Shown: positions 1 to 64,000, counted from the first letter of the stretch. The stretch: 64,000 nucleotides of DNA from Moniliella sp. 'wahieum' (GCA_003971905.1 RSEE01000002.1:434001-498000); one strand, 5' to 3'. The notes: generated by a model from the sequence alone, not told the origin. Numbers and translations: made by a program.

Positions 1-552
1 CAGCGCAGCTCTAGGGGAGGACGAAGCCAAGGGACTGCCTCCACGCTCTCGTTCGAAGCACCCTACATTGATACCGAGGTCTGGGATGAAATTCGCAAGG
101 CGGTACAGGTCCAGCTGGACCAGGCTCAACAGGCTGTCGAACGGCATGCCGCGGAGGTTGAGGGACGCATTGTTACCCAAGAGGCGGACACGGTGGCGCG
201 TAAGCTGCTTGCGCAAGTCAGTCGGTACACCGACGAGATGGACCAGGAAGAGGAGGACGGAGAGGAGAAGGAGGACGAGGACGAGGACGAGGATGAGGAT
301 GAGGATGAGGACGAGGATGAAGAGGGTATGGTGGAGATTGATCTCGATACACTCCACTGAACAGGTGGCGTCGCTCATGTCGGTGTTTGGGGCTGAGGAG
401 GATTCTGAAGAGGGGTCTAGGAAGCTCAAGGGGCACAAGAAGACCAAGCATCCTGATGGTCTGCCGAGAAGAAGAAGAAGAAGCACAAGAAGCATAATCG
501 TGCCAAGAAAGTGCATAAGGAGGAACGGCCGAGTAAGCGGCGTCGTACCTGA
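1..552 (+). CDS. 3' end of a gene truncated by the window start; long Asp/Glu tract followed by a Lys/Arg-rich tail (possibly nuclear/nucleolar)
   Basis: The GAG/GAC/GAT run at ~247-323 reads EEEDGEEKEDEDEDEDEDEDEDEDEE. After frame changes the tail reads AEKKKKKHKKHNRAKKVHKEERPSKRRRT with TGA at 550-552. No domain recognised. Confidence 0.5.
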
Positions 553-1113
553 ACCGATATCCTCTCGTTGCGCTCCATATTAATCAACAATATTGCCTGA
601 TTCCCCTCTCCTTCTGGTGGGCAACGCAGCCCTGGCATATGTTAAAGGGTTTCAACGTGTAATAGGACACAGCTTACTAGCTAGTTAGCCGCACGAGTGA
701 CAAAAATCTCATCAGCCAGGTGCCTTGGGGGCCACTGCGCAGACAGTTTTGTTCCGGGCCTAACATCTCGGGGGAAAAGGAAAATAGCTGCACGCACGGC
801 GTTCTCCAATGCTTGGATATGGACTGTTTTCCCCACCACGCAATGGGAGCCCCGTCCTCCCCGGGTCGCCAGCAATGTTGATGATAATCGATCGGAGTCT
901 TACCCTTTAGTAGCTTCACTTGGTTTGGGTGCCCCAACCACACTGAAGAACGTTCGCGATCCGCGCCGCGGCTTTTCCGCCGGGGATGCGTTCGCTCAAC
1001 CACCCAGCCCGTCATTCCTCCGTTCCCCGCCTACCCCCATCTAGTTTATCTCGGCATCCTCGCAAGACGGAAAGGATGCATTGGACGATGTGGTGCACTT
1101 TGGTATGGCGACG

Positions 1114-1136
1114 GATGAGCCTCTTCGAGCTCATCG
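1114..1136. promoter_or_regulatory. PAC-like (GATGAG) motif pair upstream of a ribosome-biogenesis gene
   Basis: GATGAGC at 1114-1120 and inverted AGCTCATCG (=CGATGAGCT) at 1128-1136, ~160-180 bp upstream of the RSA4 ATG. Matches the yeast PAC consensus GCGATGAGMT. Confidence 0.3.
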
Positions 1137-1292
1137 ATCGAGCCGTGGCACAATAAAAATAGTAGCCAAGGCGTTATAATTGGCGCGGGGTGCGAGTAAG
1201 TAAGCCCTGTCTCTTTTGCCCAGGGCCGAGGAAATTTTGTGTTTTTTCATTCGACTGGGGGCCGCGGTTGTCTTAACCACCACCCTTGCGCC

Positions 1293-3041
1293 ATGTCGAC
1301 CAGATCCCGGTGCGCACAGCCAAGCGCCAGCGCCTCGCCGACAAGCAGGCTGCTGCAGCTGGCGAACAGCTCGAGGCCGATGGCCAACTCGGTCCGCGCA
1401 CCAGCTCGATTGTGGTGCAGTTGCAATCGGGCCAGGACGGGACGAGTTTGGGCCCGACGCTTTCCTTGCCGGCGCAGACGGGCCGCAAGCAGCTCGAGGC
1501 GATTGTCAATCGGCTCAGGAAGAGTTGCGCTTGAACGAGGACGATGATGAGGATGTTCCCTTTGCATTCCACGTTGCGCTGCCTGGGGACGCGGGCTTGC
1601 AGGACCGTCTGCCTATCACCACCTCGGTCTGGGCGGATGTGCTACAGGCTTCGGCCGCGCAAAAGCTAGGTCTGTCGACGGAAGATGTGTTGACGGTGGT
1701 ATTTGAGCCACAGGCTGTGTTCCGTGTGCGGCCCGTGACGCGCAACTCTTCCACCTTGTCGGGACACAGTGCGCCTATCCTCTGCTCCACCTTCTCCCCG
1801 ACCGGCACGCTGCTCGTCACGGGTTCCGGCGACCATACGGCACGTTCTGGGACCTGGAAAACGAGCAGCCAGTTCACGCGCTAGCAGGCCACCGTGGTTG
1901 GGTGTTGACGGCCGAATGGGAAGGACGGGAGCGTCGGCTCGCCACGGGCGACAAGACGGGGGATGTGTGGGTGTGGGATGCGCTCAATACCGAGGCGGGC
2001 CTGACGGGCAAGCGCGCCTGGTCTAACCCGCACAGGCGAGCAAGTGGTGGAGGAAGCACGGCAGAAACTTGAAGAGCAAGGGCAAACCCTTGAGGAAGGA
2101 AGAAGCTCTTGTCGGCTGCAGAGAAACGAGCGGCGCGGCGTGCCGCACCACAAGGACGCGTGCTCCGGGGTCACACTAAATGGGTTACCTCGTTAGCGTG
2201 GGAACCTATCCACCTCGAATCGCACAACCCACGTTTGGCTTCGGCCTCGAAGGATGGGACGGTACGGGTGTGGGATGCGCAACGTGGTGCGTGCCAGTAT
2301 GTGCTGGGCGTGCACCGTGGCTCGGTCAACTGTATTCGCTGGGGCGGAGAAGGGCTGCTGTAACACCTCGTCGGACCGTACGGTCAAAGTGTGGGCAGCC
2401 AAGAATGGCGTCTGGTACGTTCGCTCGACGCGCATGCGCACTGGGTCAACACCCTCGCCCTCTCCACCGACTGGATTCTCCGTACTGGACCGTACGACCA
2501 CACTGGCAAGGCCAATGCCGACCTGGCGGGTAAGAGCGAGGCCGAGATTGATGCGCTTCTGCAACAGGCGGCAAAAGATCGGTATGATCTTGCCGTAGCT
2601 AGCCAAGGGGAATCGCTGATCAGTGGCTCGGACGATCATACCCTCTTCCTGTGGCCCGCTCAGGCCAACGGGAGCAACCCCAAGAAACCCCTGGCGCGCT
2701 TGACGGGTCACGCCAAGGTGGTCAACCATGTTGCCTTCTCTCCCGACGGCCGCTCGCCAGCAGCCTCGTTCGATTCCAACATCAAGTCTGGGATGCCCGG
2801 AAGGCAAGTTTATTGCCAATCTTCGTGCTCACGTTGGCTCGTCTACCGTCTGGCCTGGTCGCCCGATTCGCTGCTGCGTATCGGCGTCAAAGACTCGACG
2901 CTCAAGTTGTGGGACATGCGCTCCTACAAGCTCAAGGTCGACCTCCCTGGCCACTCGGAACGAGGTGTACTGCGTTGATTGGGTGGCAAACAAGGTCGCT
3001 TCGGGGGCGCGGATCGGGTGCTGAAGATTTGGGCGCACTAA
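1293..3041 (+). CDS. RSA4: Ribosome assembly protein Rsa4/Notchless (NLE ubiquitin-like domain + WD40 repeats); frameshifted in this consensus
   Basis: ATG at 1293 (MST..). NLE domain [21 protein letters not shown]...QLEAIVN; signature [24 protein letters not shown] repeats [65 protein letters not shown]; ends LKIWAH-TAA at 3039-3041. Confidence 0.93.
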
Positions 3042-4479
3042 TCTATCATCCTCGGGTGCCCTGTGTTACTGCAGTGAGAGAGATACAAGAGATACAAAAC
3101 AAATGGCTGGATTGGATCATAGATCGGCCCATAGATCGAATTTGCTATCGGATTGGAACAAACGTTTTGTTGGGGCAGAGCGAGAGGCAACGTGAAGTGG
3201 GGGAAAAAACAACGAACAAAGAGCAAGGGGTCCTATAGGACTATAGTAGCAGTTGCCAAAACACCCCGGGAACACCACGGTGGGCCTCGCACGAGACGGT
3301 AGCCCCAATGCCTGTGGGCTATATAGTTGTTGGGGCCGCGTGGCGACGACGCTTTCCTTGCGACAACATACGAGGGAGCGAGAAAGGGCCGAGATTGGAC
3401 CAAGTGGGCCCGGAAGGCGCATCTCTTTGGGCGATACGTGGTCCTATATTTTCATTCCCATTCTGTCCCCTGTCAGTGCATCCAAAAGGCTTGTTCCATC
3501 ATTCACGTTACGGAAGGGGTATGGTTACGCCAGTGTACCTGTGGACGAGCCGGGCACTGAAGTTGTCGTGTACCACTTGGGGATTAGGAGGGGGTAAGGA
3601 GTCGCTACGAAATATGAATCGAGTGACGGACTGACGGATGGTGAAAGGAGACCGATCGAATAGAATCCGTATCTCGTTGAACCTGGGATCGTGGCCCAGT
3701 TTGGGACCCTCGCGCGGGCTTATACGGGCTTAGTTACATCGCTTTGGCAGCTTCAGGAGGGCACGAACCTGGCTCTGTCGTTAACCGAAGCCACCCTGAT
3801 AATGATGGTTGTCCAGCTGAAAAAGAGTATTTCTTTGTGCGTTTCTCTGCTCAGAGAGACTTCAAGGTTCAAGTCATAATGAGAGAAAAAAGCCAATCTG
3901 ATGGCACAAAGCAACTGTCCTGAAAGCCCGAATTGGTATATATCCTTTTCGACGTCGTCAGGAGGTGGAGAGACCACAGTTGTTAGTATTAGTGTGCCAG
4001 TTGTGAGTGGGACGGCAACGAACACAGATGCCACAGGAGCCGCGCTGTGACGCTACCCGATTATGCGTGCAAAAAGGAAATGGTCATTGGAAAATCTCGA
4101 CGAAACACTGCAGCACACAACCTGAAACGCCAGTGACAACGGGTGAGGGGGGGCGGGGCGCGGGTGGGCACAGAGAAGGACCCACACAGCTGAGAGAGAT
4201 GAGGCGAGATATATATAGTTCTTTTTCAGCGACGATCATCACAGAAGGAAGAAGAGCGGGGGATGAATATAGGCGAGGATGACTGGATTTGAAGTATGAA
4301 ATGGAACAGCAGCATCGCTATGACTCTCACCAAAGGTTGGAAGATGTTGCTAGGGAGATTGTCCTACTAAAGGCGATGGGTGACAAGTTTTGCTGTGATG
4401 CGGGTCAAAATCCAAAGGAAAATACAGTACTCCTTTGTCGCTATGGCATAGTTTGGACATGCATTCAATGCCCATAGAA

Positions 4480-4573
4480 GGCAATGTGCCGAGCGGTTAA
4501 GGGGATTGATTCGAATTTGCTTCGAACTATCAATTAGGCTTTGCCTGCACAGGTTCGAGTCCTGTCATTGTCG
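4480..4573 (+). tRNA. tRNA-Ser(CGA) with 13-nt canonical intron
   Basis: Acceptor stem GGCAATG/CATTGTC plus discriminator G; D-arm CCGAGCGGTTAAGG; anticodon stem ATTGA/TCAAT with loop TT-CGA-A; intron 4516-4528; long variable arm AGGC-TTT-GCCT; T-arm ACAGG-TTCGAGT-CCTGT; Pol III T-run at 4576-4581. Confidence 0.93.
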
Positions 4574-6372
4574 TCTTTTTTCCAACGTAGTGGCTTATGC
4601 TTTTTTGAGCAAAATGAACTTGCAGTGAACAGTGAGAATTGGGGGAGTGACATCACTGAGAAGTCCAGTATTGGTACTGGACAAGTTTGAAGCTTGAAGG
4701 TTGAAGCTTCTTGAGCTAGCTTCTAGGACACGATACATCTCCCAGGCACGTATGGAAGGAAGCACACGCCACAGGCACAGGCACACAGGCACGTAGGTAT
4801 GATGCATGATGCATGACGCATCGTGCCTGGGGCCTGGTGTGCCATCGATGCATGATGCCTGGCAGCCACCAATATAAACGGTCAGCTGTGGGATCGAGAT
4901 GAGCTGGAGTATATGTATCGCATGCCTCTCGTAGGATTCGCCGTCGTACGCGCTACATACGCATCTGTCTTGGGTGGTGCCAGTGGTGGTGAATATAATA
5001 TTGAATGGGGGCAGGCAACGTAGTCAACTTCAACGTCCACAGTCAACTAGCCAACGTTCAACGTTCAACTCGGTACTCAGATCGATCAGGCAGCCAAATG
5101 CACAATGCATAGCGCCACCATCGTTTTCCCAGCAGCTCGGACCGCTGGGGCCTGCTAGGGCCCACCCCCACCCTGACCCCGACCGAACTTACACCCCCCT
5201 CCCCTAAACGTACCTTACGCCATTGTCAGCGCATCCTGATGCGTCTCCGCGTCCGCGCGTCCCTACCCTTTTTTGTCCCAGGCCCACTCACAGCCATCCG
5301 CCATTGTATTTTTACTACCGCCATGCATGCATCAGCCCAGACGGTCCTAATATATCTGTGTGGAGGGGGGTGGTAAATGAGACTAAAAGGCTGTGGGAGG
5401 CGTGAAGCGTGAAGCTTGAAGCTTGAAGCTAGCTGGTCGGATCGTCACTCGCCAAAACATGCGTTATTTTGCCGCCGTCCAAGACACTGACTATATAGCC
5501 ATAACAGTTGACTTTATTGTGAAAGTGTGGAGTCGTCCTGCTATGATATGCTACACCTCCGCCAGCTCCACCAGGCTTCTTTGCTCAGGAGATCTGGGTG
5601 CTTTTTTGCTCTGAGATCTGAGGTTGGCTAGATTGATTATCGAGACAGTGAGCCGTGACGTGAGCGTGTCAGCATAGCCAAAATCATGCCAAGCTATAGT
5701 AGTACGAAGGTGGGTGACGTATATGGACGTAAGGCTGCTTTCGCGAGAGATACGGCGAGAGATGTGCAAACCAAGGCGACATATCAGCGAACGACGCGCA
5801 TCCACCGTCTTCAGCCTATGAGGGCGAGGGAGAGAAGGTGAGTAACATGCAACATGGAACATGAAACGTGTATGGCCACAGCGGGGTAACCCGTAACCGT
5901 CGGTAACACGGCTGTGGGAGGGCGAGTACGAAAGCGGGCAAAACGATTGTTTCACAGTAGTGTGCCGAAAGGCCGTCTGCGAGTACCACTTATACCACAG
6001 CTACTAATAAAAACATGTGACTAGGACGACCTGATGGATGGTTACTAGGTTACTAGGGTACTAGACTAAAACGTACCGAATGAAGTCGATGCTCATCAAT
6101 GGGCAAAGACGAGGGACCGAGGGACTACTGACGTGCAGGTGAGTGTGCGATGGGCTGGCTAATGCATCCGTGGTGGATGGGATCGGGCGGAGGGAACGGG
6201 GACGATTATCATTCGACCATCGATCATTGACCACATACCGCAATGCAGTTACTATGGTTGAGGTGGGAGCTGGTGGGAGTTTGTGGAGTCGCTGGGAGCT
6301 GCCAGCTTTGTAAGTACACTTTATAAGTAGTACTTACTGGAAGTCTGAATTTCTGCCGACATCGGGCGGGTT

Positions 6373-6414
6373 CGGGTAGCTCGGGTAGCTCGGGTAGCTC
6401 GGGTGGCTCGGGTG
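6373..6414. repeat. 9-bp tandem repeat (CGGGTAGCT)n
   Basis: cgggtagct x3, then degenerate cgggtggct and cgggtg. Confidence 0.75.
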
Positions 6415-7123
6415 GGTCGCCAAGTGTAGCATGTAGGCAGATACTGCATCAAGCTTCAAGCTTCAAGGCAGTAGGTATTACCAGTTGCCCACACCCATTC
6501 TTCTGGATTGTCAGCGCGGTTGAGAGGCTCTGAGGCATCCCTGATGTGCATGTGAGGCCGACCTGAGGACAGCACCCTGCTGCACCCTGCAGCACCCAGC
6601 CAGCTGAGTTGACGCTCAGGGCATGGCTTTTGCGCCGATGGTCGAAATGATGAACGAAACGTACGTTGAAACGTTGAACGTCCATGTTGAACTTCAAGGG
6701 TTGCGGCCTCAGAGGCCTGAGGCCCTGAGGATAAATTACGAGGAAGGAGGTGCCAGGTAGGTACCACCAGGTACTAGGTGACTGGGTATACTACGTACTC
6801 TTCCGGTCCTAGGTCTAGCTGGGGAGCTGTGGCCACCGTTGTGGCGGTGGCCCCCAGTCCCCAGCGCTCAGCCGCTCAGCTCAGGCTCAGTGGCTAGTGG
6901 CTAGTGGCGCCGCCTGCTGGAGCGGAGGTGGTGAGCCGCTCAGGCTGAGCGCGGATCTTCACACCGCCCTGGTGCCTGAGGCTCAGGACTGAGGTTCGGC
7001 GCTTGGGAATGCTCCACTGGGCCGCCTGAGGCTCAGGGCTCAGCCTGAGCAGAAGGCTAGCGCACCCGCAGCGCCTGCCCGGCCGAAGAGAAGAAGTGGG
7101 GCCATGTTGAGTCGCGACGGTGG

Positions 7124-7187
7124 AGCTTGAGCTTGAAGCTTGAAGCTAGCTTGAAGCTTGAAGCTTGAACTGAACGTTCTGACGTTG
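7124..7187. repeat. (AAGCTTG)n palindromic-heptamer array grading into AACGTT-type units
   Basis: agcttgagcttgaagcttgaagctagcttgaagcttgaagcttgaactgaacgttctgacgttg read directly. Confidence 0.85.
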
Positions 7188-7857
7188 TGATGTGGAGAAC
7201 GTTGGGCAAAAAGCTTCCCGCGTCGATGAAACGATCGAGTAACTAACTAGTAACGCGCATAATGCGTAACGCTGGAAAGTTGCCGTGTTGATGCGTTGAC
7301 GCTCTGCCAGCTCTCGACAAGCCAGGTTGGTGCTGGAGAAAAAGCAAAGACCCACGTCTAAGGAAGCTAGATGGCTGATGCATGATGCATGATGCGTGAC
7401 GGTGACGGTGACGACCTAGCAATGTCAATGTCAGGCCAGCTAGGCGCTCGCTTGGCGGGGCTCAATTCCCAGCATCCTCACCCAGTACCTTACTTAGCCT
7501 GGCCGTAGCAGCTGTGCCATCTGCCCGAGCAGACGGATGGTCGATGCGTGATCGATGACCATCGATCACACATCCGCTGCTTCCACCACCCGGACGTGGC
7601 CGACGCGGGTCCAACCACCAATGGCCAACCGCCACCTGTCGATCCTTGCCGGACTGGGGGCCTCTGTTTCGGAAAATGTCGCTCATCCACTTGCTGACGT
7701 CCAACTGCTCCTTCCTTGCACAGCAGCAACTCTGCCACGGCTGCCGCAGCAGGCCAGTCCACCCGTCCTAAGGTCTAAGGCCCAATCCCACTCCACCGAC
7801 TGCTCTTTCTGCCCTTTCTTTGTTACCCTCTTCCAACCCTTCCTCCTCCTCCCCCGC

Positions 7858-9068
7858 ATGGCGCTGACAGGCGCCCAGACGCAAGTTCACCAGCCCATGC
7901 TGCGTCCAGCCCGACTCGTCAAGCACAAGAAGAGCACCACTCTCCATTCCGCCCTGGACCCCGAAGATGCCGTCCCGCCCGTCCCGGTGCCCCCACCCAA
8001 AGCAGGTCTGTTTGGGCGCTTGATGGCTCGTGCCAAAAGCGTTTCCTCTCTCCATACCGCCTTCCACGCTCAATCTTCCCCTGCTGTGCCGTCCCTCCCT
8101 AGAAGAGGAACACGGATGGAGAACGCGCCTCTTCCTAGACAAGAGACGCTCTCTTCCTCCACCACCACCACCAGGAACCATGCTCGTCAGCTCAGCTCGG
8201 GACTTCCCATGCCCCCCCGAGCCAGCTCAGCACTGCGCCCAAGACCCGCCGGTCTCATCTCCCCTCGGCGTCCATCGCTACCTACAGCTCCAAATCGAGT
8301 CACCTGCTGGCAGACTTGCTGCGGCGCGACGCGGACCATACAGCTGCGGGTACAGGTGCGGATAAAGGTGCGGCTGCGGTGCCCCCGGTCCCCGATCGGA
8401 ACCAATCTTCGTTCTGGGACCGTCAGCAGGACCTTCCGCCTTCCCGAGCTCACCCAGTGACCCACTTTCCAAGCTCATCTTGCACCTCGCTCGTCGCGCA
8501 AGGCGAGGGGTCCTACCCAAGCAAGCAGATGCCTTGTCCGCCTTCCAGCGAGCAAGAAGTGTTGACTGCAGTAGACGGGGAGACGGAGGTGATGGCGTCC
8601 CTGTCGTTCGCCTCTCTCTGCCTCTCGACCGAGGGCGCAACGAGACAGGCTGTGGTACAGGATCTAGGCGCCGGATCGACCTACTCCCTCTCGCAGCTTG
8701 CCCACGGTCCACGTAAGGTACGCAGCGCAGTGCACCTCGCCGCCTCGCCACCCGTATCCAATCTTAACGCTCTCCGACGCGCATCTTACATGGACCTGAG
8801 TTTGAGTGGCGCACCCACTGGCCCCACTGTACCCGCTGGGCCCGCTAGGCCCGCTAGGCCAGGGGGAGAACCCGGAGGGGCACGCTCGGGTCACGCACCG
8901 GTCCAGCCGCCCGGATGGCGCAAACGCTCACGCAGCGCCAAGTCGGGCGCAGCACCTTGTGTCTCCCCCGTCCTCGTTACGCCGGACGAGTTTACGTTTG
9001 GGTCGGGCCTGGCACCGCGCACACGTGCCCGTCGTCGTCCCCCGTCCCGCTCCCGAGCCGCTGAGTAA
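7858..9068 (+). CDS. Hypothetical Pro/Ser/Arg-rich protein (one frameshift near 8310)
   Basis: ATG 7858 follows a pyrimidine-rich leader. MALTGAQTQ...LVKHKKSTTL...LMARAKSVSSL joins the 8316-9068 frame (RKVRSAVHL, LRRASYMDL, RKRSRSA). No known domain. Confidence 0.55.
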
Positions 9069-9426
9069 CATGCCCCCCCCCTCCCCCCCACCGCCCTCAT
9101 CGACCATTGGGCTTCCCTTGGACCGCTGAGAAATGAGAGAAGACTCTCGGGTCTCGATTGGAGATTCGATTGGAGATTTTCGCTTTTTGATTACGACTGA
9201 CACGTTGCAAGCTTCAAGCTTCATGCTTCATGCACATGCCTCCTGCACCCATGCATTCCCCTTGACGAGGGAGAGATGTCTCCCTCAACGATTGTACGGA
9301 CAATGCTATATCCATGCACCTGCCCCGAACAAGCGTGTCGTAGCATGATAGGTGTGGGCGTGTGTCTTGTCAAGCTTCAAGTGCTGGGGCTGGTGCGGCT
9401 TGCAGCTTGCACGCTTGTCAAAAGCG

Positions 9427-9461
9427 TCAAGCTTCAAGCTTCAAGCTTCAAGCTTCAAGCT
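9427..9461. repeat. (TCAAGCT)5 perfect heptamer array (AAGCTT + C)
   Basis: Five perfect consecutive units counted in the sequence. Confidence 0.9.
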
Positions 9462-10511
9462 CCAGTTGCGGCTTTCACGACGTGGCGTGCGTCGAGGGCA
9501 GCACATACTTGACGTTTCAAGCTTCCAAAAGCTTCAGCTTCACCGGCGCTACCCGCCAGGGTTCCATTTACAGTGAATGCAGGCAATACGTCCACGTCAA
9601 GAGCTTCAAGGCTTTCCACATCACGTTTGTCAACAGGTGATCTGTGATCTGGATCCTGCGTTCGCCCTTCAGCTTCCGACTTGAGATGCTTCAGACAGGC
9701 TGACGCCTTGGGCACATGCCCGACCCTTACTTACTACTCCACACGGGCTCCCAGATCCCAGATGCCACCCTGCTCGATCATTGATCGTCCGGCTGTCTGC
9801 CGCAGTGACTAGTGGGACCATTCGTCACTGTGATGTGACACGTGACGCGTCACCCGCTCGGAGCCAGCTGGGCCAGCGGCTCCCTCAGCCGCTGAGCTGC
9901 TGGAAAAACGAAGAAAATAAAAGCGCCGATGCAGCTAGCAGCCTCCAAGCTCCAAGCTTCAGGCAGGGCGGCAGGGCGGCAGTGACAGGTGGCTGCCCCT
10001 GCGCGGGGGGGGGGCAGTCCGCAGCAGTGCGCCAGTCTGGGCTGCTCGGCCCGCACAGGGGCGGTGTGGATGCGAGTGGCGATCAGGCGCGCAGGGCCAG
10101 TGCCGGCTGCGCGTGGGCCACGAACTGCCCCCTGCGCTGCGTTCCTCCAGCGCGTCAGCGCTTGTGCGCTTGTGCGCTTGTGCGCTTGTGCTCGTGCATC
10201 TGCATGCTGTCAGCTGTCACACATGTCAATGTCACCGTGGCTAGTGACACGTCACGCGTCACGCGTCGTGCGGCTGCCAGCACGCAGCCCAGGGCAGGCG
10301 GATAGAGCGTTGGTACGTTGTACGTTGGGCGGCAGCCGGCGGTGCGGCCGGCGGTGCGCGCTGGGCCACGCAGCACCGCAGCAGTGCATCCACGGGAGGC
10401 AGCACCCATTCGCACGCCCTTTGCGCATTCCTCCTCCGCCCCCCACGTGCTCCCCGCTGGCCGCCCTCCTCCCCTCCCTCCCCTCCATCTCCATCTCCAC
10501 CCCCACCCTGC

Positions 10512-13500
10512 ATGCCCTCCTTTTTCCGCCGCAAAAACAGCGGCCGATCCCTCACCCCCGGCCTCCTGGGCCGCCTGGATGCGTCGGGCGAGGTGTGGGC
10601 CAATGGCCCCAGCCCCTCCGCTCCCGCCCAGACACCCTACGCTCCCTACGACCCCTACGCCTCCGCCTCTGCCCCCGCCCCCGCCCCCGCCTCCGCCACC
10701 CCTGCCGCCCTCCCACCCCCCTCCCCAGCGCTCGCCCTCGCCAGCCTCGCCTCCCTCCACTCCCCGGCCGTTCCACGCCCGCGCCCCCCCGCCGCTCCCC
10801 GGCCGCCCCCCCGCCCTCTGCCAGTGCCTCCTCCCCCACCCACCCCGCTCCCTCTCCCGCCCGCCCATCGCTCAGCCGCCGCGACAGCAGTGGCAGCCTC
10901 CGCGAACTGATCCAGGACGTGGGTATGCGCGCCCGCGATGGCCTGGCCAGTGTTGGCCGTCGTGCCTCCATGGACCGCCATCGTGCCGAGCCAAGCGTAG
11001 CGGAAAGGGACCCTTCCCACCTCACTTGCTCCTCTAGCAGCACCATCAACCGTCTTGCCCCTCCTTCTCGCAATCCTCTTGGCGGGCTCACCCGCGCAGC
11101 CAAAAGTGCCACTGACATCCGCTACGCTGGTCGCAGCTCCAGTCCCAACCCGCCTCCGCCCCCGCCACTCCCTTTTCTCCCCCACCCCTGCTCCTGCCCC
11201 ACTCAGCCCTACCCTCGCGTCTCCCTCCCACGCCGCCCATCCCCCTTCTGCCCGGCGCATCATCCAACGCACCGCCCGCACCAGCATGGAGAGTCTCCGC
11301 CGATTCGGGCGTAAAGCTTCTCTTTCTCGCCAGCCCGATCCGGCTCCCGCCCCGGCCGCTGCACCCCCACCGACATCGGCCCCAGCACCGGCACAGGCAC
11401 AGACACAGCAGGCCAGCCTAGCGCCCTTGCCAAACGACCGCACTTTCCGGCTCAGCTCGCAGTCGGGCCACCCATCTTCCCAAGGTTCCGATTCGCTCTG
11501 CTCGACGAGTCTGGACATGCGAATGGAGGAAGATGCGTGGGGCGACCCGTTTGCGGCCGACTCGTTACCGCCTGCGTCCAAGACGCCTACCACACCCTAT
11601 GCCAGCTTGACCAGCGCGGCACCCTATGGTAATGGTAGTTTATCCAACTCTCTGGCCCTAGCCCTGGGCCTGCCACTGCCCGCTCGGCCCGACGTATGCC
11701 CCGTCGCAGCATTCCGTCCATACCCAACCTAGTTGGCGATCGCCCCCTCACTCCTCCACGGCCCCCATCGCCAACCAAGGCCCCAACCGCTCCTTCTTCC
11801 CACCTCTTTCGACTCGCGGGGGCGGGGTAGGAATGAACTCTGCGCCTGCACCTGCACCTGCGTCGGCGTCGGCGTCGGCGTCTGCACCCAAATCTCTCGA
11901 TCGGGACGTGTCGCACGCTTCGGGCACGCGCTTAGGCCCCTTATCTGCCCCACGAACGTCCAATCCCGTACCGCCCTCTACGACCCAGTCGCACGGGTTT
12001 AGCTACGGGTACAGCTACAGCTACGGGCACGGGTCCGTCTACGGCCAGAGTCAAGGTCAGGGTCAGGGTCATACACCTCAAAAGAGCCATGGATCGTCCT
12101 CGGTCCTATCACGTTCCGCCTCGGGCGCTGCCTCGCTCGCTTCGTCTTACTCGACCAGCGCGACCACTACCGCAGGTGGCATGTCCCCCCACGTAGGCGC
12201 ACTGCCTAGCTCAGCACGTAAGTTGCCCCCCCTCGCTGAACCACCACACCAGCAGCGGGAGGGCGCGCATCACACCCACCCGCACCAAGGAAAGAGACTT
12301 GCCTGTACATGTACCCCCATCGCCTGGTCCTACGTACCCCCCACCTGCTGATTTGGCTGCAGCAGCTGCACCTGCAGCTGCGCCTGCGTCTGCGCTTGCG
12401 GCTGCGCCTGCGCCGGGACCGGTCAATGTGTACGATGGGTACGAGTCGCCCTTGGTGCCTGTGGCAGGAGGGGCAGGACAGGGTTCGACGTCCATCCGCC
12501 CACCTCTTGCCCCTACATCTGCATCTGCATCTGCATCTGCGGCGTCGGTACCTGCACCTGCGGCTACGGCCACCCATCCACCCAAGACGGTGGGTCTGGG
12601 CATCTCAGGTGTGAACATGGAGGCGACAACGGCGTCGCCGCAAGCGAATGCGCGGTAGAGTTAGCTTCCACTTCTGACTCGGTGGTGCGCTCCCACGTCC
12701 AGGCGGAGGCTTTACCTCCTTCATCTTCTGCTTCAGCTTCAGCTTCGACTTCGGCTTCGGGTTCGGCTTCGACTTATGTTCCTGCTTCGGCTTCGGGTTT
12801 GGCTTCGGCTTCAGCGTTCGATTCTGCGTTTGCGTCGGCGTTTGCTTTGGCTGCTGCTAGCACAGCTCGTCGGGACCCGGCCCTGTCGGGCCCCGTGTAC
12901 TTCCCCACTCGTGACCCGCAATCTGGACTGAGGCGCGAGTCAGCGTCAGCGCCAGCCCCAGCCCCAGCCCTAGCACCAGCCCTAGCACCAGCCCTAGCAC
13001 CAAGACCAGCACCAGCAGCAGCGCCAGCACCAGCAGCAGAACCGGAGCCAGAGCTCGAGGCAGAGGCGCCAGGGGATGCACATACAGCTATGCCGCCACC
13101 GCCGCCGCTTACGCTGACGGCGGCTCCGCAGTTAACGCTGGACGGACTGGACTTTGGTTCGGACCTGGGCTCGTCGCTCGGGCTCGGGTGGATGGCTGGC
13201 ACCCGGCATGGGAGTCGTCGTCTCCCGACCTTAAGTTGGATCGCGACCTGGATCGGAGTCGCGACCTGGATCGGGCTCGGGGTCTGGATCGGAGTGGCGC
13301 AGCCCAAGCCGATGCAGTGACACCCGCGCCCGATCCGGACCACGCACCTAGCGCACCTAGCCCGAGCCGCAACCCAGAACTTGGTCTGCAACCTGAGCCG
13401 CGAGTGTCCTTGACCCCGCGTCCGAACCCGAGTCCGAGTCCGAGTCCCAGTCCAAGACCCGGCTTGAGCCCAAGGCCTGCCCTGGGTCCCGTCCCGAGTG

Positions 13501-13976
13501 CTCAGTGGGCTTTGTCCCCATCCCCATCCCCAGCCCCGGCCCCGGTGGACCCGTGTGTCGTGTCTGCCGCGTCTGCCCCGCCAGCCCCACGTGCCCCATC
13601 TACCCCACCTGCGCCACCTGCGCCACCTGCTCCGCCAATCCCGTTCTCCCCCCCCGCGCCGTCTGCCGCGTTCACGCCGCTCACGCCGGCTACGCCGTTG
13701 ACCCCGTCGGATCCGTTTGCGCGTGCGTCGATGGAGGGGGAGGTGGAGGAGGTGAGGGGTACGAGTCGAGTGCTGCGCTGGAAGGCTTGATGGATGCCTT
13801 GGTGAATGGGTTGGATGATGGTGAGGAGGATGGGGAAGGCGAAGGCGAAGGCGAAGGCGAGGAAGAGGACGAGTTGGGTGTCGATCTGGCAGAGTCGGAT
13901 GCTGAGATTCGTAGAGTCACAGCTCGCTTAGCTGCTCATACCAATACTCACACCCACACTACTACTACTTACACGA

Positions 13977-14007
<31 letters not shown>

Positions 14008-15770
14008 TGGATCTGGATCTGGATCTGGATCTGGATCCTCTTCTTCGCCCGCTACGGCTACCGCGCGCGCATACTCGCCCCCGCCCGCCGCGGCGCGGCG
14101 ATCAAGCAGTATGCGCCGCTCGAGCCACGCGAGCGCACGTTGGTCGGTCGAATCAGGCACCAAACGTAAAAAGCCCACACCGCTCGACCTCGACTTGGAC
14201 CAGTACCCTTTACCTTCCCCTAGCGTCGGAACACCTATCCCCCACAGCAGCCGACAGAGGATCAGGTGCCCGTCTCGCCTGCTGCACTTGCACCTGCGTC
14301 TGCACCGGCACCTGCACCTGCACCTGCACCTGCACCTGCACCTGCACCTGCACCTGCGGATGCGCCTGCTACCGATACGCTTGCACCGTGCCTGAGGTAG
14401 CACCTACGGTTGCTCCTGCCGTCGCCCCTGCTCCTGCGGTTGCTCCTGCGGTTGCTCCTGCGGTTGAGGTTGCGCCTGCACCGGCGCCTGCACCTGCACC
14501 TGCACCTGCACCTGCGGCTGAGGTTGTGCCTGCTGTTGCGCCTGCACCTGCACTTGCACCGGCGCCTGCACCCGCACCTGTGGCTGAGGTGCCTGCGGCT
14601 GAGGTTGCGCCTGTGGCTTCGCCGGTGTTGCCAGTCGACTCAACCATCGATCCAGCTAAGTTGCTGCCTGACGTGCGAAATCTAGGTACGTTGCCTATTT
14701 CCCTCTTTTCTTGTTGCTGCACGCAGCATGCAGATGAGGCGTGTGGAGTGGTGGGATGGTGTGATCTGACGATATGTATTGTGATTGGCAGCGCCCTATC
14801 TATCGAGTTTCCGAGCCGATGAGTTGTATACCAACCTTTCGATCATTGGCGAAGGCGAATGTGGCGATGTGTACTGCGCCGATACGCAGCGGCATGGTCC
14901 GGCACAGCAAGTGGCCATCAAATGGTCCGACGCAACACGGACGCTGGCCAGGCGCGCCTGGCGCACCTCGTTCGGAACTGGCGCTGTGGAGCCAAGTGAA
15001 GAGCGAGTACGTGGTGCAGTGGTACGGCGCACTGATGGTGCCCGGTACCACTGAAGCCGAGATGGGGATGAACATGAACATGGAGATGGGGATGAACATG
15101 AACACGAACATGAGCTTGGGGGGGGAGATGAACATGGACTTGTGGTTGGTGCAAGAGCTGATGGACCGGAGTGTGGCGGACGTGTTGGCGGCCGTGATGG
15201 AATCGTCGAGTTCAGTGGACATGGAATGGTCCGAAGCCCACCTTGCGCGGATCGTATCCGATACGGCGGCCGGGCTGGCGCACCTGCACCAAGCTGGCAT
15301 TGTGCACCGCGACTGTCGTTCAGACAACTTACTGATGAGTGCTGATGGACGAACCAAAGTGGCCGACTTTACGCATGCTGCCTCGCTGCTGCAGGGCCGA
15401 CGACGGAGCATCGTCGGCACGCCCTTCTGGATGGCGCCCGAGGTGATTCGGGGCCAACCATACCAGAAGTGGACGTATGGTCCTTAGGCGCGGTGCTGTA
15501 CGAGTTGGCCGAAGGCGCCCAGCGTACATTGACCTCTCGCCCCGCGACGCCGTCAGCTTGCTTGCCAACCAGGGCTTGCCCCCACTCCAAGTGGCTAGCC
15601 GATGGTCCAATGCGCTGCGCTCCCTCCTCGCCGCGCTGAGCGAGATGGACGCTTCCCGCCGGCCCGCCGCGGCCGACGTGGTGCTCTCGCCGTTTTGCCA
15701 GCAAAAGGCTTCCACCGCGGACATGGCCCGCCTGCTGGCCACCGTGCACGCGGTCGAACGGGGCCAGTGA
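10512..15770 (+). CDS. STE20/PAK-like Ser/Thr kinase with a very long low-complexity N-terminus; one intron 14686-14791; many frameshifts
   Basis: ATG 10512 (MPSFFRRK). PA, SA and GS hexamer-repeat tracts to ~14650. Intron GTACGT...CTGAC...CAG. Kinase motifs IGEGECGDVY, VAIK, LWLVQELMD, HRDCRSDNLL, KVADFT, RRSIVGTPFWMAPEVI, DVWSLGAVLYEL; TGA at 15768-15770. That the N-terminal 4 kb belongs to the same gene is inferred. Confidence 0.75.
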
Positions 15771-16371
15771 GCACGCGGGGGTGCGTCTCAGGATGTATAT
15801 GCATGATGTACCTAGCAAGCAACTAGCCCTAGCATCCAACATAGCCTGGTGTATTCGTAGTAGCACAAGTAGGACGCACTCGTCGTGGATCTGATCTGGG
15901 AAGATGAGATGGAGATGGCCGCCCGGCGGGCGCGGGGTAGATTGGGGAGACGGCGGCGGGGGGGCAGGCGGCCAGCGGTTACTAATGTTTCACGCAAAGC
16001 GCAGGTGCGCTGTGCTCTGAGCGGACGCCGCGGAGATGATCGCCGCGCGGAGATGGGGAGAGGAGTGCTAGTCCAGCTAGTCCCGCCGCTTGCCGCCCCC
16101 CGCTAATCGTGTACCATCGCTTACATATCGCAGCATCCACCCCCGTCACGTGACGCCCCTGGCCGCCCAGCCGCCCATCACGCGCCCGCCCCCCCGTCTT
16201 TCCCACCACCGCCGCCGGGCAAAGCATGCCCCCCGCCGCACACGCCCGCCCGCCTAGCAGCCATGCGCACCCCCGCCGACTCCCCCCTCCGATGCGCCCT
16301 CCCCTCCCCGCCCCCGCCCCACGCCCCCGCCCCCCCGCCGCAAGCGCGGCGTCCTCGGCGGCTGGCTCTCC

Positions 16372-17781
16372 ATGGCCCCGCTCGAACACACCGAGCCCGA
16401 CCCGGGCCCCTCGCCCTCCCCGCCTCCCGCGACGGCCTCCTGCCCCCGACGACGCCGCCGCCGCTCGTCCGCCTCCTTCTACGACCCGCTCCGCCCCGGC
16501 CTCGTCTCCTCCTCCCTCATCTCCCGCCACGGCAGCGTCCTCTCCCCCGCCGACTCCTCCGTCCCCGACTCGGACGACGGCATCGACGGCGACCACAGCC
16601 GTGACCACAGCCGCACCGCCTCCCCCGATGCCTCCCCCACCGATACCGACGGCGAGGGCCAACCGTTTGACTATCGTTCTCTCCTCCGCCCCATCAGCTT
16701 TGGCACCCACCGCCCCTCGGCGGCGGCGCGGCGGCGGCGGCGCCAGGCGCAAGAGTACCCTCCCCTCCCGTTTTGCCAATCCTCCACCCCAGCCTCAGCC
16801 CAGGCTTCACTCTCTCTCGTCTCCAGCGGCACGCCCTCTCGGGCCCAGAGCCAGCACCCAAGCGCCCAAGGCGGTGCGCCAGGTCAGCTCGAACCCCCTC
16901 CCGGTCTGCTTCCGGTCGATCCCCATCGTCGTCGCAAGCATCGGCGGCGAACCAAGGTCATTCTCACCCCGCGCGGCAACAACCACATTGTCAATGGCGG
17001 CGGTGGTCTCAAGATGACTGGCGTCGAGTGGAGCGGCAAGACATTGGTGGCTGTCGAGCAGGAATGGAACGACTGGGCAAAAAGGAGTGGATGTCCTACT
17101 CGCCCGATCCTGACTATCTCTCTCGCCGGCTGGAAGCGCTTCGGAAAAACCTCGATGCCCAAGAACGAGAAGACCAATGGAGAGCGGAACAAGGGTTTGG
17201 CCCACTGTACCAACACAAGCGCTGGATTGGACCCGACTACCCTTCCACCCCTCCCTCGCCCGCTTCCCCCAAGAAACGCTTTCCCCAACCTTCTGCTTCC
17301 TCGCCTGCTCTCGTCGTGGCCGCCAAGGAACCAAGTGTTTCCCACCTCTCTTCCCTCCCTGCGCTCCCTCCCCGCCGGCCCTGCCCAACAGGCAGCCGCC
17401 ACGTTATCTTCTCTTCCCGCCTCGCCCCTCGGCCCCCCGGCAGCACCGGGGCCCAGGCGCTGCAGCACGACAAGTCCTCCTCCTCTATCCCAAGACCCCT
17501 GGCACGCTTCCTCAAAGTCAATGAACCCATTGAGAATGCGGGTACCGCATGCGCCCATGGTATCCCCGCCGGCTACGCCCGAGCGAAAGGCCGTCGCGCT
17601 CGGGAGCGACTCGGAGGATGAGAGCAGCAATACCACCTCCTCGACACCGGAAGATTATGAGATGACCAATGCGCTCGCTCAGTTCCAGCTTCGACCGCCT
17701 ACCGTGCTCACCCAACCAGCGTCGTCGCCGCCGGTGGGCGAGATGGGTGGGTCGCCAGCTTCGCCCCTACGCCGTCGGTAG
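16372..17781 (+). CDS. Hypothetical Ser/Pro-rich protein; possibly the N-terminal part of the downstream GNAT gene
   Basis: Long ORF from ATG 16372. The protein-like block GVEWSGKTLVAVEQEWNDWAK-KEWMSYSPDPDYLSRRLEALRKNLDAQEREDQW spans two frames. Confidence 0.5.
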   Translation: MAPLEHTEPDPGPSPSPPPATASCPRRRRRRSSASFYDPLRPGLVSSSLISRHGSVLSPADSSVPDSDDGIDGDHSRDHSRTASPDASPTDTDGEGQPFDYRSLLRPISFGTHRPSAAARRRRRQAQEYPPLPFCQSSTPASAQASLSLVSSGTPSRAQSQHPSAQGGAPGQLEPPPGLLPVDPHRRRKHRRRTKVILTPRGNNHIVNGGGGLKMTGVEWSGKTLVAVEQEWNDWAKRSGCPTRPILTISLAGWKRFGKTSMPKNEKTNGERNKGLAHCTNTSAGLDPTTLPPLPRPLPPRNAFPNLLLPRLLSSWPPRNQVFPTSLPSLRSLPAGPAQQAAATLSSLPASPLGPPAAPGPRRCSTTSPPPLSQDPWHASSKSMNPLRMRVPHAPMVSPPATPERKAVALGSDSEDESSNTTSSTPEDYEMTNALAQFQLRPPTVLTQPASSPPVGEMGGSPASPLRRR

Positions 17782-17827
17782 GACCTACGGTGGCGCCGGC
17801 GCCTCCGCCTACACAGGCGTTTAGTCA

Positions 17828-19583
17828 ATGGGGTGCCTCGACCACTGCTCCATCGCCACCCGCACCGCCGAGCAACGCGCTAAGGCCGAACGAGCGGCAC
17901 AGTTGGCGCGTGCGGCGTCGCAGATGCCGATCGTCTGTTCAAAGCGCTGCACGGGTCGATTATGCGTCGCAGCAGGACGCTTGCAGCAACGCGTTACGAT
18001 TCGCGATGCGCGTCGGTCCGACTTGGAGCAGATAGCCGATTTGCATTGTCTCTTTGGCGAGCTGGACGACCAACCGGACGAAGATGCCTTGTTTCTCAAT
18101 CGCGACAATTACACTACCTCCGCAACGTTTTACTGCGCTTGTTGGTCGATGAAAATTACGTTGCTGTTGTGGTGTGGCCAAACCTTTGCCCGAACCTTCG
18201 GCCCCAATTCACATTCCTCGCTCTACCGACAATCAGGGTCCTCCACCTTTGTTCTCCCGCGCGAAAAGGCTATCCCAGAAGAAGATGAGCTGGCTACGCG
18301 ACCAGCTTCCCCTCTGCTCGACCATCTGGGCTTGTCGCCGCCCCCCCTGCTGTGCTGCTGCTGCTTCTGCCGCGCCAAACCAGTTGGACCAGCCTACGCA
18401 ATCGCCATCGCCATCGCCATCGCCCACGCGCGAGCAAACTAGGTTGAACCATACCTTGCACTCGGACCGCACCCACGACAGTGACAGTCGTCCTGTCCCG
18501 ATCCCTGCCCCGGTCTCGCCTGCAGTAGGACCCGAAGCAAGGTTGGCACGGTCCCCTGCGCCGAGTCCGGCCAGGGGCGGGGGCAGTGCTGGAGCGCCCG
18601 TGTCGGGATCGGCTTCGCCTCGCCTGTGTCGGGGGTGGGCGCAGGGCAGCCGGTCACGACAAGACTTTGATGGGTTGGTTGGGCCCGCTCGGTCCGTGGT
18701 ATCGGAGGATGCGGTTACGGACCGGCCGAAGTCGGCCGCAGGTGGGTTGCTAGATGCCGATGCGGCGCCCGTGGCGACAGATACGATTCCCGGACCAGAG
18801 TATTTAGCGCCTCGCCGTTACAGCGGGTTATGGCGACTGCGCCCCCACGTGGTCGGCCTATGGAACGCGAAATCATCTCGGCCGTAGCGACGGCCAACAT
18901 ATGTTACCACCACCGCCGATCGAGTCATTTGATTTGCCCCATGGCGAGGCTGGCGGACCCATGGTCGAAGGGATCGGATGGGCGAAGAGGCGTGCTCGAC
19001 AATCCATATCTTGACCTTATCGGTCCTCTCGACGGAGCGGCACCAAGGTCTGGGCATGTGGTTGGTCGAGACGTTGGTGGACCGCGCTCGTGCTCGCTTA
19101 CTCGACCAACATCGTATAGCTACACGATGGCACCGCGCAGATCGCGAGTTGCGCCAGGCTCAAAGCTCTACCCGTCAAGTCACTTGGCTAGCCAACGTAC
19201 CTCTCGTCCCAGTAGTCGCGCAACTAGCCAAGACCGCGTATCTACCCTCCTTCCCTCCCTTCACTTGCCCCTCATGCTCCCCCCCATGCTCCTGCTCCTG
19301 CTCCTGCTCATGGCCAACTTTCCCAATCTGCAGCTGGGACTGCGTCCCAGTCCACCGCTACGCACTTGGCACGTGCTTCGTGGCTGTTATCGCGCGGCAC
19401 GCCGCGTATCAAGGTAGGTGCGAAGTGCATCCGTCGCAACGCGCGCTCGGCACTTGTTTGAACGTCTTGGCTTCCACCCTTCTTCGACGGAAACAGGCTA
19501 TTACCGCGGCGACCGCCGTATTCCTTCCGTCCCGCCTCATGCCTGGCGGTCAGGACGCGCTCAAGTTCGAAAAGTGGCTCTAG
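17828..19583 (+). CDS. GNAT-family N-acetyltransferase (Naa50/Naa60/RimI-like) with large low-complexity insertions; start uncertain
   Basis: GNAT N-terminal strand/helix VTIRDARRSDLEQIADLH; acetyl-CoA motif A IHILTLSVLSTERHQGLGMWLV (~19003-19070); motif B EVHPS..RARHLFERLGF..GYY; ends QDALKFEKWL-TAG at 19583. Confidence 0.7.
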
Positions 19584-19620
19584 TTGCCCTGTGGGGGTGA
19601 AGGGTGTGTGGATCCTGCTG

Positions 19621-19672
19621 TTGCTCTTGAGTTTGCTCTTGAGTTTGCTCTTGAGTTGCTCTTGAGTTTGCT
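19621..19672. repeat. 12-bp tandem repeat (TTGCTCTTGAGT)n downstream of the GNAT gene
   Basis: About four units read directly, one with a 1-nt deletion. Confidence 0.75.
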
Positions 19673-20056
19673 TTACTCTTGCTCTTAGTTGTTTGTTGCT
19701 CTGGCCATCCTGCGGGCTGCCTGTGGATCGGTTGGTCTGTCTGTCTGTCTGTCTATCGGGGGTCTTGGTCTTGGTCTGAGTGAGGGACGGAGAGGTGGGG
19801 TGTAAGCGCGCGGACTGGGTGTGTGGGCTGGCCGAACCATCTGTTTGTTGGGTGTGTGGGCGTGTGGTGGTAGACGCAGCAAGGCGATAGCAGCGGTACT
19901 CTCGATAGCCGCCACAGATAATCGACAATCAATAACCGACAATCAATAACCGACAATCGATGGGATGCCGCGCGCGGGGCACAGCGCCGCCCAGACGCAC
20001 TCGGTTTACCGATTACTTTTACCTTCGGCGCTTGGTCCGCTGCCTCTCGGCCCACC

Positions 20057-22388
20057 ATGTCTGCGCCCAGCCAGTCCAGCCCCAGCCGCAGCACCAACGC
20101 CACCGGCAACGGCACAGCACTGGCTACGCGCCTACCAGCGCCGCCACCGCCCCTCCCCCAGCACCGCCAGCAGCAGCACCACTACCACCACCACCACCAT
20201 CCCGTCCCACCACCCCCACCCCGCTCCCCCCTCGCCCCTCACCCCTCCTCCTCTGTCCGCCTCGCCAGCGCCCCCCGCACCCGCACCCGTACCCGCATCC
20301 TGCCCCGCCCCCCGGACCCGCACTCGCTCTCGCTCCCCCGCCTCGATCCCGCCTTGCCTCTGGTCCTGCCTCTGGTCCTGCCTCTGGCCTGCCTCTGGCC
20401 CTGCCTCTGGTCCTGCCTCTGGCCCCGCTTCTGGTCCTGCCTCGGGCCGAGCCTTGGCCCGCCTTTGCCCACACCCGTTCGGCCTCAGCTGGCTTCCCCG
20501 CCTCCGCCCCCGTCCATGTACGTTCTGCCTCGGGACTCTCCCTGTCCTCCCGGCGGCGGCTGCCCTGCGCTCGTCAGCGTCGACACCAGTACCTGCTTTC
20601 GCCTTTCGGCGCATACACATCCACACACCCATCCACATCCACATACACCCACACCCACATCTACGCCTAAACCTGTACCATGCCATTCGCCTGCGCCTGC
20701 ACTCGCGCATGCACCTGCATCGCCGTCGGTGTTGTCCCGTTCCCCCCTGCCCCCAGCGGGCACCGGCACGGGGGTCAGTCGGACGATCACGCACGCCTTC
20801 TTAGAAGCGCGTCGGGCGCGTCGGCGGCGCCGGTTCGGCGCGAGGCAGAGCTGAGCGAGCAGCGGTCGTTGCGTCGACTGGAGAAGCTGGTGCGGCTGCA
20901 CCTTGATGCGCGCGAGCTAGGTGAGCAGGGGGGGAGCGGGCGGGGCGGTTTGGCGGGCCGACTGCAGGAGCGCGAACGGGCTCGGCAACGTCAAGTGTTT
21001 GTACGAGAAGGCGAGCAGGACTTGGTATCGTGGGTACGGATGGGTCGGTGCAAGCTAAGCGATGCGCCTGTGCCATACCATTCGGTTTGACCCGCGGCGT
21101 TCGGAGGCACCATTGTCGTTGTGTGGGCAGGTGTGTGCGCGACGTATGCTGGTCGCAATGAGGAACCGAGCACGGAGCGGGACAAGGTCCAGACCGCTTG
21201 GTCTGTCTGTTCTGCCTCTGCCCCCGAATCTCCCGAATCCCCTCAAACACCCGAACGGTGCTCGGGCTTGATCCAAATCAACCCGCACACGCTCTTTGTC
21301 GCACACGAGTTCGATCCCATTCGTCTGCCCTTTGGCCCGCGACCAAGTGCCCTGCCCACCACACTCGCCTCCGATGCTGATGTCGATGCCGATACCAGTG
21401 CCCAGGCCCAGGGCGATGGCCAAACCCCGCCCCAGCCCGGTTGATACCCGAATCTGCCGCGCGTGCAAGGCAATCGTCAATCGCGCGCAGTACATGATGC
21501 TTCCCGATGAGCCGCCTACGTCCCCCCACCCAGTCGCTGCGCCGGCGTATGTGCGCGTCGCAGCCGAACTGGAAAAGTTGGAGGCTCAAATCAATTCCGC
21601 CCTGCCCGAGTTCCAGGAGATGGTGCTCGGCTAGGTAGGTCCCTAACTCCCCCCCCCCCTTCACCTGCTCCTTCCCCCCCTCCCCCTCGATCTGCAGGAA
21701 TAGAACAGCCACTGACGAATTGCGACTTGGATGGGACAGAAAGGCACATGTTGGCCTGGTGAGTGGGAGCAGTACGCCGTCGGGCTTGGCTGACATGGCG
21801 ACCCAAAAGGCCGAGGCGAAGAAACGAGTGCAACTGCATGCGCAGCAACGTGACGCTGCGGCCGCACGTCGTAAGTTGCTTGGCTTGTTTGGCGAGTACG
21901 AACGTCTGGCACGTCGCGTTCGTCCGCTCCGGGACAAGACTTGGCTGACGCACATCGACGCGTACGTCAATCCATCTGGTCCCGCGCTAACTTGTTCCTT
22001 CACAAACGTACGTCTTTTCTCCCTTTGCCTTTTCCTTGTGGTGCTCGTTGCCAGCCTGACACGTCTCTCTCTCCTACCGAGCTGTTTCCGCTTCAAGCTG
22101 CCAAGTTTGGCAAGGACAGGTCCGTGTCGGAAGCGGGACCGGGACGCCATCCGAGGACCCAGCTTCGGCCAGGCCGAACAGGAGACCCACGCGCAAAACC
22201 AACTCTTGGCTGTCCTGGCCGAACAGGCGACCCAAGTGCAACAGTTTCTCCTCGAAGCCAAGGCAGCACGGCGATGGGACGATGCATCGGCACTGGAAAA
22301 GAGTTTGGCCGAGTTGCAGGGAGAGATGCGCAACTTGATGGTCTCCCTTCCGCGCACGGCGATGGCCAAGAGCGCAGGGCTGGCTTAG
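20057..22388 (+). CDS. PEP7: Pep7/Vac1/rabenosyn-5 homolog (FYVE-finger Rab5 effector); introns at ~21635-21739 and ~21962-22081
   Basis: RRLEKLVRLH...REGEQDLVSW; FYVE RRHHCR..CGQV..C across frames and RICRACKAIV; coiled coil LEKLEAQINSALPEFQEMV, ARRKLLGLFGEYERLARRVR; C-terminal Rab-binding motif VLAEQATQVQQFLLEAKAARRWDDASALEKSLAEL. Confidence 0.82.
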
Positions 22389-22686
22389 GACCTATATATA
22401 CACCAAACTCACCCTGCGCTTTTCCCTTTTCCCTCTTCCTTCTTCCTTCTTCCTGCTTCTTCCTGCTTCTTCTCCCCTTGGCGATCGGTTGGGTTGGCTT
22501 TCCCAGCCCTGTCTGAGATCTGCTCCAAGGAGAAATAGCTACTCGTGGCTACACGTCAACGCCAACCCCAATCCATTTGTTTTGTGCCCAGCTGGGGCGC
22601 ATGGCGCGTTTACAAGCGCTGGCTAGACCAGTGTACCCTCCATTGTTAGATGACAGGTGGCAGGCCTCAGGCCCAGGTGTCAGGTA

Positions 22687-25600
22687 TCAGGTACGAGCAA
22701 AGGCAACATGCGCATAGCTACCCGACTCGCGCCGAGAAAGCCAAGACCATGAAGAATGTCGGCTTTGTGCGAGTGCCAACCGACCGAGGCAACGTTGAAC
22801 TGATTGGCCGCGAGCGCTTGCAGAGCTCGCACACGCGCATGACTCGATGGCAGCCCACGCAACACGTGCGAAACGAGGCGCCAGCCCCATGGCCATCCAC
22901 CCTTCGCACTCTGCTAGCTCTTCTGCCTCCAGAGCACGGGGGGGGCGCTGTCGAGGCCGAGGTCAATGCTGCTGCTGCTGCTGCTGCTGCTGCTACGGTC
23001 GGCGCCGGGGGCGGCGCGTATTGACGATAATGGTAGTGATGGTGATGATGGCGATGATGGTGATGATGGTGACGGGGGTGGTGGTGGTGCCCCGGTAAAG
23101 ATCCACGTCTTCTCCACCTCTGGATTCACCACCGTCATGGCTGAGGTATCGACGATCCAGCCCCGCCGGCCGGCACCTCGAATGGCACGCCAAGCGCCAA
23201 TGCCGCCGCCGACGGTATTGAGGCAGCCGGGGCGAGGGCGACGCACTGCAAGTTGGTTGCCGCTTCCCGGGGGGGTGGATCACGTCCGAGACCAGCAAGT
23301 TGTTCGGCCAAGCTCGGTTGTGGCGCCTCGGCCAGAGGACGGAGAAGTAACGTGTAGAGCAAGGTGGCGGTCATGGGACCGTGGTGGCCATGGCCGGCGT
23401 ACGCCAAATCCACCACCTCCACTGCCCGACCTCGAAACAAGATCCAATCCGCCAACGAGGGAGAGACAGTAGCGGGGAAAAAGATAGTCCCAAGTCCAGC
23501 AGGTACGGTTGGGCCGGTAACAACGCCAATAGTTCATCGTCCATGCCACAACCACCTAGGTCCAGGTACCGCATCTGGCCCTTGCGCAGACACGCGGCAA
23601 GGCCAAGCAGTTGCTTGGCATCGCCCCGCGTCAGCGCCGGTCCATCGGTCGTCCGTCGTATGCTCAGTTCGGTCAGCTCCCTGGCCACGTCAGACAAGAC
23701 GAGATCGGTAATGCCCCGCGAACTGAGCAACGGGCACTCGGCCAGACCCAACGTGCGCAACCGCATCTGCGATCCAGCCAGAGCAACCAGGAGCGTATCG
23801 GTTACCATGGTCCGACTCAGATCGAGGTGCGTCAAGCAAGGGAAGGCGAGGGCAAACGAGAGGGCCGGTGTGGGCGCCCGAACGCCCATCAGACCTAACC
23901 GTTGCACCTGGGGGAACTGGGCGGCTTCCATTCGAGCCGAGCCGGGGTGGAGAACGGGTCCGGCCATGGTTCCGCCCCGATCGAGATAAGGACCCGGCTC
24001 GTTCAAATAAGGAGCTGGACCGAGCCGCTCCTGCTCGCCTGGATCGCTCCCCAGTCCCAGCCCACGCTCCATCGTCCTGCTCCGCGAGAGCAGAACAGGA
24101 GCTGGCTGCGACGCACCCCGAGCACGATGGTCGACTCGGTCCCAGACTCTTCGGTTAGATCGTCCGAGAACAGGTCGCCGCGCGTACGCGATCGGCCACG
24201 CGGCTCGGGACCCGTGCAGAAGGCCGGTCAGCACGGTCAGCACGGTCGAAGGATGGGTAAGATGGCGTTCGACAAAGGCCACCAGGGCAGTTTGGAAGAC
24301 GGCACTGACGCATCCGCACAAGTCGAGCGCTTTAAGTTGCTTGCGCTGTAGCGGCGGATTGGTGTCGTGCAAGGTAGCCTGCATGTCCAGTGCATTGGAT
24401 CGTTGTTCTCGCATGGCTTGAGGGAGACACCACGCAAGGACGCCGTGCGTCGCTGGAAGGTTCTGCTACGACTGGACGCACGCGGGAAGAGGAAGAGGAG
24501 GAGGAAGCGTCGGCCGATCCGGACGCGTTGTATGCCCACGACGGCCGCCGCTTCGTTCGCTCAGTACCAGAGACAGATGTTGGGCGGAAGAGGAGAGACT
24601 AGAACGGGCAGGGTGACGGCCGAGTCCATTTTCGCGCTCGCGCCAAAGATGGTCAGACAATCTCGCACCGACGTGATCAAGGCCAAAAGCCGGGCCGGGG
24701 TCACAAACCGAGCCACTTCGCCATCGCCAACTGTACGACGAAGACCCTGGGTGCGGAAGGTAGAAAAGTCAAGCACGCGAACGTATCGATGTGCTGAACA
24801 CGAGGGTTAGTATCTCGCCAACAAAAAAAAAGCAAAAGCAACACAACAGCAACGCATGTAGAAAGAAACCTACTTTATTTACGTAACGTTTCGTCTTGCC
24901 GCAATGACACCACATATCGTTGCTTCTTGCGTTTGGGTCGTGGCACCGATTCGACCTCGGACTCTGTTTCCGTCACGTCCGTCTCAGTGGCGGTGTCCGT
25001 GGTGGCGTCCGTGGCGGTCGCCTCGGACCACAGCTCGTCTTCTTCCCACACCAGCTCTAGTTCGCCGTCATTGTCGGGCAGGACACGGCCACGCACGGTG
25101 AAGGGGGGGAAAGGAGTCAAAGCAGAGGCATCCGACGTAGGAGAGCTGTAGGATGAGGGAAGCTCCGTGAGCGGAGGGCGGCGTTCCTGGGGCAAGGTCA
25201 CTCTGGTTGAGTTGGTGGTAGAAGGTGGGCGGGAAGGTTTTTTACGAGGAAGGGAGACGACCATGCGATGGCCGGTGGCGTGGGCAAACCCAGCGGCGGC
25301 AACCATGCGAGGGAAGGAGGCAGGATCGGTAGGATCGGCATTGACGGTATGCGGATCGCCGGCGGCATCGTACGCCGAGACAAGAAAGCTGGCCCCAAGG
25401 CTACGGAGGAGAAGGGATGAAGGAGTGGGGGAGGCCCACATGCACCGCGCGGAACAGGAAGGGGCGCGTCGAGGCGTGCCAGGCATGGCTGACCTGGCAC
25501 AGTGTCCAGAGCGAGCGCCGGGATGCCGTGGCCTTTCCAAGGCGCCGAGGAGCCAGCCTCGACCGGGTCGTCAGCGCCTTCGACGGCGGGGAGCAGCGGG

Positions 25601-25728
25601 TGGAGGGTGCGCGTGGCAGATGCGGGCTGGCCCAGCAGGTACACCATCTGGGCCACGAGCACCTTGAGCTCGAGCGGCAGGTCGCCGAGCGAGCGTGGCG
25701 CCGAGGGGCGCAGAGGGGCGGCGTGCAT
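22687..25728 (-). CDS. F-box + leucine-rich-repeat protein (YLR352W/Lug1-like family); intron ~24794-24873
   Basis: N-terminal F-box-like SLGDLPLELKVLVAQMV...LCQVSHAW; LDFSTFRTQGLRRT; LRRs LKALDLCGC, LTHLDLSRTMVTD, LRTLGLAEC, MRYLDLGGC; C-terminal WHSHKADILHGLGFLG-RESGSY. Minus-strand intron GTAGGT...CTAAC...CAG. Confidence 0.78.
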
Positions 25729-26025
25729 GGGGCAGATGGTGGTGCGTGGCGCATCGCGGCGGCTTGGCCAGGAAATCTGATTAAGATTTTGTTTTGGTGC
25801 GGTGATCGGGATGGGTGACAGGCACGACGCATTTTTGAACGTTTGCGGCCGGCTCTGACGGATGCTGCTGGCCAAGAACGCACAGGCCACGCCTATGACG
25901 TCACCCGCCATCCGCGTGCGCTGCCTGCCTCGGAGCCCCACCGGGTGCATCAGCAGCGCTCAGGCTCAGCAGCTCAGCAGCTCAGCACAGGCCGGCGATC
26001 CGTCGACGGCGCTGCCTTCCCCGCC

Positions 26026-27724
26026 ATGTCCACCTCCCTCCTGCCCCCTCGCCTCCTTCCTCGCCCCTCCCGCCCCGCCGGCCCCGCCGCGGCACACTGC
26101 CACCGCCTGGGACGCCCACCGCGACCCTCACTGGCGTTCTGCCCCGCCCCTTGCCTGACATGTGCCGCGAGGCTCCCCCAAGAACTGGATGCGGTGTACC
26201 CTCCGCTTGCGCCTGTCTGGTCCCGCATCCGAGCCTGGGCCCGTCGCCAGTTCCCCGAGCTCGCAGACACGCTCAACCCCCCTGCCTCGCCTGCGGCGCT
26301 CCAGGCGTTTGAGGCGTTGCTCCCCCACCGCGCTCCCGGCTGCGGAAGGAGAGTTTTGGGTTGGTGAATGGTAGGAAAACGAGTCGTTGTCGGACGGTGC
26401 TTGGGCCCGGTCTCGCGTCGGCTTACTTTTTGGTCTTCCGCTCTTGTCCATCGAGGAGGCCATGTCCGAGTGGAGGTATTGGCGCCAAGTCGACTCGGAT
26501 CCTTCTCTGGTGCCAACCCCGAGGTGAAGGCCAAGATGGCCTCTTGTCCCGACGGATGGGTCGCATCGCATACAGCCATCCAGGTTGGGTACCGTTGGTT
26601 TCGGATCAGATGGGTAACTACATTGGTTGTTGATCTCAGCCCGCCTTGCCCGCCCAATCCTCGGGAAGGAGCGGGCAGGGACGTGCCGGCCAAGTGATTG
26701 TTTTTGGTCGTGACTTTGATACTCCAGTCCTCCATCCGGCTGTGGCCAGGGTGGCTGGGCTCATTTCTTGGCCTACGTCGCTGAAACGCTTGAGCGTGGA
26801 ACGTTTTTCACCCTCGATGATGACTTGGACGAGGCAAGCGACGAGGAGGATTTGATTGGGTACGAAGACTATCTTGCAGGCTCGACCGGCGCCAGTGCGG
26901 CTGGTGGGGGACTGGCCAGTAGCCACCTCGGCGGATACGGGTTCCGTTTGTGCAATCCTTACAAGGGGCACAGCGTACTTTCTGCTCTGGCCGACCAGAG
27001 TGCTAAGTATTGGGAGGCCCAAGGGTACCTTTGTGGCGTTTCTCCTGCCGAGCTGGCCTGGAGAAACGCGCAACATTCGATTCCGACGTGACTGCACCTT
27101 CAATCGACCCGGAAGAGCATCAAGAACATGTTCTTTTCGATCGGTTGGATGGCGTACGCTACCCCCATGGCCATACCTAAGCCCTCGGACCTGACTAGTC
27201 CCGCACCTCGGGCGTGCGAGCTCGAGCATCCACTCAGTCCTGTCAGCGAGACAGGCATGAGCACCAACTCAACCTTCTCAACCGAGTCTGGGATTGGCAC
27301 GCCGCGCGACAAGCTCCGCCGCCCCAATCGAACGATTGGTTGGCGCTGCCAACGATTGATGATGTGCAAGCGGTGCAAGGAAGCTCTGCAAAGCGCACTT
27401 GGACCGGACTATCTCTCTATAGCACCTTGGCGAAACCGTACTACCACCCGTCGGTTCCCTATGGTTCCCTCTCCCTCGCCCTCCAAGACTGACGACGAGG
27501 TGGTCAGCTTGCCCTCTACTCTCACCACGCCCGCGACCAAACCGTTTTGGTCCTTTTTCTTTTCTCGCCCTCAACCCGCCACGGCCCAAGAGATGCAAGG
27601 TGACATTCGATGCCCTCTCTCTAGCTGGGCATGGTCTCGGCCTGCAACCTGCGCCTTCAGTTCGCCTTCCTCTCCTGACATCTGGCATTCTCATTCCTGT
27701 GTAACTCCCCAAGCGGCAACTTAA
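26026..27724 (+). CDS. SMI1: Smi1/Knr4 cell-wall glucan synthesis regulator (SUKH domain); 3' end uncertain (27091 or 27724)
   Basis: YPPLAPVWSRIRAWARRQFPELADTLNPPA; MASCPDGW..YSHPGWVPLVSDQMGNYIG(V)DLSP; GQVIVFGRDFDT. Confidence 0.82.
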
Positions 27725-28271
27725 CGTGCATCGTTGCAAATGACTGTCGTTTCAGTTCGGGGCATCTGTAAGTAGCTAAGTGGATTTCGCACTTTACCAC
27801 CCCCATCCCCCACTTGGTCGGGCTCGGGTTGGTGGTGGGTCTCCCTATCGATTCTGTTAATATTCCTTCAAGTTGGCCTTTGTCCTCCCTCCCCGTTCCT
27901 CTCCTTTTCGCCTGCTTTCTGTACAGATTTCGATTCGTCTTGTCGTGTGTACAAGTTTCGATCCATCTTGTCGTGTACTCTGACAGCCTCTGTGTACTAT
28001 ATGCTTCCCTAATGCCTACCCTCCCAAGCCCATCTCCATCTGATGGAGCTCCTTTGTATTGCGTCGTATGGGCTGCGGTGCAGCTACCACTGCAGCCGCG
28101 ATCCCACACTTGGTACCTTGCTCCTCACTCTAATTCACCTTCAATTGACTTGGCCCCTTCCGCCCTCACATGTGACAGGGGGGTATCGTAGAGTACAGCT
28201 AGCCACACCGGGACAGCCGCGCATCCACCATGGCTCAGCGCTCAACGCTCGTCATGCGTCAGCACGTACGC

Positions 28272-31200
28272 TCAATGCGCAGCCGACGCGGCCGTGCCAG
28301 GCGGGGCAAAGCCACCAATCAGCGTGACAATAGCAGCTGACCCAGGTGCGTCGGTGTCTCGCGCAGGTAAGGTGGGTGGTGATGTAGGTAGGCGCGGCGG
28401 GTGCTTCGGGCTTGTTGGGGCCGTGCGGCGAAGAGGACGGGAAGCGAGGCCCAAGGCTTCGGTAAAGGCCGGATCGTAGTTATCGTGAACGGTAGAGGGG
28501 CCGGGCACGCCCGCCAGGGGATTTTTGTTTGCCGCTGTTGGGCTCGTTGCGTCAGTGGCGTTGGAGTTGACGTTGAAGTTGATGTTGGAGTTGACGGTGA
28601 CGTTCACGTCGCCCTTGCCGCCAGCATCGACTGGCACCGACGGCACGTACATGTATTCCCCCGAGTAGGTCCCGGCAGTAGACTCGGTCATCATGGACCA
28701 CGACCGACCCCCCCTGGCAGACGCGGAACGCCGTACCCGTTCCCATACTCATACCCATACCCATACCCAACCCCACCCACCGTCCTGGCACTGGGACTGG
28801 GGCAGCGCAAGCGACTGGGTCCCCAGCCCAGTCCAGGCCGACGTGGCAGCGATGGAGCGCGCGGGTACGTGGGCAAACGCACAGCCGCACCCGGGCATGC
28901 CGTCCGGCATACGGGAGTGACGGTGGGTGGCAACGCAGGAAAAGGCTGGACTGATGCCATTGCCCCCGATCCCGCCTTGGATCGTGGCGTCTCTGTTGCA
29001 AGAAGCAGGGAGAGGGGTACAGTATCAGTGCTAGTAGAACGACGACGAGTGGGATAGTGGGCCAGGGATTGAGCCCGAGCCCGAGACCGAGTGCGAGCGG
29101 GAGCAGGAGCAGGAGCAAGAGCAGCAACTGGAGGTGCGCCGCTGCCTCTGGCTCAGTTTCGAGGGTGCGAATGGGATCCGTTTCGCTCGCTTTCCAGTTC
29201 GGCGCACCACCTGGGCTCCGGTCCCACGGGGGGGGGACGCGTGCGGGGGGCTGCTACCCACCGAGGCCAGCGAGGTGACCGACGGTTCCAATAAGCCTGC
29301 TGACACAGCGCTCCCATTTCCATTTCCGCTCCCGCATCCGCACCCGCTTTCGTTCGATCCCCCTCCTGCACGCCAGGAGGGAACCCAAGATCGCCACCAG
29401 CCCGCGATGGCAGAGGGAAGAGGCAGCGAAGTGGGATATGGATGGGGACTGTCGTTGCCTGCGCCGGGACCCAGACCATCGTTCCGGGGGGGACAAGGTG
29501 CTGGGCCGAGCTAGGGCAGGCCAAGGTGTTTCGTTGAGCTTGTCGCAACGTCTCGAGAGCCGACATGGATTGTCGGGTCCCGGACGGAGGGGGAAGCAGG
29601 ACAAGGGTAGGAATGGCCATGGCTACCGATCTTGAGGGACTGTCCTGTGTCCCGTCGTCGCTGGGTTCGGAACAGAAGTCCAAGGGACACGGGAAACGAG
29701 TGGGTAGAGGCAGAGCGCGAAGAAGGGGGACATTCAAGTAGCTGTCACTGCGTCTCGACCCGCGGTGCCGCGCGCCATGTCGTAAGGGTAGCCCGTGGTC
29801 CAGCGACCCAGCTCGCGCGGCGAGGTGAGGGCTGGACACGTTCGAGCATGTAGAGTGGCAAGTGGATGAGGTGGGCGAAACAGGGGCACCAAGCCACAAC
29901 ATTTTGTCTTCCGTACTATCCGTCGCACGCGACGACGGTGATATGGCTCGTTCTCCCACCGTCCGTGTTACCGCAGGAAGAGAAAGGCGGGCCAAGGAGA
30001 GGGAAAGGGAACCAACCGGATAGCTTGGACGTCGCGGTTGCCTTGTCCGTCGCTGGGCCTGGCTGAGCGTCAGAGAGGGAGCAACGAGCGTACGGGAGAA
30101 CGAGGAGGCAGAGGCAGTAGACAAGCTGGTGCGGGGCGGCACCACCGGCGCACTGCCCGGCACCCATTCCGGCGCCATTAAATGCGAAAGCGACCGTGCG
30201 CGGCTCGAGTTGCGCATCTGGTGCCCGGGTCGATGGAAACGTGGAGAGGGGAGCAGGTGATGCGGCACGACCGGTCAATGCCGGCTGCCGAGACAGGAGG
30301 GGATGAAGCACCGTCGTTGTGTTGGGCGCAGCATGATCGAAGTAGTCGGTTGCCCCCTGGGCAGGGTAGACCCCCACAGAGGAAAGGTAGACTGGCCTGA
30401 CTTGGTTTGTCGTCGCCCGCGTCGAGGTGGGATGGGGAGTGCGGGGGGCAACCAGTGGCGGAGGCGGTGGGGCCCGGATCCGACAGGAGAGAAAGCGAGC
30501 GGAGTAAGGCTCTTCGCCGCTCGCCCTCCTTGTGCCCTTCGGACGCAGACTGGGACTGGCGCCCACGCTGCCTTGCTGATACAAGCGCGTCCTGCCCACC
30601 GTACACGGCGTGGCCAGGGACGCCCGCGTGCGCCGCAACGCGCGAGCCATGCAATCCAGCCGAGGTAGGACCCGCATACGCCCAACTCCACGCGGCTGGG
30701 GTGGTAGCCGGGTAGCCCGAGTAGCTGTAGGCGTGGCTGCGGCCGGGGGGGACGCGGCTCGTTGATAGGCCGAGAGGCATGGGAGACGGTCGAAGCGGTG
30801 GCCAGCGCCCCGGCCACAGGCGTCGGAGCCCCGGAGTACAGCCCCCATACCGGCCTATGCTCTGTGCCGACCCGCGCACATCCTCCTCCTGGCATGCCGC
30901 CGAGCAGTAAAGCACCGCCTTGTGGGACTGCGCCGCGGCTCGCTTCATGTCCTGCCCCACTGTTTTGCCGCGCGAGGAATGCGATACGGAGCCCCCACAT
31001 CCGGTGCCCCCTGGCGTGGTGGGGGACATGTGGTTTGGGGTGACGGGAGCACCATTGGCCAGAACACCGGTGCCCGCGGGGATAGCACATTCGCACACAC
31101 TGCAAATCGTCTGGTTCCACACGTCGTAGCCATCGAGTTCGATCGCAGCTAACGCCTCGTCTTCCGATGAGGAAGAAGAGTGGTGTGCCCGTGTCAGACT

Positions 31201-31416
31201 CGGCATCGGCATCAGCATCGGCATCGCATGGGGAAAATGGGCTGGGTCGTCCGTGGCAGGGGCCGGCTGAGGTGGGAGGAAGCGCGGCGGCGGCGGCGAC
31301 GGGCTTCGTGCGCGTCCTGGCGGCGGAGCTTCTCCTTAAATTGGGCGCGGAGCTGGGTGAGATCGGGACGGCTGGTAGCGGCGGCGGTGCCAGCGCGTGG
31401 GCGGGGGTCGGGCCAT
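28272..31416 (-). CDS. Large low-complexity protein with an N-terminal Ecl1/2/3-type zinc motif; boundaries approximate, may be more than one gene
   Basis: WNQTICSVCECAIP ... LYCSAACQEED (CxxC...YCSxxC) in ORF 30178-31224. Ser/Pro/Arg-rich frames continue down to the stop at 28272. Confidence 0.55.
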
Positions 31417-33315
31417 GGGAGGGAAGAGAGGAGGGCCGGGCGGGGGTGATGGTGTGCTGGGAGAGGCGCGCGGGCGATGGATGCTGGCTGGGGAGGGCGA
31501 AATGCGCATGCCGGGAGGCGGGCGGTGGGAAGGTGCGCAGGGCATGGATGCGCGGGGCGTGGATGCGCTCGGACGGCTGGGGATGCAGCCCAGCACGGCA
31601 CAGAGCGTAGTTGGATGCACTATATCTAGGTACAGCTAGCACCTATGCATTGTTGTGCTACGATGTACGCGATAATCGCCATCCCCGCACTCCTGCCCCG
31701 CTGCCACGTCTCAGATCTGACGCTGGACGCCAGGGCCAGCCACTGGCCCAGAGCGCCTCAGCGCCTCAGCGGACCATATGTCGCGTGCACCCTGGCCGCT
31801 GCGTCCCACAGCACCGCCAGCACCCCCACCACACCCAGCCCAGTGCGCGTGTGCACTGGCCTGCCCTGCCCCCATCCACCCAGCCTCTGCGTGCCTGCGA
31901 TCTCACACGAGACCTGCGCCCTGTGCGCCTCTCTCTCTGATCATCGGCATGCCCAAACTTCCCCCTTGCCCCTCTGGTCCCATTGCGATTCTTGTCATTC
32001 GAGCCGTCGACGGTGGGTGTCCCACAGGGGCGAGGATGGTGCGTGATGCATAAAGCAGGCAGGCGCCCGGGCGCAGCATTGCAGCTAAGCGCTAAGAGCC
32101 GCTCGGCGTTATTGGGAGCGTACTCAGTACTCCGCACTCCGCACCGCACTCTTCTGTTGACCAGGGTCCTATGGGCCAGCCACCTCCGCGGCACTCCTGA
32201 CCTTCTTACTCATCCGGGCACCACACCAGTATCCCTATCCCCTGGCCTAGTGCCGCCCTCCTTCCTTCCTTCTTCTTCTTCTTCTTCTGATCCTCAGTCT
32301 GGGTTCAACCCAGCTCCTGTCTTCTCTCGGCCATTGCATAACTGCACTTAGGACGTCGCTGGGAAACCAGGATCATTATCTTCGTCAATTATAGTGCTGA
32401 GACTCAGCGCGCTGAGGCGCAATGTGTACTCCGTACGAACGCTGAACGAACGGTGGTACGTTGGGCGAATGTGTTTGACATTTGAAGCTTGAAGGTTGAA
32501 TATAATGTCGGGCTCAGCTGTGAGGCTCACATGCACAGTGTGCCAGCCATCGAGTGGACTGTGTCTGCCCGGTATGCTGGGAAGACGCTGGGGTGTAACA
32601 TGTAAGTGATACTACGCTTCGCTTCATGTCACATGTCAAGCTTCAAGAGCCTCAAGAAAAGCCTGGCATGTCACTGCGACATGGGATGACGTGAGCCTGA
32701 GGCCTGGGGGGACGAGGATTCGATGAAGCTTGAAGATTGGATATTGGACGATGGAATGCCGAGTCACTATAGTTTGAACTGTGGGCGCAGCAACAGAGAT
32801 GAGCGCAGCCAGGACGAACGGCGACAAGCGAGCACACACTGAGCTGGTGAGACGGGGAATTGAACTGAATTGAATCGAGCTGAATTGAGGATTGGATACT
32901 GGGTGGAGATCGGAGATGCGGCTGGTCACGCGCGTGACGATGCTGAAGAAGAATGCCGTGGTGGAATGAGTTGTTCGCGTCGCTGCCTCCAAATAGTGGG
33001 GCTATGGTGGGGTCAACCAGTAGTAACTGGGTTTAATATTTCATTTTGCGCCTGAAGCAACCCTAGCGGGCTGCTTTGCAAGATCTGCGATTTGAATCGA
33101 CGAGACGAAGAGAAGGGGCGGTTGAAATTGCAAGCTGCACATTGCAACCTTGAAACCGATGTGGCGTCACCGCATGGTCTTTTTCCCAGCCGCCGCGTCG
33201 CGTTCATCGTTCATCGCCGAGCGGCGGCGATGGATGAGCCTGGTGCGTCGCCACCACTTCCTTTGCTCTGCCGGCGGTGGTTGGTGTTTGGTATCTGCCC
33301 CCGTCTGTTTGCACT

Positions 33316-34511
33316 ATGCCCTCCGATCTGGACAGGTGCGTCCTGCCCCCTTCCGCTGGTGCTCGTGCTGACCTGCCGCCGCATCCCCAGACAAATCAGC
33401 CTGCTGCGCGAGTGCAAGCTGATCAGCGAAGACGAGGTGCGCGACCTGTGTCTGCGCGCACGCGAAATTCTCATCGAGGAGGAGAATGTGCAGCATGTCG
33501 ATGCGCCCGTCACCATCTGCGGCGACATCACGCCAGTTCTACACCTACTCGAACTCTTCCAGCACGGCGGCGATTGCCGCTAACTACCTCTTCATGGGTG
33601 CGTATTATCCTCCCTCTCCCCTCCCCTCTCCCCCTCTCTCCCTCCCTCTCCCCCCCACATCACGCCCCCCCCCCAACGTGCCGCGGAAAACTGACCCGCC
33701 CCACTCACCCTTCCAGGCGACTTGTGGATCGAGGGTACTACAGTGTCGAGACGTTCCTTCTCTTGGCCTACAGTACGCTACCCCGATCGAATCATCTCAT
33801 CGCGGCAACACGAGAGTCGACAGATCACGCAAGTCTACGGCTTTTACGACGAATGTCTGCGCAAGTACGGCTCGGTCAAGGTGTGGTGCTACTGCTGTGG
33901 ACGTATTTGATTACCTCGCCTTGGGTGCTCGTAGTGGATGGGAGGGTGTTCTGCGTGCACGGTGGGCTCAGCCCCAGCATCAGCACCATTGATCAGGTAC
34001 GTCCCTTCCCACTTCTCTATCTGTTCTCACTCTAACTCTGCCGCGCGCATCAGATCCGCGCAATCGACAGGAAACAAGAGGTGCCTCATGAAGGCGGCAT
34101 GTGGACCTGCTTTGGTCCGATCCGGAGGGTATGTCCTTTTGTCCCTGTTTAGAGCATGTACTAATCGGGGTCACCTTCCTCCCCCCACCCTTGTTCTACA
34201 CAGAATCAAGGGCTGGGGAATGTCACCCCGTGGCGCTGGCTGGCTTTTTGGAGGGGACGTGGTGGATGCGTTACCCACACCAATGGCTTAGACTTGATCG
34301 CTCGTGCTATCAACTGGTACTGGAAGGATTCAAGTTTATGTTCAACCAGCAGATTGTCACGGTCTGGTCGGCGCCTAACATTGCTACCGCTGGGTAACAT
34401 GCCAGCCTACGCTGGACGATGGCCTGAACCAAAGTACTGCACCTTTAATGAGGCACGCAAGACACGCGCTCGGCTCCTGCCAAACGACCGCCACCGGCCT
34501 ACTTCCTGTGA
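33316..34511 (+). CDS. PPH3: Ser/Thr protein phosphatase 4 catalytic subunit (PP2A family); 4 introns
   Basis: [122 protein letters not shown]-terminal YFL-TGA. Introns begin at 33336, ~33598, ~33997 and ~34129. Confidence 0.9.
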
Positions 34512-34590
34512 TCACAGCTTGTTACTTGTCATGTGTAAACTATACCTGTTTCAGGAGCGTCGCCGCTGTTCATAGCCTGCCTTCTTGCTA

Positions 34591-36339
34591 TCATAGCCTG
34601 TCGGGGCCATCGCGCCATGCATCGCCTACCCGCGTGCCAAACCGATCCCATCCGAGGCGGGCACAGTCGGGTCCACCGTCATAGGCCAGCCGGGGAGGGA
34701 GGTTAACTCTTGGGTCTCGCCCGGACGCCAAGGCGCAAAGTGTTAGGATCTTTGGGTACAACCTCGGGGCGCCAGCGCCATCGCGTTTTCTTCGGCCGAC
34801 AGCTGGCCCAATAGCGCATTCGCAATGTATCCCCCATGACTGCATCATGTGATGAAACGCATTCCCACAGTCGCCCGTGGCCAGTAACAGGGCCTGACCA
34901 AAGGCCGGATGAAAGTCCAGCAGGAACTCCTCGTCTGAACTATCGGTGCACAGCAGATACACACATCCGTAATCGGTTTGTGGGCAAACCGAGGCAGCCA
35001 TTGCTGGATCAAGGCGCGAATCTCGCGCGAAAACATACCTCGGGAACAGCAAATTTGGTCTCGGGCGGCTCAGAGACGGTGCCGTTGGAATGGGTATAGC
35101 CGGATACTCGTTGCAGATCTTGATCTGGTGGTCGTCTGAAGGCTCAAAAAAGAAGCTAGGCAGCGGGGAGGGAGGTATACGAATCAGTACCATGCGCATC
35201 AGCTCAGACAACCCAAGGACGTACCCTTTGACAGGGTGGTAAATCACCGGCATGCCCTTGAGCGGCGCCGCCTCTTCGGGCGTCAACTGCAAATGTCCCA
35301 CTGTCCAGCACTGAAGTAGCTTTCGTCAGCGCTCAGCCCCAGCCAACCTACATGGTGCATACACAGCCAAGCAAACAGCAAGACGTACCTTGGCCACCAC
35401 TTGACGCTGTAGATCCACCAACGCCGGAGCCCACGCTCCAGCACACAGCACCACATGCTCCTCTTTCCACACCTTGCCATCTTGGGTCGTCAACTGCACA
35501 CCTCCCTTGCCCCCCGGAGCGTCCCACGGGCAAGGTGGACCACCTTGCCCGCCGCTCCGGTGAGGTAAGTGACGCCCAACCGCTGCGCCTCAGTCGCAGC
35601 CGCTAGCAACGCGCCGCGCGCATGCACCCACCCTTCTACCATTGAACAGCGCATACCACTCGTCGGTCTTGGTCCCGAGCCAAGCCAAGGCCGGCACTTT
35701 ACTCTGCACCTGTCCCTGATCGCCCTGGAGCAGCGTGAGGCTGTTGCGATAAAACTCATCCCGAGCAAGGTGCGTGTAAATCGCCCGTATCCTCTGCCTC
35801 CTCCGATCCTTGGTCCGATACCTTGACCCGCCCCACTTCGTGCCAGTAGGGTCGGTACACAGGATCCTGCCGCCACGCATTCGTGATGCGCTGCGCCATC
35901 GCCCCGTAAAACGGGTTGAGCGTATCGTTCCCCAAAATCTACGCACACACACATACGCGCGAGCAGGGAGGTGGATGTGTACAGGGGTACTACGAGTTAG
36001 CCTCCATATCCGTTCCAGCCGAGGCGGGTAATGAGGAGGCCTGAGGGGGGAGGACAGGCGCCTGGACACGTACCTTGTTCAAATCATTCCCGGCGCTCAC
36101 CTGACTAGGCGGCGCATGGGCATCAAGAGCCACCACATTGGTGAACCCGCGTCGGGCCAAGGTAAGCGCCAGCGACGCTCCAAACGTGCCGGCACCGCCA
36201 ACGATGATGATGCGCGTATCGGGGAGAGAGAGGGAAATAGCGGTACGAATGCGGTCAGACGGCAGAGTGGGGAAACCCGGTGGTGGTAAGGAGCCTGGAC
36301 AGGAGTGGTAGTGAGCCAAGCAGCTGGGGATGGATACAT
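34591..36339 (-). CDS. FAD-dependent oxidoreductase of the sarcosine/pipecolate/fructosyl-amino-acid oxidase family
   Basis: Rossmann motif IIIVGGAGTFGASLALTLARRG; SAGNDLNKV; GWVHARGAL; FFFEP...IKICNEYP; CTDSSDEEFLLDFHP..LLLATGDCGNAF. Start codon approximate. Confidence 0.82.
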
Positions 36340-36343
36340 ATGC

Positions 36344-36364
36344 ACGTTAAACGTTAAACGTTAA
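36344..36364. repeat. (ACGTTAA)3 heptamer array (AACGTT + A)
   Basis: Three perfect units immediately upstream of the oxidase start. Confidence 0.75.
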
Positions 36365-38778
36365 CGTGCGGGGCGGGAGCTGGCGGCTGCCCAGGAGCCA
36401 GACACCGTCGCAACATGGTGCCCCCTTACCGACCGGTTGGTTTCCCGCAACGAGTGCAACGCTTAACGCGTAACGGTTGCTAGGAATTAATAATTCGGCC
36501 TCGGGAGATACCGCGCGGAGATCAGAGAATGCCGAGCGGTCGCTCACACCAGCGTCTTGGGCCACCCTTTCCGCCCGTTCCCGCACTCTCGGCTAGCGGA
36601 AGCGATTGGAACTATTCCACATCTGCATCATGCATCAGTACTGCGACTCAGTACTCAATCTGAGTCCACCACACTCTGCCTGCTGGGTAGTACCGACAAC
36701 CGACAACCGGATCGAGCCATGTGCTTGAAGAACCATATGGGGTCTTCTACGTGAACCGGTGAACGTGAACCCCCGAAGTAACGAGAAGCCAATGCGAAGG
36801 GTGCTTACGCTTTAGGTTCCCGTTTTGTCCCCGGTCGTTCTTGCTTCGTGTCAACTTCATTTCCAACAACATCTGTGGCTCTCGTGATTTCCTTGATGGA
36901 CCGACTGTTCGGTATCGGGGATACTTCGGGCTTGTCGGCCATCATCCACCTGGCTAAGCTGCCCCTCCTACGATGTGGGCCTCGTAGGTTGAAGCTCAAA
37001 GTGTCCATCGTTCATCGTTCAGGTCAAACCGCGTTCAACACAGGGGGGTATAACCGGTAATTGGCCACTTTTTCAAAAGTCGATTACGATAGCTCCCGTC
37101 GGTACGGGGACTGGGAGAGAGCTGGTCAAATGGTCAAACGTATTGGGGGAGAAAAGAGCTGTGGCAAACCAAGTGTCATCAGATCTCAGAGATCTCAGAG
37201 TCGATGTCAGTACTTGAGACTCAAGTCTGAGATCTGACTAGCTGGCCTTTCTTAGTATAATCAGGTGTGTCGGAGTTACTAGAGTTACCGTATGCGTTAC
37301 TGGGAGGGGTATCGATTTTTTGCACGATTGTCGATTACCGGCCTTACCAGTTATCGATTACCGAGATCTAGGTAGCACTTAGTACTGCTTAATAGTTATC
37401 TCGTAATCGCGTAATCGATAATCGAGGGTGCAGGGTGTATAGTTGCGCCCAGATCTGTGTGTGCTAGCATTGCATGAGGCCATGAGGCACACCACCGCTG
37501 GCACACCGTGCGAAACGTCACCCGCGTCACTAGTCACTAATTATACACTGGTACTCAGATACTCAGTATTCAGTAAGATATAGTCACTCAGGACAGCTTA
37601 ATGTCGTCTCAGGCCGGTCTCAGGAGTCTCACTACCATGAAAGTCACACGCACACAAGGGGAAAAGATAGGAAAAGACAGGAAAAGACATCAAAAAGCTT
37701 GGCAAAACAGCCCGCTCCAAAGCAACTAACTAAGCGCTTAAGCTTCCGTAAGTAGCGCTATACAAGCGTTATCTGTAGTGTTATTGGACATTGAACGTTA
37801 GAAACGTGCTATAAACATGCAAATGACGTTAGGCACGTTTTGGTGATACGTTTTTGTCGAGCTGAGCGCGTCAACGCGTCAAACGTCAGACTCAGTCTGT
37901 CTGAGTAACTCAGTCAAACGTCGAAGCTTGAAGCTTAAAGCTTAAAGTCCTACCACTGTCCTACCACCAAAACAGCTAAAGACAAAGCCGGCATGACATG
38001 CATGACATGCATGACTCTTGGCGTTCACGTTCATTAAGCTGTACCAGCTGCACCCCGCATTCAAAGCCCTTGTCTAATTTGGCGTGGGATGCTCAGCAGC
38101 GCTCAGCCGCTCAGGCTGAGCCGTTGACCAGATCTGAGAAAGATGGGAGTGAGCCTATTGGTATTCTTAAGAGGACGAGGATGAGAATGATTAATGATGG
38201 GCGGCTGCTTCGTAATACCAAAAAGAACCTCTTCAAGCTCAGCCTCTGAGCCTCACGGCTGAACGCAATCGCCCCCCTCCAGTTTCCTGTTCGGTACATT
38301 CCTTTCTATCTTCCTTCTGGCAAGGCAGAGTATTCTCTTCTCTAGCCTTTCTTCTGTATAATTCTCCAGGCGCAATGTGCAATACACCATTGCAAGAACG
38401 CCATCAACTGCCTACTCTCTCTGCTCTTTCGTCTACAGCGTACTTGTAGGCCTCCCAACTATCACCTAACATTTGAAAGGTGATATATGATACGAGGTGG
38501 TTTCCTGCCTCAGGCTGAGGTCCTCAGCCTGAGCGCCCGCAGCGCACCGGCCTCAGCGCCCTCAGCGCCTCAGCCCCCAAGCAGCTCAGTCAGTAAAGTT
38601 GAAGCTCTGCCATAGACAAAGAAACGCAGCTGCGCCTAAACCGACCTGCTCATCTGATGTGGGCTACGTGTTGGCCCCCAGAAGCCCAAGGCCCAAACCT
38701 GTTTAGATTGTCCAGGTATCGTGTATCTCCTGTTTGCGAAGTAGCCCATTTTGCTGATGACGCGGTGACGCTTTGCGA

Positions 38779-38844
38779 AGTAACTAGTAACTAATAGTAA
38801 CTAGGTAACTAGGTAACTAGTAACCGGTAACCTAACCAGTAACC
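38779..38844. repeat. GTAAC-centred degenerate array (ACTAGT + A, ACCGGT + A units)
   Basis: agtaactagtaactaatagtaactaggtaactaggtaactagtaaccggtaacctaaccagtaacc read directly. Confidence 0.8.
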
Positions 38845-40031
38845 TGTTTTGCTGGTGACGACGTGACGCGGTGACGCGGACGACGAGATCTTTCCTATGC
38901 TTTTGTTTATCAAACTGAAGGCACCAGTACGCAGTGCGCGGGATTTCACATGTGATTCGTGATGTTGATACACGAAGATGCACCAACTCTGAGCCTGAGC
39001 CCTGAGGTCCTCACGCGTTACGCCTCAGGGCCGGAGCCTGCCTGAGCGTTCAGGCTGAGCGGCTATAAGCTGCTATAGGGGAGCATATCTGATCCTAATG
39101 CGCTCATGCGTTCATGGGAATGGTAGTCGAGCTTTGAGATACACCAAGTTCTCTCAGATCTCAGGAATATAATACATGTTCTTCGTTCCAAATAATATCA
39201 AGGAGAGATGAGATCACCAGAACTACATCAGGCGATCCAGAACTCGAGTCCACGTCGAGATCCCTGCCCGCCTGGCATTTTGGATGTTGGATGCTGGACG
39301 GTGGTCAATATTCAATGGACGGGTGGACGGTTGGATGGACGGTTGGATGGATGGACGGATGCACAAGAGAAGGTACTAGTAGAAACCAAGGCGGGTGTGG
39401 TGTGAGCACGTGACCGAGTGACCCTAGTAGTCCCGATATGGCATTCTGTGTGATTCTCAGATTCTGAGATTCTGAGATTCTGAGAATGGGTGTGGGACGT
39501 AGCGATGATCATCGATCATTGATTAATGATCGATGATCGATGATCTGAGAGATCTGCGATGGTCGATGGTCGATGGATGTCAATGAGATCCGAGATGGAA
39601 AAGCGCCGAAACCTCGTAGGCGGTGCGCCAGACAGCAGAAAATGGATTTTCGATGTTGTCGATGATCAACACAAGTAGGAGACCAGGCATCGAGGCTGCC
39701 GATAGCTTCATCGATCAACCATCGATGGCCAGGTTAGTAACAGTTTAGCGTTTGAAATTGAACCTGGTTAGCTTGGGCTGGTCACCGGTCAGGCCGGTCA
39801 CCGGTCATCGAGGTCATCGTAATTCGCTCTGACCTCCAAGCATTGTGAGTAAAATTTAAAATCAACCAACCCTGGTTTGAAATTTGATCGATGGTCCCGC
39901 CCGCCGAGTCGTGCCAAGAAAACATCGTCCAATTAAATTAAACCAACCAAATCGTCTCGAGAACAAGTTAAAGTTTAGAGGGTGGTTTGGGGTACAAGGG
40001 TGTTTTTTCCCTTTCTTTGGGACACACGCTA

Positions 40032-40057
40032 TTACGCGTTACGCGTTACGCGTTACG
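40032..40057. repeat. (TTACGCG)n heptamer array (ACGCGT + T)
   Basis: About 3.7 perfect units; a near-identical array occurs at 63058-63083. Confidence 0.8.
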
Positions 40058-42532
40058 GGATACGGATATGCAAAGGGGGGGAAGGACTTGGCGTGGATTG
40101 AGAAGAACCGCACCAGGTGCACCACGCAAAATCAATAATCAACCGTCGGGAAAACGGAAGGGAGAAAGGGAGAGGTACAAGATTACTAGGTGGTGAGAAA
40201 ACCCACTAGCGCTCTGAGATCTGAAGATAACGCTCACTGACTGAGGGGTTCAGGCGGAGCGCTCGCTCCACGTGGGCCCTAAGCCTTAAGGCGGCCTAAG
40301 GCCCGCGATAATCGATAAACGTTGAACTCCGCTGCTATACCAGAGCGCGGCCTGAACGCCTTGAAGCTTGAAGCTTGACAGGTACCACAGGCATGGCCCG
40401 ACAGGATGACAGGAAAGGGGGGCGCGGCGGTCAGAAGAGCGCGGCGCTTGGAAAGCCAACGGTTACCACAGCGCCAGAAGCCAGAAGCAGAAGCCACACA
40501 TGCGCGATGGGGGCGCTGCTATAGAAGCCACGCGAGGAACGCGTGCTAAGCGCTAAGCCTTAGCGCTCAGGCTGGCCCAGGCTGTCAGCGCCAGCGCTGT
40601 AGGTGCTAATGACACACCGAACCAACTATAATCAGCCTGGTCGCTAGTCACTAGTCACTAGTTGCCAGTCTCTTCAAGCTTCAAGCTTCAAGCTTCAGAC
40701 CTTCATATCTCAGAAGTAGAAACGGTGCGTACCAGCTCGGCGCGGCTGGGGCTGCCGGCGGAGCGGCGGCGGGATTGTTTTGATTGCAGGCGGTTTGCTT
40801 TGATAGGGGAACTATGTCAGCGCCATGTCAGTTACGAGCAGCGGTGGAAGGCTGGGCACTTGTCGGGGGTGGTGGTGAGTACTGCCTACTGTTGAATGTT
40901 TGGCTCTGCATTTTGTCACTCACGTAGAACATGGGTGCAGGGGAAACGCGGGTAATTTGAGACCAGCCCTTGCATAGCCCAAATCCTCCCGCCGTGCGCC
41001 GCCGCGCCTCAGGGGGGGCTGGGGTGTCCTGCATCCTGCTTCCTGGCACGTCCTAACCGGTGACTGGTGAGTCAGCACCCCGCGTTCGGGGGGGCGCAGG
41101 GCACAGGGCGCGTCAGAATGCAATGAGGCTGGCACCGTGCCTGTCTTCCGGAAGCGCATATATGGCACATGATGTGCACGATGCATGATGCACGAAGCAT
41201 GAGTGTCTGACGGCTGGGGGGCTGACAGTGGCCTAGTGACCGAACGCGGAACCCTCAACCCATGTTGGATTTGGGGTGCGTGTGCGCGGATGCGGGAATG
41301 GTTCAAGATGCAGCACCAGGCGGCAGCTGAGCGGCGGAAGGGCCCTGGTGCGCGTGCCTGCCGAGCCAGGCGAGAGAGGAGCCAGCGGCGGCCTGGCCGC
41401 GCAAGCGCAAGCGCGCGTGGCTCGGCTGGACCCGTGCCTGCTGTCAACACACTGCTACCACCGCAGCCACGCGCGGCAGACCAATCCAAACGCTGTATCC
41501 ATCATCCATCACGCACCCTCCAACGGTGCCAGAGAAAATTCAATATTGAACGAAGAACGTTCAACTCACGCTTCAAGGGTCCCACGTCGCAAGTCACATG
41601 TTCGGCATCAAGTGTATCACCTGGCCCGCCGAACCATGCTCGAGGAGGAGCAGCCTCCGCTCAGACACTGGCGCTGGGGTACCCCCAGCGCGCACCCCCG
41701 GCTGGTACTGCGCCTGCGCCAAGGCGCCCGGGTAAAGACGGCCGACGCACGGATGAACACGGCGGCAGCGCCTGGTCCTGCGTTGTCAACGGTCAACACG
41801 TTCAACTGCGTACTGAGTACACTGAGCCAGATCGGTGAGCCTGGGATGGGTGACTATCGAGTGCCAGCGCGCTGGGATGGATGGGATGCGAGCCCATCGC
41901 AGGATGCATGACGCAGGACGCATGACATGCGAAACAGCAGGCCGGCGGGGTGCGAGAAGAAATGGGGCGAGAGTGTCGCCGTGCGCGGCGGGGGGCGGGC
42001 GGGGTGCGGGCGGCGGCACGGGGGCAGCGTGCGCGCGTGCGGCTGGGTCGGCCCAGCGGAGCCAGTGTGCCGGCCGGCTGCACCTGCTCGGAGCGCCCCA
42101 GCCCAGCCGCCCGCACGGCGCGGCAGGCCGATCGAACCCAGCGGCCGTAGAGTTCGTCCGCAGACATCGCGGCCGCAAACAACGCGTCGGTGCCTTGCGT
42201 GCCTGCCGCCGCAGCGCGCCACTGTCGCCCTCGGTGCACTGGCCCCCACGCGACCTGGGCAGCGCACATCCATCCTGCCCGACACTGCCCCCCGGCCGCC
42301 CTTGTCGTGCGCGCTGCCTGCCAGGCCAGCATGAACAGGGAACGCTGGCAGGCTTATAAGCGCATCGGTCCGCCAGCTGCCCCTCACATCTGTCCTCCCG
42401 CCCCCCCCACCACCCGACCGCCTCTTCCCCACCAACCGCGCCTGCGCCCCCGCCGCCTGGCCGCGCCCTCCGCCAACCCTTCCGACTTCCCCCCCCTCCC
42501 CCCACCCCCCCCCCTCTTCGGACAATCCGACC

Positions 42533-45500
42533 ATGTCTGACGAGTACGCCAAGGGCTCCTACGGAGCCCAAGTCAACGACGAGTACGCCTCGCTTCTCGA
42601 CTTTATCAAGGCCCAGAAGGCCGCCAACGCCGATGAGGGCGAAAACAACGACGTTCACATCGTCCGCAAGCGCGAGTTCCTCCGTCCCTGGAAGGTGCGC
42701 GAGGTCCGCGTCAACAAGGACGGCGAGGCCGAGACGGTCGCCCCCAAAGTTCCCGCTAGCTGGTATGTGTCCTTTTTCTTCGCGTGTCTTTCTGCACTTG
42801 CTTCAGAACCGATGTTGACCTTTGTTTTCTCTAGGCTCGAGACCTCGATGCAGCAGGGTGTCTCTGACGCGGATGTCCAAACCCGCCGCGCTCAGTTCGG
42901 CTACAACGAGCTTGAGGCTCCTTCGGAGAACCTCTTCCTCAAGTTCCTCGGTTTCTTCAAGGGTCCTATTCTTTACGTTATGGAGTTGGCCGCTGCTCTC
43001 GCCGGTGGTCTGCGTGACTGGATTGATCTTGGTGTCATTTGCGGTATCTTGGCGCTCAACGCTTTCGTCGGTTGGTACCAGGAGAAGCAGGCTGGTGACA
43101 TTGTCGCCCAGCTGAAGGCTGGTATTGCTCTTCGCGCTTTCGTTATCCGCAACGGTCACGAGGTTGAAATTGAGGCCCGTGAGGTCGTTCCCGGTGACAT
43201 TGTTATTGTTCAGGACGGTCAGACCGTTCCTTGCGATGGCCGTCTTCTTGCCGACTACGCCGACAAGGACGGATCCCAGGCTGCTGCTATTCTCGAGAAG
43301 GCTCGTGCCACTGCCACGGTGAGGACGATGACGAAGGTGTCGACAAAGGCCCTGCTATCATTGCCTGCGACCAGTCGGCCATTACTGGCGAGTCGCTTGC
43401 CGTTGACAAGCACATTGGTGACACCGTCTTCTACACCACTGGCTGCAAGCGTGGGAAGGGTTTCGTGCTCTGCACGGACATTGCCAAGCAGACCTTTGTC
43501 GGCCGTACCGCTGCCCTTGTGCTCGGCGGTGAGTCGCAGGGTCACTTCCAGAAGGTTATGGACTCGATCGGTACTGCTCTTTTGGTTCTTGTCATGGCCT
43601 TCGTCGTTGGCTTCTGGATTTCCGGCTTCTTCCGCCACACGGGCATTGCTGAGCCCAAGGAGAACAACTTGCTCACCTACACCCTGATCTTCCTCGTTGT
43701 CGGTGTGCCCGTCGGTCTTCCTTGCGTTACCACCACCACCATGGCTGTCGGTGCCGCTTACCTTGCCAAGCGCCAGGCCATTGTGCAGAAGCTTACTGCC
43801 ATTGAGTCGCTTGCCGGTGTCGATGTGCTCTGCTCGGACAAGACTGGTACCCTTACTGCCAACAAGCTTTCCATTCACGAGCCCTTCACCTCGGAGGGTG
43901 TTGACGTTAACTACATGATGGCTGTTGCCGCCCTCGCCTCGTCGCACAACGTTCAGTCTCTTGACCCCATTGACAAGGTTACCATCTCGACTCTGAAGGA
44001 CTACCCCGGTGCCCAGGAGGAGCTCGCCTCGGGCTGGATCACCCACCGCTTCACTCCCTTCGACCCCGTGTCCAAGCGTATCACTGCCGAGGTTGAGAAG
44101 GATGGCAAGCAGTACATTGCTGCCAAGGGTGCCCCCAACGCTATCCTCAAGCTGTGCCAGCCCGACCCTGAGCAGGCCGCCCAGTACCGCAAGGTGGCTG
44201 GTGACTTTGCCTCCCGTGGTTTCCGTTCGCTCGGTGTTGCCATCAACGATGGCGAGTGGCACCTCCTTGGTCTCCTGCCCATGTTTGACCCTCCTCGTGC
44301 TGACACGGCTGCGACGATTGCCGAGGCCCAGAACTTGGGTATTGCCGTCAAGATGCTTACGGGTGACGCTGTCGCTATTGCCAAGGAGACCTGCAAGATG
44401 CTTTCGCTCGGCACCAAGGTGTACGACTCGCAGCGCCTGATCGGATCCGGTGGTCTTGCCGGCTCGGCCATTCACGACTTTATTGAGGCTGCCGACGGTT
44501 TCGCTGAGGTGTTCCCTGAGCACAAGTACCAGGTCGTCGAGATGCTCCAGCACCGTGGCCACTTGGTTGCCATGACCGGTGACGGTGTCAACGACGCTCC
44601 CTCGCTCAAGAAGGCCGACTGTGGTATTGCTGTGGAGGGTGCTTCGGATGCTGCTCGCTCGGCTGCTGATGTTGTGTTCCTGGACGAGGGTCTGTCGACC
44701 ATCATTACCTCGATCAAGGTCGCTCGCCAGATTTTCCACCGCATGAAGGCGTACATCCAGTACCGTATCTCGCTCTGTCTCCACCTTGAGATCTACCTGC
44801 TTCTGTCGATCTGCATCCGTGACGAGGTGATCCGCGCCGACCTGATTGTCTTTATCGCTCTTTGCCGACTTGGCCACCATTGCCATTGCGTACGACAATG
44901 CCCCCGCTGCCAAGGAGCCCGTCGAGTGGCAGTTGCCCAAGATTTGGGTCATCTCCACCATCCTCGGTGCCCTGCTTGCTGCTGGCACCTGGATCGTCCG
45001 TGGCACCCTCTTCCTCCCCGACGGTGGTATCGTGCAGAACTTCGGTAACCTCCAGCTCATTCTCTTCCTTGAGGTTTCGCTCACGGAGAACTGGCTCATC
45101 TTTGTCACGCGTCTTGGCTCGGGCACTTCGGACGAGAACACCATTCCTTCATGGGAACTTGTTGGTGCCATTCTCGGTGTCGATGCGCTTGCCACTCTCT
45201 TCACTCTGTTCGGCTGGCTCGGTGGCCCAATTGCCCGCTACATCCACTCGCCCCGCTTGCGCCACAACAAGCACAACTGGACCGACGTCGTGACCGTTGT
45301 GCGTGTGTGGGCCTACTCGATCGGTGTCACGATCATCATCACCGTCGTGTACTACGTGCTGAACAAGCTCGAGTGGATCAACCGTATGGGCCGCCGCGTT
45401 CGTTCGACCAAGAACGAGGTGCTGGAAGACTTCTTCACCAACTTGCAGCGTTACTGTCGTGCACGAGAAGTCGGAGGAGGGCGAGCCTGACATTTACTCG

Positions 45501-45536
45501 TTCGCCACCCGTCTCGAGGTTGACGACGATGAGTAA
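42533..45536 (+). CDS. PMA1: Plasma-membrane P-type H+-ATPase; intron 42763-42834
   Basis: FGYNEL, DQSAITGESL, VPVGLP, phosphorylation site CSDKTGTLT, KGAP, DPPR, MLTGD, MTGDGVNDAPSLKKAD, SLTENWLIFVTR; strong C/T-ending codon bias; ends EVDDDE-TAA at 45534-45536. Frameshifts near 43310, 44860 and the 3' end. Confidence 0.97.
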
Positions 45537-46273
45537 TCACCTCTCCCCGTTTAGCACCGTTGCAAATATGGCTTTACGCTTTACGCTTGCGGTGTGGGAG
45601 GTGGACTCGGATCCCCCGCACAGTTGTGGTTTGGTTTGCCTTGCCTTGTCTCTCTGTGCACCCCCCCCCCCTACCTTTTATCTTCCCTTACCTTACCCTT
45701 ACCGCTCTATGGCTTCAGTGTGGCTCTTCACTCATTTCCCCCCTGCTCTCTTCTCTTCTCTCTTTTTTCTCCTCATCTTTTTTTATCGCGAGCCACACCT
45801 CTGTCCGGAGCTATATGAGCCTCTTTCCCTTATGTCGTTTACCCGGGCTATGTCACCCTGCATGTCTCTGTCTCTCGCTGTCGTCTACCCCCGCGGCCCT
45901 GCCTTGTCGTGTGCCAGCGCCAGTGAGTGCAGTGCCTTGCATTGCATTGTCTTTCTCCATGTCCTTTACTTGCTCATTATAGTCCTTAGTCCTTGCTGCT
46001 TGTTCGTTCTCAGTTGCTTTTGTTCTGTGGTAGTTGCGCAGAGCAGGTTCAGGCTTTTGTCGTAGCGACCGCTCGTTGTACATTGATTGATTGATTGCTC
46101 TTGCACTGCATGATGCAGAAGCAGTTGCCAGCCAGCCCTCAGCTCTTGCTCGTATCCAGTCTTTCTTCCAAGTCAAGTCACCCACCTAGTACTGCCACAT
46201 GCCTGCCTACTGGCACATGGCACGGGGGAGGGGGCACGGCTCCCGCATTGCGCTTTCACGTTTGCGGCTTGTT

Positions 46274-46404
46274 CAGTACTGAACTCTGTACTCAGTACCC
46301 AGTACTCAGTACCCAGTACTCAGTACTCAGTACTCAGTACTCAGTACTCAGTACTCAGTACTCAGTACTCAGTACTCAGTACTCAGTACTCAGTACTCTG
46401 TACG
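46274..46404. repeat. (CAGTACT)n heptamer microsatellite (AGTACT + C)
   Basis: 12 perfect units at 46314-46397, with degenerate cagtacc/ctgtact units on the flanks. Confidence 0.95.
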
Positions 46405-48966
46405 TCTCAGTGTTTTGTTGGTAGTATGGTGTGTCGCCCTGGCGGATTCGGTCGGTGCGTCACCCTGGCTCTCTGTCGGACCATGTTTACCTCAGTGTTG
46501 GTCACCCAGCCACCACAACCACAGCCACAACCACACCGCTTCTCGTTGGATCCGAGTGGGACGTTGGACGACGGCCCGGCGCTGCCGCTCGAAGAGGGTG
46601 GTGGGTGTCACGGGCGGGCGCCGCCAGGGGGGCCGCCCTGGGGATTTTGGGGTACAATCCCTTAGGCGACGGTAGGTCGACTCACGGTAGTTTCGGGCTT
46701 AGGCTGGTTGGTGCGTCCGAGCGGAGCTAGGGACGAGGAGAGGCCTTTGGTGGGGCGGCTGCACGTGTGGCAAGGCTGCGTCTGCACCGGCTTGGGCCGT
46801 AGTAACGTGTCTGAAGCCTCCGGGACTTAGGGACGGGAGGAGGCAGAGGGGGACAAACACTGCCTCAACAGAGACTGGGAATCGCCGCGACCAGAGGAGG
46901 GCTCGCGCGATTGGACTGACGAAGGGGGGGACGAGGTCGGAGGAGAAGTCGGACGCTAACAAGAGAAGCTGCCTGTACTGGATAAATTGGCTGGAAACGG
47001 GCAGGAGTCGGACAGGATAGACGGGAAGGCGAGAGGATGACGAGAAGGACGAGAATGGAAGGTGGGGGAAAAGATCCCCATCAACCAGGGGTACAGGCAG
47101 GATCAAAAGGGAAACGGATACAAGAGGGGGTGTAGAAAGGAAGACATGTCAAAAGCGGGGTTGGTCGCCGCAGGCGCGACCGAGAAAGGAAAAGGAAACG
47201 GGGACGAGGCGGCAGACGCCGCCACGGCATTGGAAGCTCGGTGGCCTTATTTAGGCCGGCCGACGTGGACTTGGGCGGGAGGCGACTGTTGTCGCGCTGA
47301 GCATGGCCCTTCGGCCACGATACTTAATTTAGCCAACCATCATCACACTCGGTTGGCCTGCGGAGCACGCTCTACTGGGCCTGTGCGGAGCAGACGGGCC
47401 TCAGCTTCGGTCGGACCATCTCGTGTCCGCCGCAGCCCGTGACAGTGGGTATCATATATCACCTCGCTCGCACCACTACTGCTCTGCCTTTTTCTTGTGG
47501 TGCCATGCCCTCCTCCGCTAACCCCTACTTACTTTTGGTTTATACTATGTGCACTCGGAGTTGGTTCCACTTCCCCTCCGTTTCTAGTTTCTCTCAAACA
47601 TATCCTAGCAGTAGTATTGAGTGATCTCACAACAGTGATGTGTGTCTTTGGCCTACTGATATGATCCAACCAACGTGTGCCGTTGTTAATCATTGTCCTG
47701 TGCATAGTAGGATGTGCGTATAGGGGCGGGCAACGTTCGTTGGCTCACGCAGGCCTGCCGTTCAATGTTCAACGTTCACGTGTGGTGTTCGTTAAAATTG
47801 ACTACTTCATCGTGGTAAGTAGTCTACATACTATGCGGCCGCGGAATTGCCGCGCTAGAAAACAGAGCCATCGGGCCTTTCGAGTTTGGAGAGAGACCAC
47901 AGTGTCCAAAGCGATGCAAGCCAAGGACTCTCCGCCTTGCAGAGGTGCCTTTGGGTCACCTATTTCACAGACTGAGTAGGGACGGCGGCAGGGTGGCTAC
48001 TAAGTAGGGACGGGAGTGAAGGCTAGTGACCTGCAGTGGCAAAAGCCCGTCTTTCTCTCCACTTCAAGTGTCTTATTTGTTTTGGTCTTTTTTGAGTTCA
48101 GTGCGAGCAGGAGCCTGACGCGGCTGTTTTCAGTGTGTGGGTATCAACTCTCGCTGTGAGCAGTTGTGCTGCCCGTGTTTTGTTTTACGCACAGAAGAGA
48201 TTATGTGTATAGTAGTGTCGTTTCTCAGCAAGGAACGAGCAAAACGGGCGAGGTGGATTCGATGCTTCCGTTGTTGAGTTGGTGAAAAGAACGTGCAGTT
48301 CCTTTCACTGAAGTGTTCTCTCGCTGTCGATGCCACCAGTGCAATCCACAACGCACATGTAATAGTGTGTACGGTTGTCATGGCTCGATGTGCCTCATAT
48401 ACGTATGTCGTGGGTCTCACAAAGGTGGAATAACATGCGTATCCTATCAACTAGAGGGAGGGGGGGCTATACAAAGGATACATCAGTAGGGAAAACGGCC
48501 TATATGTGCACCGTAAACACAACGACACATTATGTCTTGACCACAGAGGACAGAGAGGATTCCTCTGCAAAAAGCACACCAACTCATCAAACATGTCGAC
48601 ACACTGTCTCTCTCCCCCGACAGAGAATGCGGCAAAAGCGTCGTGCACAACACGTACTACTACTATTGTCACTACCATTTGTCCTATCATATAGTGTGAA
48701 GAGAGGAAGAGGACAAGTTCTCCTGTTACGAGGACCCATCCACAAGTCCCCCCTCGCCAGATACGGGTGTGAATGTGTGTTGTGCATTGCCCTCATCATA
48801 ACCGTGGTGTGTATATGCGGCCTGCAATCATATGAACACAACCTGCGTGTCAGTCATTGGTATATTAATGGAAAGGTTGCGTGCCTCCGCCCGCTATCCC
48901 ACTCCACCTATACACTCCCTTGCATTGAGGTGGTGCCGGCATTGTCGGTTTTTACCACACACTAAG

Positions 48967-49952
48967 ATGTCTCCTCCAGATCCCTCTCCTCCGGCACTGC
49001 AACACGACAATTCGGGGGGCATCGCCGTCCACATCTCGATACATGTCCCACCCGTGATGCCCGAGATGGGGTACGACGTACACCTGCAGGTACGGCGGAC
49101 GTGCCCTCCCTCATCCGACTCGGAGTCCTCATCCAAAAAGCAGAATACAGTGTCCTCCCTACAAGAAACGTCGGCAACGCCAAGGGCCACGACGACCAGT
49201 CTGCCTGCCTCCAGTGCGCTAAGCCAGCCTCAGGCCTGGGCCCACGGCGACGTTCCGATAGAGCAGGGGCTTGGCTTTGATCCCGGTACCCAAGGTCCTT
49301 TCTCCACCGCCACGACTAGTCCCAAGTTAGGAAACGCTCACCTGTTTGCACCACACAACGAGACCTATGCCCCGGACCATGGTGTCCCCCGCCCCCCCAA
49401 CCCCACCTCATCTCTCGCTCACGCTCGGGCTCGGGCTCATGCTCGCATCCCGGATAAGCCTTTCGATTGTATTGTTCTCGGCTTGCCTTCTCCCACCGGG
49501 ATCCAGCCGGGTCTGCCTCCTGTTTCAACCCATCCCGACCTCCCCCCCGATGGATCGTCGGTGAGCAGGGCGGTTCGAGAGCAAGCTAGGGTGCCTACCC
49601 CCGCCACACCGCAGGCTGGAACGCCGCCGCTTCCCAGCCTTTCCCTTGATTCTCACGTCAATAACCCTTCCCATTTCACTCGGTCTCAGGAGTGGCCCCT
49701 GGGACGCAAATGACCAGCAGGAGGTTGTTATCAGGCCGACCGCTCTTCCCTCTTCCCGCACAACAGAGCTACCCTATGTACACCACGCAATCAGCGTTTC
49801 CTGTTCCCCTCGTTCCTGCGCTCGTGTCGCTCTTCGTTTCTCTTTGCCTCCACTACCGACACTTTAATTCCTTGTTTCGTTTTTCTTCCTGTGCCACCCT
49901 CACAACCAAACCCGCAGACGTAGCCACCAGCACCCGTCGCTGGCCCGAGTAG
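48967..49952 (+). CDS. Hypothetical Pro/Ser-rich orphan protein (3' end uncertain)
   Basis: ATG 48967 MSPPDPSPP...IAVHISIHVPP...YDVHLQVRR, open to 49713, with possible continuation across a pyrimidine-rich intron-like tract. No domain recognised. Confidence 0.35.
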
Positions 49953-50270
49953 GGCCGGTTCGGCGAACGCGGTGGTAGGGCATCCGTCAACTTCTATCTT
50001 TCTGCTGCTCTTCTCGTCTTGGTAGTAAGAGTTGGGCGTGGGTTGGTTGGGAAGGAACAATATTTTTGTTTTGTTTTGTTCGATTGTCACCGAATGGGGA
50101 GAAGGGGGAGTGACCGATCGTCCGTTCTAACTTGGCGGCTATCTAGATTCAGACACGATACCAGAACATGCATGAACGCCAACCAAATGCTGTCCAGATG
50201 GACACACGCCGTACATGCAGCTTGCAAGATCCCTCTCTCCCAAAGGATGCCATAACCATGTAGACACTAC

Positions 50271-52188
50271 TTACTCAGTCGATAGACCTTCAATGGCCTT
50301 GCTGAGCAGCTCGGACTCCTGTGCCCAATTCGCCTTCTTGACCCTGTTGATCGTGTAGCGCACACGGCCCTCGTCCTGCCCAAGGTGAGGTGTCAGTAGC
50401 AGCAGCTAAGAGGAGGGAGAGAGTAACGTACGTTGAACACATCCCACTTGGCCTTGATAGCAAACACATACATCCCGCCCGTCTTGGACATGACATATTC
50501 CTTCAGACTGTCCCCACCATCATCGCCAAACTCGTCATGAAGCTCATTGGCTGTCTTTTCCATAAAGAATTCGCCAATGTCGTTGAACCCGTTGACCCAC
50601 AGGTGACCACTGAGGTCGGTAATGCCACCCGTAAAGAGATACCGGTACTGGGGCTCGGGCCACGTCTTGTCGCACTTCAAGCAGTGCCACTCGCCACTGG
50701 GCTCAATGGTGACCTTTTTGTTGCATCCTTCAGAGTTGCATGCCGGGTAGAACATGTGTTGTTCTTGACATAGTGCAAAGTGGCCAAGACGGAAAACGTG
50801 TCGACCTTGCCGCTCTGGTCCTGCCCCAGCCCCTCGTCGATGGCCTGGCTAATCAGCTTGCGATCATTCGGGTTGCTCATGTCAGCTCCGCCCCCTCCGG
50901 TGCCCATGTAGGCTTTGAAGTGGGTCTTGGCTCCCTCGCCTTCGTACCACCCCTTGAGCTGGTAGTATTCGTCCACGTCCGCATTGGGGTACATGGCCGA
51001 GGACATGATCATGCTGAGCGAGCGTCCACCAAAGTCGCCTACGCGAACTCCCTTGAATGCCAGCACGGGGTGAGGCTCGTCGGTACGAAAGTTGGTGGCT
51101 GTCGTGCCCCAGAGAGTAAGTCGGACGCTCATCCCAGATTGATCAACAAGGGTGAGTTCGCGCTTGGGGATTTGCCTCTGGGTGGCCTTTGCCGTGATCT
51201 CGCTCTCCTCCCCCACTTCTTGTACCACACCAATCACATCAACCAGCTGGTTCGGCTCCACATCCTGCAGCCGAGAAAGCGAGTAAAGTAAAGTTGAAGG
51301 TGATGCTGGGTACCGAGGCCGCGTCGCTGGCCTCCTCGATTTCGGTATCGTTGTTAAAGGTCAGCTCATAGTCATTGTCGAGCTTGGTAAACTGTTTCTT
51401 GGCAATCCCCACCCGGGCACGCGCAATGTAGTACACCTTGCCCTCCTGGAGAAGATTGTAGAACTGGTCCACCGCCTCGTTAAAGCCGGTGGCCCGGATC
51501 TCGCCAGTCTCGTCCAGCAGGTTGACCCAGAAGAGCTTGCCCGGCCCGCGCGCATTGGTGTAGGTCTTGATGTCTCCCTTGGCGGTCACACGGGCACGGA
51601 TCATCCACTTGTTCTGGTAAGGAGACAGTCCCTCAATGGGGTAGTACGGGAACTTGCTTTGGTGCCACCGCTGGGGGGAACAATGCTTGGGCCAGAGGTG
51701 TAGTTGCTTGACTTGAACGACGTGGCGGCGCCAGGGTCATTTTTGACGCGCACAGCCCTGAATGGGCAGTGGACGGGATGATGGGCTTGCTTTCGGGGCC
51801 GAGGGCTCGGCAGCGGGTGTGGCGCCTTCAGCACGGTAGGTGACCGGCGCACCAAACCGTTCATCCACATCCCCCACCTTTTCGGCGGCCCCCACAATGA
51901 CAATAACCCGATCCCCACGAGGCTGATCTGGTACTGGGTAATGCGGAGGAGGGTGTTGCGGTGAATTTGGTCCAGGGGAAGGGGCGAGTCTTTGGAGAAG
52001 ACCATCATGGCTTGGGAGAAGGTCTGGCCGTCGGAAAGGACGAGGCGGACACGGGTGGCATCGGGGTTGCTGATGGGGAGGAGCTTGATGCTCAGGACTT
52101 GGACCACGAGGTTGTCGGGCTCCATGGGCAGTTCGCGGCGGATCATCATGGAGACCGCATTGGGCGTTAGGTCATCCTGCGTCAGCAT
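50271..52188 (-). CDS. RFA1: Replication protein A 70-kDa subunit
   Basis: N-terminal OB fold LVVQVLSIK..RLVLSDG..QAM; IRARVTAKGDIKTYTNARGPGKLFWVNLLDETGEIRATGFN; DVIGVVQEVGE..KRELTLVDQSG..LTLWG; zinc motif YPACNSEGCNKKV..WHCLKCDK; intron near 50330-50432; stop at 50271. Confidence 0.95.
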
Positions 52189-52345
52189 GGTGGCGGTGGC
52201 GGTGGCGGCGGGAGCAAGGAGGAACAGCACACGGGTGGTGGGGAGGAGGATGCGCGCAGAGGAGGAAGCAGAGAGCAGAGAGCAGCCGCAGCCGAGAGCA
52301 GCCAGCAGAGAAAGCCGCCTCCAGAATTGCTTGGCCCGCCCGTGT

Positions 52346-52428
52346 ACGCGTCCCTGGCCCCGGCCGCATGGCGCCAGTGTGCCGGTGGCGACCGCACGGG
52401 GGATGCGCGTCGCGTAGGTCGGCGCGTC
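52346..52428. promoter_or_regulatory. MCB-like (ACGCGT/ACGCG) cluster upstream of RFA1
   Basis: ACGCGT at 52346-52351, tandem CGCGTCGCGT at 52406-52415 and CGCGTC at 52423-52428, 160-240 bp upstream of the RFA1 ATG. RFA1 is a classical MBF target in yeasts. Confidence 0.4.
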
Positions 52429-53197
52429 GGGTTGGTTACCTAAGCACAGCGCGGTCGGGGAAGGACTGGCGAGTGCCGGTGTGAGGCCAGGCGCAGCTGC
52501 GGCACTCGGACTGCATTGCAGCCTCCCGATGCAGATCGCATCCATCGGCGGCTGAATGTTTCAACATCCACCCTCCATGCAGCGTTCAACTGAACGTTCA
52601 ACGAACGTTCAACGATCCTCGATGCTCGGTCACCGGTCACCGGTCATCGACTCTCGCCCTGCGGCGCAGTGCGAGCCAGTCCCCCCCCCTGCGCCCGCCC
52701 CCTCAGCGCCTCAGCGCCCCCTGCCTCCGTCCGCACGCCTCAGCTGAGCACCAAGCACCACACTGGCGGGGTGCGGCCTCCCGTGCTGCGCTGGTGGCCA
52801 ACCAACACTGGATGCGAGGGCACAGCGCCAGCGCGGGCCAGCCGCGGGTGGCCGGCCTGCGGGAGACGCAGCACCGCAGGGCGCCAGTATACGTGGGGCT
52901 GCTCCACCGATCCCCGTGGCCGGCAGCGCGCCTGTGTGGCCCCGTTTGCCGTTTGCAGTGCCGCCGCTTCGATTTCTGTTCTGCGGAGCTCGGCGGCGGC
53001 CAAGGCGGGCGGGATCCAAGCGACGCAGGGTGGGCGGTGCCACGCTCGCCACCCGCAGTCGCCGCTCTCCGCCCCGCTCCCTGCCGTGTCCACCCCCGCC
53101 ACCGCCACTCCGCCAGCCCCCACCTCCCCTCCTCGGCTCCTCGGCTCCTCGGCTCCTCAGCTCCTCCGCCCCTCAGCCCCCCTCCCCCTCCCCCGTC

Positions 53198-56100
53198 ATG
53201 AGCTCTGGCGCGGATCTGGCGCTCGGCGGCGGCGCTCCCGATGCGGTCGTCGCCGCGCTCCAGCAGCGCTTCCGCGCCGACCAGCCCTACTCGCGCCTCG
53301 GCGCCACCACCCTCGTCAGCCTCAACCCTCTCCGTGCCCTCGCCAATCTCAACGACGCCTCTGCCGAGACGTACCGCTCCCACACCTATGCCCACGCCAA
53401 CTGGAGGCCGAAGGCCGTGATCCTGCCGACGTGCTCCCGCCCCATCCGTATGAGTTTGCCGCCCGCGTGTACCATGCCATGCGCTGCACCCGCCGTTCCC
53501 AGGCGCTGCTCCTCACTGGCGCGACCGAGTCCGGCAAGTCGTTCGTCTCCAAGCTGGTTCGTGACCAGCTGCTGCGCCTCAGCCTCCATTCCCGCTCAGA
53601 GAAGCGCCTGGCCGACAACCTCAAGAACGCCGACATCATCCTCGCTGCCTTTGGCCACGCCAAGACCAAAGCCAACGCCGATGCCTCTCGCTTCTCACGC
53701 TACACCGAGTTGCATTATGACCACGCCGGCGCCACGACCGGTGCTCGCATCTTCACTTTTGGCCTCGACAAGTCGCGCGTCATCCGCCTTCCTCGTGAGG
53801 AACGCACCTTCCATGTCTTTTACCAGCTCGTTTCCGGTGCGTCCCACGAGGAGCGCGAGTCGTTGCGTCTTGAAGACGCCCTTTCCTACCAACTCTTTAA
53901 TTCATCCCGCTGCTACCGGTGCGTCTTGTTGCTACCTTTTCTGCCTTGGGGTTTGGAATACTGACCTGACCCTTGTGCTGCAGTCTCCCGGGCGGACCCT
54001 ACAGTGACGATGCTCTCATGATGGACTCGCTTCGCTCGGCGATGCTCCGGATTGGGTTCAAGCCGAAGCACGTTTCCTCCATCTTTGCTGTCGTTGCTGC
54101 TATCTTGGCCCTGGGCAACCTGCAATTTGGGGACCACAATGGATTTGATGCCACTTTTGAAGCTGCCCATCTCCTTACCCCGGCTGTGCTCACCACTGTG
54201 GCTGAACTGCTCGCTGTTGAAGAGGATGCGCTCACTCAGGCGCTCACCCATCGCACCCGCTGCGTTAAGAAAGAGGTTGTCACTTCGCTCCTCAATGCCA
54301 GCAGTTCGTCCAAGCAACGCGACGCTATGGTGCGGGATATGTACGCCACCCTCTTCGCCTTCATTGTTGAAACTGTCAACCACAAGATCGCCCCTCCAGA
54401 GACAGGGGCCATGGTCATTTCCTCACTTGATCTCCCAGGATTCACATCCAAGGAAGGCCACTCTCTCGAGGGCTACTTTTCTTTGGGATTTGAAGACTTT
54501 GCAACAACTTTATGGCCGAGACACTCTTCAACTGGCTCACCACCCGCGAATTTGACGATACAGTCTCGCCCAACCGGGAAATGGTTGAGGACGGGCTAAA
54601 CTTGCCTCATATTACGCCACCGGATAATGCCGCCGTTGTGGAGCTCCTTCGCGGCACCGTGGTGGGGATGGCAGCAGATTATCGTCCCTCGGGCTTGCTG
54701 GGCGTATTGGATCGTGCGGGTGCCAAGATCCGTACGGGCAAGCTCAATGAGATGATGATGCATCCCTCGCTGCTGACTTGGACACGTTCGCCTATCATAC
54801 TCGTTCGTCTCGACTCAAGCTATGTATGCATCGTCCGGCCAGCGGAACCAGTTGGTGTGCGGCATTACCAAGGCCCTTGCGTCTACTCTGTGGACAATTC
54901 CTTGCAGCCGACACGGATGCATTCGACGCGGGCTTGTCACACTTCTTCGCAGCTCGCGCGACCCCTTCATCGCCCGTCTTCTCCGCGCCCAAGTTTTGGC
55001 GATCGAAACCCACCGCTGGATGACAATGTGATTGTAGGTGCTCAAGTCACTTCGCGTCCCCCTCGGGACATTACATGGGAGGACCGTCCGGCCAGAGAGG
55101 GAGAAGACAAGCCCTACCTCGACCAAGACAAGATGTATGGTGTTTCGCGACAACTTAATGCTACCTTGACCGAGATGATCCACAACATTGAGACTGCCGA
55201 TACACTTTGGTCCGTCATCTGTCTCCGTGCCAACGAAATTTCTCAGCCGAGCGCGTTTGATGCCCCTCTCATCAAAGCCCAGGTTGCCTCCCTGCATCTG
55301 CCCGAGCTCATCGCGAGGAAGCGGGTCGAGTTCTTCAGGGGCATGGACATCGAGGAGTTCTGTCTCCGCTATTCGGACTTTGTCATTCCTATCGCTGCCG
55401 CAGCAGGAGCAGAAGACGGGCGCGGGAAGGTACAGGCATTGAGTATCGCCAATGCCTGGCGCGACGGAATGGACTATGCTCTGGGCGAACACAAAGTCTG
55501 GCTGTCGTACCCGATCTGGCGGAAGCTCGAAGACCGCCTGCGGGTTAGCCACGGCGAACAGGACACCGTCCCTACCATTGAGGTGGAGAAAGCAGAAGAA
55601 GGAGGAGAAGAAGACGAGGGCGAAGGCGAGGGCGAAGGCGAGTATCCCCCTGTTGCACGGGGTATGCCTGCGGCACCTGCCAACCCCTTCGAGGCTGGCA
55701 CGCCAGATGCCCATTCACTTCACAGCCGCTCCATCCGCTCCCAACCTGCCACGGCTTGGGCGGGCGCCGGGTTGGCTGCGGGTGCAGGTATGGCAGCCGG
55801 TGCCGAGTGGGGCCAAGATGCCTATGGCGATGCCAACCCTGGCATGATGGGTGCACCAGAGAAGGCTGGCATGGAAGTCAAGGCCTTGGACGCAGTGGAG
55901 GAAGACGGAGAGGTCACTCGGGTTCGTCGTGTTTGGAAGATGATCGTGTGGTGCATGACATTCTGGATCCCCAACTTCCTCATCAGCTCCATTGGCCGGA
56001 TCCACCGTCCGGACGTGATGTTTGCCTGGCGTGAGAAGATGACCATCTTTTCTCTCATCCTCTTGGCCAACGGCGCCATTCTGTTTTATATCATTGGTGT

Positions 56101-59100
56101 TGGTATGATCGTTTGCCCTGAATTCAACAAGGTGTGGGACTCATCTCAGCTCTCCGAGCACGGGTCATCCAACAACTTTTGGGTCGCTGTCGCGGGCAAG
56201 GTGTATGACATTACCAAGTTCTATCGCGGCTCCCATTCAAACGATCCGCACTACTTTAGCATGACGGACGACGAGAACGGGTTACTTTGGTGGCAAGGAC
56301 ATTACTCTCTACTTCCCGGTGCCACTCTACGTGGGCTGCCCAGGACTGGTGTCAGATAAGACACTGGAGCTGACTTACAGTGTCAACTCGACCATGGTCA
56401 TTGAAGAGGTGCCAGGGCAGGTGATCCATTACTCGGGGGCTCAGCAGGATGACAAAAGTACCCAACTTGCGGCAGACGATTGGTACCCGAATCAGTTTGT
56501 CACCACGATGAACCATTATTACAAGGCACCTTTGTCTACACCAAGGAAGATTTCAAGTCGCAGGGCACATGGCGCAATTGGGTCTCGATTGACAACAAAG
56601 TCTACGACTTGACTGACTATCTCAACTCCCAGTCGATGGCATCCAACGCAAGTCAATGGAGTTGGCTTAACCCCAACTTGGTCAACTTTTTCCGGAACCA
56701 AGCAGGCACAGATGTGTCCTCGGAGTTTAAGAAAACCCTCAACTCACTCCCCAAGCTTGAGCAGACGCAGAACATGAATTGTCTCGATAAGGTGTTTTAC
56801 GTGGGCAAGCGGGATCCGCGGCAAACGCCTCGATGCATGGTGCAGAACTACATCCTCCTCTCGTTCTCTGCGATCATCATGCTTATTATGGTGAGCAAGT
56901 TTGTTGCTGCGCTTCAACTCACGCCCAAGCGCAATCCGGAACAGCAGGACAAGTTCGTCATCTGTCAAATTCCATGCTACACTGAGGATGAGGACAGTCT
57001 CCGCAAAACCATCGACTCGATTGCTGCTCTAAAGTACGACGACAAACGCAAACTGATCTTCATCATTTGCGATGGTATGATTGTTGGATCGGGCAATGAC
57101 GCACCCACGCCCCGTATCGTGCTGGACATTTTGGGTGTTGATCCTCGCATTGACCCAGAACCCTTGGCATTCAAGTCTATTGCCGAGGGTAGCAAGCAGC
57201 TCAACTTTGGCAAGATCTACTCAGGACTGTACGAGTTTGAAGGTCATGTCGTCCCCTACATTGTCACCGTCAAGGTTGGCCGTCCTTCGGAACGTGCCCG
57301 GCCTGGTAACCGTGGCAAACGTGACACCCAAATTCTTCTCATGCGCTGGCTCAACCGCGTCCACTTTGATGCCCCTATGAGCCCGCTCGAGCTTGAGCTG
57401 ACCCATCAGTGCAAGAATGTGATTGGAATTGACCCGGCCTTTTACGAGTACGTGTTGACTGTCGATGCTGACACGCAAGTGCGTGAGGACTCGCTCAACC
57501 GTCTCGTGGCCGTCACGGCCGACGACTCGAAGATCGTTGCTCTTTGTGGAGAGACGATGCTGGACAACGAGGAGAGCAGTTGGTGGACCATGATCCAGGT
57601 GTACGAGTATTACATCTCCCACCACCTGGCCAAGGCGTTCGAGTCATTGTTTGGTTCGGTCACTTGTTTGCCTGGATGTTTCTCCATCTATCGCATCCGT
57701 TCTGCGACAAAGGCAAGCCGCTCTTTGTCTCTTCGCGAGTGATTGATGAGTACAGCGAAAACAAGGTCGACACGCTTCACAAGAAGAACCTGTTTTCCTT
57801 GGGTGAGGACCGGTACCTGACCACTCTGCTCCTCAAGAACTTCCCTATGTACAAGACCAAGTTTACCTCTGATGCCAAGGCGCTTACATCGGCCCCGGAC
57901 CGGTGGGGAATTCTCTTGTCACAGCGGCGTCGCTGGATTAACTCTACCGTTCACAACTTGGCCGAGCTTTCGATGATGGAGGAGATGTGTGGCTTCTGTC
58001 TTTTCTCGATGCGGTTTGTTGTGTTCATTGATTTGGTCGGCACCATCATCCTTCCCTCGACGGTTGTCTACTTGATCTACATGATCTACATGGCCGCCTC
58101 CAAGAAATCGGCTGTTCCTTATATCTCGATTGCTCTTATCGCGGCTACTTATGGTCTGCAGGTCATCATCTTCCTGCTCAAACGTCAATGGCAGTACATT
58201 GGCTGGATGTTCATCTACGTATGTGCCTCGATTCCTCTTGTGCCGACGAAGTAACTAACTCTTCTTGATAGCTGCTCGCATACCCTATCTGGTCCTTCTT
58301 CCTTCCCATCTACTCGTTCTGGCATATGGATGACTTTTCGTGGGGAAACACGCGTGTCGTCGTGGGTGAGAAGGGCAACAAGAAAATTGTCGCGGGCACG
58401 GATGACGAGCCCTACCATGACTCGATGATTCCCCTCAAGCGTTTCAGTGAGTACCAGCAGGAGGTCTGGGAACGCGGCAGCGTCTCGGACAATGAGGGAG
58501 AGCCTCACTGGCGGTGAGGGACCGTTTGGCAACCCGCTCATCACGGGCTCCATGCCGAGTCTACCTCACGGATCCATGTACAAGGGTTCGATGTACAAGG
58601 GCTCGCACATGGGCGATGGTTCGATGTACAAGGGTGGCTCGGTATACTCGGACGAAGAGTCTGAATATGACACTGGCGACTACTACCAGCGCACCAATGT
58701 CATCCAATCTGCCGCCCAAAGCCGGAGCAACCTATCGCATCAGCCCCGGAGTCAAATGGGTGGCTCGGCTGCTTCGCATGTGGGCATGCCACCCCCCATG
58801 GGACAACAAACGCCATTTGCCTCCATGTATGGCATGCCGGGTATGCAGGGCTCTATGTACGGCCTGGGTCCGGGCATGCCGTCCATGTATGGCATGCCAC
58901 CGGGGAGCATGTACGGTATGCCTGGCACCTCCATGTTGGGTGGTGGTGGGTGGTTCGGCTTCGATGCTGGGCGGAAATACGTCGATGATGGATGTGAACG
59001 CTGGTCTGGGTGGCATGGGTGGCATGCAGACCCCTTTGGCGGCAGATACCAATCTGGCTACCACTGCTCTCCGGCCACCAGTTCCGCTGCCCGCCCCGTC

Positions 59101-59338
59101 TCGACCAATCCGTTTGCAGCGCCAGCGGTGCCACTTGCTCCGCGCGACACGGCCAGTCCGTCGGATGCGGAAATCGTGCTGGCGGTGCAGACGTACCTGG
59201 CGCAACAACCTTCTCTGAAACGTCACCAAACGCTCGGCCCGCGAGGCTGTCATGGCTGCCTTCCCCAATGCGCCGACGATCAAAGAGAAGAAGACATTGA
59301 TCAACAAGGCGATCGACGATACACTGCGCGGGCAGTAA
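53198..59338 (+). CDS. Chitin synthase with N-terminal myosin-motor-like domain, cytochrome-b5-like domains and C-terminal DEK_C-like domain (class V/VII); introns ~53919-53983 and ~58219-58271
   Basis: [72 protein letters not shown] and [110 protein letters not shown] at 59336-59338. Confidence 0.95.
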
Positions 59339-60090
59339 ATCTGGTTTCTAGGTTTCGTTTTGCTCAGTCTTCCTGTACGCTCGGGTTCACGTTCACGGGC
59401 CTTTTTTTGAGATATGCATCCTTTCCGTTTTCTCCATGAACCGTATGAGATGCTATCGATCCTCAACGGTTCAACACACACGCGCATTCGCTTTTTAGTC
59501 CCTTCCCCTTCGCCCTCCCCCCCTCCCTTTCCCGCCTGTTCCCCCTTTTCCCACTGCCGCCCTGGATCGAATCGACCTGGTCGACCGGATGGAGGAGAAT
59601 CGCTCTTCTTCCCCCTCAAAAACAATTGTTCTTGGCGCTGTTTCGTCGTTGGCTTTGTTCCCCCTCACATATGCACCCCGTTCTTTTCCTCTGGTTGGCA
59701 CGCCTAGCTCCTAGTCAGGGGTATGTATATGTAGGTTGCATATGCACAGACAAGCACTGCGCAGCGCGATCCCCCGACAGACGAACCAGGTGCATATATC
59801 GTAGGAGAGCAGTACAGATCCAGCACATCGAACTGAATGAGATGCTGATGATGCTGTACCAGTGATGCTAGTGATGAGATGGGGAAAGGTGATTCGTTGC
59901 CATCCGCCTCAAGCTGTCTCCCAAAAAAACATAGGTCGCCTCCGAGCTCGTCAAAAATGCCTTCAAAAAATACAGTCGGCAAGTCCGCCGCCTACACTTT
60001 CGGGGGCTCCACATTATTATAGCAGCGTCAACCTCATTGAGCTGTTACCGGTTACCGCAGCAACAGCTCATCCATCTTGGTGCCCACTGC

Positions 60091-60862
60091 TCAACCTACC
60101 GGCTCTTCCGTAATGACCTCATCCCCGGGTCTCTCCCGAAGCTCCACCTTCACCTGGACGCAAAGCAAGGGCCCAGCCGGATCCACACCCTCTGCTTCAC
60201 CCAGTCCGCCTGCTTCACCCGTACCGTACTCTCCCCCCACCCGAAGTTCCGAGGTGGGTACGACGCATGAGTTCAGCCAAGTCTTCTTCCTCAGAAGGGG
60301 GATAGCCACTCCACTCATCGCTCTGGTCGTGTGGCGACGAGTCACTGTCCCCCTCTAGGATTAGGCCCAAAGCGCCGCCGCTAAGGGCCATGAGATCATA
60401 GCTGTTGCCGAACGAGTCATAGCTCGCGCCATCATCCGGCATAGTAAGGTCCATGGGGAACCCACTTGCCGGAGGGGTGCTTCGATGTAAGAGACACCGC
60501 AGAAGGTACGCTTCTTCATCCGATCCCGGGACATCCGTTACACATCCCTCCTGCCAAATGTAATGCTGGTCCGTAGGAGTAGTAGTAGGCAGCCGGCTAA
60601 CGCCGAGATGACCGCTGTGGTGCTCATCGGTGCCCCAATCGAACGCGTTGGGCAAAGATTCCACCCGTCCTTGATCATGCTCCGCTTCGTCAAGAGGGAG
60701 TAGATGGCTCGTATTCGAACTCGAATGGTAGTAGGGCTCGTCCATAGGCATAGGTGCTCCGTCGGTGCATAGGGCGCTTTCGTCGTGCTGGTGACTCAGC
60801 CCCTCGAAGGGGGTGGACAGTAGCCGAAACGAGTGGCCAGGTTCACGATGCTGGTTCGCCAT
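60091..60862 (-). CDS. Hypothetical acidic orphan protein
   Basis: MANQHREPG... is open for >200 codons (ORF 60215-61018) and probably shifts into the 60091-60345 frame at a G-run. No domain recognised. Confidence 0.35.
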
Positions 60863-63411
60863 GGCGCCAAAAGGGGCAAAAATGGTGAGTTGCTGATGAC
60901 GAGGGAGGAAGTTGGCTTGGGCAGGTAGCGACCAAACTGAAGTTTTATATGCGTCCGCGTATGTTCCAAGAGAGGGGTCGGAGGATGAGATACCCTTTGA
61001 ATACAAGGATGACATCACCAGTATAGGCTATACATGCGCCACAACTGCACCTGTTATCTCGAATAGAGGCACTGTGCTTTGAGAGTGGTTAACTGCCTTG
61101 CTGCTATTACTGATGGAAGACTCCCTGCAACTATGAAGCCCTTTGTTCACCTTTGTTGTATACCCCCCAGAAACACTAGACTTGTGCTCCAAGGTAAGGG
61201 GAAAGTGATGCTGGTGCTCATTTGTGTTGATGTCTATAGATTGCCATAGATAAGCACACACAAATCGTAACAGCTGCACGATGCCGGACACTGTATAACA
61301 CTGCACAAAATACTTTCCCGGGGTGAAGGGCTCTTCTTTGCCTTTGTCTATTTGGTGATGAGCGTTCACCGCACGTGCAATCGATGCAGTCGACACTTTC
61401 AAGCACAGCGAGAGAGGAGAACCAAGGTGTGTCCCTGATATACCGCTATATAGGCCCGTGTGTGCGCACGCCACGCCTTTCGTTTTGATTGCTGTATACT
61501 AACAGTAATACAGATAAGCAGACACAGTTTCTCCACACCGCGCCCTCTTCGTTTTGTAAGACCGTGCTTCTCTCATTCCAAACAACGTGCATCGTTTCTT
61601 CAGGGGAAAGGGCACTTTCACCTCCTATCTTCTTTGAAGCCGTACTGCCTTCGACCATTTATCATTTATCCTCGATATATCTCACACAAAAAAGGCAAGG
61701 TCAGAAAGAGATATAGCGTTGTAGGTCCAATGCATCGAAGAGAACTGATAAGAGGGGGTCCAGTGGCGCTTCTTACGGCAAAATCAATGGGTTTGGGGAG
61801 TGAACCGATGCATACAGGCCGTATACTCAACGCACCAAAAGTCGAACGTACGAAACATAATGAGCCTTGGGGCCATGAGTGCTCGTTATACTGTAACAGT
61901 CGGGGCTAGAGAGAGACAAAGGCCCTGTCAGGGACGGGGTCACTGGCAAGATCCTTCGTAGGAGGACACAAGAGCATGGGGAAGGGAACAGAAGCAAAGG
62001 GGACCGGGAAGAGCGTGATACATGGGATGGAGAATTGGAGATAGGGGGGCGATTAGAGAACTTAGTGAACCAGTGACAATTACTGTTGTCTTCTTTGAAG
62101 ATGTATGTTCTATAGATGGATCTGAGTGTAGCGTAGTAAGTTTTTTCCCCTCTCCTCCCACCATTGAATCTCTTTAGCGTCAATCGAGAAAAACATGCGT
62201 TGAACAACGTTGACGTTGCTATCAATTTCGTGGAAACAATGACCCCGGAGGGTCCTGATATCCTGACGATCCCTCTGGTCCCTTGACCTTAGTGGCGCTT
62301 CCAAGTAACCCCCGCAAGATGAACGGTTCGATTTAGACGTAGCGTTCCCCCTGTCCCAGCCTTAAGCTCTGTCAATGATATGGATCCAAGAGGGGTATAA
62401 TTGATGAAGCATGCGCATCCATCATAATCCGCGTTTATATCAGTGCCCCCTATGTCATATTCCGCGTCGAACAGAAACCACCCGAGTATACATTTCTCAC
62501 AACTGTACTGTGAAAGGGTGGACAGCACCTGAGAACGTATGTGTAGATGTGCCATCCATACATTTCTCTCTTCCCTCGGAGAGTTTGCCCTGCCTTAATA
62601 CAAGAACACATCTGTTATGCCACCAATCCGGTCATAACATGCGCCTCTCTTGTAGTGAAAGCCTTGCTCGAAAAGCGTTTTGCTGGAGAGATCGTCCCTT
62701 GCTTGCACCCCCCACAAGTCTCAGCCTAATCTCGGGACCCAGACCCGATTTACTTCTCATCATGCGTGGAGACCACTATATACGGCGGAGAAACGAAAGG
62801 GAGCCGGTTTCCACGCCCGGCGCGGAAACGCAATGATCATGTGGCTTTAGTACCTCTCTGTGCAATGATGACGAAGAGAGCGAGCGCGCTGCTATACAAA
62901 CGGCACAATTTGGCAAGCCGATTTGGCATAGCCTTGCCTCCATATCTTGTCCGCGAGACGCTTTGGCCATGTAATGTTTTTCTTAACCAGAAGAGAAGTG
63001 GTGACCGCCGGGCACCGCCTCTCTGCCGAGATAATATGCGCAGGTCGGCACGTCAGGTTACGCGTTTCGCGTTACGCGTTACGGGCTGTTGGATATTCAA
63101 AGCTGTTATCCACAGGTCACGGGGACGCTGACGGCTGACGTCACCACATCACCTGCTGCATCACCGGCATCACCGGCGGGGTAGCCGGTAGAGCTTAGAG
63201 AGTAATGGAACTCAGGCCCATCATGCATCATGCATCGTGCATTGTTACCCGGTGGGCACTCCAATCAAATTTCAAACGCAAATGTTTCAAAATGCCAAGC
63301 TTCGAGGTGGCGAGTTGGGCATTCGGAGTGCCACTTAACCGCTCACTGAGTTCTAGTCGATCGATCGAGAGGACTAACAGACTCAAGTTGGGGGAGCCCC
63401 AACGCTGGTCT

Positions 63412-64000
63412 CATGCAGACCTACCACCACCATCGCCATCGCCATGAGGCTGCGCAAGTCGTATGGATCCCCAACCCCCCCACCAGATGATGTGAAGAAG
63501 CCTCCTCCTCTCCCCTTTGGGATGGTAGGTGGGCCCGGCAGTATTGGGCCCGAATTCCTCTCTCTCGATGAGGGCACTGTCGCTTTGGGATCGGCAGCTA
63601 CCGCCTTCTTGGAAAAGACGGAGGAGGAGGGGCATTGGTTCAACCCCTTGCGCATCCCTGAATCGGATGTTTGTCCTAGCGGATACGAGATCGGAGCCAT
63701 CATTCTCGAGCCTTTTGAGGGTGAAGTGCGCAAGTACGACCCCTCTACCAAGATATGGCAGCCCATTACCTCCCTGCGCCTCAGCTAGGCGTCTCGGACG
63801 ATAACCGTCTCATCCTCACGGGACCATACGTGTGGATGTACCTCCTTACTTCTGGTTATCTGGGCGATGAACTTGTGGCCCCCTTGAGCTCCCACCCTAC
63901 CCGGCCCAAGGAGGCAGTAGACGTGCTCCTCCTCCGCCCATTGCGGGACCCGGCAGTACGAGCGATTGCAGATAAAGAGGAAGCGCACCAATGGTTTAAC
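63412..64000 (+). CDS. Probable 5' part of a hypothetical protein running off the window
   Basis: Protein-like frame GHWFNPLRIPESDVCPSGYEIGAIILEPFEGEVRKYDPSTKIWQPI, followed in another frame by DDNRLILTGPYVWMYLLTSGYLGDE. No family recognised. Confidence 0.35.

Follow-up and report, generated by a model that had tools for sequence, protein, structure and literature searches.

Palindromic heptamer repeats between the genes of Moniliella sp. 'wahieum' as probable excision footprints of a DNA transposon

In the genome of the smut-related fungus Moniliella sp. 'wahieum', about 33,000 exact loci carry a short repeat built on a 12-bp scar of the form TNAwx + x'w' + TNAwx. The heptamer pattern that these scars create is real and genome-wide, and it is not a code. 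What makes them? We think it likely that they are excision footprints of a DNA transposon that would duplicate a 7-bp target and close its flanks as blunt, RAG/Transib-like hairpins. The structure of the scar, the boundary of its 7-bp unit, empty and filled alleles, the polarity at one site and double hits were observed directly in the DNA.

The window, meaning the whole 64,000-nt stretch analysed (RSEE01000002.1:434001-498000), contains 59 perfect period-7 runs of at least 14 bp. An earlier note had read from the window a unit rule of A-NNNN-T palindrome plus one base, and the rule holds: 31 of the 59 runs are a hexamer palindrome plus one base, 30 of them A..T, as are 133 of 139 palindromic period-7 arrays in 600 kb of other contigs, where 14 of the 16 A..T hexamers are represented. 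The excess that it claimed for A..T was borne out, with C..G, G..C and T..A contributing two arrays each outside the window; the window holds one C..G run. Non-palindromic arrays are common as well (182 of the 321 perfect period-7 arrays in the 600 kb), and periods 5 and 9 show no A..T excess there. The hexamers that the note named are found at all 22 of its coordinates, and most of its arrays hold, although those at 52583-52613 and 6712-6730 are imperfect and those at 38779 and 40545 have one full hexamer. The repeats are real, but most loci are single 12-bp scars of fixed phase rather than arrays. The shuffle comparison that it had proposed favours the pattern, with 56 loci of the core scar in the window against a mean of 0.23 and a maximum of 2 in 30 local dinucleotide shuffles, and the intergenic placement is upheld by a single one of the 56 within six gene spans (16.7 kb; five from Pfam hits, the sixth from a sub-cut-off DAO hit). 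No core scar lies at 10400-28000 of the window. Scars cluster, 149 of 339 having another within 100 bp. Across the 69.5-Mb assembly one 17-mer has 2,280 copies, and its reversed control has none. The window loci are:

4688..4699, lone scar with AGCT core
4800..4816, three-TNA array, core TGCA
5056..5069, scar, core ACGT
5410..5428, three-TNA array, core AGCT
6040..6054, + strand, minor-class scar (+8), full left overhang plus v, u=w' microhomology
6449..6467, three-TNA array, core AGCT
7132..7168, pair of neighbouring AGCT-core arrays
7376..7394, three-TNA array, core TGCA
9212..9459, three AGCT-core loci (9212, 9370 and a five-TNA array at 9427-9459)
10250..10263, scar, core CGCG
28233..32735, six scar loci (28233, 32084, 32483, 32594, 32627, 32724)
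32627..32647, double-hit chain, a CATG-core and an AGCT-core scar facing opposite ways on a single TCA, each flank matching prediction
36346..40697, hot region with 28 exact scar loci over 4.7 kb, lying between PMA1 and the divergent FAD-oxidoreductase-like gene
37473..37487, + strand, minor-class scar (+8), u=w' microhomology
38551..38574, + strand, stacked +9 and +8 minor-class scars at one site
39803..39818, + strand, +9 minor-class scar, 2 P bases separating the complete copies of a 7-bp duplication
40032..40057, four-TNA array, core CGCG
46318..46394, longest array, 11 TCA units, core GTAC
46606..47444, + strand, young solo LTR with 5-bp duplication, scar-free and outside the scar system
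47450..47778, two scars (47450, core TATA; 47767, core ACGT)
52628..52646, three-TNA array, core CCGG, between RPA1 and a chitin synthase gene
59861..60056, minor-class +9 scar (59861) and core-CCGG scar (60045)
63070..63276, scar loci at 63070, 63219 and 63265, plus a minor-class scar (+9) at 63159-63174

Scar counts per triplet are 246 for TGA, 222 for TCA, 58 for TAA and 55 for TTA, while none of the remaining 60 triplets exceeds 49, the highest scorers among them being shifted readings of TNA arrays. The middle base is G or C at 228 of 285 oriented sites, and the control triplets ANT, CNG and GNC give 10, 12 and 14 where TNA gives 579-581. A reading as stop codons (TGA/TAA in all frames) was dropped because TCA and TTA are equally common per strand and TAG, at 6, is unused. 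All 16 cores occur, each a copy of its local flank, and direct TNA..TNA outnumbers the dyad TNA..TN'A by 492 to 54. When the spacer is palindromic, the run stops flush with the TNA pair on the left and 2 bases beyond it on the right in 67 cases, and in the mirror arrangement in 53, a fixed phase absent from non-palindromic spacers; the mirror classes are equal over two strands (461 and 459, the same events) and stand at 67 and 53 on one.

Where does the duplicated unit end? With 2 P bases, a left copy ending 2 bases after TNA is followed by a right copy starting 0, 1, 2 or 3 bases before it in 915, 72, 61 and 4 cases, a left copy ending 3 bases after in 24, 1, 2 and 0, and the ANT control in 12, 2, 5 and 0, all counted on both strands of a 902-kb set that contains LTR flanks (an intergenic bias) and one 3.8-kb overlap (L096 in L046). 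The duplicated unit is exactly uvTNAwx, 7 bp, ending two bases to each side of TNA (61 versus 4 and 2). MULE duplications measure 8-10 bp, and those of Muta1 8-9 bp; a 7-bp unit would argue against a MULE. The palindrome centre falls between x and x', and is even-centred. Plain 7-bp duplications without P bases show no excess (150 versus 226 in the control), nor do doubly transversed duplications in the junction table, in which products keeping both full overhangs number 0.

In that table the junction classes, given for TNA/ANT, are (4,0) 461/10, (4,1) 63/2 and (4,2) 46/5, the main product outnumbering all minor classes by about 4 to 1. Of the (4,1) joints, 41 of 63 have u=w' (background 0.235, P about 2e-11), and uv=wx holds in 10 of the 46 joints of class (4,2) (P about 0.002 with an assumed background of 0.075). 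The rarer classes carry P bases from both ends, joined via microhomology, and P nucleotides are found beside the untrimmed end, from either flank.

Empty and filled alleles were compared on duplicate chromosome segments, C17 and C62 (80,757 aligned bases, 3.2% substitutions), by local alignments, large indels having distorted the global one. Indels of 7, 6, 5 and 8 bp number 34, 24, 16 and 6, and those of 1 bp 619 in 81 kb. Among the 27 seven-base indels scored (7 of the 34 were left out for poor flanks), ten follow the rule exactly at TNA, with TNAwx as the empty allele, nine of them at sites without an earlier scar; two are exact 5+2 indels at non-TNA sites, four have one mismatch (two of these being ordinary array growth) and 11 match no TNA rule. 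Empty alleles usually have no hairpin, and the inverted dinucleotide is absent from them. These indels carry no polarity, because deletion between 5-bp repeats yields the same pattern as insertion. At one hand-picked LTR site, with 55 of 59 copies empty, 1 filled and 3 other, the empty allele is ancestral, a polarity that comes from this chosen site only. Thirty young solo LTR copies (25.5 kb) hold no scar and no rule-following insertion, and at L071 a scar is interrupted by an LTR insertion.

Some sites were hit twice. Nineteen exact double hits, 18 of them distinct, consist of opposite-facing scars sharing one site, where three control cores give 0. Since slippage cannot make opposite-facing scars on one site, these 18 mixed chains show it to be insufficient. 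Pure three-unit runs number 75, and the ratio of mixed to pure is 0.24 versus 0.33 expected from re-targeting alone. The longest array (46318..46394) was probably extended by slippage.

How could excision produce these scars? A cut-and-paste transposon would insert at uv-TNA-wx (N mostly G/C) in open intergenic DNA and duplicate those 7 bp. On excision, its transposase would seal each flank, precisely at the junction, into a blunt hairpin, and a host nuclease would open each hairpin about 2 bases beyond the tip, leaving uvTNA with the 4-base 3' overhang wxx'w' and TNAwx with the overhang v'u'uv. End joining would mostly retain one full overhang and lose the other, giving uvTNA-wxx'w'-TNAwx or its mirror (+7 bp), while the rarer +8 and +9 products would retain part of both, often via microhomology. 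Later visits would add units because each scar again holds two targets, same-facing revisits making pure arrays and opposite-facing ones mixed chains; a few long arrays would probably have been lengthened by slippage. Blunt hairpins at the junction are the geometry of RAG and Transib, Artemis opens the hairpin at 2 bases, and a 7-bp duplication is expected from strand transfer plus gap filling. We infer that a transposon was the agent, along with the chemistry of the hairpins, the point at which they open and membership of the EnSpm/Transib clade. Hairpin-type excision footprints were among the sources that the earlier note had suggested, and the 7-bp duplication, P bases and empty and filled alleles agree with them. 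Weighing against the excision model are the lack of any excess of plain 7-bp duplications or of products with both full overhangs, the 11 indels that match no TNA rule and the scar-free young LTR copies.

The element itself was sought in several ways. Inverted ends with 5-10-bp duplications returned LTR-related and array hits only (664 kb), nnTNAnn duplications (exact or one-mismatch) with inverted ends returned none (about 0.9 of 69.5 Mb), and repeat families with readable ends in the fetched DNA were LTRs only; a 241-bp family considered as a foldback element is an LTR pair in direct orientation. That about 33,000 scars stand without any non-autonomous copy seen in about 0.9 Mb is unusual. 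In a loose first look at the assembly, PF05699 (hAT dimerisation domain) had no match (2 candidates scored; the control gave no signal), nor did PF13960, and PF13359 (DDE_Tnp_4) gave no candidate. The note's pointer to PIF/Harbinger, with its 3-bp TWA target, is not supported by the 7-bp unit and an N that is mostly G or C, nor by this loose first look. PF02992 (Tnp2) genes are present: one on C17 at 52.6 bits, over the cut-off, its duplicate on C62 at the same position in two gene sets, and one on C34 under the cut-off. As assembled, each of them is split over several frames, and about 460 bp of the C62 copy is missing from C17. No inverted ends, which in the CMCT clade accompany CA..TG termini, were seen around the three, and scar-rich, promoter-like DNA lies upstream of C17/C62 and C34. 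Protein searches with three Tnp2-like frames found themselves and one duplicate only, a longer-protein search with the C34 C-terminal frame nothing, and a profile search of solved-structure sequences nothing credible. In the predicted structure of one frame, RAG1 and Transib top the fold lists, weakly (RAG1: Foldseek E 3.5e-4, TM 0.26; VIA Z 6.2, rmsd 7.2 A over 228 residues). This weak modelled likeness does not tie these genes to the scars.

Could the host itself make the cuts, without any mobile element? A RAG-like nuclease encoded by the host, perhaps a domesticated one, would cut uvTNAwx with a 7-base stagger, and the ends would be filled, hairpinned, opened and rejoined into the same scars in promoters, a reading that we judge unlikely. 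In its favour are the failure to find an element with ends in about 0.9 Mb, Tnp2-like genes without inverted ends below scar-rich DNA, the shared place of the C17/C62 gene in two gene sets and the very stereotyped products. Against it stand the multi-frame genes and the shortened C17 copy, yet the assembly is rich in 1-bp indels; a 7-bp duplication is also the product expected of strand transfer with gap filling. Equally doubtful is its specific form, in which an EnSpm/Transib-clade enzyme kept by the host, an ex-transposase without ends, would cut open promoter DNA at nnTNAnn, and repair of the hairpins would rewrite promoters by flank-templated 7-base insertions, regenerating the target. Such an enzyme would be a self-propagating source of intergenic sequence, akin to V(D)J joints yet genome-wide and heritable.

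Polymerase template switching, with a fold-back of 2-3 bases and a return re-copying 4-5 bases at nicks or lesions near TNA, is less probable still. The main product does parse as 3 inverted plus 4 re-copied bases with T as microhomology, and the two exact 5+2 indels at non-TNA sites suit it, but any bNb' triplet should then serve, contrary to the ANT, CNG and GNC counts; it predicts neither the sharp 2-base limit to each side of TNA nor P bases contributed by the second end, and the +8 and +9 classes strain it. The fold-back at a pre-existing TNA hairpin that the earlier note entertained is not needed, because empty alleles usually lack one. Its other proposal, a protein reading TNA-N4-TNA spacing, belongs with a selected code in which such proteins would read the arrays or the arrays would shape promoter chromatin, and is disfavoured; we regard a code as very improbable, although some scars may have been recruited secondarily. 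Clustering would suit it, as would scar-rich DNA upstream of PMA1 in three gene sets (28, 16 and 14 loci), but clustering is explained by preferential insertion into open DNA combined with loss of scars from coding sequence. Flanks set the spacer and cores, direct repeats far exceed dyads, the PMA1 upstream of the window aligns with the other two copies over a 43-bp block only, and several arrays differ between a 93%-identical PMA1 upstream pair. Unlike the cores here, each a copy of its own flank, the 10-bp repeats of Ustilago maydis share a fixed sequence. Least credible is ordinary microsatellite slippage or a sequencing or assembly artefact. Non-palindromic arrays form the majority and the 11-unit array looks slippage-made, but slippage cannot put an inverted dinucleotide into an empty site or form mixed chains. 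An artefact would not shun genes, bear point mutations, vary by rule from one duplicate segment to the other or be interrupted by an inserted LTR.

Excision footprints of known elements, as portrayed in parts of the papers cited, resemble the scars to varying degrees. Those of Ac/Ds in Candida albicans, S. cerevisiae and plants share a target duplication with short P-nucleotide palindromes derived from flank hairpins, few dominant products and microhomology at many joints, but their palindromes centre on the complement of the bordering base rather than between two bases and their unit is 8 bp, not 7 (PMC5873905, in part); the scars here are natural, genome-wide and stacked, with one dominant product. 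A hAT source (Ac/Ds, hAT7) does not fit this geometry, odd-centred spacers of 5 showing no enrichment (144 versus 115) and doubly transversed duplications no excess. The hAT7 elements of rust fungi, likened by duplication length, share a 7-bp target duplication in a basidiomycete, but hAT geometry does not match the even-centred palindromes (PMC12730594, in part). RAG1/Transib coding ends share the flank hairpin, its opening by a host enzyme and 1-2 P bases on the untrimmed end only (parts of PMC5499845 and PMC12730594), although V(D)J joints are diverse and those here stereotyped. The CMCT clade (EnSpm, Plavaka, Transib) is represented in the assembly by the Tnp2-like genes with their predicted RAG1-like fold, but EnSpm/Transib-clade duplications are reported at 2-5 bp (PMC12730594), not 7 bp. 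Muta1, a MULE, shares a flank hairpin whose size of 43+43 nt fits a junction cut, but >90% of its excisions are precise (PMC5499845, in part). Similar in setting, by description, are the U. maydis 10-bp repeats, numerous short intergenic smut repeats suggested to be transposon footprints (PMC4081816, in part). We found no description of the heptamer scar rule in the open-access literature, subscription papers being outside our scope.

If transposon excision is the source, the repeat grammar can be read as a log of insertion-excision events that number in the tens of thousands, and the scar spectrum would reveal, without experiment, how long the target is, how it is cut, where the hairpins open and which end-joining products are preferred. 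Tandem repeats can then originate by a route that does not start with slippage, and the old idea of smut intergenic repeats as footprints becomes testable by rule. We predict a transposon lineage pairing a 7-bp TNA-centred duplication with RAG-like hairpins, a pairing so far unreported. The duplicate gene sets offer a means of dating scars. In the hot region at 36346..40697, exact scars make up about 8% of bases (summed by hand), and the process may therefore be a main driver of promoter turnover.

The earlier note had described, between genes of the window, 7-bp tandem arrays built as an A-NNNN-T palindrome plus one base. This observation is confirmed: the feature is real and genome-wide. The coordinates at which that note had placed the arrays were borne out on re-checking the window sequence, where 30 of 31 palindromic period-7 runs are of the A..T type. 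Sixty pieces of 10 kb each, taken from about 50 contigs outside the window, contain 321 perfect period-7 arrays, 139 of them palindromic and 133 of these A..T. The spacer of TNA-N4-TNA is palindromic at 6.2 times the chance rate, an excess absent for the other spacer lengths in the range 2-7 and for other symmetric triplets.

Single scars, rather than arrays, are the basic unit. When the ends of runs are lined up on the TNA pair, their phase proves constant: TNAwx + x'w' + TNAwx, or the mirror image. Exact scar loci number 283 in the 600 kb and are present in 53 of the 60 pieces; extrapolation from this sample gives about 33,000 across the assembly. All 16 wx dinucleotides are seen, and N is G or C at 228 of 285 oriented sites. 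Runs with two TNAs number 472, those with three 75, with four 14, and longer ones 8. A weak side class on CCA/TGG obeys the same 5+2 rule (20 and 14 matches in the 600-kb sample), and two exact indels at non-TNA sites between the duplicated segments C17 and C62 are grouped with it; it may reflect either decay of TCA/TGA scars or a less strict target.

Minor scar classes expose the full target duplication. Copy boundaries were counted in 902 kb on both strands, arrays included. With two palindromic (P) bases, the second copy begins 0, 1, or 2 bases before the TNA 915, 72, and 61 times, and further out only 4 times; letting the first copy run 3 bases past the TNA makes the counts fall to 24, 1, and 2. 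Because the counts drop beyond 2 bases on either side of the TNA, the stretch that is duplicated is uvTNAwx, with N as its centre of symmetry. When the joints are expressed as two 4-base overhangs (wxx'w' and v'u'uv), classes (4,0), (4,1), and (4,2) occur 461, 63, and 46 times, compared with 10, 2, and 5 for the control triplet ANT, and the junction table has no excess of plain duplication (2,2) or of (4,4) joints. The matches at these joints, u=w' in 41 of the 63 (4,1) cases and uv=wx in 10 of the 46 (4,2) cases, represent microhomology, both with the 7-bp copy at its first base and with the partner end's P bases.

How might single scars become arrays? Each scar contains two targets, so later events would add units. 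An opposite-facing second event on the original target would give uvTNA v'u' uvTNA wx x'w' TNAwx. Nineteen such chains (18 distinct) have both flanks as predicted, and none was found for the controls ANT, CNG, and GNC. One of the 19 lies in the window:

Window 32627: double-hit mixed chain

Mixed and pure three-unit chains stand at 18 to 75, where re-targeting alone predicts 1 per 3. The 11-unit array at window 46318 is likely due to slippage.

The search for a responsible transposase uncovered a duplicated segment in which alleles can be compared (contigs C17:518001-608000 and C62:233001-323000; 80,757 aligned bases, 3.2% substitutions). Its indel sizes have a local peak at 7 bp (34, versus 24 at 6 bp and 6 at 8 bp). 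Of the 27 7-bp indels with usable flanks, 10 fit the rule exactly at a TNA, and at 9 of these no scar was there before. Another 4 match it with a single mismatch (two of them weakly), 2 are exact at sites other than TNA, and 11 do not follow it; each of these indels may be a gain or a loss. An older LTR family offers one comparable site, picked because one copy bore a scar there: of 59 copies, 55 lack the insertion, 1 carries it, and 3 differ in some other way. Since 55 of the 59 are empty, the scar at this site is a gain.

A younger family includes a solo LTR in the window:

Window 46606-47444: young solo LTR with a 5-bp duplication

This family has at least 40 copies at 91-100% identity (630 candidates in a first look). 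No scar was found in the 30 younger copies examined, and one of these copies (L071) splits an array; together these indicate that much scarring predates the family or that LTRs are poor targets. Separately, a 1.4-kb, TRIM-like LTR element with 241-bp direct terminal repeats occurs at L026:7880-9296, L035:6756-8147, and L049:2847-5657, nested in the last, with copies 97-100% identical.

Only 1 of 56 window scars lies inside the 16.7 kb of gene spans, and 28 fall in the 4.7 kb upstream of PMA1. Duplicate PMA1 upstream regions carry 16 and 14 scars and, except for 43 bp, do not align to the window's region. The PMA1 upstream region is a hotspot that is conserved while its content is not, the picture expected if the scars are neutral and fall in open DNA.

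What kind of element might leave such scars? The earlier note had suggested, among other mechanisms, hairpin-type transposon-excision footprints and had pointed to PIF/Harbinger; the scars do behave like excision footprints of a transposon that forms flank hairpins, while Harbinger membership is rejected on geometry. So is hAT membership, since the scar palindrome is even-centred, between x and x'. In the exact RAG/Transib geometry, a blunt hairpin forms at the junction, which would match this centre. The literature describes flank hairpins in the RAG/Transib pattern (PMC5499845), Ac/Ds palindromes whose centre is the complement of the base next to the element, unlike the centre between two bases here (PMC5873905), and, for rust hAT7 elements, a 7-bp duplication of the same length as ours (PMC12730594). 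The same source gives 2-5 bp duplications for known EnSpm/Transib-clade members, so that this clade, a candidate home for the scar-maker, fails on duplication length. Nearest among published ideas is a proposal (PMC4081816) that reads the 10-bp repeats of Ustilago maydis as footprints, compared here by description; PMC4824034 gives repeat totals only. Open-literature searches found no description of the scar rule.

Profiles for hAT, Harbinger, and DUF4218 had no match in the assembly, as weak negatives. A PF02992 search returned Tnp2/EnSpm-like genes that are broken, lack ends, and have a fold weakly resembling RAG1:

C17:555900-559300: Tnp2-like gene
C62:280800-284600: Tnp2-like gene
C34:513200-516800: Tnp2-like gene

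No inverted ends or flanking duplication surround them. Looked up in an atlas, the C-terminal frame of C34 carried minority labels from Plavaka, DUF4218, and Tnp2 clusters, and a predicted model of one C17 frame (pLDDT 69) ranked RAG1 and Transib at the top, weakly. The C17/C62 copy adjoins a P-loop gene, by eye a candidate Rad51 paralogue.

The fungal source assembly comprises 69.5 Mb in 223 contigs, and the window is its segment C2:434001-498000. Window genes include a WD40 gene, a rabenosyn-like gene, PMA1, RPA1, and a myosin-motor chitin synthase; the best named relatives of PMA1 are Ustilaginomycotina (Tilletiaria 92%, Ustilago 92%, Pseudozyma 91%). At least three gene sets are present. 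For both RPA1 and the chitin synthase, two more copies lie elsewhere at 75-76% identity. In a comparison of window 48000-62000 with C8, C23, C32, and C44, the other two sets agree with each other at about 93%, and in coding DNA the window's set stands at about 76% against either of them. Such sequence divergence suggests a hybrid, a polyploid, or a mixed sample. PMA1 (window 42395-45536) has at least 10 more copies at 83-92% identity, about 3-4 per gene set. The C17/C62 alignment holds 619 one-base indels in 81 kb versus 2,608 substitutions; the assembly may contain many indel errors, and frameshifts therefore need read support.

A tRNA-Ser(CGA) gene (window 4480-4573) stands immediately ahead of the first scar-rich region. 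Window 10400-28000, a GC-rich stretch of 17.6 kb packed with 3n repeats, has one clear Pfam hit (rabenosyn) and zero scars, and is probably long low-complexity coding sequence. Window 61891-62056 and 62241-62388 hold pieces of two families of older repeats, with about 80% identity to many copies. Long degenerate tandem repeats in L038:6169-10000, with periods near 200 and 400 bp plus about 60 bp, probably belong to a repetitive cell-wall-type gene.
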